The notes: generated from the letters alone by a model not told the origin. DNA of 64,000 bases from Nanobdellota archaeon (GCA_038046385.1 JBBSWH010000004.1:1-64000), one strand, 5' to 3'; shown: positions 1 to 64,000, numbered from the stretch's first letter. Translations and numbers: made by a program.

Positions 1-2591
1 ACCGTTCCGCTGGCGCATCCAAGATAATCTTTTATTGTTATTGCTCCTGCTATATTTCCTGAAACTGTTGCCGTGACTGTGCTGGAAACATATGATGGGT
101 TTGGAGATAATGACAATGATATCAGGCATGCTGCATTTCCTGTGCATCCTGAATCATAGCAGTCTGTAGCTCCGTTAGCATTGTCATCTATGGCATTATT
201 GCATACCTCGACGCATCCTTCACTTATGCCGTCTATCTGCCCGTTGCAGTTGTCATCAATTCCGTTGCCGCAAACTTCTGCTCTTCCCGGGTTTACATTT
301 ATGTTGTTGTCGTTGCAGTCATGGTGGTTTGCCACATAACCTGGAGAAGAAGTGCATACTCTCTTTGTGTCTCCGTCTATTCCCCAATTGTCACCGTCAA
401 TATCTCTGTAGACTTGATTGCAGGCGCCGCTAAAACAGTCTGGATCTGAAGTGCATAATTGTCCGTCACTTATTTTACATATATTACCTGCATTTTTGCT
501 TAATCCAGAACAGCAAGGGCTTGAAGGTGGAGTTGGAGGGGTAAGAGATATACGTTCGTATTCATTTAATGGTGAGCAGGTGGGGCAAGAAGATAATGAA
601 CAAGTATAAGCTGAAGGAGTTAATTTATCGACGCAGCATGGGTTTAATCCACCGCAAACCCCATAAACCGCACCGCACGCTGCCTGCACTGTGAAATCTC
701 TCGTTACAATCCTTGTCCCTCCTGCTCCTGCTGAATTTATGTAATAAGTTGCAGTATAGCTTCCGGTTTGGGTAGGAGTCCATGAGACGCTGTAAGCATC
801 AGAGCCTGTTGCCGTATTTATTATCGCCGACCCAATAGCGTATGTTGCAGAGTTATCATTGTTTCTTATGCTGATGCCGTAGTTTGTTGCTGCCTGTCCT
901 AAAAGAATAGCAGGAATGCTGTTCCATGAATAAGATGCTGAAAATGTTATAGGGTTGTTGACAGCGAAGTTGAATGCAGATGTCACGCTTGGACTTTGAA
1001 CATTAATAGTTCCTCCGGAACAGGCTACGCTGACAGAAGATGAATCTGAGTATCCTCCCCCATTACAATTCATTGTGAAAGTAGAAGCCTGTGTAACACC
1101 AAGTATCATTGTGCTTCCGCTTGTAGGCTGAGAGGTGCCAAAGGGATCAAGTGTGCAGGAAGTGATCCCGCTGGATTGCCAGTCGAGGTTTACTGTATTA
1201 GATTGGCCGCAGGTTATCAAAAGAGGGCCTCCTGTAAGCTTCACTGTCGGAAGAACATTAATAGTTGTACTTGCAGAGCCAAAATTCATATTGAAATCCT
1301 GAGGAAGGCTGGGATGGCATGGATCAGGGTATACACTTCCGTGCACTCTATAATAACTTGTCGCTGTTATTATGTGCGACCACACTGGAATCAGTGTTGA
1401 AGGGCCATTCCTTGGGAATGAAACAATTTGGCTTCCGAGCGAAGTATCACGAGTATTTGCAAATTCTCCAAGATTGGTATTTGACCATGTCTGAAAACGC
1501 CCTCCAGTAAGAGTATAGGTCACAGCAGGAGAGGCGCATCCATTTATAGAACTCTGCGCAAAATTATCGCTTGCAGTAATTGTAAAAGAGTCATCTCCAT
1601 TAATTGTTGTAGGGCTGACAGAAGTTGAAATTGTTGAGCCGGGGCTTAATAATAAAGGAGAGCAGGTTGTGCTTGCGCCTGATCCTGTGCAGGTGGCTGG
1701 GCTTGGACAGGTTGCCGTTGTACCCCAACTGCATCCGTCACCGGCGCATGTTTGAATTGTATTTGAAGAGCATCTTTTGTCTCCGCTGGCGCATATTTGG
1801 GGGCATGTTATAAGGCACGCCGCAGGGCTTCCGGCACAGCCGTATGTGCATGATGTGCCGCCATTCCATTCCCAGCAGGGATCTGCATCATAATTTCCGC
1901 ATGTATATAGTGTGCTGCCGCTGCATGTTGTTGCGCCGGAACCTGAACAATCATCTGTGCACGAGATGCAGCTCTGTGATTCTGCTGGCTTGTTTAATGT
2001 TGTTCCGCAACCCATAGAGTCTGTGCATGTCCTGTACTGTATATTTCCGGTGCATGTTCCCCATCCTGTGCAGGACCATGAAGGCGTGCAGCAATATGAA
2101 AATGATCCGTCAGTATATAATTTACAGACCGCTGAACTTCCGCAATCAGTGTTTTTCCATACACTAGCATATGGGCATCCGCCTGAATAGGTTGGGCCGC
2201 AGGTTTGAAGAGTATTGCCGGAGCATTGCGTTGCGCCGTTTGTGCAATAATCGCAGCATTGAGTATTTGTATAGCTGCCTCCGCAGCCATCAGTACATGA
2301 TTGTGTTTGTGTTCCGCTTGGACTGCATGCGCTCCATACGCTGCAAGAAGGTGAAGGTGTGCAGCAATCTATTCCATTAGGGTCGCATACTCCGCTCGGG
2401 CAGCGGTAATCTGAAGGTTCAAAACAATTCGGGCTGGTCTCAACACAACGGGCTTGCCAACCTCCGCTGCAATACTGGACGTATGCCCCGTCACATCCGT
2501 CTTCTCCGCATGCAAAAGAAAAAGAAGTCTGCATTGCTGCAATTATTAAAAATAAAAGCGATATAAATATGGCTTTAGATTTATGCCTCAT
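1..2591 (-). CDS. Large secreted Cys-rich surface protein (3' end runs off the window), with TSP1-like WSxC repeats and MopE-like metal-binding repeats
   Basis: Not in the ORF track because there is no stop in the window. ATG at 2591 gives MRHKSKAIFISLLFLIIAAMQTSFSFAC (signal peptide). The sampled segments, including the window start, translate in this frame. Motifs: SCSVWSACSPSGTQTQSCTDGC, WSCTGWGTCTGNIQYRTCTD, DCNDNNININPGRAEVCGNGIDDNCNGQIDG. Confidence 0.85.
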   Translation of the reverse strand, partial: MRHKSKAIFISLLFLIIAAMQTSFSFACGEDGCDGAYVQYCSGGWQARCVETSPNCFEPSDYRCPSGVCDPNGIDCCTPSPSCSVWSACSPSGTQTQSCTDGCGGSYTNTQCCDYCTNGATQCSGNTLQTCGPTYSGGCPYASVWKNTDCGSSAVCKLYTDGSFSYCCTPSWSCTGWGTCTGNIQYRTCTDSMGCGTTLNKPAESQSCISCTDDCSGSGATTCSGSTLYTCGNYDADPCWEWNGGTSCTYGCAGSPAACLITCPQICASGDKRCSSNTIQTCAGDGCSWGTTATCPSPATCTGSGASTTCSPLLLSPGSTISTSVSPTTINGDDSFTITASDNFAQSSINGCASPAVTYTLTGGRFQTWSNTNLGEFANTRDTSLGSQIVSFPRNGPSTLIPVWSHIITATSYYRVHGSVYPDPCHPSLPQDFNMNFGSASTTINVLPTVKLTGGPLLITCGQSNTVNLDWQSSGITSCTLDPFGTSQPTSGSTMILGVTQASTFTMNCNGGGYSDSSSVSVACSGGTINVQSPSVTSAFNFAVNNPITFSASYSWNSIPAILLGQAATNYGISIRNNDNSATYAIGSAIINTATGSDAYSVSWTPTQTGSYTATYYINSAGAGGTRIVTRDFTVQAACGAVYGVCGGLNPCCVDKLTPSAYTCSLSSCPTCSPLNEYERISLTPPTPPSSPCCSGLSKNAGNICKISDGQLCTSDPDCFSGACNQVYRDIDGDNWGIDGDTKRVCTSSPGYVANHHDCNDNNINVNPGRAEVCGNGIDDNCNGQIDGISEGCVEVCNNAIDDNANGATDCYDSGCTGNAACLISLSLSPNPSYVSSTVTATVSGNIAGAITIKDYLGCASGT

Positions 2592-2700
2592 CTTCCCTCT
2601 TTTTTGAATCACGATAACCCGAGATATATTATAAAATGATTTATCGGGAGAACTATTATTAAAGCTTTTCGGTTTAGTTAGTTAATAGAAAGAAAAAAGA

Positions 2701-4221
2701 TTAATGCCTTCTATTGTTATTGTGAATGGATTTGTAATTGTTTTGATTGTTTGCTTTCAAAACTCTGGCAGCGTTAATGTTTGACTGCATAAGGCTTGCG
2801 CTTGATGTTGGATCTTTTAGTATAACTGTCTCAAGAGTGCCGTCTGGCTTGTCTCTTATTTCAATTATTTTCAGTCTGTCTCTAACCTGGTCATTTAATG
2901 CACTTTGATTATAAGCAGAAACTAAATTTGAAGATAGTCCTGAACTGGAAACTATAAGCGGTCTTTCACCTGTATCTCTGTCTAGCTTTGCGCTTGCATA
3001 AGTTCTTCTGTAAAGGTATCCTCCATTCTCTATGTCAACTGGCTCAAATCCGTCGCGAGCCTGGGCACTCATGACGCTTAATACATTATTTGGTTGATGC
3101 CCTTTTTGTCCAGAGCCATGCCCCGCAATTTCGTGGGATGCAGCTCCTCTGAATATTCCATTCCTCAGCAATACCCTTATCCCGACTATTTGGTTATCAA
3201 CAAGGTAGTATCTTGTCCCGTTAATATCTCCATGTTCAACTGTTATTGCCCCTATTGAATCAATCGGAGCAGTGAGGATTTCCGGATTTGTTGCATTTTT
3301 TAAGGCTCCTGGTGCTCCAAGTTCCATATCATTTTTCATTACATCAGTCGCAAAGCCTTTAGTGTCGTTGTCAAGACCTTCTGGATAGATTCCGTATCTT
3401 GGATTGGAATTTGGAGCCCAGCGTATGGTCAGCCAGTCAAGACCATCTATTGTTGTTCTCCCGACATCATTGAACGAGTCTATTCTTCTTTTGCCTGTTG
3501 CAGGGTTTATGTCGGTCCCAATAAGATAAGATGTTCCATTGCCGTCTGGTGAATTTGCAATGTATGTGTCAAACTCAGCATATCCAGGTGCAGAAAATCT
3601 TATTTTTTTGCCTTTTAAATCCGTTGTTGAAGTTATTGTTACTTTTCCGTCTATGCCTGTAACTGCATTTATTCCCGCCACATCAGGAGAGGTTATGGTT
3701 GCTCCCCCTATAGGCTGCGTTGTCCTGCCGTCTTTTGCGGCTACTAAATACTGAAAAGTCTGCGGAGGCTGTGTAACAGTTATTGTTTTTGGATTTGGAT
3801 TTCCTTTCTGGTCATCGCCACCTGTAACAAGTCCTGTCAATGTGCTTGTTGAAGTATAAGTCTGCTGCTTGCATGTCTCTCCTGCAGAAAGCGTTTCATC
3901 TGGATCGTCCCTCCTGCCGTTTCCATTAAAATCTCCCCATGCATCCTTTATTGTTCCGTTTTTTCCTGCAGTTACTGTAAAGCAGACGTTTGAATTTAAT
4001 GGAGTCATTCCGTTGTCCGGAGTTGCTGTTATCGAGATTGTTGGCGCTTCGACTACTGGCGGTGGAGGAGGATCTACTCCTGTTGGCTCTTTGCCGCATG
4101 CCGCTGCTCCTGCTGCGTACGCTGATAAAGTTAAATAAGTAAGAAACTCTCTTGTTCTTCTGTAAAGCCTTGGATCTATGTGAACATGTTCGAGAACTGA
4201 ATCTAAACTATGTTTCCCCAT
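2701..4221 (-). CDS. Putative lipoprotein with PKD/Ig-like domains and a metzincin-like Zn-protease motif
   Basis: Lipobox-like AGAAAC, Pro linker, PKD-like segment (PDNGMTPLNSNVCFTV..WGDFNGNG), HEIAGHGSGQKGH followed by a Met-turn-like SVM. Confidence 0.6.
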   Translation of the reverse strand: MGKHSLDSVLEHVHIDPRLYRRTREFLTYLTLSAYAAGAAACGKEPTGVDPPPPPVVEAPTISITATPDNGMTPLNSNVCFTVTAGKNGTIKDAWGDFNGNGRRDDPDETLSAGETCKQQTYTSTSTLTGLVTGGDDQKGNPNPKTITVTQPPQTFQYLVAAKDGRTTQPIGGATITSPDVAGINAVTGIDGKVTITSTTDLKGKKIRFSAPGYAEFDTYIANSPDGNGTSYLIGTDINPATGKRRIDSFNDVGRTTIDGLDWLTIRWAPNSNPRYGIYPEGLDNDTKGFATDVMKNDMELGAPGALKNATNPEILTAPIDSIGAITVEHGDINGTRYYLVDNQIVGIRVLLRNGIFRGAASHEIAGHGSGQKGHQPNNVLSVMSAQARDGFEPVDIENGGYLYRRTYASAKLDRDTGERPLIVSSSGLSSNLVSAYNQSALNDQVRDRLKIIEIRDKPDGTLETVILKDPTSSASLMQSNINAARVLKANNQNNYKSIHNNNRRH

Positions 4222-4362
4222 AGTATCTTTCCTTTGTTTTCCTCTTTATAAATCTTTCTATTTTTTGTTATCTGTGAGTAGTTAAATTAAAAGGCGTTTT
4301 ATAAAGAATGTTTCCATATAGAAAATAATACCTTAAAAACATTGAACAGAAACATTTATATA

Positions 4363-4380
4363 ATACCTTAATTTAGGTAT
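4363..4380. promoter_or_regulatory. Inverted repeat (putative operator) just downstream of the TATA box of MNT-HEPN pair 1
   Basis: ATACCT-taattt-AGGTAT immediately after TTTATATA. Confidence 0.5.
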
Positions 4381-4406
4381 GATTATACTAGAAAAAAGGT
4401 ATTTAG

Positions 4407-5033
4407 ATGTTAACACCCAAGCAGATTAAGATATTCGAAGCGTTTTTGAAAAAACCTTATCAAGAGCGGACCTATAAGGAAATAAAAGATTATTCAAGGG
4501 AAAAATCAAATTCAATTATTCAGAAAGCGCTGGCAAAGTTTCTTTCTGAGGATCTTGTTAAAAAGAAACACGTAGGAAATATCATCCTATACTCTGTCAA
4601 CTTAGTTAACAGCACTGTTTTTGCATACTTTGATGTGCTGGTAAAAGAGAAAATTTCAAATCTAGTAAGAGCTAGCATAAAAATAATAAGAGAAGAGCTC
4701 CTTAACATAGAATTTGTATCGATTGTTGTTTTTGGCTCATATGCAGAAGGAAAACAAAAGGAAAAATCTGACTTAGACATCGCAATTTTCGTGAACTCGG
4801 TTGAAGATAAAAAAAAATGCGAATCGGCTATGAAATCTGCCGAACTTAAATCAATATTGCCACTCGATATCCATATAATAACCAAATTGGATATGCTTCA
4901 AATGTTAAAAGATAAGCACGAAAATTTAGGAAAACAAATAGCATACAAGCATCTCGCAATTCAAAATCCAATGATATTTTATTCAATAATTCAGGAGGGG
5001 ATAGACAATGGATTCAAAATTGTATATTCATAG
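4407..5033 (+). CDS. wHTH + minimal nucleotidyltransferase (MntA-type antitoxin)
   Basis: FGSYAEGKQKEKSDLDIAI (GSx10DxD), N-terminal wHTH, overlaps the HEPN gene. Confidence 0.85.
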   Translation: MLTPKQIKIFEAFLKKPYQERTYKEIKDYSREKSNSIIQKALAKFLSEDLVKKKHVGNIILYSVNLVNSTVFAYFDVLVKEKISNLVRASIKIIREELLNIEFVSIVVFGSYAEGKQKEKSDLDIAIFVNSVEDKKKCESAMKSAELKSILPLDIHIITKLDMLQMLKDKHENLGKQIAYKHLAIQNPMIFYSIIQEGIDNGFKIVYS

Positions 5034-5472
5034 GGCAGAAAACGAAATAAAGCTTGCTGGGATAATATTTACAATTAGTGAAGAGCCAAAGATACAAAAA
5101 GAGGCATTCAAAGTCAATGATCCTGAAACATATTATAGTGCAGTTATTGCACATAGTTATTACAGTATATTCTATGGGGCAAAGGCATATCTTGCAAAGA
5201 AAGGAGTTGAAGTTTCTGCTCCAGAAGAACACAAAAAAGCATTTGCAGAATTCAAAAAGTTTGTTGAAAGCGGAGAGCTTGATGTCGAACTTCTCAAGAT
5301 ATATCAAGAGGCATTGGTTCGGGCAGAATATTTGCTAGGGCTCTTCAAGGAAGAGAAGAAAAAGCGAGGAGAATTCACTTATCGAACTATGCCGCAAGCA
5401 AACAAAGAACCAGCAAAAGAAAGCATAGAACACGCAAAGACATTCTTCAGACACATGTTTGCAATTCTATAA
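5008..5472 (+). CDS. HEPN domain protein
   Basis: HSYYSIFYGAKAYL, EEHKKA and KRGEFTY motifs; paired with an MNT gene. Confidence 0.8.
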   Translation: MDSKLYIHRAENEIKLAGIIFTISEEPKIQKEAFKVNDPETYYSAVIAHSYYSIFYGAKAYLAKKGVEVSAPEEHKKAFAEFKKFVESGELDVELLKIYQEALVRAEYLLGLFKEEKKKRGEFTYRTMPQANKEPAKESIEHAKTFFRHMFAIL

Positions 5473-5576
5473 TTTTTGTCTAAAATTCTTTATTTCTTTT
5501 TGCATACGGCCAATAAATGTCCTGCAGAAATAATAAATTAAAATAAATTGTACGAAAGATAATAAATTAAATCTGT

Positions 5577-6176
5577 TTATCTCGAGCTGTCTGCCTGCCT
5601 TTCTATCTCAAGCTTCTTTCCGATTGCGTTTGATGTGCTGCTTAATTTGTAAGCGCCCATAATTTCATCTGCAAGGCTCGTGATTATTGATTTCTTTGTG
5701 TTGAATGTCCTGTGGTAAGCGCCCTGCGTCATATGGCGAAGCGCAAGATCGACTCTTCTTTGAGGAGAGCACTCAACTGCTTTTGGATATCTTGCTCCTC
5801 CGTATTCGATTGTGATTATTTCCTCTCTTTGGGCGGCATTCTCAATTGCCTTGACAAAAACCTTTATCGGATTTTCTTTTGTTGTCTTTTCAATATGGTT
5901 GAATGCTTCCTCGACAATGTTGTAAGCAGTAGCAGCTTTTCCTGTAATATGATTGCTTGTCTTGTAGTGCTTCTTGCTCTTGTGCCCCGGCACCATGACT
6001 TTGTTTATCAGCCTTTCAACAATAAAAATTCTGCTCTTGTGGAACTTATTTCCTGCGTATCTTGCTCCGGTCTTTGGAACAACTCTTGCCTGCAGCGTGA
6101 TGTAAGACTGCAGTCCGGTATCATCTACTTTAATGCCTTCTGTTCCCCATTTGTTGAATGCTTTTATTTCGCTCAT
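5577..6176 (-). CDS. rps7: 30S ribosomal protein S7 (uS7)
   Basis: IVERLINK, NPIKVFVKAIENAAQREE, YPKAVECSPQRRVDLALR. Confidence 0.97.
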   Translation of the reverse strand: MSEIKAFNKWGTEGIKVDDTGLQSYITLQARVVPKTGARYAGNKFHKSRIFIVERLINKVMVPGHKSKKHYKTSNHITGKAATAYNIVEEAFNHIEKTTKENPIKVFVKAIENAAQREEIITIEYGGARYPKAVECSPQRRVDLALRHMTQGAYHRTFNTKKSIITSLADEIMGAYKLSSTSNAIGKKLEIERQADSSR

Positions 6177-6185
6177 GTTAATAAT

Positions 6186-6623
6186 TTACTTCCTTGCTTT
6201 TTCTATTCTTCCTTTCAATAATGCGTCTAAGCTTTGATCATTGACTTTTATTACCTGCCATCTGACACCCGGAATGTCCCCTTTTGAGCCGCCCATTGCG
6301 CCGCCGATGCATTCGATAAGAACTTCATCGTGCTCGTCAATCAGTTTTGTAGCGCCATCGCGGGGGCAAAATGCAGTAACCTGCCTTCCATTTTTAATTA
6401 ATTGAACTCTAACGCATTTTCTCATTGCTGAGTTTGGCTGCTTTGCCTCAAGCTGAACTTTTTCAAGAACAAGCCCTTTTGCCTGAGAAGCTCCTTCCAA
6501 CGGATCGGATTTCTGCTTTAGCATAAGAGTCTTCTGAATATATGGAGCATAATGCCACTTGCCGAAAGTCCTTCTTGCCTTCAGCTTTTTTCCTGCGAAC
6601 AGTCCTTTTGATTTGTTTCCCAT
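6186..6623 (-). CDS. rps12: 30S ribosomal protein S12 (uS12); true start probably 6623
   Basis: [29 protein letters not shown]; TTTAAAAA about 25 nt upstream of ATG 6623. Confidence 0.97.
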
Positions 6624-6740
6624 GGTATTTGGTATCTTTATGTGGTTTTTAAAGGTTTTGAAACAATTTTGTTTCAAAGCCCAGAAAATTGCAATGCAAT
6701 TTTCGCTGGTTACTATGGAATTTTATTTGAATTTCTAGCG

Positions 6741-6904
6741 AGTTTTGCCATCGCTCGCATTAATTTGGTTTTTTTATTGCAAAAATTCCCATTGACAAAA
6801 AAATGCCTTGCATTTTTAGGTTCTCAAAAATCTCTGATTTTTAAGACAATTTCCTTTTTGCTGAATGTATTATTTTATGATGCTCGCATTTTGATGGCAA
6901 AACT
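6741..6904 (-). repeat. 164-bp structured element, copy A (12-bp terminal inverted repeat AGTTTTGCCATC)
   Basis: Homologous to 15550-15712 in inverted orientation; abuts the nusA stop codon; strand uncertain. Confidence 0.85.
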
Positions 6905-7312
6905 TTATGCAACTTTTATCTCTGTTACATCAAAATATCTCTTCGCTATGTCGGAGATGGTGTTGATGTTCTGCCTTTCTCTTCCGATAACCATTGCCCT
7001 CGTTCCAGAGTCTTTGCAATGAACTGTGATTGTGCTTTCTTTTTTCTCAACGCTGACTTCATTCGGATAAACAAGGTTTTTCACGAACTGTGCAGCGTCG
7101 CTGTTGAATTCTGCAAGCCTGATTTTTTTCTTGAGCAGGTACTCCATCTTTTTTATGTTGACGCCGTTCTTTCCTATGGCCTTGCCCATCTGGTTTTCTT
7201 CAACAATGAACAAAACTCTGTCGCCGATTATACAGTCCTTGACTGCAGCTCCTGTCGCTGATTCAAAGGTGTTTATGAGCCCCATTGATTCAGAATCAAG
7301 CTTTCGATTCAC
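6905..7312 (-). CDS. nusA: Archaeal NusA (KH domains)
   Basis: MGKAIGKNGVNIKK, position in the RNAP operon. Confidence 0.95.
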   Translation of the reverse strand: MNRKLDSESMGLINTFESATGAAVKDCIIGDRVLFIVEENQMGKAIGKNGVNIKKMEYLLKKKIRLAEFNSDAAQFVKNLVYPNEVSVEKKESTITVHCKDSGTRAMVIGRERQNINTISDIAKRYFDVTEIKVA

Positions 7313-7590
7313 TTAGCCACCTTAAGGAAGGACAAGACAGAGATTGAAAAAGGCTTCTTGCATAATACGCCAAGCTCATCGTTAGGATATTCCAGCTTGT
7401 GCACTTCAGTGCTGTTAAGGGCCGCATAATAGTTTATTTTTTTTTCGACCGATGCAGGGCAGTTCAAGCTTACAAGCACTTTTTCCACTTTTCCCAATTT
7501 TAGCTGCTTCACGGACTTTTCTGTTCCGATGATGAAGTTGCCTGATTTTATCAGCTTCTTGATTTCCGCTGAGCTTATTTTTTTTGCCAT
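7309..7590 (-). CDS. rpl30e: 50S ribosomal protein L30e
   Basis: IIGTEKSVKQLK, ELGVLCKKPFSIS. Confidence 0.95.
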   Translation of the reverse strand: MAKKISSAEIKKLIKSGNFIIGTEKSVKQLKLGKVEKVLVSLNCPASVEKKINYYAALNSTEVHKLEYPNDELGVLCKKPFSISVLSFLKVAK

Positions 7591-7591
7591 C

Positions 7592-10270
7592 TTAAGTTGT
7601 TGATATTATTCTTTTTACATTTATCTGGCCGTTCTCGGACTTTGAAACGTCAATTCCGTCCTCGCCATAGTCAAACTGTATGATTTTCTTTGAAGCATCC
7701 CTTACAGTGCCGTCGTATTCCACTTTCAAGTCCTGCATTGCGTTTGCAAGCCTTCTGTAAAGGTATCCTGATTTAGGTGTTCTCAAAGCAGTATCCATCA
7801 GCGAATCTCTTCCGGTCATTGATCCAAAAAAGAACTCTGCCGGCGTCAATCCATTTTTGAATCCGTTGCTTATGAATCCTTTTGCATCCGGGCTTAAATC
7901 CCCTTCTTTGAAATGTGAAAGTGTCCTTCCCTTGAATCCCTTTTCGATTCTCTTGCCCCTCATTGCCTGCTGGCCTACACAGGATGCCATCTGCGCCAAA
8001 TTCAGTAAATTTCCTCTTGCGCCTGACTCTGCCATGACCATTGTATGGGTGCTCTTGTCTGCAAAATTCGCAACAGTTCTTCCTGTTTCGTTTCTTGCTT
8101 TGTTCAAAACTTCAAGTATTCTTAATTCAAGAGTTTCCTGCATTGTCTTTCCCGGGAATGTATCAAGCTTGCCTTCCTTGAACTGTGCAATCAATTCGTC
8201 AACTCTTTTTTTTGCATTGTCAAGGTCTTCCTTGATTTTTGCCTTTGCAGGCTCCGGCATGTCAGTGTCTGAAAGCGCTGCAGTAAATCCATGCCTGAAA
8301 AGGTATTCAATTCCAAGCCTGAATATTTTTCCAAGCAAATCTATGTTAAAATCCTTGCCGTATTTCTGATGTAAATTACGGAGCATTAATCCTGATTCTT
8401 CTCCGAGAGAGTTTCTGTCCATTACTCCGGTTTCCATCTTGCCGTCTTTTATAATAACGTGAGATTCCTTGTCACACTTGTCCTTTGACCTGTCGCACGA
8501 TCTGGAGTGCCCGTTGAATCCAAAATCATCTGGTATAAGCACGCTGAAAACTTCTTTTCCAGTCACAACTGCCTTTCTTGGAAGTTTTGAAAAGTCCCTG
8601 ACTCCTACTGCTGAAAGAATATTTATTGCCTCTTCTCTTTTTATCTCATTGTCTTTTGTAAGAAGATAATTTCCTGAAATTGCATCTTGGGTGCATCCTA
8701 TAATGCTCAATCCATATCTCAATGAAACTAATTGTGTTTGTACTTCCATCAGTATTTCGGCTTCTGCCCTAGATTCTTCTGTCTGCGGGATGTGCAAATT
8801 CATTTCGTCTCCGTCAAAATCTGCGTTGTACGGGGTGCATACTGCCGGGTTTAATCTCAAAGTTTTCCCGGGCAATACTTTTACACGGTGGCACATCATG
8901 CTCATTCTGTGCAGTGACGGCTGTCTGTTAAAGATTGCAATGTCCCCATCCATAAGGTGCCTTTCTATAATATATCCAGGCTGCATTTCCTCAAGAGAAG
9001 CTTCCTTTGTTTCTTCTGTGATTTTTTTCTTTTTTCCGTCAGGCCTTACAATGTAGTTTGATCCGGGATATTTGTCAGGCCCGTTCTCTACAAATTTCTT
9101 AAGGTACTGCATGTTCCATGAATTTACTCTTTCCGGAACTGTAAGCTTTGTTGCAATTATGAAAGGAACTCCGACTTCGTAAAGCTCAAGCATCGGGTCC
9201 GGCGAGATTACTGTTCTTGCCGAGAAATTTGTTCTTTTTCCTGCAAGGTTATGCCTAATTCTTCCCTCTTTTGATTTGATTCTTTCTGTAAGCGTCTTCA
9301 ATGGCTGCCCTGATCTGTGCCTTGCCGGCGGAAGCTGCGCAATGTTATTATCGAAAAATGTTGTAACGTGATACTGCAGTAAGTCCCACAAATCCTCGAC
9401 GATGATTTCAGGCGCGCCTGCGTTGATGTTCTCAAACAGCCTCTGGTTTATCCTGACAATGTCGCCCATTTTGTGCGTAAGGTCGTCCTCGCTTCTCTCT
9501 CCTGATTCAAGCGTGATTGAAGGCCTCATTGTAACTGGAGGAATTGCAAGCACTGTCAAAACCATCCATTCAGGCCTTACGTGAGGGACTTTTAATCCGA
9601 ATATCTCGCAGTCTGAATCTGGTATTTTTTCAAGCCTTGCCCTTATTTCGATTGGGCTTATCCTCTTGTCTTCTTCAATGAAAGTTGTAGGCTTTTCAAG
9701 CGTGATTTTTTTCTGCTTTGCCTTGCAGTTAGGGCACTTGTTGATTGTTTTCAGGCTTGCAATTATGTCCTTTATCTTCTGCCTTCTGTCCTCAACTCCT
9801 GCCTCTTTTTCAATCTGGTCAAGCTGTTCCTTTATCTTTGGAATTTTATTGTCCGGAATCAGTATTCTTCCACACTCCCTGCACGTGCACTTGACCATTG
9901 TCATGACTATGTTTACAAATTTGACGTGTATGATTGGCCTTGCAAGCTCTATGTATCCGAAATGTCCGATGCATTCTTTTAATTTTGAGCCGCATGTCTT
10001 GCATCTTAATCCCGGGTCAATTACCCCTAATCTTATGTCCATCAGTCCGCCGTCAACAGGATAGCCTTCCTTGTCGTAAAGTTCCGGCGTTACAATCTTT
10101 GCAGACGCCATCTTCTTTATCATCTTTGGGCTTAAAACTGAGAATGCGATGCTTCTGACTTGTTTGAAAATGTGCTGCTCTTCCATCTCTATTCTTTCGT
10201 GCTTTTCTTCCTTAGGCCCTTCTATTGCCTGCTGGACTTCTGCCGCTTCGTTTTGTTTTTCGTCTGCCAT
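7592..10270 (-). CDS. rpoA1: RNA polymerase subunit A' (Rpo1N)
   Basis: Catalytic NADFDGDEMN, LRTPKSGYLYRRL. Confidence 0.98.
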   Translation of the reverse strand: MADEKQNEAAEVQQAIEGPKEEKHERIEMEEQHIFKQVRSIAFSVLSPKMIKKMASAKIVTPELYDKEGYPVDGGLMDIRLGVIDPGLRCKTCGSKLKECIGHFGYIELARPIIHVKFVNIVMTMVKCTCRECGRILIPDNKIPKIKEQLDQIEKEAGVEDRRQKIKDIIASLKTINKCPNCKAKQKKITLEKPTTFIEEDKRISPIEIRARLEKIPDSDCEIFGLKVPHVRPEWMVLTVLAIPPVTMRPSITLESGERSEDDLTHKMGDIVRINQRLFENINAGAPEIIVEDLWDLLQYHVTTFFDNNIAQLPPARHRSGQPLKTLTERIKSKEGRIRHNLAGKRTNFSARTVISPDPMLELYEVGVPFIIATKLTVPERVNSWNMQYLKKFVENGPDKYPGSNYIVRPDGKKKKITEETKEASLEEMQPGYIIERHLMDGDIAIFNRQPSLHRMSMMCHRVKVLPGKTLRLNPAVCTPYNADFDGDEMNLHIPQTEESRAEAEILMEVQTQLVSLRYGLSIIGCTQDAISGNYLLTKDNEIKREEAINILSAVGVRDFSKLPRKAVVTGKEVFSVLIPDDFGFNGHSRSCDRSKDKCDKESHVIIKDGKMETGVMDRNSLGEESGLMLRNLHQKYGKDFNIDLLGKIFRLGIEYLFRHGFTAALSDTDMPEPAKAKIKEDLDNAKKRVDELIAQFKEGKLDTFPGKTMQETLELRILEVLNKARNETGRTVANFADKSTHTMVMAESGARGNLLNLAQMASCVGQQAMRGKRIEKGFKGRTLSHFKEGDLSPDAKGFISNGFKNGLTPAEFFFGSMTGRDSLMDTALRTPKSGYLYRRLANAMQDLKVEYDGTVRDASKKIIQFDYGEDGIDVSKSENGQINVKRIISTT

Positions 10271-10302
10271 TTTATTTTGAGTTATTTTTAATTTTTATTT
10301 GA

Positions 10303-11460
10303 TTATTTTTCTTTGCCCTTTGTCTGCTGCTTTACTGCCAGTGTCGGAAGCCCTGTTCCAATCGGAACCGGCTGGTTAATCATTACGTTCTCGACAACCG
10401 AGTTCAAATTATCAGTTTCTCCGACAAGAGCTGCATTTATTATGTGCTTGATTGGAGTTTCGAAAGATGCCCTTGCAAGGACGCTGGATTTCTCCGAGAC
10501 AACGCCGTATCTTGTTATCCCTTTAAGTGTTCCGCTGATGCACATTGTGTCAGCGACAAGCATAATATGCCTTAAGTCTACATTCAGCCCCTGGCTTTCT
10601 ATGACTTTGGATATTTCATTTATTATTGCCTGCCTTGCAGCTTCTATTCCCAAAACCTGCTCAATTTCGAATACGTTGTTTGTTGTTGTCCTGTAAGCAT
10701 CAACTTCTTCAAGCTGCAGAATATCTGCAAGATTTGTGCCGGATGTTATGATTATAAATTCCTCTTCTCTCTTTACAGGAAGAACCTGCATGATTCCCTT
10801 GATTCCTTTTATTGTAATTTCTTTTACTTTTTCCTTTGTCTTGTACGCATCGTTGAAAGTGTCTTCTTTGCTTCTTGCCTTCAGGATTACTGTGTCTTTG
10901 TTGTCTCTTATGTTGTATCCCTTAAGCTGCTTTGAGATTGCATCAACAACCTTCCCCGTTGTGACTTCAATCACTTTCATCTTGTCCTTGTCAAGCTTTA
11001 TCTCGATTGTCAAATCCGCGATGTTGATTGTGAATTCTGTTGAAATGTCCTTTAGTGTTGTTTCCTTTATCTGCATTGCAAGCTGCTTCAAATCTTCAAT
11101 ATTCTTTCCGCTTGAATAATGCTTCTTGAGGTAAATCTCCATCATTGAATTTGCAAGCTCTTTTCTTCCATCAAGAATTTCAATTATTCTAGGAAGTCCA
11201 AGTGTGACGTTCATCTCCGCAACTCCTGCGAAGTGGAATGTGTTCAATGTCATCTGCGTTCCCGGCTCGCCGATTGATTCTGCTGAGATTAATCCGACTG
11301 ATTCTCCAGGATGAACGCGTGCTGTCATGTACTCTTTGTGTATTGCTTCAAGTATTTTCTTGATTTTTGTATCGCTTGCGCCCTTAGGCATATTCTCTTT
11401 TATTTCCTCAATTATTTTAGGAGGAAGCTTGCCTTCGTATTCTGATATTAGGTCTGCCAT
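10303..11460 (-). CDS. rpoA2: RNA polymerase subunit A'' (Rpo1C); start 11460
   Basis: [33 protein letters not shown]. Confidence 0.97.
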
Positions 11461-11461
11461 T

Positions 11462-13264
11462 TTAGTACTTGCTCTCCAGCTGCAGTTTAGGATAAATTCC
11501 CAATGACTTGAACTCGTCAAGCATCAGCTTAAATGCATAGCTTATCTCAATATCATTAACCTCTGTGTTTTCTCCGCAAACAGGGCAGTAAGACCTATTC
11601 TTGTAGTTGTCCTTGATTGCAATTATTCCGCATGACTCGCAAACCGGAACGATTGTCCTGTCTGAGTCAAATCTTTCCTTCAGCAATAATGATGCTCCGT
11701 GCGCTACGAAAGTGTCTTTCTCCATCTCTCCCAGCCTTAATCCCCCTTCTTTTGCGCGCCCTTCTGTAGGCTGCCTTGTAAGCAATTGGATTGGACCGCG
11801 TGCTCTTGAGTGGATTTTGTTTGCAACCATGTGCTTTAATTTTAAGTAGTACATATTTCCAACGAAGATTTTTGCAGTGTACTGCTCCCCGGTCTGTCCG
11901 TTGTAGAAAACTTCCATTCCGCTTTCCTCAAATCCAAGCGAAAGCAGTTCTTTCCTCAGCCTTTCTTCCGGCTCTGCGTCGAATGTTGTCCCATTGACAT
12001 ATCTTCCTGCCAATGCGCCGACTTTTCCTGCAACCATCTCTATCAGGTGCGCAATCGTCATTCTTGATGGTATTCCGTGAGGTGAGAATATCAAATCTGG
12101 AACTATCCCCTTTGATGAAAATGGCATGTCGCTCTGAGGAACAATTAATCCAACAATTCCTTTTTGTCCGTGCCTTGATGTGAATTTATCTCCTGTTTCT
12201 GGAACTCTCTCGTCTCTCAGTCTTACCTGAATCAGCTTGTTTCCTTCCTCGTTTTCTGTGAGCAAAACAAAGTCAACAACCCCTTCCTCGCCGTGTTTTA
12301 AATTGATTGACGATTCTCTCCTTGTGCTTGATGCAAGTGAGTATTCTTCCATTGATGATAAGAATCTTGGCGGCGACGTCTTTCCGATTACAACATCCCC
12401 TTCCTTGACTTTTGCTTCAGGATAAATTATTCCGTCATCTTCCAAGAATCTGTAATCTTTTTCTGTTTTATATCCTTTGACGTCTTTGTCAGGAATCCCC
12501 ACCTGATCAATTAATCCGCCGGCGTATCTCAATTCTTCTGCAATTGCAGGCCTGAAATATGTTGATCTTCCGAATCCTCTTTCTATGGATCCGTTGTTTA
12601 GTATGATTGCGTCTTCCATGTTATATCCTTTATAGCTCATGATTGCAACAACAATGTTTTGTCCCGCAGGATGCTTGTCGTAGTCTGAAATATCGTGCAT
12701 GATTGTGTTGACAATCGGCTTTTGCGCATATTGGAGCAGGTTTACATCCATGTCCATTCTTACAGAAAAGTTTGCTGCATAAAATCCAAGAGCCTGCTTC
12801 TGGTTCTTTGCCCCTGCGTTTAATCTCGTTGATTGGTTGAAATTTCCGTAAGGAACAAGTGATGAGCAGTGGCCCAGCATTGCAAGCGGCGTTATCTCAA
12901 GATGAGTATGGTCTGGTGTTAATTCATTTTCAAAGAATGCAACAAGCACATTTTCTTCTTCTGCTGAATCAAGATGTTCAATTACTCCCTGTTTGACTAA
13001 ATCTGACCAAGATATTTCGTTCTTCTCAAGCTGCTTCATATGCTTTTCTGTAAGCAGCGGAACTCCGTCTTTCACAATTATCAATGGCCTTCTTGCCCTG
13101 CCTTTTGAGGATTCAATCTGAACTTCATTCAGCTTGTCATTGTAATAAACATTGACTGTCTCTGCAACAATTCCTTTTCTTCTTTCTTCTTTTATTTTCT
13201 GAGAGAATTCTATAGGATTGTCTATTGTTCCGACGAATTTGCTGTTTAAGTAGACTTCTGCCAT
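11462..13264 (-). CDS. rpoB1: RNA polymerase subunit B' (Rpo2C)
   Basis: [23 protein letters not shown]. Confidence 0.97.
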
Positions 13265-13265
13265 T

Positions 13266-14756
13266 TTATTTTACCGCCTTCAGGCCAAGAGCCTTCATTG
13301 ACTTCAAAACATCTTCTTCGTTAGTGCTTCCTGATATTGTGCACAGCAATGCAAGGTTTTTTCTCAATCCGATGTTTGTTCCTTCTGGAGTTTCAATAGG
13401 GCATAATCTTCCAAGGTGCGTCGGGTGAAGCTCTCTTGCCTCAAAATTCTCCTGTGATGCGCTCAGTGGAGAAACAACCCTCTGCAAATGGGATATTGTT
13501 TCAAGATAATTCAGTCTCTGTATCCTCTGGCTGATTCCCTTTCTTCCGCCGACCCATACTCCTGTGGCCATTGAAGAATAAATTCTCTGGGTAAGAAGCT
13601 TGTCCCTTATGATTACTTTTATTGAAGGGAATTTTCCCCTCTTAACGATTCTCTGGAAATTATAAAGCAAGTCTCCGATAAGAACTTTTAAGTTTAATCT
13701 CAGAAGGTCTGCAAGCAGGTCGCCGCTCATCTTAAGCCTTTTATTCATGTAATGGTCTTTGTCATCTGTTCCGATTTCCCCGTTTGAAGCGAGGAGATAT
13801 TTCTTGAGCATCTTGCACAGGTTGTGCGCTTTGGAAAGCCTGTCTTCTGTCCTTATTCCTATATGCGGCAAAAGATATTTGTCAATTATTTCCTTTGTCC
13901 TTTCTATCCTTATCTCTTTTGACTGGGTGATGCCTATTTTCTTTGCAATGTAGTCAAGAGCATCTTCTTCTGTCTTGATTGAAACGAACTCCATAAGGTT
14001 AATTATGACCTCGTCAAACTGCCTGTCTGAAGAAATGAATTTTGTGATTTCCTCGTCTTTAAGAAGGCCAAGCGCCTTAATCACCGGGATAATCGGAATT
14101 CTTTTTACTCTTGTAAATGTCAGATAAAACAATCCGTCTTTCATCTTTTCAACAGTATGCGGAATCTTGAATGATCCGTACTCGGAAAAAAGTTTTCCGA
14201 CAGTATGGCTCGGGCCTGTTGTGTCTTTTTCTATCAGGAACCTGTTTGATGCAAGATCCTCTATTGTAATTATGACTTTTTCTGTCCCGTTGATTATGAA
14301 ATATCCTCCTGGCTCGTCAGGGTCTTCTCCTTTTGCAATCAGCTCGTCCCTATTCAGCTTATGCAGATGGCACCACTTGCTCTTCAGCATTATCGGAAGG
14401 TTTCCAATTTGCGTGTCAAATGATTCTCTCTGGACGCCGTTGATGTGCGCAGAAACAGTTATCCATGTCGGAGCAGAATATGTTATTTTTCTTAATCTTG
14501 CTTCCATCGGGTAAATATTTCTTGATGATCCGTCTGCTTCTATCATCTTTGGCTTTTCTACCCAGATTTTGTCAAGCTTGATTTTAAACTCGTCAATGTT
14601 ATGCGGGATTATTGTAGGAATAATCTCCCTGTTCTCCTCTATTATAACAAAAAGCTCCTTGTCTATGAAATTGTTGAAAGAATCTATGTCTGAATCTACG
14701 GAACTCTGCTCCTCAAAATATTTTTGGATAAGTGTCTTGCCGTATTTATACATCAA
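13266..14756 (-). CDS. rpoB2: RNA polymerase subunit B'' (Rpo2N)
   Basis: PGGYFIINGTEKV, LCPIETPEGTNIGL. Confidence 0.97.
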   Translation of the reverse strand: MMYKYGKTLIQKYFEEQSSVDSDIDSFNNFIDKELFVIIEENREIIPTIIPHNIDEFKIKLDKIWVEKPKMIEADGSSRNIYPMEARLRKITYSAPTWITVSAHINGVQRESFDTQIGNLPIMLKSKWCHLHKLNRDELIAKGEDPDEPGGYFIINGTEKVIITIEDLASNRFLIEKDTTGPSHTVGKLFSEYGSFKIPHTVEKMKDGLFYLTFTRVKRIPIIPVIKALGLLKDEEITKFISSDRQFDEVIINLMEFVSIKTEEDALDYIAKKIGITQSKEIRIERTKEIIDKYLLPHIGIRTEDRLSKAHNLCKMLKKYLLASNGEIGTDDKDHYMNKRLKMSGDLLADLLRLNLKVLIGDLLYNFQRIVKRGKFPSIKVIIRDKLLTQRIYSSMATGVWVGGRKGISQRIQRLNYLETISHLQRVVSPLSASQENFEARELHPTHLGRLCPIETPEGTNIGLRKNLALLCTISGSTNEEDVLKSMKALGLKAVK

Positions 14757-14991
14757 TTACCACCCTGTAAAAAATTGATTCCCCTGCTGTCGGGCTTTTT
14801 CTCGTTATTTTTATGACATCTCCTGGTTTTGTATCGAGATCTTTTATTGCGGAATCTGTCTTGAACATTTTTGGCATTTCCTTAGAAGTTACATGATACT
14901 TTTCAAATAGGTTTGATTTTTCCTTCTCGCTCAATTTAGAGTGCTTAGGAGTCAGAGTGTGCTTGTCAACCTTAAATTTTACTTTCTTCAT
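14746..14991 (-). CDS. rpoH: RNA polymerase subunit H (Rpo5)
   Basis: HTLTPKHSKL, GDVIKITRKSPTAG. Confidence 0.95.
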   Translation of the reverse strand: MKKVKFKVDKHTLTPKHSKLSEKEKSNLFEKYHVTSKEMPKMFKTDSAIKDLDTKPGDVIKITRKSPTAGESIFYRVVIDV

Positions 14992-15056
14992 GTTACAGTA
15001 TCAATTATGCGCTGTATGGAAAATCTTCCCAACGTTTTTTTGTCTTTGATTGTAAG

Positions 15057-15189
15057 TGGGCCGGACGAGATTCGGACTCGCGACCACCTGATTAAAAGTT
15101 TCACCCTGGCCTTTTGCAAGGCTCCTATGACAGGTGCTCTATTGCCCGATTGCAATGAATCGGCAACCACCAGGCTGAGCTACCGGCCC
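15057..15189 (-). tRNA. tRNA-Lys(UUU) with two non-canonical introns (D-loop 19/20, 28 nt, 15142-15169; anticodon stem 30/31, 31 nt, 15100-15130)
   Basis: Removing both introns gives a 74-nt cloverleaf GGGCCGG..GCTCAGCCTGGTAGAGC..CCTGA-CTTTTAA-TCAGG..CCGGCCC-A; BHB helices GCCT/GGGC and CACC/GGTG. Confidence 0.9.
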
Positions 15190-15199
15190 ATGATTAGTA

Positions 15200-15305
15200 C
15201 GCCCTGGTCGGGACTTTCATTCCACGAACGTTAATTCGCAGTTCTTTTGAACCCGAATCGAAGCCGCGACAGGGCTTCATGATAGCCGGATTACACTACC
15301 AGGGC
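15200..15305 (-). tRNA. tRNA-Asp(GUC) with a 32-nt T-loop intron (59/60; 15214-15245)
   Basis: GCCCTGG acceptor, AAGCC-CTGTCGC-GGCTT; BHB TTCA/TGAA splicing restores TTCAAAT. Confidence 0.9.
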
Positions 15306-15549
15306 ATGAAGCGGCTCTGGAAAATAGGAATCCACCAATAGATAAAACAATGACGAAATCATAGTCTTTTGTCTAAAGAAGGATTAATTCCCATCTGCTC
15401 TGGGATTACAAGGTTATTTATAAAGGTTGCGGTGGACATATAACAATATTAGTGACACAGGAAAACAGGCTAAATTGCCTTATTTATAGTATATTAATAC
15501 TAAGTTTTGGGTTGAATATGGAAAAGTGCCATAATTTGTTGAAAATAAC

Positions 15550-15712
15550 AGTTTTGCCATCACTATGTGAGCATTTTCTACAATAACATTTAACAAGAAG
15601 GAAATATTCAAAAATGGACATTTTTGAATTTCGAAAATCCTATGGATTTTCTCTATGCAATGGGAATTCTTGTAATTCACTAAACTCATTCGATGCGAAC
15701 GATGGCAAAACT
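15550..15712 (+). repeat. 163-bp structured element, copy B (12-bp terminal inverted repeat AGTTTTGCCATC)
   Basis: Homologous to 6741-6904; strand uncertain. Confidence 0.85.
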
Positions 15713-15787
15713 AAACTTTAAGCTATATTTTCAACAAACTTGACTTTGTCAGATACCTTTAAATACCAAAATAAAATTCTTTTTCTC

Positions 15788-15898
15788 ATGAAGAGAAGTT
15801 CTCGCCGTTGGAAAAAGAAAAGGCAGATGAGATGGAAATGGCAGCGAAAAAGGATGAAGAAAGAGAGAAGGCTGCGTAAACAACACAGGACCGGCTAA
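15788..15898 (+). CDS. rpl41e: Ribosomal protein L41e-like (36 aa)
   Basis: MKRSSRRWKKKRQMRWKWQRKRMKK (MRxKW signature); TTTAAATA upstream; below the ORF-track length cutoff. Confidence 0.8.
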   Translation: MKRSSRRWKKKRQMRWKWQRKRMKKERRLRKQHRTG

Positions 15899-15937
15899 AC
15901 TTATATTTAGAATTATCAATATAATAGGGTGGTTTAA

Positions 15938-17290
15938 ATGTCAATGATGAACGATATTTCAAAGACTGACCCCGAAATATATGGGCTTCTAAAGAAAGAG
16001 CTTAATAGGCAACAAACCGGCCTTGAGATGATACCTTCTGAAAACAACGTCTCAAAAGCAGTTATGCAGGCAATGGGCTCTGTATTGACAAACAAGTACT
16101 CTGAAGGCTACCCTAAAAAGAGGTATTACGGCGGAAACCAATTCGCTGATGAAGTTGAAATTCTCGCAATAGAAAGATGCAAAAAAATTTTCAATGCTGT
16201 TCACGTCAATGTTCAGCCATATTCCGGAAGCCCGGCAAATTTTGCAGTGTACATGGCATTAATGCAGCCAGGGGAATGTGTAATGGGATTGAATTTATCT
16301 GACGGAGGCCATTTAACGCACGGATTCAAGGCGTCTACAACAGGCCAGATTTTCAAAAGTGTTCCATATCATGTAAAGCCAGACGGATACATCGATTTGG
16401 AAGAAGTTGAAAGGCTTGCCATCGAGAATAAGCCAAAATTAATCTGGGTCGGATACACAGCATATACGAGAGAATTTCCGTTTGAAGAAATTTCAAGAAT
16501 AGCAGACAAAGTAGGCGCATATCTTGCAGCAGACATTGCGCATATTTCCGGATTGGTTGCAGCAGGAATTCACAAAAGCCCGTCGCCATTTGCCCACATT
16601 ATAACAACTACAACTCACAAGACTTTTAGAGGCCCTCGCGGAGGAATTATAATGGTTACCCAGAAAGGTCTAGACAAGGATCCTGAGCTTTCTGCAAAAA
16701 TAGACAAAGCGGTTTTCCCTGGACTTCAAGGGGGCCCTCACGATCATACAACTGCAGCAATCGCTGTTGCACTGAAAGAAATGATGCAGCCAGAATTCAA
16801 AGTATATGCAGAGCAGATTATAAAAAACTCAAGAGCATTGGCAAAATCATTGATGGCAAACGGAATGAAAGTTGTAACAAACGGATCTGATAACCATATG
16901 GTTCTTATTGATTTGACCCCATTCGGAAAAGGAAAGGGTGTTTTTGCACAGGATGCGCTTGATGAAGCTAATATTACAATGAACAAAAACACAATTCCTG
17001 CTGATCCCTCGTCTCCATTTTATCCAAGCGGAGTTCGTATGGGAACTCCTTCATTGACAACTCGCGGTATGAAGGAAAAAGAGATGGAGCTTATTGGAAA
17101 ATGGATTGTAGATGTTGTAAAAGAGATTGGAAAATATGAACTGCCTGCAGACAAGAAAGAAATTAATGACTATCTTAAAAAATTCAGGGAAGAAATCAAA
17201 AGCAATAATAAAATTCATCAGATAAGGAATGAAGTCATAGAACTTTGCAGTAAGTTTCCGTTGTATCCGGGATTTGATGTTTTGAAATAG
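15938..17290 (+). CDS. glyA: Serine hydroxymethyltransferase
   Basis: NKYSEGYPKKRYYGG, TTTTHKTFRGPRGG. Confidence 0.97.
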   Translation: MSMMNDISKTDPEIYGLLKKELNRQQTGLEMIPSENNVSKAVMQAMGSVLTNKYSEGYPKKRYYGGNQFADEVEILAIERCKKIFNAVHVNVQPYSGSPANFAVYMALMQPGECVMGLNLSDGGHLTHGFKASTTGQIFKSVPYHVKPDGYIDLEEVERLAIENKPKLIWVGYTAYTREFPFEEISRIADKVGAYLAADIAHISGLVAAGIHKSPSPFAHIITTTTHKTFRGPRGGIIMVTQKGLDKDPELSAKIDKAVFPGLQGGPHDHTTAAIAVALKEMMQPEFKVYAEQIIKNSRALAKSLMANGMKVVTNGSDNHMVLIDLTPFGKGKGVFAQDALDEANITMNKNTIPADPSSPFYPSGVRMGTPSLTTRGMKEKEMELIGKWIVDVVKEIGKYELPADKKEINDYLKKFREEIKSNNKIHQIRNEVIELCSKFPLYPGFDVLK

Positions 17291-17371
17291 ACTTTTACGG
17301 ATATTCTCGAAAACTTATTGTTACTACAAAATAAGCAATATTTATATAACTATTTCTATTACCCCATACCT

Positions 17372-17803
17372 ATGACTCTGCCAGAAGTTGTTAACGCTAA
17401 AGCTGTAAAAGAATGGGTTGTTGTTGATTATCAAGATGGCTCAAAACTTTTTATTAAAGGGCTCCAGCCACCTGGTCCGCTTACAAGAATAGATGATGTA
17501 GCTTTGTTGAGTCTTTATCAAAATGATGGTTTGGCTGCATTTGTTGTTAATCAGCCATCCAAAGATGCACGTCCTGAGGATAGGGGATTTCAGTCTGTTG
17601 GAGCAGTAAGCCAACAGCAGTTTGCTGAATACTTGGGTGCTGCTTTAAAATATTTTGAGAGCGTATCTGAAACAGGCAATCCAATATACGGAATGTTAGC
17701 CGGTTATGGTCAAAAGCCAAAAGAAGAGTTGTCAAAAGGAGCTTACAAGCCATTTGAAAGAAGCACTCCGTTCTTTGCAAGGTTAGAAGACGCAAGGCTC
17801 TAA
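17372..17803 (+). CDS. Hypothetical protein
   Basis: ORF; TTTATATA upstream of ATG 17372. Confidence 0.6.
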   Translation: MTLPEVVNAKAVKEWVVVDYQDGSKLFIKGLQPPGPLTRIDDVALLSLYQNDGLAAFVVNQPSKDARPEDRGFQSVGAVSQQQFAEYLGAALKYFESVSETGNPIYGMLAGYGQKPKEELSKGAYKPFERSTPFFARLEDARL

Positions 17804-17847
17804 AAAAGCAGATACTTTTAAATACAAAATATCAATATTCTTTTACT

Positions 17848-18684
17848 ATGCCAGCAAAAATAATAGACGGCAACAAAATCGCAAAAAGCATTCTAGATAA
17901 TATAAAAAATAAAGTTAAGGTTATGAAGGAAAAGCCCGGCCTTGCTTTGGTTATGGTCGGCAGCAACCCTGCTTCTGAAGTCTATGTTAATTTCAAGGAA
18001 AAAGACGCAAAAAAAACTGGTGTGTATTGCGAACGTTACAATCTTGAAGAGAAAACAACTCAAAATGATTTGCTCACGCTTCTTAACAAACTAAACAACA
18101 ATCCAAAAATACACGGATTGCTTGTCCAGCTGCCGTTGCCAAAACAAATTGACGAAAAAGTTGTAACAGATTCTATTCTTCCGCAAAAAGATGTTGATGG
18201 TTTCACAACAGTAAACCTTGGAAGCTTGATGGCTGATAAAACAATCATAGCTCCTGCAACTGCAGTTGCAGTTATTCATCTTATTGAATCAACCGGGATA
18301 AAGATTGAAGGAAAGAACGCAGTTGTCATCGGAAGAAGCAACATTGTCGGAAAGCCTGTTGCATTGATGCTGATTGAAAAAAACGCAACAGTCACAGTAT
18401 GCCATTCAAGGACAAAAAACATTTCCGATTACACAAAAAAAGCAGATATTCTTGTTGTTGCCGTTGGAAAGCCGAATCTGATAACAAAAGAAATGGTAAA
18501 AGAGGGCGCTGTTGTGATTGATGTCGGCATCAACAGAGTCAACGGAAAGCTTGTAGGCGACGTTGACTTTGAAAATGTAAAAAATGTTGCCGGCTTCATA
18601 ACCCCGGTGCCAGGCGGCGTTGGCCCGATGACGCGCGCGATGCTGATGCAGAACACGCTGAAAGCGATGGAAATGAATAAATAA
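17848..18684 (+). CDS. folD: Methylene-THF dehydrogenase/cyclohydrolase
   Basis: LVQLPLP, KDVDG, GRSNIVGKP, TPVPGGVGPMT. Confidence 0.97.
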   Translation: MPAKIIDGNKIAKSILDNIKNKVKVMKEKPGLALVMVGSNPASEVYVNFKEKDAKKTGVYCERYNLEEKTTQNDLLTLLNKLNNNPKIHGLLVQLPLPKQIDEKVVTDSILPQKDVDGFTTVNLGSLMADKTIIAPATAVAVIHLIESTGIKIEGKNAVVIGRSNIVGKPVALMLIEKNATVTVCHSRTKNISDYTKKADILVVAVGKPNLITKEMVKEGAVVIDVGINRVNGKLVGDVDFENVKNVAGFITPVPGGVGPMTRAMLMQNTLKAMEMNK

Positions 18685-18751
18685 TTTTTCTGAATAATAA
18701 GTTCGATAGTTTTAAATACCTAGTTTCTTACCTTTTCATAGGGGGGATTTA

Positions 18752-19360
18752 ATGCTTCGTTTGGGTATTTTAGCGTCGACAAATGCGACAGATATGCAGG
18801 CTGTAATTGATGCTATAGAATCAAAGCGATTAAATGCCGTTATTTCTGTTGTTGTAAGCAACAAAAAAGATGCTTATGCTCTTGAAAGGGCAAAAAAACA
18901 CAATATCAAATCTGTTTTCGTTGAATCAAAAGGCAAAGAACGAGAACACTATGACAGGGAAGTTGCAAATGTGCTTAATGAAAACAATGTTGAATTAATT
19001 CTTTTGATTGGCTACATGAGAATCTTGAGCCCGTTCTTCGTAAGAAAGTACAAAAACAAAATCATGAACATACATCCAAGCCTTCTTCCGGCATTCGCAG
19101 GCGGAATGGACAAAAATGTGCATGAGGAAGTTTTAAAAGCAAATGTGGAAATAACAGGCTGCACGCTCCATTTTGTGGATGAAAGCGTTGACGGCGGCCC
19201 AATAATAATGCAGAAAGAAGTCAAAATAGAAAAAGGCGAAACTGTTGAATCATTGAAAAACAAAGTTCAAAATGCAGAGCAGGAGATAATAGTTAAAGCA
19301 GTTGATTTATACAGCAAAGGAAAAATAAAAATTCATGATAACAAGGTGTCAATAGCTTGA
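18752..19360 (+). CDS. purN: Phosphoribosylglycinamide formyltransferase
   Basis: MNIHPSLLP, GCTLHFVDESVDGGPII. Confidence 0.95.
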   Translation: MLRLGILASTNATDMQAVIDAIESKRLNAVISVVVSNKKDAYALERAKKHNIKSVFVESKGKEREHYDREVANVLNENNVELILLIGYMRILSPFFVRKYKNKIMNIHPSLLPAFAGGMDKNVHEEVLKANVEITGCTLHFVDESVDGGPIIMQKEVKIEKGETVESLKNKVQNAEQEIIVKAVDLYSKGKIKIHDNKVSIA

Positions 19361-19821
19361 GAGTAAGAAGATTCATCAAAAACGTAAGGTCTTTGAACAA
19401 AAAGCCGAGAAACATAGACACGCCAATAATCTGGTGGAAAGATATTAATCTTTTCATAGGAATCTTTCTTATCTTAGCCAGCTTAGTAATCGGATTTTAC
19501 GGAAAAGGGCTCATTGGAATTTTTTTTTCGGATTTGCTATCTAAGCTGTACAGCCCATTCTATCTTTTCACCGGGCTGTCGGTTTATGGAGCCAGCTGGA
19601 TTGTAATGTTTATAGGTATCTCGATTGTAGGGTGGGAAACTGCAAGAATCATCCAGTACAAGATAAGGCACAAAGTTAAAAAGACAGTTAAAAAAACCTA
19701 CAAGCATGCAAAGAATATACACAAAAAAAGCGGTGATTATGCAAAAAGACTGCACAATTCAAACATTGATAAGATAGCTAAAATGTCAAAAAAAGAATAT
19801 GACTCAATAAACATAAAATAA
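19357..19821 (+). CDS. Hypothetical membrane protein
   Basis: Two hydrophobic segments; fills the gap between purN and purH. Confidence 0.6.
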   Translation: MRVRRFIKNVRSLNKKPRNIDTPIIWWKDINLFIGIFLILASLVIGFYGKGLIGIFFSDLLSKLYSPFYLFTGLSVYGASWIVMFIGISIVGWETARIIQYKIRHKVKKTVKKTYKHAKNIHKKSGDYAKRLHNSNIDKIAKMSKKEYDSINIK

Positions 19822-19829
19822 AAAACCAA

Positions 19830-21359
19830 ATGAAAACCGCACTGATATCAGTTTCAAACAAAGAAGGAATTATTGAATTTGCAAAACAGCTTTCTAAGCT
19901 GGGATATGATATAATTTCAACAGGGAATACTGCAAAATTATTACAAAAAAATAAAATAAAAACAACTCTAATTTCAGAAATAACAAAATTTCCAGAGATG
20001 CTTGACGGAAGGGTAAAATCATTGCACCCAAATATTTTTGCAGGAGTTTTGGCAGACTTGAAAAACAAGAAGCACGCTGCAGAATTAAAAAAATATAAAA
20101 TATCCCCAATAAGCATTGTTGTGGTAAACTTCTACCCCTTTGAGGAAACAATAAAACAAAATGCAAAGATTAACGATGTCATAGAAAGCATCGATATTGG
20201 CGGCCCGTCTCTTGTAAGGGCTGCTGCAAAGAACCATAAAAATGTAGCTGTCATTGTTAATCCTGCAGATTACGGCAAAGTTTTAGATGAGATAAAAAAG
20301 GGAGATATAACAGATGAAACAAGAAAAAATCTGGCTACAAAAGCATTTTTGCACACGGGAAGGTACGACACAATAATCGGCAGGTATTTCACTGAGACTT
20401 ATCTCAATGAAATGTTCCCAGACACCTATAATTTTACATTCAAAAAAATACAGGATTTAAGATACGGAGAAAATCCTCACCAGAAAGCTGCATTTTACGG
20501 CTCGTACTGGATAAATGAAACATGTGTAAGCACATCAAAACAATTGCAGGGAAAAGAATTATCATACAACAATATTCTCGATGCAAATGACGCTTTCGAG
20601 CTTGTAAAGGATTTTGATGAGCCGGTTGCAGCTGTAATAAAGCACACCAACCCGAGCGGAGTCTCTACCGCTTCGACAATAGATAAAGCCTACAAAAAAG
20701 CGTACGAGACAGATTCAAAATCTGCATTTGGAGGAATTGTTGCATTAAACAGGCCATGCACCAAAAAAATTGCAGAAATGCTAAAGCCAGTTTTCATGGA
20801 AGTTGTAATATGCCCAAAATTTGAAAAAGAGGCTATTGAAATTTTCAAAGGAAAGAAGAATTTGAGATTGCTTGAAACCGGCCCGGTAAAAAAAGACTAC
20901 AAGAGCATGGACATGAGAAAAGTGGTTGGGGGTCTTCTTGTGCAGACAAGGCAGTTTCCTGAATTAAAAGAAAAAGACTTGAAAGTTGTTACAAAAAGAA
21001 AGCCTACAAAAGATGAGATAAGGGATATGCTATTTTCATGGAAGGTTAATCGTCATGTCAAATCAAATGCAATTGTATTCGCTAAAAATAATGTGACAAC
21101 CGGCATCGGCGCAGGCCAGATGTCAAGGGTTGATGCTGTCAAGCTTGCAATAATGAAATCAGAAGACAAGTGCAAGGGCTCTGTGATGAGCTCTGATGCA
21201 TTTTTCCCGTTCAGCGACGGAGTTGACGAGGCTGCAAAAGCCGGAATAACTGCAATCATACAGCCAGGCGGCTCGATAAGGGACGGGGAAGTCATAAAGG
21301 CTGCAGATGACAACAATCTTGCGATGGTATTTACCGGGGTAAGATTATTTAAGCATTAA
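19830..21359 (+). CDS. purH: Bifunctional AICAR formyltransferase/IMP cyclohydrolase
   Basis: ALISVSNK, GRVKSLHP, LRYGENPHQ, GAGQMSRVD, SDAFFPF. Confidence 0.97.
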   Translation: MKTALISVSNKEGIIEFAKQLSKLGYDIISTGNTAKLLQKNKIKTTLISEITKFPEMLDGRVKSLHPNIFAGVLADLKNKKHAAELKKYKISPISIVVVNFYPFEETIKQNAKINDVIESIDIGGPSLVRAAAKNHKNVAVIVNPADYGKVLDEIKKGDITDETRKNLATKAFLHTGRYDTIIGRYFTETYLNEMFPDTYNFTFKKIQDLRYGENPHQKAAFYGSYWINETCVSTSKQLQGKELSYNNILDANDAFELVKDFDEPVAAVIKHTNPSGVSTASTIDKAYKKAYETDSKSAFGGIVALNRPCTKKIAEMLKPVFMEVVICPKFEKEAIEIFKGKKNLRLLETGPVKKDYKSMDMRKVVGGLLVQTRQFPELKEKDLKVVTKRKPTKDEIRDMLFSWKVNRHVKSNAIVFAKNNVTTGIGAGQMSRVDAVKLAIMKSEDKCKGSVMSSDAFFPFSDGVDEAAKAGITAIIQPGGSIRDGEVIKAADDNNLAMVFTGVRLFKH

Positions 21360-21445
21360 GAACATTTAAATCAGGAATTTTCTGATTTAAATCATCGAAA
21401 TTTTGTTTCGATATATTTATATAATGCAATTTTAGTGTTCTGAGT

Positions 21446-22537
21446 ATGAAACATAAAACTATAGACCCATGGGGTTCAGGCCTTCTTGAGGATTATGAGA
21501 AAATCATAAAAGATTTTGGGCTTGAAGTGTTCGATGCAAAATCTTTTCCTGATCCGAATAGGCTGATGAGGCGCAATGTTGTCTTTGCAGGCCGCGATTT
21601 AAAGGTTATTTCTGATGCAATAAAAAATCATAAAAAATATTATGTTCTTAGCGGCATCGTTCCTTCAAATGAAAAAATACATTTCGGCAACAAGATGGTT
21701 GTCGAGAACATAAAGTATTTTCAGGAGCATCACGGGCATGCATACATTCTCGTTGCTGACTTGGAAGCAGCTTCTGCACGCGGAATAAGTCTTGAAGATG
21801 CAAAAAAAATGGCATTGGATTTCCATATTCCTGCGTATATCTCTCTTGGGCTTGACGCAAAAAAAACCACCTTCTATTTTCAATCAGAAAACAAGGAAGT
21901 CATGAACAAAGCTTACGAATTTGCAAAAAAAGTCACTTTTAATGAATTTGAAGCAATCTACGGAAGCGCTGACCCTGGCAAGATAATGGCCGCAATGGCG
22001 CAGGTTGCAGACATTCTTTATCCTCAGTTTGGCGAAAGCATACCGGGCATAATACCGGTAGGCATAGACCAGGACCCGCATATACGGCTTTCAAGGGATA
22101 TTGTAAGGCGATTTAAAGAAAGGAAATATTTTTTGCCGTCAGCAATGTACCACAAATACACACCGTCATTAAAAGGAGACATGAAAATGTCAAAATCACA
22201 TCCGGGGAGCTGCATTGAGCTGCCGGAAGATATAAAGTCAGTAAAGAAAAAAATAAAAAATGCTTTAAGCGGCGGACGCGACACGCTTGAAGAACATAGA
22301 AAACTTGGAGCGGATGTTGAAAAAGACATGGTTTTCGAATTGTTAAAGCAGCATCTTGTAGAGGATGACAAAGAGCTTGACAAGATTTATCATGAATACA
22401 AATCAGGAAAGATGACAAGCGGAGAGCTAAAGGAGATTGCTTGCTCCAAAATGGAAGATTTCATGAACGAGTTTAACAAGGGTGTTGAAAAGGCAAGGAG
22501 CCACATTTCTAGCTTGAATTTCGTTAAGTTCAAATGA
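21446..22537 (+). CDS. trpS: Tryptophanyl-tRNA synthetase
   Basis: IDPWG, HFGN, PVGIDQDPH, KMSKS. Confidence 0.95.
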   Translation: MKHKTIDPWGSGLLEDYEKIIKDFGLEVFDAKSFPDPNRLMRRNVVFAGRDLKVISDAIKNHKKYYVLSGIVPSNEKIHFGNKMVVENIKYFQEHHGHAYILVADLEAASARGISLEDAKKMALDFHIPAYISLGLDAKKTTFYFQSENKEVMNKAYEFAKKVTFNEFEAIYGSADPGKIMAAMAQVADILYPQFGESIPGIIPVGIDQDPHIRLSRDIVRRFKERKYFLPSAMYHKYTPSLKGDMKMSKSHPGSCIELPEDIKSVKKKIKNALSGGRDTLEEHRKLGADVEKDMVFELLKQHLVEDDKELDKIYHEYKSGKMTSGELKEIACSKMEDFMNEFNKGVEKARSHISSLNFVKFK

Positions 22538-22614
22538 GCGATTGTAAATTTGAACTTCAGAAAATTGATTAAATTTTCGTTAAGTTTAAATAGATAATAT
22601 AGCACTATAGTAGC

Positions 22615-22965
22615 ATGGCAAAGGATAATAGACCAAGTGTTGTAAACGGAATGTTTCTTGCACTTATTTCAATGGCTGTTTTTTCAATCGCAATAATGAG
22701 CGAGAACTCCAATATAACTGGATTTGTGGCTGCAAACGACAATGTGCAGTCAATTAATATTCTTGACTTAAAAGGATTCAGTGATATAAACTCCCTCGGT
22801 GAGCTTGCTCCTGGAAAATACTACATAAGCAGTGAAGGAATTGTCTATTACATGGACGATTCTTCAAGGTTCGCTGTCGCAAAAATAGATTATATTGATG
22901 AAATCCAAAAAAACAGGCTCATTTACATAGACGGCAAAGGTAATGTCGGATATCTTATAGAATGA
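22615..22965 (+). CDS. Hypothetical membrane-anchored protein
   Basis: N-terminal TM segment followed by NITGFV. Confidence 0.6.
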   Translation: MAKDNRPSVVNGMFLALISMAVFSIAIMSENSNITGFVAANDNVQSINILDLKGFSDINSLGELAPGKYYISSEGIVYYMDDSSRFAVAKIDYIDEIQKNRLIYIDGKGNVGYLIE

Positions 22966-23180
22966 TTAAAATGAAAAAAGAGTTTAATGTCGCCCCATTG
23001 TCAAGCGCATTCATGCTTACCAGCATTGTTGGTGCCCTGATTTCTGCTTTTTACATTTTTCCCAGTTCAAGAACGTGGGGATTTGCATTTATTTTGTTCT
23101 TCACATTAATGTTCGTAGCGTCTCTTATATCAATGACGTACGCGCCAAGCGACTGGCCGCTGAAAACGCCAAGAAAATAA
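22962..23180 (+). CDS. Small 2-TM membrane protein
   Basis: Hydrophobic ORF overlapping or abutting its neighbours. Confidence 0.65.
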   Translation: MIKMKKEFNVAPLSSAFMLTSIVGALISAFYIFPSSRTWGFAFILFFTLMFVASLISMTYAPSDWPLKTPRK

Positions 23181-23181
23181 G

Positions 23182-23586
23182 ATGATTTCAGATTCAGAGA
23201 TTTGGATAAGGCTTGTGATTTCTGTCCTTGCAGGCGGATTAATAGGCCTTGAAAGGGAAGTTGTCCACAAGCCTGCAGGAATAAGAACGCATATGCTCGT
23301 TTCAATGGGGTCTGCCCTGTTTATTATTATAACAATACAAAGTATCCCTGGCGAGATAGCAAGAATTATTGCAGGGATAGCAACAGGAATAGGATTTTTG
23401 GGTGCAGGCACGATATTCAGGACAAAAAGCGAAGTTCAGGGGCTGACAACAGCAGCTTCAATATGGGCTGTTGCAGCAGTGGGATTGGCAGCCGGCCTTG
23501 GATATTATCTCATTACTTCAATATCGGTTTTGCTTGTGATTGTAATACTCCACTTGAACAAGCTGGAATTTTTCAGAAGGCTTTAG
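23182..23586 (+). CDS. MgtC/SapB family membrane protein
   Basis: GLIGLERE..KPAGIRTH, GIGFLGAGTI, GLTTAASIW. Confidence 0.92.
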   Translation: MISDSEIWIRLVISVLAGGLIGLEREVVHKPAGIRTHMLVSMGSALFIIITIQSIPGEIARIIAGIATGIGFLGAGTIFRTKSEVQGLTTAASIWAVAAVGLAAGLGYYLITSISVLLVIVILHLNKLEFFRRL

Positions 23587-23623
23587 AGAACTTCTGCAAA
23601 TTAGTAGTTTTTCAAAATCCTGC

Positions 23624-24940
23624 TTAGAATTCAATAACTTTCTTTTCGTTTGGAAGCGCGCTTGGGGATGATCCGCCGTGCCATGTGTATCTTGGCCTTA
23701 TTCTTACAGGGTATAATTTCTCGTTTATATCGTCAAATATGATTGCAGCGCCCTCTTCTGAAGGCAATAAGTTAAGCTGCTTGTCCAATCCGTCGCGCAT
23801 GTAGCTTTGCATTATGTTGCTAAGCGCGTCAACGTCGATGTTTGCAGTTAGTCTGTGTGCAATGACTACATCAGCCTGCGTAAAAACATCTGTATGGATT
23901 TTTCCTGGCTGCTGTGATGCAAGGACAAGGCTTATTCCTGGCTGCCTCCCTTCCCTTAACAATGTGATTAGCGGCGCTGTTGCCGGAGTCTTTCCCTTGT
24001 TTGGCAAAAATTCATGCGCCTCGTCTATTATCAGCCACACCATTGGCTCCTTTTTATGATCTTTTTCTTCTTCAAAAAAATGGATTTCCTCGCTGACAGA
24101 CCTTTGCTCTTCTGCCTTTCTTGCAGTCATTCTCTGCACAAACAGTTTCTGAGCAACTAGGCCGATTACAAGCCCCCTTAAATTTTCAGAGCCGCTTGAA
24201 GTGGTATATGCGCTGACATCAAGCACGCTTATCTGCCCAGGTATGACGATATCTTCTATCATTGTCCCTTCTGTGCTGAACAGTCCCCATTTGTCTGCGA
24301 CCATAAACCTGTTTTCAGCCGCGTCCTTTACGGATTTTTCTGCCCTGTCGTCTTTTGCAATCTCATCAATAATGTCACTTATCCCATAATCAGTTTTCTC
24401 TTCCTGAAGAGTATTAACAGCCCTTTCAATTGCTATGCCGATTGGGTCCATTATCTGGATGTTAAATATCATGCACCATTCCTCTGCTTTCAGCTCGCTT
24501 GTCTTGACAGAAAATGGATAGTCTGCGGGGATGCCTTTTTCCCTGTAGTCTTCAAAAACCCCTTTTGGCGTGAAGATATTTATGTTAAGCCCTTTTGGCT
24601 CGATGCCCCATGATTCTATTATCTCATGGTCTTTATTGTTCGGGTATTTCATCGTCCAGTATATCCCCATTGTGTCCAGCATTACAACGGCAAGGTTGTT
24701 CCTTATTTCATCCGGAAGGTCATAAATCCCTTCTGCAATGACCCCCATTGTATAACTTTTTCCAGAACCTCTTTTTCCGACGACAAAAACAACATGGGAC
24801 TTTGCAACATCAAGGTACACTTTATTTGACAATGAAGTTGTCTGGCCCATTTTTACATAATGCCTTCCAAGAAGTATTGCACCGTCTGTTCCGTGCTTTT
24901 CCTTGTTAGCTTCGCTTCTTCCCACAAGAATGTCGTACAT
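23624..24940 (-). CDS. HerA/FtsK-like (DUF87) ATPase
   Basis: Walker A GKRGSGKS, Walker B LIIDEAH, REGRQPG. Confidence 0.85.
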   Translation of the reverse strand: MYDILVGRSEANKEKHGTDGAILLGRHYVKMGQTTSLSNKVYLDVAKSHVVFVVGKRGSGKSYTMGVIAEGIYDLPDEIRNNLAVVMLDTMGIYWTMKYPNNKDHEIIESWGIEPKGLNINIFTPKGVFEDYREKGIPADYPFSVKTSELKAEEWCMIFNIQIMDPIGIAIERAVNTLQEEKTDYGISDIIDEIAKDDRAEKSVKDAAENRFMVADKWGLFSTEGTMIEDIVIPGQISVLDVSAYTTSSGSENLRGLVIGLVAQKLFVQRMTARKAEEQRSVSEEIHFFEEEKDHKKEPMVWLIIDEAHEFLPNKGKTPATAPLITLLREGRQPGISLVLASQQPGKIHTDVFTQADVVIAHRLTANIDVDALSNIMQSYMRDGLDKQLNLLPSEEGAAIIFDDINEKLYPVRIRPRYTWHGGSSPSALPNEKKVIEF

Positions 24941-25050
24941 GGCTCATTAGTCTGCTGTATGTTATAAATGCTTTTATTGAAACTAGCCAGTGGCAAAAAT
25001 TTTGAATCTTATTAGAAAGATTTATTTATCACCCAATAAGCCATAAAGCA

Positions 25051-26268
25051 ATGAATGCATCCCAGAAAGAAAGGCTTGAGCAGGAATTAAGGTTTCTTAA
25101 GGAAAGTTTTGAGGCAGAAGTAATAAGCAAGGAAGAGTTTGAGAAAGGAAAGGAAAGAATAGAGAAAAAACTAAGTGTTTTGAATGCAGAAAAGCCGGCT
25201 GAGCCAAAGCCGGAAGAGCCTGTTAATGCTGAAAAAACCGCAAATGGGCAGGAAGATGATGATTATAAAAAAGAAAATGCTTCGGTCCAGCAGGAAAAAG
25301 CACAATCTAATGAAGATGTTAAAAAGGAAGCTGAAATAGAGATACTTGAAGAGCAGGAAAAAAATAGTTCTGAAGAAAGCCATGAAGAGGAAAATCCTAA
25401 GGCACAGGAAACAGCTTACGAAAAAAAATCAGATAAGCCAAAAACAAGCAGATTGTTCAAGTACGGTGCTGTGTTTGTCGTGCTTGTGTTAATATTATTC
25501 TTTTCATATAATGCTTTTAAAAATGATAGTTCTGCAGAAAAACCAAAAGCCGAGCAGGAGATTAAATTTGTCCCGGTATGTTCTGCCGATTCTGACTGCA
25601 CAAAAGAAGGATATACTGGGTCTTGCGCAAATTCCGGAGCAAAAAACTCAGAATGCCAGTTTACTGAAATTCCAAAAATAAATGCAATTGTTTTGAACGG
25701 CAAGGGCGAATGCTTCAACTGCGACACAGGCAGGGTTTTAGGAATACTTAATGAAAGATTTGGGCCATTGCTTGCAGAAAGCATAGATTACAATACTGAA
25801 AAAGGAAAAAACCTGATTCAGGAGCTTGGCATAACAGTTCTTCCTGCATACATCTTCAGCCCTGATCTGCAGGAAAGAAAAAATTTCAATGAATTCAAAC
25901 AGATATTCATAGAAAAAAATGGTTATTACATGCTGAACACTGATGTTGCAGCGTCTTCATTTTATTTCACAAGAAAGAATATGCAGATGAAGCTTGACCT
26001 TTTTGTGATTGAGAATGATGCATCGAGCATGAAGGCAGAGAACAATCTAAAAGAATTCCTTGCCGGCTTCAAGAATGTTAAGTTTGAAAAGCATTCCTAC
26101 GGCAGCCAGCTTGCGCAGGAGCTTGGGTTAAAGACGTTCCCAGTGTTCCTTGTCAACAATCAGGTTAAATTCGGAGGAGTTCAGCCTGCAGATGTTATAA
26201 GAGAGAATTTCTGCAATATGAATAATGTTGCAGATTGCCAGAAGAATTTATCAAAGAATTTAATTTGA
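25051..26268 (+). CDS. Membrane protein: SHOCT-like N-terminus, acidic linker, TM segment, thioredoxin-like domains
   Basis: FEAEVISKEEFEKGKERI; TM; CFNC; ELGITVLPAY and ELGLKTFPVF. Confidence 0.65.
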   Translation: MNASQKERLEQELRFLKESFEAEVISKEEFEKGKERIEKKLSVLNAEKPAEPKPEEPVNAEKTANGQEDDDYKKENASVQQEKAQSNEDVKKEAEIEILEEQEKNSSEESHEEENPKAQETAYEKKSDKPKTSRLFKYGAVFVVLVLILFFSYNAFKNDSSAEKPKAEQEIKFVPVCSADSDCTKEGYTGSCANSGAKNSECQFTEIPKINAIVLNGKGECFNCDTGRVLGILNERFGPLLAESIDYNTEKGKNLIQELGITVLPAYIFSPDLQERKNFNEFKQIFIEKNGYYMLNTDVAASSFYFTRKNMQMKLDLFVIENDASSMKAENNLKEFLAGFKNVKFEKHSYGSQLAQELGLKTFPVFLVNNQVKFGGVQPADVIRENFCNMNNVADCQKNLSKNLI

Positions 26269-26321
26269 TTAATTTCTAGAAAAGCAAGGTTTATATTTAT
26301 GTTATCTGGGTCATAACCTAA

Positions 26322-26801
26322 ATGGTTATTGTAAGCTCTGATGAAATTAACAGTGTTTTAAAGACCTACAAACTTGTTGAAGACAAAATAAGATGGTATA
26401 GGGCATCGGTAAGGGTTCTTGATTTAGGATGCGGAAAAACCGGAGCTGCAGTGACTGAGCTAAAGGCACGATATAACGGTAAAGTAGAATGTTATGGGGT
26501 TGATCCAACTGTAAGGGCTAGCTCCAGAGATACCCCATTATATATGGAAGAACCCGATAGCCTCCCATTCAAAGATGGATATTTTGATGTTGTTTACTCA
26601 TGTAATTACATGTATTATTTTGATGACGAAAAAATACGAAGCATCCTTAAAGATGTTCTAAGAGTATTGAAGCCCAAAGGATATTTTGTTTTTAATGACT
26701 ATAGAAGAAGCTCAGCAAAATATAAAGAGGATTTTATCCCTTCAGCTGGAATAAAAGCAAGAATTTTTGGAGACAAGCCAAAGTTCATAATAAAATATTG
26801 A
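26322..26801 (+). CDS. Class I SAM-dependent methyltransferase
   Basis: VLDLGCG, LPFKDGYFDVV, RVLKPKG. Confidence 0.9.
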   Translation: MVIVSSDEINSVLKTYKLVEDKIRWYRASVRVLDLGCGKTGAAVTELKARYNGKVECYGVDPTVRASSRDTPLYMEEPDSLPFKDGYFDVVYSCNYMYYFDDEKIRSILKDVLRVLKPKGYFVFNDYRRSSAKYKEDFIPSAGIKARIFGDKPKFIIKY

Positions 26802-26862
26802 TTATTAATAAAAATTAATTAAAAAATAAAAGAAAAAATAAAAAAAGAATTAAAAAATAAAA

Positions 26863-28161
26863 TTAAAAGTCATTCACAGTAAGAATGCTTACTCTTGTCT
26901 CGTTTGGCTTGACTTTTGAGTCCATTGCAACAAGGAACTTGACATTTGCAGATTCTGCTGCTGTTGCAATTTCCCTTTCAATGCTGCCGTCAAAGATGAC
27001 TGCATGCGCATTGGTTATGCTCTTCAAAGCAGTGTGAATCTCGCTTACAGGAACTTTTCCAAGTATTGCAAGCTTGCTGTCAAGTATCTCAGCGCCTCTT
27101 GTTCCAATCAGATCTTCAAGCATTGATTTGAATTTGTTCTTCTCCTCAACTGAGATTGCTTTTTTCACCATTGGCGGTGGAGCAGTCTGCTGCTGGAAAG
27201 GCCTTTGGGGCCTTTGCTGGTAGGACTGTTGCATATGCGGTTGCTGCTGCATCTGGTGATGCGGCTGGCTATGCGGCTGCGGGCTTGGATTTCTTCTTAC
27301 CATCTCCATTGCCATCTTTTCCGGCTCCTTTGAAAGCTCCAGTTTTGCCTGTTCGCCTGAAATTCTGCTTCTTAATGCCTTGTGAATTTCTTTCTTTGCT
27401 AGCTCTTCAACTTCCTTTCCGTCAGGTGCTTTTGTAACGAAATCTATGTCGGCAACTCCAGTAAGTTCCTTAATAATAAGGTTTCCCCCTCTGTCTCCAT
27501 CGACAAAAGCTGTGACAACTTTCCTTGAACAAAGCTCAACTATTGATTCTGGAACAGATGTGCCGTTAATCGCAACCGCGTTCTTGAATCCGTGCTTTAG
27601 TAAGTTGAGTACATCTGCTCTTCCTTCAACGACAATAATTTCATCGCTTTCTTCTATTGCAGGGCCTGCGGGAAGCCTTTCTCTCCCATATTCAACAATT
27701 TCCATGACCCTTACAGCTGATGTTACTTCATCTGCAAGCTCTTGCGAGTCCGGCATTGTGTTTTCCATCATTTTCTTAAGAAGCTCTTTTGCCCTTTCTA
27801 TGACCATGCTTCTTTTGCTGATTCTAACATCTTCTATGTTAGTAACTTCGATTTTTGCATTGCAAGGCCCTATTCTCTGGATTATTTCCAAAGCTGCGCC
27901 TACAATTGAAGTTTCTGCCTTGTCAAGAGAAGAAGGTATGATTATTGTTCCTTTTGTCTTTCCTGTTCTTGTCTCTGTGTTGACTTCTATTCTTCCGATT
28001 CTTCCTGACTTTTGAAGCTCCCTTAATTCAAGATCTGCTCCCAAAAGCCCTTCGGTCTGGCCGAAAATTGCGCCGATTACGTCCGGCTTATCTACTACTC
28101 CCTCAATATCTATATTTGAGTGAATTATATATTTTGATGATACTGGGCTTATTTTTCCCAT
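26863..28161 (-). CDS. dnaG: Archaeal DnaG (TOPRIM, exosome-associated)
   Basis: [31 protein letters not shown]. Confidence 0.95.
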
Positions 28162-28390
28162 GTTTATCCCTCCACTTAACTCTATTAGTTTATAGAAGAA
28201 GCTATCAAACCAAAATGATTGTGATTTTGAATGACCATGTGTTAGCTTCTCCTGATGTGAAACTCTTAGAACAAGCTATGATTACTCTTATTTAATCAAC
28301 ATAATATATGTTTATGCAAAATAAATAATGATGATAATGATAGGCTTATTCTAATGCTTCGTTTTTTTTTGATTATATTATAATAATGTA

Positions 28391-28463
28391 GCCCGTTGCA
28401 CTAACCCCAAAATTCATTGCTTGACGGTCATCGTGAGCTCCGTTTGGTACTCTCGTGACGGGC
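28391..28463 (-). ncRNA. Candidate ~73-nt structured RNA or dnaG leader
   Basis: GC-rich island closed by GCCCGT/ACGGGC; TTTAAATA 23 nt upstream on the minus strand. Confidence 0.35.
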
Positions 28464-28937
28464 AAAATCTAGTAATCCATTCCGATATTTAAACCTTTGC
28501 AAAAATCTTATTTTACAATATTTAAGATTATTTTAAATATATTCAGTATGGAAAATAAAGAAAATCATCAAAAAATGAGTGTTTTAAGCATATTTTAAAT
28601 AAAAACCCTAGCGAAGCCTCTTGCGAAACCCCGCTAAGGAAAAAGAGGTGATTATAAAGTATTACATTCCCCAACGTAATATATCTGTTACTACTGAGTA
28701 ATAGAACTTATATTTAAATGTTTCGATTGATTCACTATTTTAAAGTAGTGTAAGCATAAGTGGATAGAATTATATAGAAACTAAGTTTTTCAAAGCCTAA
28801 AATGATAAATAAAAAAAGTTTCGATATCGTAGGATTTCACAAAGTGAATATCCTACCGGAACATGTCGTAAATCAAAGATTTACGAACACACGCAAATTC
28901 CAAAAGAATTTGCTTTGCTTCCGGGGGTAGTTACGCT

Positions 28938-29654
28938 TTGGCAAAACGATCAGGGGCAAAGGAAGAGCATAAAGTCTGGGGCAACGTATTTGACCCATTC
29001 ACTCAGAAAACGGTCTATAAGCTCATAACACAGGGGCATTTTGAAGGCCTTCAAAGCCCAATCTCAATAGGAAAAGAAGCCAATATATTTTCTGCCTTAA
29101 GAAAAGACGGCTCAAAGATAATGACAAAAATCTACAGGCTGGAAACATGTGATTTCAACAGGATGTATGATTACATCAAAAGCGACGTTCGTTTTTCACA
29201 TATCAAAAAAGGCAAGAGAAACATTGTTTTTCTCTGGGTGCAGAGAGAATACAGAAACCTTATGAAAGCAAGGAAAGCGGGGGTAAATGTCCCTATACCG
29301 ATAGCTTTCTCCAATAACGTGCTTGTGCTTGAATTTATAGGGGATAATGAGATGATTGCGCCAAAGCTAAAGGATTCTGAGGTAAAAGACAAAAAAGCAT
29401 TTTTTGACAAGATTGTCTTAAACATGAAGAAACTCTACAAAGTAGGTTTAGTTCACGCTGATTTATCTGCTTTTAACATCCTAAATAACAACCAGAACCC
29501 GGTTTTCATTGATTTTTCGCAAACTACAACAATTGAAGACCCAAGAGCAGCTGAATACCTTGAAAGGGACGTAAGAAACATAGCGACTTACTTCAGGAAA
29601 ATTGGGTTTGATGTAGATGAGCAAAAAACAAAAGAAAAAATAATGAAAACATGA
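28938..29654 (+). CDS. rio1: RIO1 family Ser/Thr kinase
   Basis: ISIGKEANIF, KIYR, LVHADLSAFNIL, IDFSQ. Confidence 0.92.
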   Translation: MAKRSGAKEEHKVWGNVFDPFTQKTVYKLITQGHFEGLQSPISIGKEANIFSALRKDGSKIMTKIYRLETCDFNRMYDYIKSDVRFSHIKKGKRNIVFLWVQREYRNLMKARKAGVNVPIPIAFSNNVLVLEFIGDNEMIAPKLKDSEVKDKKAFFDKIVLNMKKLYKVGLVHADLSAFNILNNNQNPVFIDFSQTTTIEDPRAAEYLERDVRNIATYFRKIGFDVDEQKTKEKIMKT

Positions 29655-29709
29655 TAAAAAACTTAATTTTATAAATAAGCTTAAAAATTACCTGACATTC
29701 CAAACTTCA

Positions 29710-30255
29710 ATGGTCGAATATTCATATGAGCTAAAGGTCCCTAAAAACAGGGTTGCCGTAATAATAGGTAAAGAGGGATCTATAAAAAGAGAGATAGAAG
29801 AAGCGACTAAAACAAAGCTGGATATCGACTCAAAAGAAGGCGATGTTTCTTTAACTGGAGAGGATGCTCTTGGCCTTTATTCTGCAAGAGAGATAATAAA
29901 AGCAATAGGGCGCGGTTTCAATCCGGAATTGGCAAAATTATTGCTTAAGCAGGATTATGTTTTTGAAGTTGTTGACGTCGCAGAGTTTGTAGGAAGATCA
30001 AAAGATGCAATCATAAGATTAAAAGGACGTGTAATAGGAAAAGAAGGCAAGTCAAGAAGACTGATTGAAGAGCTGACAGAATGCAACATCTCTGTTTTCG
30101 GAAAGACAATAGGAATAATAGGCCTTCCGGAGTCTGCTTCAAACGCACGCCATGCAATAGAATCCTTGCTTAGCGGCTCTAATCACTCAAATGTCTACAA
30201 GTGGCTTGAAAAAAGAAGAAAAGACATGAAAAGAAAATCGATAATGGAAATGTAG
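29710..30255 (+). CDS. KH-domain rRNA-processing protein (Dim2/Pno1-like)
   Basis: [25 protein letters not shown]; follows rio1. Confidence 0.9.
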
Positions 30256-30259
30256 TTTT

Positions 30260-31918
30260 ATGGCAAAAGAAGCAGAAAAATATATTCCGGTCGCAGATGA
30301 GCTTGCGAAAAGGCAGAAAGAAATTTCTGTAGCCGAATTCTTCACTAAAAACAGGCACCTTCTTGGATTTGACAACAAGAGAAAAGCGCTTTTGATGACT
30401 GTCAAGGAAGCTGTCGATAATTCTTTGGATGCATGCGAGGAAGCAAGAGTCTTGCCGGAAATAACAGTCGAAATCATAGAGATGTCAGAATATAAGTACA
30501 AGGTTGTGATTGAAGACAACGGCCCAGGCATAGTCAAAAAGCAGATTCCAAACATTTTCGCAAAGCTTCTTTACGGAAGCAAGTTTCACACTTTAAAACA
30601 GGCAAGAGGCCAGCAGGGAATTGGAATAAGCGCAGCCGTGCTTTATGCCCAGTTGACGACAGGAAGGCCTGTAAAAATCACATCAAGAATCGGAAATAAG
30701 GAGCCTGCGCATTATTATGAGCTGAATATAGACACTCAAAACAACAAGCCAGTAATAGCAAAAGAAGAGATAGTTGAATGGCACAGAGAACATGGAACAA
30801 GAGTGGAAATTGACCTAGAAGCAGAATACCTCAAAGGTAACCAGTCTGTTGATGAATACCTTAAGCAGACAGCAGTCATAAACCCACATATCACAATAAT
30901 TTACACTAATCCAAAATCAGAGCAGGTAATCTATGCAAGAGGCACGGACAATTTACCGGATGAAGCAAAAGAAATCAAGCCGCATCCTTACGGAATTGAA
31001 TTAGGAATGCTTCTTGATAAGCTAAGGTGGACAGAATCCAGAACGCTGCAAAGCTTCCTTACATCAGAATTCTCAAGAGTCGGCCCAGGAACAGCAAAGG
31101 AAATCTGCGAGCATGCTGCTGTTTTGCCGAATACAAAGCCATCTGAAGTTTCAAGAGATATGGGGGAAAGGCTTATCCATGGAATCCAAAAAACAAAAAT
31201 AATTGCCCCTCCGACAGACTGCCTAAGCCCTATAGGGAAAGAGCTGCTTGAAAAAGGGCTGAGAAAAGAAATAAAAGCAGAGTTTTACTGCACAACCTCA
31301 AGGCCGCCTTCTGTTTACCGCGGAAATCCGTTTATAATTGAAGTTGGTGTTGCATACGGCGGAGAGATTCCAAAAGATGAAAAAGTCAACATACTAAGAT
31401 TTGCAAACCGTGTTCCGCTGCTTTATCAGGAAGGGGCATGTGGAATGACAGATTCCATAACAGAAACAAGCTGGAAGCCATACGGCTTAAACCAGTCTGG
31501 TGATTCCATCCCGGTAGGCCCTGCTGTCATCCTCGTGCATATGTCATCTGTCTGGGTTCCGTTCACATCAGAGTCAAAAGAAGCAATAGCCCATTATGCT
31601 GAAATCATAAAAGAAATAAAATTAGGATTGCAGGAATGCGGAAGGCTGCTTGGATCTTACGTAAGAAAAAAATACAAAGTTTCTGAACAGATAGAAAGGG
31701 CAAATATGTTTGAACGATACATTCCTGAAATTGCAGATTCATTATCAGTCTTATCAGGAGAGAAAAAAGAGAAGATACTCCAGGGCTTGCAGAAAATGCT
31801 TGTCAAGCCGGAAATAAAAAACGAAATAATACAGGACGACGAAGACGATAAACTGTACAGGATGGATTTTAAAAATAAGAAGGAAGAAAATGAAGAAGCA
31901 AGAGAAGAAACCGGTTAA
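30260..31918 (+). CDS. top6B: DNA topoisomerase VI subunit B
   Basis: [33 protein letters not shown]. Confidence 0.96.
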
Positions 31919-32978
31919 GCAGCTTGAAGAGCTTGGAAGCAAGCTTGTTGCAGATATTGAAAAAGGCAAAAACCCAACTATAGAATTCAGCCTAAGAAGC
32001 TTATCTAACGTTGTTTTTGACAAAGACACAAAGACTTTAGGATTAGGAGAGAAGCTGCAGCAGAGATCTTTTTTCAATGTTGGCCACGCAAAAAAGTTTT
32101 TGCAGACTCTTGAAGTTGCAAAAGTGAGCAAGAATCTGCTTGATGTTGGAAAGCACGCAAGCTTAAGAGATGTTTTCTACATGGCAAAGAGGACTATTGC
32201 AAATTCCAACATAAACATTGTTGATGATCAAAGTGAGAGCGACAAATCTTTGGAAGATTTAGAGCTTATAACTGACTTGTCAAGGGAACAATTAAACATA
32301 AACGCCAATAAAATGGGTTCTGTTGCCGGCAACGTTACAATTGAAGATTCTGGCGACATAATAAACTGGGCAAAGCTCGGAAGCGGAGGATGGAGCATCC
32401 CTTCAAATGTTGAAGAAATAGAATTCAAAAGCGTAAAAGCCAAGTATATCATTTACATGGAAAAACAGGCCGTCTGGGAAAGATTGCATGAGGATAAATT
32501 CTGGGAAAAGCAGAACTGCATCATCGTAACATCACAGGGCCAGACAACAAGAGGGATAAGAAGGCTCCTTCAAAGGCTGTCGCAGGAGCACGATCTTCCG
32601 CTGTATGTGCTTGCAGACTTTGACCCGTGGGGTTTCTACATATATTCTGTTTTGAAATTCGGCTCAATCAACCTTGCGCACATGTCAGGCACAATGACTT
32701 TGCAGAATGCAAGATTCCTTGGGATAACTGGAGATGATGCAAACAACTATGATTTAAAAAAGCATTTCATCAAGTTCAAAGACGTCGATATGACCAGATT
32801 AAAGCAGATTTCGGAGTATGACTGGTTCAAGAAAAACAAAGAGTGGCAAAGGCAGTTTAAAATGATGAAAGACTTTGGAGCCAAGCTGGAAATCCAGGCA
32901 CTGTCTTCAAAAGGGATAACATTTATATCTGATAAATACCTTCCTGAAAAGATAAGAAAAGGCGAGTTTTTAGAATAG
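31890..32978 (+). CDS. top6A: DNA topoisomerase VI subunit A
   Basis: LRDVFY, MEK, ADFDPWG, KLEIQAL. Confidence 0.95.
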
Positions 32979-32979
32979 A

Positions 32980-33126
32980 ATGGAAAAAGAAGAAAAGCCA
33001 AAAAATGTCCCTTCATGCTGCATCGGCTGCGTCCGATGGGAACGCCATGGCAAAAGCTGCTGGTATTACTGGGAAGGCAAGAAGCACTGCACAGTCTGGA
33101 CAGACACATTTGACCAGCTGGTTTAA
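32980..33126 (+). CDS. Small Cys/Trp-rich protein (48 aa), possible metal-binding microprotein
   Basis: MEKEEKPKNVPSCCIGCVRWERHGKSCWYYWEGKKHCTVWTDTFDQLV; starts 1 nt after the top6A stop. Confidence 0.65.
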   Translation: MEKEEKPKNVPSCCIGCVRWERHGKSCWYYWEGKKHCTVWTDTFDQLV

Positions 33127-33150
33127 GGATTTCTAGTTTTTAAATGAATG

Positions 33151-33203
33151 GGCGAGCCGGTTATGGTGCCGGCGAGCTGTAACATATGTGCGAAGCACGG
33201 AAA
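33151..33203 (+). repeat. ~55-nt structured element (putative pseudoknot + hairpin), copy 1
   Basis: Homologous to the reverse complement of 61579-61637, with a compensatory base-pair change. Confidence 0.75.
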
Positions 33204-33279
33204 TTAATTGATTATGTTACAATTACCTAACCTGTCTTCTTAATAAAGTTAATAAACCATATTAAGATACTCCCATACT

Positions 33280-35040
33280 ATGGAATACTCGAAGCTTGTT
33301 GAGATTTACGAAGCGTTAAACAAGACTACAAAACGTCTGGAAAAGGTGCATATAATATCGGAATTTCTTAAAGACATTAATGTTAATGAAATGGAACAAA
33401 CAGTTCTTCTTCTTGAAGGGAGAGTATTCCCGATTTACGACCAGCGAGAAATAGGCGTTGCATCCAGATCAATGCTGAAGGCCATGAATCTTGCAACAGG
33501 AATAAGTGTTGAACAGATAGAAGCAGAGTGGAAAACCCTTGGCGATCTTGGAATTGTTGCAGAAAAAATTGTAAAAGGCAAAAAACAATACACCCTCCAT
33601 TCTGAAAAACTTTCTGTAAAAAAGGTTTTTGAAAATATTAGAAAGCTTGCTGAGCTTGAAGGGCATGGAACTGTTGACAGAAAAACACAGCTGATAGCTG
33701 AGCTTTTGACATCGGCAACGCCAATAGAGGCAAAATACATTGTAAAAACCGTTCTTAGCGAAATGAGAATTGGCGTTGGTGAAGGTTCTATGCGTGATGC
33801 AATCACATGGGCATTTTTCGGCAAGGATACCGGAGTCAAATACACAAGGGAAGGAAATGATATAGAAGTTGAAAACCGTGAAGTTTACAACAAATATCTT
33901 GACGCTGTGCAGCACGCTTATGACATGACAAATGAATTCTATGAAGTTGCAAAAGCCGCTAAATTAAACGGATTGAATGGCCTTGCATCAATGAAGATGA
34001 AAACAGGCATCCCGATAAAAGTAATGCTTTCATTGAAAACAGACACAATTGAAGAAGGATTTGAAACGGTTGGAAAGCCTGCTGCTTTGGAATTCAAGTA
34101 CGATGGATTCAGGATACAGGCGCATAAAGATGGAGATAAAATAACTTTGTTTACAAGACGGCTTGAGAATGTCACAAACCAATTTCCTGATATTGTTAAG
34201 TTTGTCATGGATAATGTTGACGGAAAATCTTTCATAATTGATTCTGAAGCAGTCGGCTACAATAAAAAAACAGGAAAGTACATGCCGTTCCAGAACATTT
34301 CCCAGAGGATAAAAAGAAAATATGATATTGACAGGATGGCAAATGATTTTCCTGTAGAGCTTAATGTTTTTGACATAATCTCTTATGGCGGGCAGAGCAT
34401 GATAAGCGAGCCCTTTGAAAAAAGAAGAAAGCTGCTTGAAAAAATAGTAAAGCAGGAGCCGAAAAAAATAATGCTCTCAAAGATTTTAATAACAGAAAGC
34501 GAAAAAGACGTTGAAGCATTCTTCAAACAGGCAGTTAATGCAGGAAATGAAGGATTGATGTTCAAATCATTAAGCGCGCCTTACAAGCCAGGCGCAAGAG
34601 TCGGCCATATGATAAAGTTCAAGAGTGTTATGGAAACACTTGACCTTGCCATAACAGGGGCTGACTGGGGAGAAGGCAAAAGATCAAACTGGCTTTCCAG
34701 CTATGCTATTTCGTGCATCAATGAAGATGGCAATTTTGTAGAAATTGGAAGGGTTAGCACAGGATTGAAGGAAAAGGAAGAAGAAGGCCTAAGTTTTCTT
34801 GAGATGACCCGTATTTTGCAGCCGTTGATAATAAAAGAAGAAGGAAAAACAGTTTCAGTAAAGCCAAAGATTGTGATTGAAATCGCATATGAGGAGATAC
34901 AGAAAAGCCCTTCTTACACATCAGGATACGCTTTAAGATTCCCTCGCATAATTTGCCTCAGAGTCGAGAAAGGTCCAGAGGATGTGTCCACACTAGACTA
35001 TGTAGAAAAACTTTACGAGTCCCAAAAGAAGCGTTCTTGA
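33280..35040 (+). CDS. lig: ATP-dependent DNA ligase
   Basis: EFKYDGFR, EGLMFK, ALRFPR. Confidence 0.96.
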   Translation: MEYSKLVEIYEALNKTTKRLEKVHIISEFLKDINVNEMEQTVLLLEGRVFPIYDQREIGVASRSMLKAMNLATGISVEQIEAEWKTLGDLGIVAEKIVKGKKQYTLHSEKLSVKKVFENIRKLAELEGHGTVDRKTQLIAELLTSATPIEAKYIVKTVLSEMRIGVGEGSMRDAITWAFFGKDTGVKYTREGNDIEVENREVYNKYLDAVQHAYDMTNEFYEVAKAAKLNGLNGLASMKMKTGIPIKVMLSLKTDTIEEGFETVGKPAALEFKYDGFRIQAHKDGDKITLFTRRLENVTNQFPDIVKFVMDNVDGKSFIIDSEAVGYNKKTGKYMPFQNISQRIKRKYDIDRMANDFPVELNVFDIISYGGQSMISEPFEKRRKLLEKIVKQEPKKIMLSKILITESEKDVEAFFKQAVNAGNEGLMFKSLSAPYKPGARVGHMIKFKSVMETLDLAITGADWGEGKRSNWLSSYAISCINEDGNFVEIGRVSTGLKEKEEEGLSFLEMTRILQPLIIKEEGKTVSVKPKIVIEIAYEEIQKSPSYTSGYALRFPRIICLRVEKGPEDVSTLDYVEKLYESQKKRS

Positions 35041-35068
35041 ACATTTTATTAACCACTGGACAAAAAAG

Positions 35069-35272
35069 CACTGGACATCTCTGCCTAAGATATATAAATC
35101 ACTTCTGCCTCTAAAATTAAAAAAGAGGACACACAAAACTGCTAAATAATGATTTTCGGCTTTACCATAAATCAATTATGCAGTTTCGCTTAACATTCTC
35201 TTTTTAAATGAGATTTCCTGTATTAAACACAAGGAAATCTCACGTTAGATGAGCTTTCAAGAGGTAAGTAAA
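35069..35272 (+). promoter_or_regulatory. Nuclease-associated promoter + structured leader cassette, copy 1
   Basis: CACTGGACATC..CCTAAG-A-TATATAAA; stem AAAAAGAGGA..AAAACTGC..GCAGTTTCGCTTAAC..TTCTCTTTTT; second hairpin TGAGATTTCC/GGAAATCTCA. Confidence 0.85.
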
Positions 35273-36355
35273 ATGGTGATAAGGTTAACTGACGAACAAA
35301 AAGAACAAATCAAAAACAAGTTTCAGGAGTATTTAAGTACAAATAAAACTACAAAAAATATTGCAAATGAATTAGGAGTAGAAAAATCTACCGTTGCAAA
35401 ATTTTATTCTAAATTGTTTGGAGAACAATATAAAAGAATGGCAAAATCAAAGTGTTACCAACATAATACCATATTAAGTGATAATCAAGTATTAAAATTG
35501 TTTGAAAGGTACAAGAATGGAACTCCCGTAAAAGAATTAGAAAAAATTTCAGGGGTTGGATATGGTTCTTTATGCCCAAGAATGTTAAGGTTGATTGGAG
35601 AAGAATATCAAAAAGTATCTCTAAAAAGAAAGTATGAGAAAGCAGGAAATTTCTATAGAAAAGTGATAGATTTTGATGTAAGAATTGCGTTTGAAAAGTA
35701 TAAATCAACTTCAGTATCAACGACCGCATTGGCTGATGAGTTAGGTTTAGCAGAAAGTACACTTATTTTCAGGTTTAAAAAATTGTTTGGTAACGACTAG
35801 GATATTCTTGCATTAAAAAGGAGAAATGAAAGAAAGGTTTCAAAAGAAGATTACATAAAATCTTTTGAAGAATACAAAAATTCCAATATCTCGTTAACTG
35901 ACTTAGCAAATAAGCTAAATGTAAGAATTACTTCGCTTCGCACAAGATTTTTGAGGCTATTCGGAGAAGAATATATAGAAATAGCAAAACAAAAATCTGA
36001 TGGGTCTGCGCTAAACCGAAAAGGGGTTAACGCTGAAAATATAGCTTTGGAATATTTGAAAACAAAAGGCCATGTTATAAGTGATGTAAGACATAAGGCA
36101 ATTCTCAAAGGAACCTTAAAAAGGCCTGATTTTGTGATTGATAACACTTTTGTGGAAGTTAAGAATAACTACATAAATCTTAATAAGAAAAGAGTAAAGG
36201 GCTATTTGCAAATTATAGGAGATTACCTAGGGAAAGAAACAAAAGAAGGGAAAATATTGACAAAAGGCATTATAATTTCTTTAGGTGGCTTTTCTCAAGA
36301 AGTCAGGAAGAAAGCAGAAGAAGATGGAATAACTTTGATTGATTTGAAAAAATAG
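35273..36355 (+). pseudogene. 4x HTH-repeat + Mrr-like PD-(D/E)XK nuclease gene interrupted by one in-frame TAG (35798-35800)
   Basis: ORFs 35249-35800 and 35951-36355 share a frame and the gap between them is open. Repeats end LFGEQY, LIGEEY, LFGND*, LFGEEY. C-terminus has RPDFVIDNTFVEVK..KGIIISLGGFS. Confidence 0.8.
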
Positions 36356-36400
36356 AATTCTCACCAAACCTTTAAATAGCCCTATTTATTCCTCATTCTT

Positions 36401-36826
36401 ATGATAGTCGGCTTCGCTTTTACAAAAATAACAGCAGAAAAGAATGAGTCTGCAAAGGGAAAGATAGACATAAACAATAATGTATCCATAAAAGATGTTG
36501 TGGAAGACAATCTATCTCTTGGAAAGGAAAAGCAGACTGCCTTGAAATTCACTTTTGAATTTGTTTCAAAATATGAGCCTAACCTGGGAAAAATAGGAAT
36601 TGAAGGGAATCTTCTTTACATGACCGATGCAAAGAAATCAAAAGAGATTCTTGCATCATGGAAAAAAGACAAAAAAGTCTCGCAGGATATAATGGCAGGC
36701 CTTTTGAACCATGTTCTTACAAAATGCAACATACAGGCATTGATATTAAGCCAGGACATTAACCTGCCTCCGCCAATTCCTTTGCCAAAAGTGCACATGC
36801 AGCAGAAGCAGGAAAGTAAGAATTAA
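36401..36826 (+). CDS. Archaeal hypothetical protein
   Basis: MIVGFAFTKITAEK..DINLPPPIPLP; TTTAAATA upstream. Confidence 0.75.
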   Translation: MIVGFAFTKITAEKNESAKGKIDINNNVSIKDVVEDNLSLGKEKQTALKFTFEFVSKYEPNLGKIGIEGNLLYMTDAKKSKEILASWKKDKKVSQDIMAGLLNHVLTKCNIQALILSQDINLPPPIPLPKVHMQQKQESKN

Positions 36827-36869
36827 ATAAAATTCTAATATTAATTTATCATTATTGGATTTTTGGGAA

Positions 36870-37463
36870 TTATTTTTTATTCTGCAATGATTCTTTATCT
36901 GCTCTTCCGGAATATAAGCTTTCGAGCCTTCCGCTTAAAGTTGATTGCAGATATTTATAAATTTTGTACGGATCATCAATGTATTTTAATTCGTCGTACA
37001 TTGTTCTTGTCTGAATTTGGCTTGGAGTGTACCCTCCGCCTTGTGTGCGCATGCCGCCGGTTGAATACGTCTGTGTTTTGCCGACGTCGATTTTTACAGT
37101 TCCGACAGAAAACATTTTACCAATAATTCCAACATCAACCAACAGGTTTTTTATTTCATTGAAATAAATAGACTTAAAGTCAGTTCCAATCAATCCTGAT
37201 TTTATTAAAATTCTTTTTTGGGTTACGGCATATTCTTTTATCCTGTTTGAAAAAAACTGAAACAATGATAAAATTATGCCTAAAGCAATGACCGCAGCCC
37301 CGTACATCTTAGGAAAAGATGTGGCAGCAATCAAATAAGTCCCAATCGATAAGATTATCAGCAATGAAAATATCAAACCAAAATTAAGAACTTTTCTGTT
37401 TATAATGCCGCGCCAAACTATCTTTTCGCTGGGTTCCAGAACTGCATTAATATCTGCATCCAT
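36870..37463 (-). CDS. Membrane protein with bacterial PH-like (bPH_2) domain
   Basis: Two TMs, then YAVTQKRILIKSGLIG..GTVKI. Confidence 0.75.
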   Translation of the reverse strand: MDADINAVLEPSEKIVWRGIINRKVLNFGLIFSLLIILSIGTYLIAATSFPKMYGAAVIALGIILSLFQFFSNRIKEYAVTQKRILIKSGLIGTDFKSIYFNEIKNLLVDVGIIGKMFSVGTVKIDVGKTQTYSTGGMRTQGGGYTPSQIQTRTMYDELKYIDDPYKIYKYLQSTLSGRLESLYSGRADKESLQNKK

Positions 37464-37553
37464 TTAAACGATAATAAAATAACGCATATATATATATATC
37501 GATTTAAAAATAAATAAAAAAGAAGGAAAAAATAAATTTACGTCCCTGCCAAT

Positions 37554-37611
37554 GCCAACCTTTTGCGAAAAGCTTGGCCAAAAGCGTGGGTTTCGCTACG
37601 CTCAAGCCCAC
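37554..37611. repeat. REP-like double hairpin downstream of ahcY
   Basis: GCCAACCTTTTGCGAAAAGCTTGGC and GTGGGTTTCGCTACGCTCAAGCCCAC. Confidence 0.5.
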
Positions 37612-37614
37612 TAA

Positions 37615-38874
37615 CTACGTCCCTTCCTGCCAGCTTCCCATGTAATGCTTCTGGTCTGCAGTCATCTCGTCAATTATTATTCCCATGGCATGCAGCTGTA
37701 GTTTAGCAATATCGTTATCTATATGTTCAGGAAGCTGTATGACTTTTGGCGGCATCTTTCCTTTGTTCTTCACAGCATATTCGCATGCAAGCGCCTGCCC
37801 GCAGAACGACGTTGCCATTACTTCGCTTGGATGCCCTTCTGCAACAGCAAGATTAACCAAACGCCCTTCTCCGCATACATAAATTCTTTTTAAGTCAAAA
37901 GTATACTCGTCAAGGAAAGGCCTTATATTCCTGAAGTTTGCAATCTTTTTCAATCCAGCGACGTTTATTTCAGCGTCAAAATGTCCGGAATTTGCAAGAA
38001 TTGATCCGTCTTTCATAAGCTCAATATGCTCAATATCTATTACATTTTTGTTTCCTGTAACTGTTATGAAAATGTCGCCGATTTTTGCAGCTTCTTTTAT
38101 CGGCATTACTCTGTAGCCGTCAAGCGCAGCCTGCAGTGCCCTAAACGCATCAATTTCGGTTATAATTATATTAGAACCCATTCCCTGTGCCCTTAGCGCA
38201 ACTCCTTTTCCGCAGCTTCCATAGCCGCAGACAACAACATTTTTTCCGGCAAACAGTATGTTTGTTGCCCTTATGATTCCGTCAATCGTGCTCTGCCCGG
38301 TTCCATAATAATTGTCAAGCAAATGCTTGGTCTTGTTGTCATTGACGGCAATCATCGGATACCTTAATGCGTTATCCTTTTCCATTGCCTTCAATCTTAT
38401 GATGCCGGTTGTTGTTTCCTCGCATCCTGCAATTATGCTGCTTATCAATTCTGGATGGTTTTTGTGAATTTCACTTACTAAGTCGCATCCATCGTCTATT
38501 GTTATGTTTGGCTTAAATTCTATGATTTTATTCAAATACTTGTAATAATCCTCTTTTGTCTCTCCTTTGTATGCCCACACCTTGATTCCTTCTTTTGCAA
38601 GAGCTGCAGCAACATCATCCTGCGTGCTTAATGGGTTGCATCCTGTGATTGCAACATCTGCGCCGCCTGAGATAAGGGTTCTTACAAGAATTCCTGTTTC
38701 TTTTGTAACGTGCAGTGCCATTCCAATTCTTAATCCCTTAAATGGCTGTTCAGAAAGAAACCTTTTCTTTACTTCCATCAAAGCGCTCATTCTTGACTCA
38801 GCCAGTTCAAGGTTTTTCATTCCCTGATCTGCCAGTTTCATATCCTTTACTTCGTAATTTTGATTTGTGTCCAT
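37615..38874 (-). CDS. ahcY: S-adenosylhomocysteine hydrolase
   Basis: GCNPLSTQD, EETTTG, GYGSCGKG, GRLVNL, GHP. Confidence 0.97.
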   Translation of the reverse strand: MDTNQNYEVKDMKLADQGMKNLELAESRMSALMEVKKRFLSEQPFKGLRIGMALHVTKETGILVRTLISGGADVAITGCNPLSTQDDVAAALAKEGIKVWAYKGETKEDYYKYLNKIIEFKPNITIDDGCDLVSEIHKNHPELISSIIAGCEETTTGIIRLKAMEKDNALRYPMIAVNDNKTKHLLDNYYGTGQSTIDGIIRATNILFAGKNVVVCGYGSCGKGVALRAQGMGSNIIITEIDAFRALQAALDGYRVMPIKEAAKIGDIFITVTGNKNVIDIEHIELMKDGSILANSGHFDAEINVAGLKKIANFRNIRPFLDEYTFDLKRIYVCGEGRLVNLAVAEGHPSEVMATSFCGQALACEYAVKNKGKMPPKVIQLPEHIDNDIAKLQLHAMGIIIDEMTADQKHYMGSWQEGT

Positions 38875-39009
38875 TTATATCACCAAATATGGGTAATTTC
38901 GGTATATATTTATATTTTTTTCGATAAATATTGGATAAAATCCGTAAATTATTGAAATAACTGGATAAAATAGCAAAATTTAAATATAAATTAAAAAAAT
39001 ATCTATGCC

Positions 39010-39435
39010 ATGGACGGAAAAGATATGAAAATAATTGAAATCCTGAAGCAGGATTCAAGATTGCCGATAAAAGAGATAAGCAAACGGACCAAGATACGCC
39101 CCAGTACAGTGCACCAGAGGATAAAGAACCTTCTGAAAGACGGCGTGATAGAAAAATTCACGATAAAGGCAAATAACAAAAAGATAGACCAGAATTTCAT
39201 TGTGCTGATGCTCGTAAAGGGGACAACAACAGAATATCTTGACAGCAAGATAATCCATGATGATCATGTCAAGGAGATTTTTGGAATAACGGGAGAGTAT
39301 GACATGCTTTTGAAATTGAAGTTTAAAGATGTTGAAGAATTCAATGACTTTGTTTTGAAATTCAGGAAAGAGAAAAAAGAAATTCAGTCAACAATGACGA
39401 TGATAGTGACTGCTAATTTGAAGGAAGAGGTTTAG
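39010..39435 (+). CDS. Lrp/AsnC family transcriptional regulator
   Basis: DMKIIEILKQDSR..STVHQRIKNL..GVI; ITGEYDMLL. Confidence 0.92.
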   Translation: MDGKDMKIIEILKQDSRLPIKEISKRTKIRPSTVHQRIKNLLKDGVIEKFTIKANNKKIDQNFIVLMLVKGTTTEYLDSKIIHDDHVKEIFGITGEYDMLLKLKFKDVEEFNDFVLKFRKEKKEIQSTMTMIVTANLKEEV

Positions 39436-39440
39436 AAAAG

Positions 39441-39914
39441 CTACAATTCTTTTTTCAGCGCTTCTCTAATATTTTTAATATTATCTTCTGAAATTCTGGC
39501 CAATGCATCTTTTGTTTTTACAAAAAAGCTTGAAGAGTACCTTTTGATTTCGTCAATTGCTTTTGAATCAACTGGCCTGTTGGAATAATACTGCAGATCA
39601 ATCCTTGCAGAAAATGCCTTTTCAATCATGTCGCAATCTTCTTTATCATAAAACAGTTTAAGATGCTCTTTCATAAACGCCAATGAGCAGGAGTGTATTT
39701 CGCATTTTATGCCTATTCTGAGCATCAGGGAATAAAGAGAGTAATAGAAAACATAGTAAGCCATAGTTGCTGTCCAAATCCTGCTGCTTTCAACATCCTG
39801 TAGCGCACTTATTGATTCTTCCGCCATCTTCATGTAAGAATGAGACATGTTGCTGTTTGGCTCTACAAATTCTATTCCGTTTTTCTGCTTTAGGCACCAT
39901 TTAACTGAAACCAT
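39441..39914 (-). CDS. HEPN domain protein
   Basis: AYYVFYYSLYSL, CEIHSC, ARIDLQYY. Confidence 0.8.
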   Translation of the reverse strand: MVSVKWCLKQKNGIEFVEPNSNMSHSYMKMAEESISALQDVESSRIWTATMAYYVFYYSLYSLMLRIGIKCEIHSCSLAFMKEHLKLFYDKEDCDMIEKAFSARIDLQYYSNRPVDSKAIDEIKRYSSSFFVKTKDALARISEDNIKNIREALKKEL

Positions 39915-40476
39915 GGTAATTCCTCCACGCCAGACTTATAAAATCTTCAGTTCCAAAGAGGATTATATGATTTTCCAAAATTTCCCTGCATAAGTTGTTT
40001 TTCTCTTTTAAAAGATTAATCCACTCATTTCTTGAAAAATGCTTTGCGCTTATCTGGAGTCCTAATTCTTTTCCTCCTGCATATTTGCTGTTTTTCCCTC
40101 CTATTATAAATATATCCAAGTCAGAATTGCCTTTTTGAATGTTTTTTGCATAGCTGCCGAAAATGCCAATAATGCCTTCGCCTTCTTTAAAGGCATGCGC
40201 TATCTTTCTTTCTTTGCCCATAAATTCCAGTTTTCTGGCAATCTCTGCTGTGGCAACTATATCTTTGATTTCCGTATTCTCCATATTGAGCCCATAATGC
40301 TTTAATGTCCCTTCTTTTCTCGTCTTTAATACTCCTTTTTGTTCCAATTCTTCCAAGGCCAATGCTATCCCTTTTTGGCTTAGGCTTACTTTGCCTATAA
40401 GGCTTCTTCCGTATACTTCTTTGGCATAATTGCCCAAAAACTGCTTCAAAACCTCAAAATATTTATTGTGTATCAT
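39901..40476 (-). CDS. wHTH + minimal nucleotidyltransferase; start probably 40476
   Basis: [20 protein letters not shown]. Confidence 0.85.
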
Positions 40477-40494
40477 TTTACACAATTGTGTAAA
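40477..40494. promoter_or_regulatory. Perfect 18-bp palindrome (putative operator) between the TATA box and ATG of MNT-HEPN pair 2
   Basis: TTTACACAATTGTGTAAA. Confidence 0.6.
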
Positions 40495-40630
40495 TTATTA
40501 CATATTTAAATCTTTCTGTTTTGAGAAGTGTATTGTTGCTGTAAAAGATTGTATGCAACTGCAATATAGTATTCAAACTGAAGGAAGAGATTTAGAAATG
40601 TTTAAATACCACCTTTTCAAAAGATATAAG

Positions 40631-40873
40631 ATGCTCAAAAGAGGATTTTTGTATTTTGTTATATTTGCGTTAGTTCTGTCATTATCTTCAATTGTTTATG
40701 CTGCCTCTCCGGCAGCACAGCCGCCAAGCCAGCCAGCCGCACCACAGACAGCTTCACAATCATCATGCGCAGGAAGATGCGGAAATTATGATTCAGCCAA
40801 ATCATGCCAGTGTGATTCTGCATGCGCAAATTACGGCGACTGCTGCTCTGACAAGAAAACAGTGTGCGGTTAA
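40631..40873 (+). CDS. Secreted 80-aa protein with a somatomedin-B (SMB)-like domain
   Basis: Signal peptide, Pro/Ala/Gln linker, [36 protein letters not shown] (8-Cys SMB spacing). Confidence 0.8.
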
Positions 40874-40915
40874 AAAAATATTCTTGACTGAGTAAATTTA
40901 ATGTAATTAAAAATC

Positions 40916-41815
40916 TTAGAATTCCCTTATCTCTTTCATCTCGTTGTATCTTTTCTCAATATCATGCATTGTAAGGTTCTTTAATCTATTAACTCCAAAA
41001 TCCTCTGCATTGTAAGACGCTGCAACGCTCCCGTACACAATTGCCTTTCTAAGATTAGGCTCTGAATAGTCTTTTGTCTTTGCCAAATATCCAATGAATG
41101 CCCCGCCAAACGTGTCTCCGCAGCCGGTTGGGTCTTTTATGACTTCAAGCGGATATCCCGGCGCGTTAAAATGTTTGTTTTTTGTGAACAATAAAGAGCC
41201 ATGCTCCCCTTTCTTGATTATTACGGCTTTTGGACCCAGTTTCAAAGCTGAATTCGCAGCCTTAACCAAGTTCGCTGTTTCAAAAAGCTGCCTTGCTTCC
41301 CCGTCGTTAAGTATGAAAACATCGGCTTTTTTTATGATTTCAAGCAGCTCTTTCTTTTTGCTGCTTATCCAGAAATTCATAGTATCCAAAACGACAAGCG
41401 AAGGTTTCTTCATCTGCCTCAAAGCCTCAAGCTGCAATGACGGATCAATGTTCGCTAAAAAAACATGCTTTATTTCTTTATAGCTTTCCGGCACTGTTAC
41501 TTTAAAATCTGCAAGAGAATTCAGTTCTGTCTTTCTTGTCTTGGCTTCGTTCATGTCAAATTCATAGAACCCTTCCCAGTGGAAGGTTTTGCCGGATATT
41601 TTTATCCCGGAAGTGTCGATGTTTTTTTTTCTGAACATCTCAATATGCTCTTTCGGGAAATCCTCCCCTATAATGGACATTATCGCAGGTTTTGAGAACA
41701 TGCTTGCCGATATTGAAGCGTATGTTGCGCTTCCGCCAAGCCCCCTTTCAAGCTTTCCAAAAGGGGTTTCAATAGTATCCAATGCAACAGTTCCCAATAT
41801 CAAAACATCATTCAT
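40916..41815 (-). CDS. PfkB/ribokinase family kinase
   Basis: LGGSATY, IKKGEHG, DPTGCGDTFGG. Confidence 0.92.
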   Translation of the reverse strand: MNDVLILGTVALDTIETPFGKLERGLGGSATYASISASMFSKPAIMSIIGEDFPKEHIEMFRKKNIDTSGIKISGKTFHWEGFYEFDMNEAKTRKTELNSLADFKVTVPESYKEIKHVFLANIDPSLQLEALRQMKKPSLVVLDTMNFWISSKKKELLEIIKKADVFILNDGEARQLFETANLVKAANSALKLGPKAVIIKKGEHGSLLFTKNKHFNAPGYPLEVIKDPTGCGDTFGGAFIGYLAKTKDYSEPNLRKAIVYGSVAASYNAEDFGVNRLKNLTMHDIEKRYNEMKEIREF

Positions 41816-41854
41816 AGAAATAAGTAATCTGGAATCTTTTTAAAGCTTACGGGA

Positions 41855-41992
41855 TTACTCCTCATCGCCTTCGTCTTCTTCGTCCTTGTCCTTATCGTAG
41901 TCGTCCTCGTCGTCCTTCATGGAGTCGTTGTATTCATCGTCTTCCTTCTTCTCCGCGTCGTTGAACGAATCGATTTTTTCTTCTTCTGCCAT
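41855..41992 (-). CDS. Extremely acidic microprotein (45 aa, 26 D/E)
   Basis: MAEEEKIDSFNDAEKKEDDEYNDSMKDDEDDYDKDKDEEDEGDEE; TTTTAAA about 30 nt upstream. Confidence 0.65.
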   Translation of the reverse strand: MAEEEKIDSFNDAEKKEDDEYNDSMKDDEDDYDKDKDEEDEGDEE

Positions 41993-42038
41993 TTTTACCA
42001 AATTAATCCTTGCAGAGCTACTTTAAAAGATTTTCGAT

Positions 42039-43004
42039 TTATGAAAACATATTTTCAAACTCTTCCAAAAATTCTTTAGCAATCTCTTTGTCATGTATAA
42101 TCAAAATATTCTCGTCATTCCTCGTGTCTCCGCTTAAAGTGGGGTTAAAAGAACCCGTTACAACCGTCTCATTGTCTATGATAAACACCTTATGATGCAG
42201 CTTGTATTTGCTTTTATCAAGCGTAGCGTCGATTCCAAAACCTTTCAATCGTTCATCCTGCGAGAATTTATTTGAAGCCTGTCCTTTGTCGAAAACGCCT
42301 TTTATTTCAATTCCATCCCTAGAAATCAAAGCATCTGCAATCTTCTCTGATGTGAAACTGAATGTCATAAAGTAAACGCTCTTTTTCGCATTCTTGATCA
42401 GGTCAACGACTTTGTCAGCACAGTTATCTTCAGGGCAAAAGTAATTCTCAATTTTTGCATCATTCAGATACATAACAGGGCTTTGAACTCTGCTTCCTTC
42501 TCCAAACTTGCCTTTCCATAATTCATCAAACTCATTATTATAATTAGCAGAAAGTATTTTAGAATGTAAAACAACCAAATTATTATTATTAAGGTTGTTA
42601 TCATTAAAGGTCGGATTAAAAGATCCAGTCATAACAATAGAATTATCAATTACACAAAATTTGTTATGCATCAGCTGGCTCGAATCATCAAATTTTACAT
42701 TTCCTTTTAATCCAGTATCTTTGCTGGCCTCATCCATAACCAAGTTTACATCAATTGTTTTGCTTTTTATATAAAATGAAGATATCAGGTTTTCAAGATT
42801 AAGATCATATAAAGCACAAGAAACAGAAGACTTTGCGCTCATTATATTTGATTCAAAAACAGAGCTGCAATTTTCCCTTGGGCAGAAATAAACTTCTGTA
42901 GCATCACTTTGCTCCCGTGGCACAGCTTCCCTTACCGCAAACCCACATCCAAAAAGAGATACAACTATTGCCCAACAGAAAAGTTTAAATATAAGCGTCT
43001 TCAT
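42039..43004 (-). CDS. Phospholipase D-superfamily lipoprotein (two HKD motifs)
   Basis: HNKFCVID..TGSFN and HHKVFIID..TGSFN; LFGC lipobox. Confidence 0.9.
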   Translation of the reverse strand: MKTLIFKLFCWAIVVSLFGCGFAVREAVPREQSDATEVYFCPRENCSSVFESNIMSAKSSVSCALYDLNLENLISSFYIKSKTIDVNLVMDEASKDTGLKGNVKFDDSSQLMHNKFCVIDNSIVMTGSFNPTFNDNNLNNNNLVVLHSKILSANYNNEFDELWKGKFGEGSRVQSPVMYLNDAKIENYFCPEDNCADKVVDLIKNAKKSVYFMTFSFTSEKIADALISRDGIEIKGVFDKGQASNKFSQDERLKGFGIDATLDKSKYKLHHKVFIIDNETVVTGSFNPTLSGDTRNDENILIIHDKEIAKEFLEEFENMFS

Positions 43005-43149
43005 TTTAAAGTGATAACCAAAATAAACTATCTCATAGTGATAAAGTCACTTCTAAAGTGATCTATCACCTCTTTTTTCCCGGCAGGACAAAGCAATTTG
43101 TTCTGCAGGGTTATTTTAAACTTAAATTTAGCTATGCTCTTCAATGAAT

Positions 43150-44886
43150 TTATTTTCCCTTATCTTTCCTTATCACAGAGTTTGCAATTATACCGGTCAA
43201 AACACCCATTAGAAATATGATGATATACTTGCTATCCATACTATAATTTGTTTTCTTCCCATTGCTTTCCTTAAAATAAATGTCAAGGTTTCCCAGTTCC
43301 AAAGCGTATTCCGAATAAAGCATTGCAGAAAAGATATCATTTTCTTTCAAAGAAGTTGCATACTCATAGTAGCTGTACCCCAATATCGGAAAAATCCCTT
43401 TTGATGCCTGCCTTGCAATATTGTTTTTTACCACTTCCAGTTTCCTGTCAACCATATTGACATACTGCTCGCTGTCAACGCCAAAAACGCTTAGTATGAC
43501 ATCAACATCTGCCTTTGCCTTGCTTGCCCTTGAAAGGCAAAGCTCATAATTTCCTTTTTCTAATTCATCAGTTGCCTTGTCAATTTCTTTTTGTATATTG
43601 TCAAGGGAGTTTGGAATGTAAAGCTCAACATATTGCTTTCTTTCATCGGCTTCGCTTATCTTGCTCTGGCACGTCTTCTTCAGCACCTCTTTATTCAAAA
43701 TAAATTTTTTCCCGCTCTTTCCAAAAAACAAGGACCATGACTCTGCTGATTTTATTCTTTCAGAGGCATATGCAATTGTTCTTGCTGCGTTTTCTGTCTT
43801 GTTTGTTTTATTTAGCACAGACAGTGCCTGTTCAGCTGAATCATGCGCTTCAATCAGCCTTTCCCTGACTACAATATACGCCTCAAGGTCGGTTATAGTG
43901 CTTTTTTCAACAGCTTCTGTTTTAACAGTCATATTGTTTATCTCTTCCTTGAGATTTAAAATTTCGGATTCCATTTGTATTTTTGAAAGATTTCTTGAAA
44001 GAATGAGCAAAGTTGAGTATTCAACATTGGCGCCAAAGCAATAGCTTGCAGACGAGTAGAATTTCTGCTTTTCAAATGATTCTTTTCCCTTTGAGCTCAG
44101 ATTTTTTGCATTTTCAACAATAGATGTCACATTAATCGGATAGCCTATTCCGGAAGACGCTGCCTTAAGCTTGCTGCTTCTGTCGCAAAGGTCATTTGCC
44201 AGCCCCCTCATCGTGCTTTTGTATTCTGCATCAATGTCTATTGCCTTGAAATTCTGCTTTATCTCGTGGCCTGTGAACTCTCTTACAGCATCGTTCAGCG
44301 TTGATGCTTCCATAACCTCAATTCCTATTGTTTTTGAAAGATTTTTCAAGTCTGTAGTCTTGTTGCCTACCCTGATGGTCATCTCGCCTGACGGTATCAA
44401 AACTTTTTCAATCCCGTATTTTTTTGCGGCCTCTATCTTTGCATCAACCCCCCCAACAGGCCCTATCAGCCCGCCTGAATTGATTGTGCCGGTTATTGCA
44501 TAATCTTCATTCAAGTCGTAGCCTTCAAGCATTGCAACAGTTAAAACAGCAATTGACGCCCCTGCGCTCGGTCCTGCTATTATGGCTGAATCTGCCGTTA
44601 TTGTGTAAAAGAAATCTACATCATCGCATTCCCTGTCAAGCATGTCGCATGCAATAGCCTTTGCAAACCTTGTTGACATCTGTGTGTCTGTCTTTGTCAG
44701 AGGGAATGTCTCAAGAAATACCCTTCCTGACCCTGGCTTGATTTCAAGGTATAAATCCGCGATTCCGCCTTCATATCCTGTTTGCGTTTCTCTTACAGCA
44801 AGAAGCTTCATGTGGCCGGATTCTGCAAAAACACCGGCTGAAAGCATCAATGCCATAATCAAAAAAGAATATATCAATTTCCTCAT
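43150..44886 (-). CDS. Membrane-anchored Lon-type (S16) serine protease without ATPase domain
   Basis: GPSAG, TGTINSGGLIGPVGGVDAK; signal peptide and C-terminal TM. Confidence 0.88.
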   Translation of the reverse strand: MRKLIYSFLIMALMLSAGVFAESGHMKLLAVRETQTGYEGGIADLYLEIKPGSGRVFLETFPLTKTDTQMSTRFAKAIACDMLDRECDDVDFFYTITADSAIIAGPSAGASIAVLTVAMLEGYDLNEDYAITGTINSGGLIGPVGGVDAKIEAAKKYGIEKVLIPSGEMTIRVGNKTTDLKNLSKTIGIEVMEASTLNDAVREFTGHEIKQNFKAIDIDAEYKSTMRGLANDLCDRSSKLKAASSGIGYPINVTSIVENAKNLSSKGKESFEKQKFYSSASYCFGANVEYSTLLILSRNLSKIQMESEILNLKEEINNMTVKTEAVEKSTITDLEAYIVVRERLIEAHDSAEQALSVLNKTNKTENAARTIAYASERIKSAESWSLFFGKSGKKFILNKEVLKKTCQSKISEADERKQYVELYIPNSLDNIQKEIDKATDELEKGNYELCLSRASKAKADVDVILSVFGVDSEQYVNMVDRKLEVVKNNIARQASKGIFPILGYSYYEYATSLKENDIFSAMLYSEYALELGNLDIYFKESNGKKTNYSMDSKYIIIFLMGVLTGIIANSVIRKDKGK

Positions 44887-45026
44887 GTTTTTTAAAAACA
44901 GCCAGATATTTAATAACTTTTTGATTAATCTGTTTTTTCAGAATTTTGTTTTTTGTTATTGTTTCCTTCGTCAGTGGTATTATTCTGCAGTTTTTCAGTG
45001 TGCCTGCATTTGAGATAACTCAAGGA

Positions 45027-45476
45027 TTAGTCACCACATCTTTCGATGTTGCCTTCATTTATCACGTTTTGGCATTTAGAACTTATTACTATACCTCCAT
45101 CGAAAGTAATCTTACCGCTTTTATACTCTTTTACTTGGGACGGTTCGTTGCCTTCTTTATAGATAGGCACTAAACAGTTTACCCACCCATTGCTGTAATG
45201 CCCATATGCAATATATTCTTTACCGGGAAAACTGCCACTAAAGTCACCACCGCAAGACTTTGTCAATTTTATTATATTTTCATATTTATCTTGCAAACAT
45301 AAATAACTATTTCCAGAAAATTCTATTGAAAGGCATGAAGTTCCCTTTATGTTTATAATTTTACCTTCGTATTTTTCAGGATAAAAAGAAATATCCTGTA
45401 TAGAGTCATAATTGAGGTTACAAGATGTAAGCATCAATACGAACATTAATGCCAAAAAAACAAGTTCAATCCTCAT
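45027..45476 (-). CDS. Hypothetical lipoprotein
   Basis: LTSC lipobox; TTTAAA upstream of ATG 45476. Confidence 0.55.
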   Translation of the reverse strand: MRIELVFLALMFVLMLTSCNLNYDSIQDISFYPEKYEGKIINIKGTSCLSIEFSGNSYLCLQDKYENIIKLTKSCGGDFSGSFPGKEYIAYGHYSNGWVNCLVPIYKEGNEPSQVKEYKSGKITFDGGIVISSKCQNVINEGNIERCGD

Positions 45477-45517
45477 TTTATATTCTAAAGAGTAATCATT
45501 TAAAAATATTCTCATCT

Positions 45518-45707
45518 ACCACTGGACATCCTCACCTAAGGTTTATAAAGCAATTCTGCTTCTGAAAACTGAAAAAGAGAACACGCAAAACTGCCAAATT
45601 ATGATTTTTGCTTATAAGCCAAAAATCAATTATACAGTTTCGCTTAACATCCTCTTTTTCCTGAACTCCAAAGTTCCAGAAGTCAGAAACTTTGGAGGTT
45701 GATTAAA
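45518..45707 (+). promoter_or_regulatory. Nuclease-associated promoter + structured leader cassette, copy 2
   Basis: ACCACTGGACATC..CCTAAG-G-TTTATAAA; stem 45571-45660; hairpin CTCCAAAGTT/AACTTTGGAG overlapping the GGAGG RBS. Confidence 0.88.
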
Positions 45708-46868
45708 ATGAATGAAGATAAAATACAAATAACATTGGAAGATTTTCCAGATGATATCTATATTCTTTTAGAAGATAATTTTAGGGCAGATTTCTTCAAA
45801 ACTGCTTGGAAAATAAACAAAAGTTACAGGCACTTGGCTAAAAAGGTTGGAGTTTCCAATCCAGTCATGCTTTCTTGGAGAAGAGGAAGGATTAATTTTA
45901 CCAACCAAGACCAATTTTGCCCTGTTTGGGCTATAAAAGAGATAATAAACTACTCTAAGCATGATTCTGAATGGAAATTTTATTTGGATGAAGTACAAAA
46001 ACACGTAAAATCAATAAGATGCAAGGCAGGCACTTACAAAATCTACAATGTTAAGCTGCCAATATATGATTCAATAGAGCTAAGGGAAATTGTAACACAC
46101 CTTATTTGTGATGGCTCGGCTTTAAATGAAAAGTATAGGACATCTAAATATGCTTCCACCAGTTTAAAAACTGTAAACGAAATAAAGAAAAAATTGTCAA
46201 TATTTGGAGAAACTCCTAATTTAATTATTAGGAAAGAAACCTACACAAATCATTATTTGCCACTTTATGTATTAAATTTTTCCAAAGCTATAACCAAAAT
46301 TTTGACTGCTAAATTCAATATCGACTTTAGAGGGGATAAAGCAAGAATGCCTAAAGAGTTTTTTGTAGGGGAAAGAAAGTTATTAGTTGCAATTGTTAGG
46401 GCATTCTTAATTGATGAAGGATGTATAAGGGACAGAAATATTAACTTTTGTTCTGGGAGTGTGGAACTGCTTGAAGATTTAAAGCAAATTTGCCTTTTGC
46501 TAGACTATAAATGTCAAAATATAAGAAAAAGTGGTGGAACTTACTATCTAAATATTTCTCCAGACTCATTTACCAAAGTTTATGGGGATTTGGATTTGTT
46601 TGGTAAACTTCCTATTGCAGATAAACAGGAAAGATTGGATTTAGGAATAAAAATAATCAATAATTCACCAGATTTTCATAGTCTGGATAATGATTTATTG
46701 TTAAATTTGAAAAGCCCAATTACAACTTTAGAGCTTTCTAAGAGATTACTAATAAACGGAAAAACAATAACTGAAAGATTAAACAAGATGCAAAAATTAG
46801 GGCTTGTTGAAAGAAATGTTAACAGAAACTTAGGAAAAGGCGGTTCTTTTAGCTGGAAGGTTCTTTAG
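45708..46868 (+). CDS. Free-standing HTH + LAGLIDADG (two motifs) + wHTH protein
   Basis: YRHLAKKVGVS HTH; EIVTHLICDGS and AIVRAFLIDEG; C-terminal TTLELSKRL..LNKMQKLGLV; overlaps the topA 3' end. Confidence 0.8.
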   Translation: MNEDKIQITLEDFPDDIYILLEDNFRADFFKTAWKINKSYRHLAKKVGVSNPVMLSWRRGRINFTNQDQFCPVWAIKEIINYSKHDSEWKFYLDEVQKHVKSIRCKAGTYKIYNVKLPIYDSIELREIVTHLICDGSALNEKYRTSKYASTSLKTVNEIKKKLSIFGETPNLIIRKETYTNHYLPLYVLNFSKAITKILTAKFNIDFRGDKARMPKEFFVGERKLLVAIVRAFLIDEGCIRDRNINFCSGSVELLEDLKQICLLLDYKCQNIRKSGGTYYLNISPDSFTKVYGDLDLFGKLPIADKQERLDLGIKIINNSPDFHSLDNDLLLNLKSPITTLELSKRLLINGKTITERLNKMQKLGLVERNVNRNLGKGGSFSWKVL

Positions 46869-49089
46869 CTTCATCTGAGGGTTTATTATTAGTTAATTTC
46901 TCAGTATAACGGCATTTAGGAAATTTATTACAGGCGTAAAACTTTCCGTAAATCGAGCTTCTTAATACAATATCGCCTTCATTGCATTTCGGGCATTTTC
47001 TCTTTATCTCGCCTTTTGCAATCGCTTTTGCTTCTTCTCCTGCTTCACCTGCTACGTGCTTTGTGGAACATTTCGGATTCAAACAGAATTCAAGCGGCTG
47101 CTTGCCTTTCTTTATCGCAAGCACCATTGGATACTTGCAAGTTTCGCATTCTTTCTTAGCAGGTTTTATCAAAGCGTTTTTTGGTATTGAAAAAATAGTC
47201 TTGCAGTCCGGATATTTGTTGCACGCCGCAAAAGCCCCAAACTTTCCGCGGCGCATTGTTATGTTTCCGAGCTTGCATATCGGGCATATCCCGAGAAAAG
47301 ACATTTCATCCTGCGTCTCCTTGTTTGCCTTTGACAGTTCAGTTCCTATCTCCTTCTGGTGCTTCTTAAAATCAATTAATATTTTTGTGATAGCCTCTTT
47401 AGCCTCTTCCAGAACCTGATCTTTTTTCTGCTTGCCTTCCCTTATGCCTTCCATTTCAAGCTCAAAGTGCCTAGTCAGTTCTTCATCTATTATTTTAGGT
47501 GAATATTTCTCAAGGGTTTCTATTGTTGACACTCCAAGCTGTGTGGCTTCTATCGGGGTTCCTTTTACATATCCCCTATTGAATAGTGTATCAACAATTT
47601 CAGAGCGCGTTGCCTTTGTCCCGAGATTTCTTCTTTCAAGCTCTTTTATTATTGAAGCAGGCGTGTATCTTTTTGCGTGCTGTGTTTCCTTCGACAATAA
47701 TTCTATTTTCCCAATATTCACTTTTTGCCCCTGCCTTAAATCTGGAAGCTCTATTTCTTCCAGTTTTACATAAGGCTCATAGAATTTGTGCCACCCTTTT
47801 TCTATTGTTCTTGTGCCTCTTGTTATGAAAATTTCATTGTTGCAGTTTAAGTCTACAGTCATTGTCTCTCTTACTGCATTCTCTGCAAACGTTGCCATGA
47901 ACCTCTTTACAATAATATCATAGATTTTTGCTTCCTTTGCCTCAAGCTCGTTTGGAGCAATTCCAGTCGGATAAAGCGCAGGGTGCGCAGGGTCTGTCTT
48001 TTTGCCGTTGTTTGGCTTGAGGGATTTTTTTGCTGTAAGCAGCTTGACAGATGCAGCATATTTTGCCTGCTTTCCTAAGCCGTCAAATATCTTCTTATAG
48101 CCTATTGACTCCGGCAGCTGCTGGCTTGATGTTCTTGGATAAGAAATGAAACTTGAAGTGTAAAGCTCCTGCGCAATAGAAAGTGTTTCTTTTGGAGATA
48201 TTCCGAAGCATCTGTAAGCCTCAATCTGCAATGATGTTAAATCGAACGGAAACGGAGGCATCTGGTCAAATTTTCTTCTTTCAACCTCGTCAGCATTTGC
48301 TTCTTTCTGGCTTTTTGTTTTGGCAATTGATTTCTCAGCTTCCTTTTTGTCCCAGAATTTGTCCTGCACATGCCAAGCTTCCATCTTCTGCTGCTTAAAA
48401 TTTGCGTCCATCCTTATCTGCCAAAACGGCTTTGGAACAAATGCCTTGATTTCCTTTTCCCTGTCTACAATTATCTTCAGCGAGGGTCCTTGAACCCTGC
48501 CGGTTGACATTATCTTGAATGATCCTGATGATTTTATTGATGCTGTAAGCGCCCTTGAATAGTTAATTCCATTATACCAGTCCAGAAAATGGCGCGTTTC
48601 TCCGGCCTCTGCCTGACCCCAGTCAAGGTGCTTGCTTTTTTTTGAATATGCTTCCCTTAGCTCATCTTTTGTCAATGTTGAGAACTTCATCCTGTATGCA
48701 TCTTTCTTGCCGCAAGCGTACCTTATGACATTTAATCCGATTACTTCCCCTTCCTGGTCATAATCTGTTGCAACTGTGTATTCGTTTGCGCCTTTTGCGA
48801 GCTTCTTTATTGTATTAAGATATTTTTTTGTAAACTCTGATCCCCTGACATTTTCAGAAACCGGCTTCCATTCTATGTCAAACATAGGATATGTCCATCC
48901 TTTCTTTTGCCTTTCACACAGCCCATAAAGATGGCCTACAGCGCACGTAACAACAATATCCTTCTTGCCATGGGTAATCTTATAGTAAGCAACGCCCTGA
49001 TTAACCTCTTTTATCGCCTTTCCATCAGTAAGTGATTCTGCTATTTTCTGAGCAGCAGCCGGCTTTTCTGTGATGATTAACTCATACAT
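46849..49089 (-). CDS. topA: DNA topoisomerase I (type IA) with Zn ribbons
   Basis: LIITEKP, ATDYDQEGE, GRVQ, ISYPRT. Confidence 0.96.
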   Translation of the reverse strand: MYELIITEKPAAAQKIAESLTDGKAIKEVNQGVAYYKITHGKKDIVVTCAVGHLYGLCERQKKGWTYPMFDIEWKPVSENVRGSEFTKKYLNTIKKLAKGANEYTVATDYDQEGEVIGLNVIRYACGKKDAYRMKFSTLTKDELREAYSKKSKHLDWGQAEAGETRHFLDWYNGINYSRALTASIKSSGSFKIMSTGRVQGPSLKIIVDREKEIKAFVPKPFWQIRMDANFKQQKMEAWHVQDKFWDKKEAEKSIAKTKSQKEANADEVERRKFDQMPPFPFDLTSLQIEAYRCFGISPKETLSIAQELYTSSFISYPRTSSQQLPESIGYKKIFDGLGKQAKYAASVKLLTAKKSLKPNNGKKTDPAHPALYPTGIAPNELEAKEAKIYDIIVKRFMATFAENAVRETMTVDLNCNNEIFITRGTRTIEKGWHKFYEPYVKLEEIELPDLRQGQKVNIGKIELLSKETQHAKRYTPASIIKELERRNLGTKATRSEIVDTLFNRGYVKGTPIEATQLGVSTIETLEKYSPKIIDEELTRHFELEMEGIREGKQKKDQVLEEAKEAITKILIDFKKHQKEIGTELSKANKETQDEMSFLGICPICKLGNITMRRGKFGAFAACNKYPDCKTIFSIPKNALIKPAKKECETCKYPMVLAIKKGKQPLEFCLNPKCSTKHVAGEAGEEAKAIAKGEIKRKCPKCNEGDIVLRSSIYGKFYACNKFPKCRYTEKLTNNKPSDEAKEPSS

Positions 49090-49200
49090 AAACTATTGAA
49101 TTCTGCAAATTCTATAAAAATCTTTTCAAAATGGGCAAAATTCTATAATTTTAGCTGGATTTACAGATAATATTAAAAACAGAAAATGGTTTTTATGGTT

Positions 49201-50232
49201 ATGTACGAAGAAATTGCAGCAAAGGTTCTGGAGTCGTTAAAAAACAAGGAGTTTTCCAAAGGGACATATCCAAAATTTTCTTCTGAAGAGTATACTCCTT
49301 TTAAGATTGAAAAATCTAATTTTCACGAAATAAAAGATATTGATTCAAAAAGCATTGCATTCATTGATGGGGGAAATGCTGAAATAATTGGCTCTGCAAA
49401 CTTTTCATTGAGCATGATAAGAACATCTTGCATTGTATTGAAAAACAGAGAAAAAACTATCAGAAAAAAATCAGAAAGTATGGTTTTAGTAAGTTCCATA
49501 GAAGAAAACAAAGAGATACATTACAAACCGATCGTTTTTAACCCTGATTTTCTTGATATTAAAAATATTTCATTTAATTCTATGGATGAAACTTTAAAAA
49601 ACGGAGTCAACAGGGCAGAAATAAAAAATGTCCCTAATGCAGTAAGGAGGTTTGCAGAGCTAAACATGGCAAAAAATGTTGCAGATGATATGCTTGCCGA
49701 GATTATAGTTATAGACGGAAACCTCCAGTGCACTTTGGTCAATGAAAAAAAATACCTTGATGCACTTTATGAATCCTGCACAAAAAATAATATTGTGCTA
49801 TGTGCTTTAAGCAAGACAAGCGCATTGTTTACAGACAATGGAAATCTTTTAAGCGCCGCATTAAGTGATATTGCTACGACGCAAAAATGGCAGTATCATC
49901 CAGTTGCAGAAATAAAAAGTGATAACCACCAAGCAGAAATTTTCTTTGTGAAGTTCCATGAAAAATCCAACCACGTGTTCAGGCTAGAAGTATTAAAAAC
50001 ACAAAAAGAGAATGCTGATGAAACGATTAGTAATGTATCATCATGCTGTAATGATCCTGTCTTCATGGGGTATCCTTTTGGACTGATAGAAGCTGACAGG
50101 ATTGCGCGCGTTTCCAATGATGAAAAAGAGTTTCTAAAAACAATGATTTTGGCAAAGATAGGAGAAAAAAATATTGCAAAATACCTTAATTCTTCAAACG
50201 CGCATCAGATACTTGACAAGATAAGCTTTTAA
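49201..50232 (+). CDS. nurA: NurA family nuclease
   Basis: IAFIDGG, VIDGNL, ALSKTS, GYPFGLIEADRIARV. Confidence 0.85.
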   Translation: MYEEIAAKVLESLKNKEFSKGTYPKFSSEEYTPFKIEKSNFHEIKDIDSKSIAFIDGGNAEIIGSANFSLSMIRTSCIVLKNREKTIRKKSESMVLVSSIEENKEIHYKPIVFNPDFLDIKNISFNSMDETLKNGVNRAEIKNVPNAVRRFAELNMAKNVADDMLAEIIVIDGNLQCTLVNEKKYLDALYESCTKNNIVLCALSKTSALFTDNGNLLSAALSDIATTQKWQYHPVAEIKSDNHQAEIFFVKFHEKSNHVFRLEVLKTQKENADETISNVSSCCNDPVFMGYPFGLIEADRIARVSNDEKEFLKTMILAKIGEKNIAKYLNSSNAHQILDKISF

Positions 50233-50286
50233 TTTATCCAATAAAATCAGAAAACAATTTAAATAGCGGAATTTCTGTGATAAATC

Positions 50287-51009
50287 ATGGCTAATGATCA
50301 AGAAAGAGTTCCTACTGGAATAAATGGCCTCGATGAGCTTCTAAGCGGCGGATACATAAGAAAAAGCATGAATCTTCTAAGCGGAAGCCCTGGCAGCGGC
50401 AAAAGCATACTGGCAATGCAGTTCATAATAAACGGAGCCGTAAAGCACAATGAACCGGGAGTCTATATCTCATTTGAGGAGGATGCTGAAAGCCTCAGAA
50501 GAAACATGAAAAATTTCGGCTGGGACATTGAGCAGCTTGAGAAAGAAGGGAAAATAGCAATAATAAACATATCGCCCATTGATATAGAACCCTCCCCATC
50601 GGATAGCGACATATCAAATGGAAGCTCCCTTGGAATAAAATACAGCATAGTAAAAAAAATCAAGGCAAAAAGAATTGTAATTGACTCAGCAACAGCTTAT
50701 TCTGTTCTTTATACAGATGAACTAAGCAAAAGAAAAGCCCATCTTGAATTATTTAAGATGCTAAAAGATTGGGGATGCACTTCATTGCTTATAGCAGAGC
50801 ATGATCTTGAAACGCATACAAGTTCTCCTCTTGATTTTGAGGTTGACAGCATAACGTGGATGTATAATTTCAAGAAGGAGCATTTAAGGACAAGAGCAAT
50901 AGAAATAATAAAGATGCGCGGATCAAAACATTCTACTTCAACATCTGCCCTTGAAATAACAGAAAAAGGCATTGTAGTTTATCCAGGAGAACCTGTTTTC
51001 AAATCATAA
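50287..51009 (+). CDS. Single-domain KaiC/RAD55-like ATPase
   Basis: TGINGLDELLSGG, GSPGSGKS, SFEE, RIVIDS, KMRGS. Confidence 0.9.
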   Translation: MANDQERVPTGINGLDELLSGGYIRKSMNLLSGSPGSGKSILAMQFIINGAVKHNEPGVYISFEEDAESLRRNMKNFGWDIEQLEKEGKIAIINISPIDIEPSPSDSDISNGSSLGIKYSIVKKIKAKRIVIDSATAYSVLYTDELSKRKAHLELFKMLKDWGCTSLLIAEHDLETHTSSPLDFEVDSITWMYNFKKEHLRTRAIEIIKMRGSKHSTSTSALEITEKGIVVYPGEPVFKS

Positions 51010-51013
51010 AAAA

Positions 51014-51116
51014 CGCCCCTCCGGGGAATTGAACCCCGATCTTAAGCTGTTTTCAAGCGAAATTGCTGGATTTTCGCTGCCGCAAGCTCATGTGCTATCC
51101 GTTATACCAGAGGGAC
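51014..51116 (-). tRNA. tRNA-Arg(GCG) with a 31-nt intron at 37/38
   Basis: GTCCCTC/GAGGGGC acceptor, TGAGC-TTGCGG[intron]A-GCTTA, T-arm CGGGG-TTCAATT-CCCCG. Confidence 0.88.
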
Positions 51117-51225
51117 ACTATTAATATATAGGTAGAAACTGCTTTTTTATAAAGCTTCTCAGATATCAATTTCACCACTCACCTATAGTAACAAAATAGA
51201 AAGATTTATAAATAGGGAAAAAAGG

Positions 51226-52137
51226 ATGTTTGTTATGGCACTTGATGATTTATTAAACAACCTGTCAAATCCCTCTACAAAACAAGTTCTTGATGGGTTG
51301 CAAGAAGCAGTAGTCATTACAGGGGTAGATGGATCAATACTTTACGCCAATAGTCAATTTTCAAAAATTGTACAGGCTTATTATGGAAAAGAAAATCCAC
51401 ATGGCAGAAATTTATTTGGGGATTATAACTTTGAAGCAAAAGATCAAAAAGCCGCTCTCCTTGAAGAATGTGTAAGCAGTGGACTGGCAAAACAATCTAG
51501 AAGAGTTGTATATGTAAGGGATGATAAAAGTGAGCATTATTACAATATAAGGATGGAGCCGTTAAAAGGTGCTAATGAAAAAGTAGAAGGTGTCCAAGTA
51601 GGGTTTGTAGATGTAACTAACGAGGTTTTAGAGGCTATAAAAGATGAATTAACTGGCGCATTTACGAAAAATCATTATTTAAGGCAATTATTTCCTACAG
51701 AAAGCGCTAGGGCTATTAGAGCTAAAAGGAGCGGTTCTGAGAAAGAGTCTTATTTAGGAGTCATTGTAGGGGATTTGCAGGATTTCAAAAAAGTTAATGA
51801 TACATTGGGCCATTCTATTGGTGATGATATACTAAAAAGAACAGCAAGTTTAATGATGGAAAGTGTAAGGCCAACAGATTATGTAATAAGGTTTGGAGGA
51901 GATGAATTTTGCGTCTTGCTTCCAAATACGGATCAAGCAGCCGCAAATCAGGTTATGGCAAGAATAAATTCTAATATTAAAAAATATAATAGGGGAATAA
52001 GAAATCCACTCATGCAAATCAAAATGAATTTTGGAGTGCTATCAGATAATGATAATTATGAGGGTATTTTGGAAAAAGCTGATGCTTTTATGTATGCCAA
52101 TAAAAGAGGAGCAAAAGAAAAGGGTACTCCTCCATAA
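51226..52137 (+). CDS. PAS + GGDEF diguanylate-cyclase-like protein
   Basis: PAS (DGSILYANSQF); DELTG, DLQDFKKVNDTLGHSIGD, RPTD I-site, RFGGDEF, ADAFMYANK. Confidence 0.9.
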   Translation: MFVMALDDLLNNLSNPSTKQVLDGLQEAVVITGVDGSILYANSQFSKIVQAYYGKENPHGRNLFGDYNFEAKDQKAALLEECVSSGLAKQSRRVVYVRDDKSEHYYNIRMEPLKGANEKVEGVQVGFVDVTNEVLEAIKDELTGAFTKNHYLRQLFPTESARAIRAKRSGSEKESYLGVIVGDLQDFKKVNDTLGHSIGDDILKRTASLMMESVRPTDYVIRFGGDEFCVLLPNTDQAAANQVMARINSNIKKYNRGIRNPLMQIKMNFGVLSDNDNYEGILEKADAFMYANKRGAKEKGTPP

Positions 52138-52145
52138 ACATATTA

Positions 52146-53705
52146 TTACCCCTCCCAGTCTCTCAAGCTAATCTGGCCTTTGCGTTTATTTTCAGGAATT
52201 AAGGCAACATCCTGTCCAAGCTGTTTTTTTATATTTAATGCTGTCTTCTCTCCAATAATCTGAGTCAAGGTAGACAAATCTACAGCTTTCAAATCTTTTA
52301 TATCTTTTAATTTGTTCCTAAAAAGCAATCTCGCCCTTACTCTTCCGATATTCTCCAGTTTTATCAGGGGCAATAATTCTTCCTTGACTCCATACTTTAA
52401 TCTTAATCTTAGTTTTATGATTTCTTTTATCAAAGACTGATAATGGAGCATCTTGCACATCTCTTCTGTCGAGTACAAAAGCCAGTCTGCTATGTCCACT
52501 TTTGCCCGCAACTCCCCTGGCCTCGTGTTATACTCTTCAAGCAAAAATTCTTCATCCTGCTCGTCAATCCACTGATTAAACATCGAAGCAGTCTTGACAG
52601 AATTCAAAAAATCCTCATATTCCGGTTCGTACATTGAGGGCTCCTGCTCAAGGATATAGTCGCCCATTTCGAGCAAAAATTCCTGTATCTTGTCATATTC
52701 TCTTATACCGACTTTAAGCATAGGCCTTATCTCAAGCGTGTGTGATATAGTCTGCAAAAACGAAAACGCATTTATCTTTTTGTCAGACGCATTTCTCATG
52801 CACGTGATTATAAAATGCGCTGTCAAAGGATCAAGATACAATTCTGCAATTCTTTTTCCTATTAAAGTTGCTTTCAGTTTTTCATCATCTATTTCATTTG
52901 CGCTCGTGAATTCATCGCCGGAACGCATAATGAACTCCCACTCTTCCAGCATGTCAATCACTTTTGAAATTGTTGAATGCAGTTTTCTCAAATCCTTAAA
53001 CTGGTGCGCATAGAATGTCTTGTCAAAAAAGCCAAACAGCTGTTTTTTTGTCGTGATAAAATTTGCAGCGATTAATGAAAGCACATATGTCCTTAAAACC
53101 GGCTCAACAGCAAGCTTCGAGTATATATCTTCCGGGGTTCCATTAAGATATTTTTCTTCTATCTTTTCCTTCTCGCCCTCAGTCATTGCAATGACAATTG
53201 ACTGGCCTTCGCTGTCATAATTCGGCCTTCCAGCTCTGCCAGACATCTGCATGTAATCCAGTACTGGAATCCATGATAATCCGTGAACAGTATACCTTCT
53301 CAAATCCTTTATTATTGCCCGGAAAGCTGGCAAATCAACCCCGTAAGCAAGCGTTGGGGTGCAGCAGATTATTTTTATTGTGCTGTTCCTGAAATTTTCT
53401 TCTATTATCTCTTTTTGTTTGTGTGTCAGGCCGGCATGATGGAATGCAATCCCTTTTCTCATGCAGAACGATAGTTTCTCGCACTGTTTTGTCGGCTTCG
53501 GAAGCGCATTTAATGCATCTTCCGCAATCAGATTAAGAGTTTCATTTGTTGATTTTATTTTTTTTGATATTTCTTCTGCTGTCTTCTCTGCCGATTTTTT
53601 TGTGTTTACAAAAACAATGGCCTGCTTGCCTATCTTTAAAGTGTCAAGCGCCAGATTAATAGCTCCGCTTTCAAACTCGTCGTCAATCTTAACTTGCTTA
53701 GGCAT
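52146..53705 (-). CDS. Hel308/Ski2-like helicase, C-terminal part only (no Walker A/DEAH domain)
   Basis: VFVNTKK, IAFHHAGL, TPTLAYGVDLPA, QMSGRAGRP, IGRVRAR HhH; starts just before RecA2. Confidence 0.85.
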   Translation of the reverse strand: MPKQVKIDDEFESGAINLALDTLKIGKQAIVFVNTKKSAEKTAEEISKKIKSTNETLNLIAEDALNALPKPTKQCEKLSFCMRKGIAFHHAGLTHKQKEIIEENFRNSTIKIICCTPTLAYGVDLPAFRAIIKDLRRYTVHGLSWIPVLDYMQMSGRAGRPNYDSEGQSIVIAMTEGEKEKIEEKYLNGTPEDIYSKLAVEPVLRTYVLSLIAANFITTKKQLFGFFDKTFYAHQFKDLRKLHSTISKVIDMLEEWEFIMRSGDEFTSANEIDDEKLKATLIGKRIAELYLDPLTAHFIITCMRNASDKKINAFSFLQTISHTLEIRPMLKVGIREYDKIQEFLLEMGDYILEQEPSMYEPEYEDFLNSVKTASMFNQWIDEQDEEFLLEEYNTRPGELRAKVDIADWLLYSTEEMCKMLHYQSLIKEIIKLRLRLKYGVKEELLPLIKLENIGRVRARLLFRNKLKDIKDLKAVDLSTLTQIIGEKTALNIKKQLGQDVALIPENKRKGQISLRDWEG

Positions 53706-53743
53706 TATAAAAAAAGAAGAATCAAAGTTTATAAGATTTTTGA

Positions 53744-55633
53744 TTAAACTACGTTTACATTGATCATCTGCTCTGTCTTGTCAATGCCGTCGCTTACAAT
53801 TACTTTAACCTGTTTTGTGCCTCTTGTTGTGAATATTCTCTGATGCTTCTGCGTGCCTTTGTATTTGTCAAAAAAGCCAAAGTCCCAAGTATAATCCAGC
53901 TGGTCATTGTCATCGTCAACTGCCACAACAGACATCGATGCTGGCTTGTTCAAGCGTGCAGTTACGCTTATTGTTGCATTGGCAATTCTTGGCGCCCTAT
54001 TTTTATCTCTTAATTCTAGCTTCATGATTTGTTTTGAATCAAGCGAGCCGTCTGTTGCGCTAAAAACAAGATTATAAACCTGTTTCTGTCCTTTGCTTAA
54101 AACAGAGTATGCTGGTTTCCATATGAATGCGTTGTCTTTTATATTGACTCCTTGCGGAGGGTTTTCCAAATAATATTTTACATTGTCCCCATCTGGGTCT
54201 TTTGCATTCAGAAGCATTGCAATCTCGTCATTTTCGTATGCAACAATATCCGATAATTTATCTAAAGCCGGAGCCCTGTTTGAATTTGCAACATTCACAG
54301 GAACTTTGATTGATGCCTGTTCTGTTCCGTCGCTTGCAGTTATAGTAATTTCATGGTCTCCTGAATCATCATAAGTTGGCCTGAATGCGGCAGTTGAAAT
54401 GTATCCGGAAAATTGCAGTGTTACTTTGTCGCCGTCTAAATCATAAGCTCTTGGTTCAAGTGTAACAAATTCATCTTCTTTTGCAATTATTGTGTCCATC
54501 GGCTCTATCACAGGTGCCCTGTTCTTGTCAACAACAGTTATTATGACATTCTGCACCACTTGGTTTTTGTTTGAAACTGCAATAAACTGCGGATAGAAGC
54601 TCTTGCCGAGTATCCTGAATTTTCCAAGAAGCTTGTTGAAGAAGCTGTTCTTCTGTATTGTATCATAATCTGGTGTCCATGTAAATACATTGCCGTCAAG
54701 CAATGACCCTTCCGGAAGGTTTTTTGCTTCAAAATTTATTTTGTCTCCGTCAGGATCAGATACCTTGAAAGTTATTTTTATCTCATCACCCTCATTAACT
54801 ACCGGGTTGCTTAGTTCAGCAAATTCTGCCGGCCTGTCAATATCATTGACAGTTACTACCACTGTCTTGCTGCCGGAAAATCCCTTTCCTTCAGCATGCA
54901 CTTTTATATCATAAATGCCGGAATCGTCATAAGTAGTTTGCCACTCATTGTTATTGTTGAATGGCTTTGAGATTGTATACGCCAGCCCATATTTTTCAAA
55001 ATCTGGAATTTCTATCTTTACAAGTTCATTTTCATTTGCAGCCACATCCTTGATTTCATCAAGAATCCCCTGCACATCTACATTTTTGACTTCAACTGGC
55101 CATTCTTTTGATGTTTCGAGTTTTCCGTCTGAAACAACTGATTTTATCCTGTGCGTTCCTTCGTCATTGTACGTTGAATCGTAAGTATATTCATTTCCTT
55201 CTGCAACTTTCTTGTTGTCAAAATACCACCTGTAAGTTAATTCGTCTTTGTTTGCATCTGATGCAATAACACTAAAATCTACTGACTGTGATTCGTTTAT
55301 TGCTATTGAATCCTGCCTTGGAAGAAATGAGTCAACAGAAGGCGCTGCTTCCTTTCTTTTTACAACAATCAGAATATCTTTAGAAGTGCTTATCTGGCCG
55401 TCAGAAACAGTCACCATTGAATTATATGTGCCTGCATCTCCATAAGTTGTCTGCCATTCTCCATTTTCATTTAAGGGGGATGAATACTCAATAGATATAT
55501 AATCAGAATCAGGATCATCAGCTTTCGGAGCGATTGCTATCTTCTCCGTCTCATCTATCACGAACTTTGTCGCAGAATAGGCAAGAGGAATTACTAAGAA
55601 TACAATCAAAAGTAAAGCTAGCTTCTTTTTCAT
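53744..55633 (-). CDS. Secreted PKD/cadherin-like (Ig) repeat surface protein
   Basis: Signal peptide; repeated DPDGD, WQTTYxDxG, VSDG, NRAP. Confidence 0.85.
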   Translation of the reverse strand: MKKKLALLLIVFLVIPLAYSATKFVIDETEKIAIAPKADDPDSDYISIEYSSPLNENGEWQTTYGDAGTYNSMVTVSDGQISTSKDILIVVKRKEAAPSVDSFLPRQDSIAINESQSVDFSVIASDANKDELTYRWYFDNKKVAEGNEYTYDSTYNDEGTHRIKSVVSDGKLETSKEWPVEVKNVDVQGILDEIKDVAANENELVKIEIPDFEKYGLAYTISKPFNNNNEWQTTYDDSGIYDIKVHAEGKGFSGSKTVVVTVNDIDRPAEFAELSNPVVNEGDEIKITFKVSDPDGDKINFEAKNLPEGSLLDGNVFTWTPDYDTIQKNSFFNKLLGKFRILGKSFYPQFIAVSNKNQVVQNVIITVVDKNRAPVIEPMDTIIAKEDEFVTLEPRAYDLDGDKVTLQFSGYISTAAFRPTYDDSGDHEITITASDGTEQASIKVPVNVANSNRAPALDKLSDIVAYENDEIAMLLNAKDPDGDNVKYYLENPPQGVNIKDNAFIWKPAYSVLSKGQKQVYNLVFSATDGSLDSKQIMKLELRDKNRAPRIANATISVTARLNKPASMSVVAVDDDNDQLDYTWDFGFFDKYKGTQKHQRIFTTRGTKQVKVIVSDGIDKTEQMINVNVV

Positions 55634-55685
55634 TTATCCCCCAAATAAAAGAAAAGACGGCAATAATTTGCCGTATTTTGTAAAA

Positions 55686-56774
55686 TTATTTCTGCACAAT
55701 CTCTGTTATGACAGGTGCCCTGTTCACGTTTGCCACTTTCACGCTTATTTCGTGCTCTGTGGTGTCCTGACCGTCGGTTGCGCTTACAACAATAGTGTAA
55801 GTTCCAGCGCTGTCATAGCCGGTTTCCCAGGTAAATACATTGTCTTCCTGTGTAAACCTTGACTCGCTTATTGAGTATTCTAAGTTATCGTTGTCATCAT
55901 CTGTTGCAAGAGCAGTTATTACTATAGTGTCTGTCTCGCTTGCGCTTATGTCAGCAATGCCTTCAAGCACAGGCTTCCTGTTTACATTCTTTACTTCAAC
56001 AGACCATATCTTGCTTGCTAATGATATTCCGTCAGTCACATCAACTTTGACAGTGTGTGTTCCTGCGTCATCATAGGTTGTCTGGTAAGTATATTGTGTT
56101 TCTGTGCCCACAGCATATCCGTCAATCTTCCATTCATATGAAAGCGTGTCGCTGTTAAGGTCTGATGACTCTGCGCTGAAATCCAATGACTGTGTTTCGT
56201 CAGCCACAAGCCCGCTCTCGATTGGGTTTGAAGAGTCTATTGTTGGTGCTTCCTCTTTCTTGTTAACTATGATTAAAACATCTCTTGATGTTGTTGATTC
56301 ACCGTCTGATACTGTAACAGTTACTGTGTACTCTCCGGCATCTCCGTATGTTGTCTGCCATTCTCCGCTTTCGGTTAATGGTGATGTGAATGTGAATGCA
56401 AGCTTGCTGTCCTTGTCTGGGTCCTCTGCCTTTGGCACAAGATTGACAAGTTCTGTTTCTTCAACTAGTATTACAACTGCCTTTTCCTTTGGCATCTCTA
56501 CTGGAAGTGCTTCGCTTGTTTCTTCAACTGGAATTTCTTCAGCAGTTTCTTCAGCTACTGATTCTTCAACAGGCTTTGTTTCTTCTGGAACAACTTCTGT
56601 TTCAGTTACTTCTGTTTCTTCAGAGGTATCTGTTGTTTCCTGAGAGGTCTCTTTATCAGTATCTTCCTTGACAGCGTTACCTGTAGTGCCTGAAAATGTC
56701 TGGTAAACCTCGCAGCTGCTCAATAGAAACATAGAAACTATCAATAAAACAACAAGACCTTTGTTAAAAACCAT
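55686..56774 (-). CDS. PKD/cadherin-like repeat lipoprotein (paralog of its neighbour)
   Basis: LSSC lipobox, acidic linker, SPLTESGEWQTTYGDAG. Confidence 0.85.
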   Translation of the reverse strand: MVFNKGLVVLLIVSMFLLSSCEVYQTFSGTTGNAVKEDTDKETSQETTDTSEETEVTETEVVPEETKPVEESVAEETAEEIPVEETSEALPVEMPKEKAVVILVEETELVNLVPKAEDPDKDSKLAFTFTSPLTESGEWQTTYGDAGEYTVTVTVSDGESTTSRDVLIIVNKKEEAPTIDSSNPIESGLVADETQSLDFSAESSDLNSDTLSYEWKIDGYAVGTETQYTYQTTYDDAGTHTVKVDVTDGISLASKIWSVEVKNVNRKPVLEGIADISASETDTIVITALATDDDNDNLEYSISESRFTQEDNVFTWETGYDSAGTYTIVVSATDGQDTTEHEISVKVANVNRAPVITEIVQK

Positions 56775-56993
56775 TATTTACCCCTCCGCATATTTTTCAT
56801 TTAAGTTAAATCTGAAAGTGTTGTTATTTTAGAATACTAACTTGTATTTAAACTTTGTGGTAGTTAAAATAGATTTTGGTGATTTTTGTCGAATGGAGAT
56901 TCTTTTTTCAAAGAATTATTTAATAGTGATTATAGGAGTTATAAGATAATGGATTCTAAAAAGCCGGAGCACTATATATAGTATGTGATTTTG

Positions 56994-57182
56994 ACCACTG
57001 GACATCTCCGCCTAAGATATATAAAGGAGATTTACTTATAAAACTGAAAAAGAGAACACGCAAAACTGCTAAATTAAGTCTTTTGGTCTTTGACGCAAAA
57101 GCCTATTACGCAGTTTCGCTTCAAATTCTCTTTTTACTTAAATCCAAAGTTCCAAGAGTCAGAAACTTTGGAGGTGTCTAAT
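56994..57182 (+). promoter_or_regulatory. Nuclease-associated promoter + structured leader cassette, copy 3
   Basis: ACCACTGGACATC..CCTAAG-A-TATATAAA; stem 57047-57135; hairpin TCCAAAGTT/AACTTTGGA overlapping the GGAGGTG RBS. Confidence 0.88.
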
Positions 57183-57971
57183 ATGAAAGCGTTAAGTCAG
57201 GAGGAAATTGAGCAGATTTGTGGATTGTATAAAGAACATGGTAGTGTTAGGGCTGTAATAAAAAGAATGCCTGTGAGTAATGGGTCAGCACACAAATATC
57301 TAACTTTAAAACACTTAATCAGAAAACAAAATATCGTCAGGGAATTAAAAACCCATGATGAGAGATTAATTGGGGTTTATGTTGGTCTTTGGATGGGTGA
57401 TGGAACTCAGTACAAAGATGGGCATAGCTACACTATCAAAATATGCACAAATAGCGATGATGTAAACCTAAATAAATTTGTCAAAGATCTCATAATCCTA
57501 GTTTTTAATAAGAATACTTCATTGTTTAAGGAAAGGCACAGGAAAAGCGCTTATATAAAATTCAGCTCTAGGTTTATTTTTGAATTCATTCATGATTATG
57601 TTGTTTATGATGAAAAGAAGAAAACATATACTGTAGGGCTAAGGAAAAGGGCTAATGCATATCCAAAAGAATTTCGTGAAGGATGCTTGCTGGGTTTAGC
57701 ATTAAGTGATGGATATCTTAAAAATAATTTTGTTTTTACTGTTTCATCTGCCAGATTGGCTAGAAATATGTATGATTTATTGGCCGGATTTAGGTACAAT
57801 CCCTGTTCAAGCTTAGATAGGAGAGAAAAATACCACAACAACATCATGTATTCAATAAAGCTTACTAAGCCAGATAGCATGGCTTTGAATGTCTTTTTAG
57901 ACAAAGTCATTAGAAGTTTAGGATATACTTATTCTTTTAAGGAATTGAAATATGGGCCCGGTGAGATTTGA
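57183..57971 (+). CDS. Free-standing HTH + LAGLIDADG (two motifs) protein
   Basis: N-terminal HTH-like segment; VYVGLWMGDGT and GCLLGLALSDG; RBS GGAGGTG before ATG 57183; stop codon lies inside tRNA-Ile. Confidence 0.82.
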   Translation: MKALSQEEIEQICGLYKEHGSVRAVIKRMPVSNGSAHKYLTLKHLIRKQNIVRELKTHDERLIGVYVGLWMGDGTQYKDGHSYTIKICTNSDDVNLNKFVKDLIILVFNKNTSLFKERHRKSAYIKFSSRFIFEFIHDYVVYDEKKKTYTVGLRKRANAYPKEFREGCLLGLALSDGYLKNNFVFTVSSARLARNMYDLLAGFRYNPCSSLDRREKYHNNIMYSIKLTKPDSMALNVFLDKVIRSLGYTYSFKELKYGPGEI

Positions 57972-58041
57972 ACTCATGGCCTCACGATATCAGACTGAAT
58001 GATATCAGTCGTGCGCTCTAACCAAGCTGAGCTACGGGCCC
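57953..58041 (-). tRNA. tRNA-Ile(GAU) with a 14-nt intron at 37/38
   Basis: GGGCCCG acceptor, CACGA-CTGATA[TCATTCAGTCTGAT]A-TCGTG. Confidence 0.9.
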
Positions 58042-58092
58042 GTAGTTTTGAAGAAATTATGCCGATTTATAAAGCTTGTTGAGAATAAAAAA

Positions 58093-58181
58093 CGCCCCCG
58101 GTCAGACTCGAACTGACGACCTTATCGTCTCTCTGAATAAATCATAACAGCGATACGCTCTACCTGCTGAGCTACAGGGGC
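58093..58181 (-). tRNA. tRNA-Asn(GUU) with a 16-nt intron at 37/38
   Basis: GCCCCTG acceptor, TATCG-CTGTTA[TGATTTATTCAGAGAG]A-CGATA. Confidence 0.9.
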
Positions 58182-58221
58182 ATAATTAAAAGGATAAAAA
58201 TTCTATTTAAAAAGCTTTAGC

Positions 58222-58635
58222 TTAATTTATGCCTACAACCTTAACTTTGAAGTTAAGCTCTTTGCCTGCCAGCGGATGATTCAAGTCTATTTTTATGATG
58301 TCTTTTGTCACTTCAGCCACGACTGCAGGTATTGTCTGTCCCTGCGGTCCTTTAAGCATAAGTCTTCCGCCAACTTCCACTTCCTGTGAGAATTTTTCTT
58401 TTGGAACTGTTATTATCAATTCTTTTTGTGCTTCTCCGTAAGCTTCTTTTGGGACTATCTTGATTGTTTTTTCCTCGTTTAGCTTCATTCCTTTAATGCC
58501 GTTTTCAAATCCCGGAATAACCTGCTTTGCTCCTATCTCAAACTCCAACGGGTCTTTTCCTTCCGATGAATCAAATACCTTTCCGTCGCTTAACGTTCCT
58601 GTGTAATGGACTTTTACCTTATCGCCTTGTTTCAT
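58222..58635 (-). CDS. slyD: FKBP-type peptidyl-prolyl isomerase (SlyD-like)
   Basis: VHYTGTLSDGKVFDSS, IPGFE, DLNHPLAGK. Confidence 0.92.
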   Translation of the reverse strand: MKQGDKVKVHYTGTLSDGKVFDSSEGKDPLEFEIGAKQVIPGFENGIKGMKLNEEKTIKIVPKEAYGEAQKELIITVPKEKFSQEVEVGGRLMLKGPQGQTIPAVVAEVTKDIIKIDLNHPLAGKELNFKVKVVGIN

Positions 58636-58723
58636 GATAAATCACCTTCATCGCAGAATTAAATTATTATATTTAAGGGTTTGGATGTATAAATTTAAAT
58701 AGTAAAAAATAAAGACTACATAA

Positions 58724-59299
58724 ATGATTCAAATAAATTGGATAGAACTATCAACTAACTTAGGGATACTTGTTGGAATAATCATTGCAGTTTATGTTTA
58801 CAATAAAATTATCAATTCTTCGTGGATGAAGAGTGTCATAGAAAATAAGAAATTTGAGGCAGTTATCGAAAAGATAAAAGAGTATATTCCAAAATTGCTT
58901 TTTTTCTGTTTTGTTGCTACAATAATCATAGGAGTTATGAATTACTTAGACAACCCAGATAAAAATGTTATTTTAGAATTCTCATCAAAATTATCTATAA
59001 CAGGTTTAACTTTAGGCGCTTTTTCTATTGCAATTGCCACTTTTATAAATCAAGCTAAAAAAGAAGGTTTAAGCGATGAAGCAATGAGATATAGACACTT
59101 GTCTGAAAATTTTATACTAAGTGGACTTTACTTCATGTTTACTTACTTCTTCTGGTTAGTTCAAGGTTTTTATATTGTTAAAGAAGGAATTTATAAAAAT
59201 GTAGGAGTTATTTATCAATTACTAGCTTATTTAGCAATAATTTTTGGGATTATTTTCTTACTAAAGGGTATGTATAGTTTATTAAAAGAAAATAGTTGA
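58724..59299 (+). CDS. Hypothetical multi-pass membrane protein
   Basis: About 5 hydrophobic segments, AT-rich. Confidence 0.65.
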   Translation: MIQINWIELSTNLGILVGIIIAVYVYNKIINSSWMKSVIENKKFEAVIEKIKEYIPKLLFFCFVATIIIGVMNYLDNPDKNVILEFSSKLSITGLTLGAFSIAIATFINQAKKEGLSDEAMRYRHLSENFILSGLYFMFTYFFWLVQGFYIVKEGIYKNVGVIYQLLAYLAIIFGIIFLLKGMYSLLKENS

Positions 59300-60787
59300 C
59301 TAAACTCCCACTCTCTTCTCCACCGCAACCTTCCCAATAATACTTCTTAGCATATGTCCCGTTATCTCTAAATCATAAAACTGCTTCAATGGTATACGAC
59401 CCTTTACACCAACAATTATAGGATATGTTCCGAATTGGCGACAAAAAGTTGTTTTTCCATCATAGATTTCAGCCCAGCAGTTTGTCAAGACTGTTCCTGT
59501 TGGAATAACCCTTTGCAGCATTGGCCAGTCTATCTTCTGGCGGATTTCATTTCGCCATTTCCAGTACATCTTTTTGTTCTTGCGCAAGAACTTGTCTTTG
59601 CCTTCATTAAACAATGAAGTTCCTTCAAAGATTGCAACCTGACGTATATTAATACGACGCAGCATCAATCCTTCATCATAAATGCGCTTAAGCCATGACA
59701 TATTCTCAAAGTGTGTTTTCTTTGTCTCATTGCGAAGCCCAAATATGATATTAATCCCCGGCAAGAATTTAGGCATTCCGTCGCTTCCTCTCTCGCCGCC
59801 AAACTGATTAAGTATCTTGATTGCTTCATACGCAACGGCAGGTGACGTATTAAGAGAATTAGCTTTTACAACTTCCATGTCAAAAGATTCAACGCCAAAC
59901 GCAGCTATATTGCCCGACGTGCAATATTTAACAATTGCTTTTGTTATTTTAAAATCGTTTTTCTTATCCATTACAACTTTAACAGGATTTACATTGTCAA
60001 GATGCAGTACTTTAATGTCGGGGCATTTATTATGAATTTCTTCAAGCAGTTCAGCAGCATAAGGTATTGTATAAAAGCAAGTTTGTTTTCCCAGCCTAAA
60101 GAATCTAGCGCCAAGATTGTAAAATTCAACCACTTCATTCAAAACATCTTCTTTTGCGCGAAATTCAACCTTATTCTTCAAAGGCTCTGTGCAAAACGAG
60201 CATTTCCCTATATCGCACCCGTGTCCTGTTTCGATTTCAATCATCCTATGGTCAGGAATCTGTTTGATTATAGAAGCGCCTTTCAATGCGTACTTTCCAA
60301 CATCCTTGTAAAGAAAATTAAACATCTCGTAAGAAACTTTGTTAAACACAGAAAGATCAGCTTTCTCAAAGAACTTGCCGCCAAACAGCTGTGTTCCAAA
60401 CACAGCAGGTCCTGTAAGTATTTTCTCGCACTTCAAATCCTGAATCATCGGAATTATCTCGTGCAAAGTGCCGGGTATTGCAGAAAGATATTTGCCGGGA
60501 ACATGAACACCAAGCACAATGATTAAAGTGTCTGTCTCTGAAAGAATTTTTGGAACATCTTTGTAATTAGAAGTCAAATTATATGTTGTTATGTCTGTTT
60601 TTTGGTGCGGTTTTGTTTCTTTGATTACTCCATTATTCTTCTTCCACAGCCTTAAATCATCAATAGTAAGATAATTAACTTCTTCATTCAAATATCCAGC
60701 CACATACCTTGGATAAGTGCCAAGATATGGAGGGACTCCAAGTCCGGCAGGTTCGTCTGTGTAGCAGTCAACAATTGTATAAACCAT
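59300..60787 (-). CDS. Archaeal radical SAM protein (COG1031-like)
   Basis: DEPAGLGVPPY, ETGHGCDIGKCSFC, RRINIRQV. Confidence 0.88.
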   Translation of the reverse strand: MVYTIVDCYTDEPAGLGVPPYLGTYPRYVAGYLNEEVNYLTIDDLRLWKKNNGVIKETKPHQKTDITTYNLTSNYKDVPKILSETDTLIIVLGVHVPGKYLSAIPGTLHEIIPMIQDLKCEKILTGPAVFGTQLFGGKFFEKADLSVFNKVSYEMFNFLYKDVGKYALKGASIIKQIPDHRMIEIETGHGCDIGKCSFCTEPLKNKVEFRAKEDVLNEVVEFYNLGARFFRLGKQTCFYTIPYAAELLEEIHNKCPDIKVLHLDNVNPVKVVMDKKNDFKITKAIVKYCTSGNIAAFGVESFDMEVVKANSLNTSPAVAYEAIKILNQFGGERGSDGMPKFLPGINIIFGLRNETKKTHFENMSWLKRIYDEGLMLRRINIRQVAIFEGTSLFNEGKDKFLRKNKKMYWKWRNEIRQKIDWPMLQRVIPTGTVLTNCWAEIYDGKTTFCRQFGTYPIIVGVKGRIPLKQFYDLEITGHMLRSIIGKVAVEKRVGV

Positions 60788-60823
60788 ATAGAACAAGTAT
60801 CCCCGACGGCTTTAAAAGGTTTA

Positions 60824-61471
60824 TTATGATTTCTTCAAACTGTCAAGAAGTCTCTTGGCAGCAGCGGCCCTGTCCTTGTCTCCAAAAATGTAAGCGCCTG
60901 CTACAAACACATTCGCGCCTGCATCCTTCGAAATTGCTGCAGTAATATGATTGATTCCGCCGTCCACTTCAATGTCAATCTTAGGATTTAATTTTCTAAG
61001 TTCTCTGACTTTGTCCATCATCTCTGAAATAAAAGATTGTCCGCCCCATCCTGGCTCTACGGTCATCACAAGCACCATGTCAACATGGTCAAGATATTTC
61101 TTGATAGAATCAACAGAAGTTTTTGGTTTTATTGAAATCGCAGCCTTTACATTTTTGCTCTTGATATAAGAAATCTGCTTCATAGGATCATTGCATCCTT
61201 CAACATGGATTGTGATTGAAGCAGCGCCCGCATCAATAAACCCCTGTATGTATGAATTTGATGGCTCGTGCACCATGAGATGAACATCAAGCGGAACTTT
61301 TGTTTTTATCTTGGAAACAAATGCAGCATCAATTGTTGTTGGCGGAACAAATATGCCGTCCATTATGTCAACATGAATCAAATCAGAATATTCCTCAACC
61401 TGTTTTATCTCGCTGTTTATCTTTATCTTGTCAGCAGACAATATCGAAGGCGCTAGTTTTATCTTTGGCAT
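60824..61471 (-). CDS. rpe: Ribulose-phosphate 3-epimerase
   Basis: APSILSAD, HVDIMDG, DVHLM, MTVEPGWGGQ, VDGGI. Confidence 0.96.
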   Translation of the reverse strand: MPKIKLAPSILSADKIKINSEIKQVEEYSDLIHVDIMDGIFVPPTTIDAAFVSKIKTKVPLDVHLMVHEPSNSYIQGFIDAGAASITIHVEGCNDPMKQISYIKSKNVKAAISIKPKTSVDSIKKYLDHVDMVLVMTVEPGWGGQSFISEMMDKVRELRKLNPKIDIEVDGGINHITAAISKDAGANVFVAGAYIFGDKDRAAAAKRLLDSLKKS

Positions 61472-61578
61472 TTTTAATTGTTGATTTTATTTGATGTTTT
61501 TATTTTGATTTAGTTATTAATTTTTATTATTTAATGTTATTTGTTAATGAGTTTTATTTTATTGGATCATATTTTTAT

Positions 61579-61637
61579 TTTCCCGTTCGGCTTCGCCTCA
61601 CAATAGTTACGCTCGCTGGCACCATAACCAGCTCGCC
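61579..61637 (-). repeat. ~55-nt structured element (putative pseudoknot + hairpin), copy 2
   Basis: Reverse complement GGCGAGCTGGTTATGGTGCCAGCGAGCGTAAC... matches 33151-33203. Confidence 0.75.
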
Positions 61638-61669
61638 AATTATTTATAATAATAGATAATCGGTATAAT

Positions 61670-62128
61670 TTATATTTCTTTTGAAAACAACTCTTTCATC
61701 AGCTTAAGAGCAATCTCTCTCTTCTTTGGAAAGGCAGCAACGCTTATTCTCATATGGAAGCAGCTTCCGGAATCTGTAATCATGATTTTTCTTTCATTTA
61801 TCCATGTTTCCTTGTCTATCCTTAAAAAGAAATGCAAACCTGAATCCAATCTTGACTCAAGCTGCGAAATTATCATTGACTTGTCAACATCTTTTATTTT
61901 AGAAACCAATGAAAAAAGAAGATCATTCACGAGCTTTTGCCTGTCGAGATTGACTTCCAAAATCTCTATTTTATTTTCACTAACACCTTCTGCATTTGTC
62001 TTCTCAACCTTGACCTTGCTCTTTTCAAGGTTAAAAGGAAACAATTCAAGAAAGGCATTAAAATTAGATTCTTTATTTTCGTTCTCGTGAGAAAAAACAG
62101 ATATTTTTACGTTGTGAGCGTATTTCAT
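61670..62128 (-). CDS. DUF54/COG1325-like predicted RNA-binding protein
   Basis: VFSHENE..FFLRIDK; context typical of the exosome superoperon. Confidence 0.7.
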   Translation of the reverse strand: MKYAHNVKISVFSHENENKESNFNAFLELFPFNLEKSKVKVEKTNAEGVSENKIEILEVNLDRQKLVNDLLFSLVSKIKDVDKSMIISQLESRLDSGLHFFLRIDKETWINERKIMITDSGSCFHMRISVAAFPKKREIALKLMKELFSKEI

Positions 62129-62134
62129 ATAAGG

Positions 62135-62389
62135 TTAATTGAACTTTTCAAGCATGCTGATTATGTTCCACAATTGTGTTCTTGTGTAGGATTGTAAATT
62201 AACATCGTTTGCAAGCTCATCAAGCTCGCTTAAAGCGCGGCTGACCTTTATCTGGATTTCAGTTTCTTCTTTCATTGCAGTTATAACAACCTGCACCTTT
62301 GCCCTTACATTTCTAGGAACAGTCGAGTCTTCCTGTAGCTCATTCAGGTTGTGGATGATTGCGTCAACTTCAATTATTTGTTCTGCCAT
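62135..62389 (-). CDS. UPF0147 family protein
   Basis: EDSTVPRNVR..LDELANDVNLQSYTRTQLWNIISMLE. Confidence 0.85.
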   Translation of the reverse strand: MAEQIIEVDAIIHNLNELQEDSTVPRNVRAKVQVVITAMKEETEIQIKVSRALSELDELANDVNLQSYTRTQLWNIISMLEKFN

Positions 62390-62391
62390 GT

Positions 62392-62724
62392 TTACTCTTT
62401 CTTCATGTGCTTCATAATCTCGCCCTGAAGTGCAGATGCTTTTTCTCTTATCTGGGTTTCCTGCTTTTCTATGGATTTCATCCTTAATTCAAGCACTTCT
62501 TTTTTTGACTCTAAATCGGCTTTTAATTCGTCTTTGTCGGCTTCAACCATTATGTTGCCAACGATCTTATAAGATTTATCGGTAGTTTCAAGCTCATTCA
62601 AAGCAGACTCAATCTCAACAAACTGCATCTGGAACTGCTGTTTCTGCCCAAGAAAACTCTGCAGGCTTTGCTCAAACATCTGAAGCTGCCCTATCTTCTG
62701 CTCTGTATCTTGTGAGACTTCCAT
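62392..62724 (-). CDS. pfdB: Prefoldin beta subunit
   Basis: ALNELE..YKIVGNIMV; coiled coils. Confidence 0.92.
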   Translation of the reverse strand: MEVSQDTEQKIGQLQMFEQSLQSFLGQKQQFQMQFVEIESALNELETTDKSYKIVGNIMVEADKDELKADLESKKEVLELRMKSIEKQETQIREKASALQGEIMKHMKKE

Positions 62725-62752
62725 TTTTAGTTATAAATAAAATAAGTTCTGT

Positions 62753-62890
62753 TTATTTGGACTTTACTTTTGTCCCTACGCCCCTTGGCTTGAAAAGTAT
62801 TTTGCTTCCGCAGTACGGGCATCTTATTCTTTTTCTGAGATAATCTGTTGCAACCTTCTTGTTGCAATCAAAACATTTGTATTCTGCCAT
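62753..62890 (-). CDS. rpoP: RNA polymerase subunit P (Rpo12)
   Basis: MAEYKCFDCNKK..IRCPYCGSKILFKPR; follows rpl37ae; not in the ORF track. Confidence 0.92.
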   Translation of the reverse strand: MAEYKCFDCNKKVATDYLRKRIRCPYCGSKILFKPRGVGTKVKSK

Positions 62891-63202
62891 TTATTCCGCC
62901 TCTGTGCTTTCTTCTTCCTGTTCTGTTGTTTCCTCTTCAACAGGCTTCTCTTCCATTACTTCTTTTTCTTTCACCACTATCTTCTTTGTGACAGAATAAG
63001 CCTTTCCTGTGAACTTTGCTTCGCACTTCCTGCAGTGCCATATCCCTACGGCTATTCTCTTTACAGTGACATTGTTGCAGTATGGGCATTTGTGCTTTTT
63101 TCTCTGCTCAGCCTCTATTTTAGAAAATTGCAATTTTGGTTTTCTTCCGTACCTTGCTCCAAATCTTTTTACAGATCCTAGATTTCCTTCTGTTTTTGCC
63201 AT
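62891..63202 (-). CDS. rpl37ae: 50S ribosomal protein L37Ae with acidic tail
   Basis: RFGARYG, CPYC, GIWHCRKC. Confidence 0.95.
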   Translation of the reverse strand: MAKTEGNLGSVKRFGARYGRKPKLQFSKIEAEQRKKHKCPYCNNVTVKRIAVGIWHCRKCEAKFTGKAYSVTKKIVVKEKEVMEEKPVEEETTEQEEESTEAE

Positions 63203-63224
63203 TTTGTTGTTAAATATTTTTGAA

Positions 63225-63381
63225 TGGGGCTGCCCGGACTTTCATAGCGTCTTACATCGTTCCGCATGATTGAAAATCATGCATTGCATGCTTTTCCCAA
63301 GGGTTTTTGCAAAACGCTTTTTTGAACCGGGGTCTTCTGGTCCCAAACCAGAAAGGATGTTCCAAGCTACCCTACAGCCCC
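63225..63381 (-). tRNA. tRNA-Pro(UGG) with an 82-nt T-loop intron (59/60; 63239-63320)
   Basis: GGGGCTG acceptor, TCTGG-TTTGGGA-CCAGA; BHB TTCA/TGAA splicing restores TTCAAAT. Confidence 0.88.
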
Positions 63382-63536
63382 AGTGAGCAGCTATTATCAA
63401 AGCTTAAGGGAAAGTTTTGGCTTTTTAAATGTATCTGTATCTTTGAATGTATTGGCTGCTGTTGTGCAGACATATTTAGGTACATCTACTCTAAAATAGT
63501 AAAAGTTATATTCAGGATGCCCAATCAGAGTATAAA

Positions 63537-64000
63537 ATGATGGATTTTATTAAAAAAATCTTCCAAAAGGAAGAAGAACCGCAAGAAAAGCAGTTGATTA
63601 ACCTTCAGCTTGCAGAACTGGAAGCCTGGCTCAATGAGCGCTCAAAACCATTGATGGAAGAGGCAATGCAGCATGCAAAAGATATTTTTATGAAAGTTGA
63701 TGAAGAGCTGCAGAGAACAAGGTTCAACATAGAAGTGCTGGAAAATGCAAGCCTGCAGAATCCAAACATACCATTCAAAGCAAAGCAGTACATGGAAGGC
63801 AACAGAAAAGCGTACATAAAGGCAATAAACTCTTTCCTTGGCAGGATGGAAGTTAACAACAGGGATTATTACTATCTTCTTGAGTTCTGCAAAGAATTTG
63901 AAAAGCTCATAGAAGAGCTTAACACAGGCACATTGAGGAGCTATATGATTCTTCAAGAATTTTTTGCAAATGAATCCGGCAAAATAGCCAAAAACCTGAA
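63537..64000 (+). CDS. Hypothetical coiled-coil protein (runs off the window)
   Basis: MMDFIKKIFQKEEEPQEKQ..LENASLQNPNIPFKAKQYMEGNRKAY, open to the end of the window. Confidence 0.75.
   Translation, partial: MMDFIKKIFQKEEEPQEKQLINLQLAELEAWLNERSKPLMEEAMQHAKDIFMKVDEELQRTRFNIEVLENASLQNPNIPFKAKQYMEGNRKAYIKAINSFLGRMEVNNRDYYYLLEFCKEFEKLIEELNTGTLRSYMILQEFFANESGKIAKNL

Follow-up and report, generated by a model that had tools for sequence, protein, structure and literature searches.

A conserved promoter and hairpin leader shared by free-standing homing-endonuclease genes of DPANN archaea

Three genes for dissimilar nucleases, scattered along a 64,000-nucleotide stretch of a Nanobdellota archaeon genome (the whole stretch analysed, here termed the window), are each headed by the same non-coding module, which raises the question of what holds a single non-coding sequence in front of unrelated nucleases. 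A preliminary description had offered the arrangement as a candidate new system coupling an RNA to a nuclease. The comparison presented here leads us to conclude, with high confidence, that the module is a 5' region common to free-standing homing-endonuclease genes (HEGs) in a genus of Woesearchaeales-type DPANN archaea, a group of very small archaea; it spans about 190 nt, with an upstream promoter box at one end and the ATG at the other. With the same confidence, each unit, from box to stop codon, can be regarded as an insertion beside a conserved host gene.

The module, its cargo and its insertion sites

All four parts of the recurring module (upstream box, TATA box, rod-like hairpin and second hairpin) were found at the three window sites, always on the + strand. 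The box followed by CCTAAG has exactly three matches in the window, at 35069, 45520 and 56996, against a chance expectation of 0.07, and three matches were reached in 0 of 100 shuffles; each of the two rod arms also occurs three times (expectation 0.00). The first start position proposed earlier thus holds, and the other two (45518 and 56994) carry two extra bases. Copy 1 begins with a doubled box (35054-35079; degenerate copy at 35054, exact box at 35069-35079), followed by a BRE-like CCTAAG (35084-35089) and a TATA box (35091-35098, 22 nt after the box start), a rod at 35118-35207 that scores 97.3 bits with the sense-strand model (R1) and 96.8 bits with the minus-strand model (R2), and a second hairpin of a variant type (35209-35242). 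In copy 2 the box (45520-45530), CCTAAG (45535-45540) and TATA box (45542-45549) precede a rod at 45570-45661 (102.3 bits with R1, 103.8 with R2) and a second hairpin at 45666-45697, and in copy 3 the same elements lie at 56996-57006, 57011-57016 and 57018-57025, with the rod at 57045-57137 (100.2 and 98.5 bits, respectively) and the second hairpin at 57143-57173.

The genes behind these modules have a GC content of about 30-33%, compared with 39-42% in flanking genes. The copy 1 gene (35273-36355; GC 30%), which is interrupted by an in-frame TAG at 35798-35800, encodes four helix-turn-helix (HTH) repeats and a C-terminal PD-(D/E)XK/Mrr-like region. Pfam bears out the original domain calls only in part: in copy 1 the four repeats are as called, and the Mrr_cat match stays below the cut-off (18.8 bits against 21). 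In the product of copy 2 (45708-46868; GC 31%), a LAGLIDADG protein with a C-terminal winged HTH, HTH_24 is matched above its cut-off and LAGLIDADG_3 below it (19.3 bits against 22.5). The Pfam search with the copy 3 protein (57183-57971; GC 33.5%), described as an N-terminal HTH joined to a two-motif LAGLIDADG enzyme, came back empty; the assignment stands by alignment, since the protein aligns with LAGLIDADG_3-positive relatives and both LAGLIDADG motifs are visible.

Beyond the window, this genome holds three further copies, six in all. Within the genus, 36 genomes were sampled and 32 have matches, with about 100 copies among them, and matches also occur in 4 of 24 genomes from other families of the order and in 18 of 150 further genomes of the order, one of them unpublished. 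The cassette is patchy across the order (Woesearchaeota/Nanoarchaeota). An open reading frame of at least 80 codons lies downstream of 91 of 98 copies, starting 38-52 nt past the rod in 77 of the 91, and it is not drawn from random genes: LAGLIDADG_3 is matched in 56 of the 91, LAGLIDADG_2 in 5 and HNH_repeat in 3, with weak matches to Mrr_cat, DUF559 and Phage_endo_I among the others. The cargo is mostly LAGLIDADG, with some PD-(D/E)XK proteins or proteins with HNH-associated repeats. The non-coding part is indeed better conserved than the proteins, as had been remarked, for the rod core averages 83% identity across the 3620 of 4095 copy pairs (88%) whose downstream proteins give no BLASTP match. 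Guide-RNA nucleases of the OMEGA/HEARO type were considered and rejected, given that the proteins are LAGLIDADG or PD-(D/E)XK instead of RuvC, TnpB or IscB types, that no Rfam family is matched and that the variable rod apices have no second-site matches.

The three window copies adjoin conserved genes, namely those for a DNA ligase (copy 1), topoisomerase I (copy 2) and a tRNA (copy 3). The 3' end of the copy 2 gene overlaps that of the convergent topoisomerase I gene (46849-49089, - strand), and the 3' end of the copy 3 gene overlaps a tRNA gene on the - strand (57953-58041). A comparison with relatives revealed empty sites at all three positions. At the 3' end of the ligase gene, the spacer measures 45-66 nt in 12 of 22 scorable relatives and the rod is found in 0 of 29 loci; at the 3' end of the topoisomerase I gene, 23 of 26 scorable loci are empty, two are occupied and one holds a relic; and at least 9 of 29 loci are empty at the copy 3 site. 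Orthologues occur at the same site in two to three species, and the decay products include solo rods and a C-terminal relic. The three window sites match no intron model, and the host reading frames there are intact, which bears out the view that these genes lie outside introns and inteins. Judged by their sequence features, the combination of a nuclease domain, expression signals of their own outside any intron or intein, and presence/absence polymorphism accompanied by decay products would place them among free-standing HEGs. The suggestion of selfish nuclease genes forming interchangeable cargo behind one conserved module is hence supported. The rod is nevertheless dispensable: orthologues of the copy 2 and copy 3 genes, standing at the same sites in two relatives, have retained the box with no rod and are leaderless or have a 23-nt leader.

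The promoter and the two leader hairpins

The idea that the conserved promoter belongs to a dedicated system is not supported, the box being a genus-wide promoter element with no specificity for the cassette. Twenty-seven box promoters were located in this genome, 23 of them with a TATA box starting 22 nt after the start of the box, and they also head the genes for MCM, ribonucleotide reductase (RNR), Hef, a Cas4-like nuclease, a Xer-type integrase and NgoPII, as well as at least four other LAGLIDADG genes in which the rod is absent. Across the genus, MCM is preceded by the box in 23 of 30 loci. Among the 96 cassette copies with enough upstream sequence, the box is present with at most two mismatches in 90 and exact in 75. 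An identity with the archaeal origin recognition box (ORB) was rejected, because the box is missing from the origin-like stretch that precedes orc1/cdc6 on contig C6 (about 135400-135880), where a distinct ORB-like motif occurs instead. In six leaderless genes with the same type of promoter, the ATG lies at box+52/53, which places the predicted transcription start of the cassette at the first bases of the rod, in agreement with the earlier suggestion that the rod begins near the expected start.

Compensatory changes mark the rod as a conserved hairpin, and it falls outside every Rfam family. The window copies fold at -20.5, -22.3 and -26.3 kcal/mol (copies 1, 2 and 3), with z-scores of -5.5, -6.0 and -4.8 that were equalled in 0 of 200 shuffles. 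On the + strand, 92.5% of cells are paired over 31 pairs in the 97 aligned copies, compared with 38-55% in slid controls, and the expected covariation is present, with compensatory changes in 18 of the 31 pairs (0 of 500 shuffles match). A T-run of at least five closes the 3' arm in 76 of 97 copies, and one of at least four in 85, so that the rod has the make-up of a hairpin and U-run terminator or attenuator, that is, a stable hairpin ending in or before oligo-U. A search of the whole window against Rfam 15 at gathering thresholds returned only three tRNAs, and in E-value mode the best hits for copies 1 and 2 were miRNA and snoRNA models with at most 21 bits (E of 0.14 or more), the gathering scores of which are 45-100; no described family, HEARO and intron families included, is matched. 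The proposed resemblance of the CUAAA/UAYG loop to an 11-nt tetraloop receptor, which combines a conserved CCUAAG/UAUGG loop with a GNRA partner, was discarded: the internal loop is a variable 2x2 Y-A/A-Y (columns 26/132 read CC in 53 copies, CU in 14, UU in 14 and UC in 9, and columns 27/131 read AA in 96), and no GNRA apical loops were found in the window copies.

Folding confirms that the second hairpin covers the GGAGG ribosome-binding site in copy 2 (45694-45698, paired by the 3' arm) and copy 3 (57170-57174). In copy 1 and in the sixth genomic copy the Shine-Dalgarno (SD) sequence is left uncovered, the copy 1 version of the hairpin ending before the GAGGT at 35261-35265. The hairpin arms are present in 72 of 91 copies, and an SD-like motif in 71 of 91, paired in the minimum free energy fold in 60 of those 71. 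The predicted structure thus matches the T4 type of RBS-sequestering hairpin, with the SD in the 3' arm near the start codon. Conservation extends to nearly all bases between the box and the ATG, the SD-ATG spacer included.

Taken together, these features suggest that the cassette most likely holds selfish nucleases at low expression. The best reading, to which we would give an even chance of being right, is that of an expression brake composed of a 5'-terminal rod ending in U5 and an SD-sequestering hairpin. The promoter, with its fixed distances between box, BRE-like element and TATA box, would have been borrowed from the host, and since it is common to host replication and repair genes, transcription of the nucleases would go hand in hand with that of DNA-metabolism genes. 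With transcription starting at the first rod bases, the mRNA would open with a 90-nt hairpin with a 3' arm that ends in U5. Oligo-U runs act as termination signals in archaea, where oligo-U alone would suffice, and some transcripts would therefore stop at the U5 of the rod; the paired 5' end would shape mRNA stability, and the second hairpin, by pairing the SD, would limit translation. Rod and second hairpin would then amount to a two-step brake on a potentially toxic nuclease, in the style of T4 homing endonucleases. Since the hairpins keep their pairing better on the complementary strand, we propose that the rod may in addition act on transcripts arriving from the opposite direction, serving at the insert's 5' border as a terminator or insulator that works both ways. 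The mechanism as a whole is put forward with moderate confidence; the dispensability of the rod, the LAGLIDADG genes that use the box with no rod, the uncovered SD of two copies and the strand preference described below count against it.

Strand preference and rival readings

Sense-strand pairing had been taken for granted, and the comparative signal prefers the opposite strand. The minus-strand rod model pairs 94.2% of cells over 33 pairs, with a covariation score of 0.190 (0.143 on the + strand) and 103 pair-keeping single-sided changes against 18, although the two alignments were each fitted to a separate model and the copies are related, so that counts by strand are not independent events. 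Column pair 13/150 forms a standard pair in 93 of 97 copies on the - strand and in 59 on the + strand; the two strongly covarying pairs pass through C.A intermediates in 36 and 18 copies and through U.G in two and two; and a near-invariant A.C mismatch (87 of 97 copies) becomes G.U if read on the - strand. The minus-strand fold is the better one in 84 of 84 rods (-34.9 vs -26.2 kcal/mol), and the second hairpin is likewise more stable on that strand in 58 of 72 copies. A purely sense-RNA reading of the rod is thus opposed by wobble pairs and folding energy, which favour the opposite strand in every copy and make an antisense role a serious rival.

According to this rival, the rod, and perhaps the second hairpin, would be functional on the opposite strand only, with the sense hairpin as a by-product. 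It could be either the body and terminator of a cis-antisense RNA over the nuclease mRNA leader, for which IS10 RNA-OUT/RNA-IN and type I antitoxins provide models, or a terminator at the insert's 5' edge that halts transcription running antisense or convergent to the gene. The near-total conservation from box to ATG, expected if signals overlap on both strands, and the convergent host genes opposite copies 2 (topoisomerase I) and 3 (tRNAs) are in line with this proposal. On the other hand, no antisense promoter was found: in 90 copies scanned between -160 and +400 relative to the ATG, TATA-like octamers of the - strand do not cluster at any position (at most 11 matches per 10-nt bin, in the loop of the second hairpin, and the loops of four copies in this genome are not A/T-only). 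Moreover, only 22 of 95 copies have a second A-run upstream of the rod, which would supply the minus-strand hairpin with a trailing U-run, and the fit of the rod start to the sense transcription start and of the second hairpin to the SD would have to be coincidences. We regard this reading, in either form, as possible but doubtful. A combination of both strands, in which the shared leader is a sense/antisense RNA switch and the minus-strand rod RNA of each copy pairs with all other leaders, would explain why one non-coding sequence is kept before unrelated nucleases, and it is judged unlikely. If true, more HEGs per genome would mean stronger silencing of all of them, so that selfish nucleases in DPANN archaea would be braked across the genome according to their copy number.

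Still less probable is that the rod acts as DNA, as a bottom-strand hairpin or cruciform involved in recombination or mobility of the cassette, in the manner of integron attC sites or of hairpin substrates of tyrosine recombinases. This would agree with the tolerance of G.T-type wobbles on one strand only, with the better fold of the bottom strand under DNA parameters (-21.5 vs -17.3 kcal/mol), with the box promoter of the Xer-type integrase, with nested insertions into the rod on contig C9, which belongs to the sixth genomic copy, and with a shuffling of apical modules, the apex of the contig C6 copy being identical over 24 nt to part of the C9 copy. However, the borders of the copy 1 insert lie outside the rod, and the box and TATA box, some 65 nt upstream of it, arrived with the insert; the copies are dispersed, each with its own promoter, and not in arrays; insertion beside conserved genes, empty sites and relics fit double-strand-break homing, with no need for a recombination site; and the tie between the second hairpin and the SD is left unexplained.

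Finally, the reading advanced in the preliminary description, with the rod as a discrete RNA partner, guide or antitoxin-like inhibitor in a selfish or defensive system, recalls type III toxin-antitoxin loci in its layout of promoter, structured RNA with a U-run and nuclease gene and draws on an RNA far better conserved than the proteins, but it is the least probable of all, given that the cargo folds (LAGLIDADG, PD-(D/E)XK, HNH-associated repeat) are unrelated and mostly without BLASTP similarity, which makes specific binding of all by one RNA unlikely, that orthologous nucleases persist without the rod, that neither HEARO nor any other Rfam family is matched, that, other rods aside, the genome offers the apices no second-site match (best 13-19 nt, E of 0.025 or more) and that PADLOC-DB 2.0, searched with seven sequences representing the proteins of all six genomic copies (that of copy 1 split into two halves), gave no defence-system match, its sole hit being a weak 'homing endonuclease' model (E 0.00079). 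Nothing therefore points to an RNA partner, a guide or a defence function, and the cassette is best described as the 5' end of HEGs.

Comparison with known systems

The rod shares with integron attC sites the form of an imperfect inverted repeat, 60-140 nt long, in which a variable middle lies between conserved outer parts; as there, it is better paired on one strand and stands beside varied cargo genes. It differs in that its copies are dispersed on the 5' side behind a promoter, with insert borders outside the repeat. In IS10, the transposase gene is under antisense control by RNA-IN/RNA-OUT, with a stable imperfect hairpin at the mRNA 5' end. Here too, an imperfect stable hairpin overlaps the mRNA 5' end of a mobile-element enzyme, shared sequence could let copies act on each other and the signal favours the antisense strand, but the elements are HEGs instead of transposons and the scan revealed no antisense promoter.

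Closer by lineage are the LAGLIDADG endonucleases reported from archaeal rRNA introns and inteins, including group I introns of Woesearchaeota (PMC6125680). Relative to the cases described there, the enzyme superfamily and the archaeal group are the same, whereas the window genes are intergenic, with their own promoter, no detected intron family and intact host frames. Regarding expression control, the parallel is with phage T4, in which the endonuclease genes I-TevI, segB and mobE are controlled by RBS-sequestering hairpins and terminators, the latter upstream or internal, and by dedicated promoters (PMC2988022). As in the T4 examples given in that account, the genes are free-standing between conserved DNA-metabolism genes, and an SD-pairing hairpin together with a hairpin and U-run in the transcript would hold the nuclease down. 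Unlike those genes, each with its own hairpin, about 100 genes with unrelated nuclease folds share here one 190-nt cassette at some 83% identity, in an archaeal host and behind a box/BRE/TATA promoter, with a long 5'-terminal rod that has no counterpart among the T4 elements described.

The cassette and its nuclease genes

The box-N4-CCTAAG pattern occurs at exactly three sites in the window (35069, 45520 and 56996, all on the plus strand), against 0.07 expected by chance, and each arm of the roughly 90-nt hairpin lying downstream, here termed the rod, is likewise found three times with an expectation of 0.00, confirming the recurrent non-coding module of the preliminary description. The likeness among the three cassettes starts at the box and stops at the ATG, and 76% of the columns of the box-to-start-codon alignment are shared. 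The genes that follow are located at 35273..36355 (copy 1), 45708..46868 (copy 2) and 57183..57971 (copy 3), all on the plus strand. Each of the three rods is predicted to form an extended hairpin (-20.5 to -26.3 kcal/mol, z -4.8 to -6.0), and in the predicted folds of copies 2 and 3 the GGAGG is paired by a second hairpin, as had been proposed; copy 1 carries a second hairpin of a different type. This second leader type, in which a different hairpin 2 precedes a conserved motif of about 12 nt ahead of the Shine-Dalgarno (SD) sequence, was found in copy 1 (window 35209-35260) and at loci L071, L104, L105, L109, L111 and L112, and in several copies is associated with PD-(D/E)XK or otherwise non-standard cargo.

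The source genome contains six rods, three of them in the window and one each on contigs C5, C9 and C6, as well as rod deletion relics in the leaders of three further LAGLIDADG genes. The outer stem of the C6 rod is fully compensated, and the C9 rod is interrupted by two nested insertions (G000:C9:17538-17721, locus L005). A direct repeat of about 20 nt is common to both insertions, and its sequence recurs where a truncated rod of a second species ends (locus L108, G028:C2); the insertions may represent a tiny insertion element targeting rods.

Searched with a sense-strand covariance model built on five copies (R1, from alignment A2), 32 of 36 sampled genomes of this genus gave matches, as did 4 of 24 belonging to other families. 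Sampling 150 further genomes evenly across the order added 18 with matches, among them the unpublished G174. Records with exact-pattern matches are titled Woesearchaeota, Nanoarchaeota or Nanoarchaeia, and many other records with rod-pattern matches bear the title 'uncultured Methanosarcinales'. Rods matching R1 were also detected in a bin titled Aminicenantes bacterium (three contigs) and in one titled Micrarchaeota (loci L229, L246, L247 and L276), so that those labels may be unreliable; the Aminicenantes, Micrarchaeota and Methanosarcinales labels on rod-bearing records are probably wrong, or stem from mixed bins. Of the seven contig-scan loci tested, the three with bacterial titles and single pattern matches had no R1 match.

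Over 97 aligned copies, 92.5% of sense-strand paired cells are indeed paired (38-55% in slid controls), and compensatory changes occur in 18 of the 31 pairs, a figure reached by none of 500 shuffles; the 97-copy alignments (A4 and A8) leave out one true copy, G020:C65:15880-15970, which the 98-match set includes. Rfam yielded only tRNAs at gathering thresholds and chance miRNA-like matches in E-value mode, and the rod matches none of its described families. The rod is a real, conserved, multi-copy structured element, constituting a new covariation-supported RNA/DNA hairpin motif absent from Rfam and a marker for finding such nuclease genes. Rod core identity averages 83% over the 3620 of 4095 copy pairs that lack BLASTP protein similarity, and among these unrelated-protein pairs it is barely higher within genomes (0.846) than between them (0.832), which speaks against both gene conversion and a recent spread as its cause. 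Concerted evolution inside genomes was accordingly rejected as an explanation and, judging from these comparisons, it is selection that keeps the leader.

Among the 96 copies whose upstream sequence extends to 60 nt or more, 90 have the box (exact in 75), and 91 of 98 rods are followed by an ORF of at least 80 aa, which in 77 of the 91 starts 38-52 nt past the rod. LAGLIDADG_3 matches 56 of these 91 ORFs (E <=0.001), LAGLIDADG_2 five and HNH_repeat three, and PD-(D/E)XK cargo is revealed by Mrr_cat, DUF559 and phage endonuclease I-like matches; a regular expression for LAGLIDADG motifs retrieved 61 of 91, the pattern being too strict and missing clear variants. The Pfam matches indicate that the genes behind further copies are not random, but of homing-endonuclease type and of several folds. 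Seven copies lack such an ORF: three run into contig ends, one is a rod standing alone next to a tRNA, one retains only a C-terminal relic, and in the remaining two the gene has acquired stops or lost its start. Of the 91 copies, 72 have the standard second hairpin and 71 an SD-like motif, which is paired in 60.

The domain assignments first made for the window genes found only partial support in Pfam. The copy 1 protein has four HTH repeats and a C-terminus whose likeness to Mrr is weak, copy 2 encodes a LAGLIDADG protein with a winged HTH, and copy 3, as seen by alignment, an N-terminal HTH with a two-motif LAGLIDADG domain. An in-frame TAG (35798-35800) separates the third and fourth HTH repeats of copy 1 and, since the fourth repeat lies past it, copy 1 is best regarded as one broken gene, which either became a pseudogene recently or is read through.

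A promoter element of replication and repair genes

The source genome (1.28 Mb, 19 contigs, 85% complete) was scanned for boxes with at most one mismatch followed by a TATA-like octamer. This identified 27 box promoters, in 23 of which the distance from box start to TATA is exactly 22 nt, so the 10-nt box is not special to the nuclease cassettes. Besides the three window sites, they include C6:146828(-), C11:83059(-), C6:64865, C6:85585 and C1:127. According to Pfam, the genes behind these promoters encode MCM, Hef (helicase and ERCC4), a Cas4/Dna2-like nuclease, a class II-type ribonucleotide reductase with ATP-cone, a Xer-type integrase, the NgoPII restriction enzyme, Bro-N proteins and at least eight LAGLIDADG proteins. 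At 23 of the 30 MCM loci examined in the genus, the box stands at the same distance 5' of the gene, and two of the seven loci without it lack upstream sequence. Its position ahead of DNA-metabolism genes and its retention 5' of MCM mark it as a promoter element that the host uses for replication and repair genes and that the nuclease genes, on this sequence evidence, share. Six box-promoter genes have no leader, their ATG lying at box+52/53, which places the transcription start at the first bases of the rod, in agreement with the original guess.

The box promoter class looks like a replication/repair regulon with a putative factor, and the conserved element common to MCM, ribonucleotide reductase, Hef and further DNA-metabolism genes offers a first handle on transcription regulation in the Woesearchaeales. 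Several box promoters harbor a doubled box, with offsets of 7 or 15 nt. The box was also considered as an origin recognition box, but this was rejected because the origin-like region beside orc1/cdc6 has a different motif. That region (G000:C6:135400-135880, 5' of orc1/cdc6) presents a long A/T-only stretch and a flanking ORB-like motif ending in a G-run, and five box promoters are clustered 6-10 kb from it (C6:125936-130283), before small Bro-N and AbrB-type genes.

Occupied, empty and decayed sites

Empty alleles were found in relatives at all three window positions. Copy 1, the insert extending from a doubled box through the stop codon, sits between the stop codon of an ATP-dependent DNA ligase and the next gene's promoter. 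This spacer measures 45-66 nt in 12 of the 22 relatives showing both flanking genes, and none of 29 ligase loci has a rod there. The site is also a hot spot, with unrelated inserts of 269-1214 nt in 10 of the 22 relatives (L119, L122, L123, L125, L126, L131, L132, L136, L137 and L144), all ten with ORFs of 104-304 aa and devoid of box and rod. Copy 2 overlaps the 3' end of a convergent topoisomerase I gene, and 23 of 26 scorable loci are empty; one locus holds an orthologue with rod (78% identity), another an orthologue with box and without leader (47%), and a third a relic of only the last 45 or so codons, while in one further genome the gene is split across a contig break. Copy 3 is flanked by a PKD-domain gene and two tRNA genes, and in at least 9 of 29 relatives the tRNA is found 173-266 nt from the former; one relative carries an orthologue whose box is followed by a leader of 23 nt, and another two rods and a relic.

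Rod cassettes are also located directly 3' of MCM in three species, and the GC content of the three window nuclease genes is 30-33%, against 39-42% in their neighbours. Taken together, these units are mobile insertions, in a pattern that agrees with a homing-endonuclease cycle in which sites are invaded and the inserts then decay and are lost, and the family offers a natural record of this cycle in uncultivated archaea.

The three Rfam tRNAs of the window (51014-51116(-), 57953-58041(-) and 58093-58181(-)) are 89-103 nt long, and ARAGORN reported two of them, leaving the anticodon unnamed; they are probably intron-bearing archaeal tRNAs. In many species the MCM match is broken near residues 327 and 409 and lies in an open frame of 1060-1250 aa (for instance, G063:C128, G005:C3, G020:C21 and G029:C10), and the ligase of one species lies within a 751-aa open frame (G032:C77). 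These frames are likely to contain inteins in replication genes, in the same genus as the free-standing nucleases.

Proposed control of the nuclease and known systems

The simplest and best single account of the cassette, to which we give an even chance of being correct, is a two-step mRNA brake on the nuclease. In the first step, the rod would form at the mRNA 5' end, its 3' arm closing with a T-run (of at least 5 in 76 of 97 copies); in the second, hairpin 2 would sequester the SD. The rod would probably also stop transcription arriving from the other side.

By the usual comparative rule, however, the asymmetry of wobbles and folds suggests that selection acts on the hairpin of the antisense strand. 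A near-invariant A.C mismatch on the sense strand (87 of 97 copies) is a wobble pair on the opposite one, and the two most strongly covarying pairs pass through C.A (36 and 18 copies) rather than U.G (2 and 2), again a wobble on the opposite strand. The latter folds better in all 84 of 84 rods (-34.9 versus -26.2 kcal/mol), and the minus-strand model (R2, alignment A7) surpasses the sense one in paired cells (94.2% over 33 pairs versus 92.5%), pair-keeping single-sided changes (103 versus 18) and covariation score (0.190 versus 0.143), a tendency that hairpin 2 shares. Nonetheless, minus-strand TATA-like octamers show no positional peak and a second U-run for the minus-strand hairpin was not found as a general feature of the copies, for which reason we retain the sense brake and deem an antisense-only role the less likely but serious alternative. 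The antisense-strand signature does not fit a purely sense reading, raising the concrete question of whether archaeal selfish nucleases are under antisense transcription control.

Other readings fared worse. The nucleases do not need the rod, given their rod-less orthologues. The idea of a guide RNA fails because the variable apical parts match no second site other than further rods and chance 13-19-mers. PADLOC gave no defence-system match, against the suggested defence role, and the 19-nt rod pattern of five IMG/VR contigs, none of which matches R1, led us to reject a viral origin. The 2x2 internal loop is not the tetraloop receptor it had been likened to and, by eye, the rod lacks the tandem G.A pairs, conserved C/D boxes and ACA box of K-turns, C/D-box and H/ACA RNAs.

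Much is known of free-standing homing endonucleases in phages. In archaea, where LAGLIDADG enzymes have mostly been described from introns and inteins, free-standing ones have, to our knowledge, hardly been studied. Full-text searches, covering main texts, gave no account of the cassette: the box sequence returns, among the matches listed, primers from unrelated fields, the match on DPANN homing endonucleases and promoters deals with group II introns, and that on Woesearchaeota and LAGLIDADG (PMC6125680) with group I introns in rRNA genes. What is new are the archaeal examples, with about 100 promoter-driven free-standing copies in one DPANN genus, a single control cassette that is strongly conserved in front of nucleases of unrelated folds, the use by these cassettes of a promoter class of host replication/repair genes, and the antisense-strand signature. 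RNA-level control of free-standing homing-endonuclease genes is itself already known, those of phage T4 being subject to control of just the two-step kind proposed here (PMC2988022).
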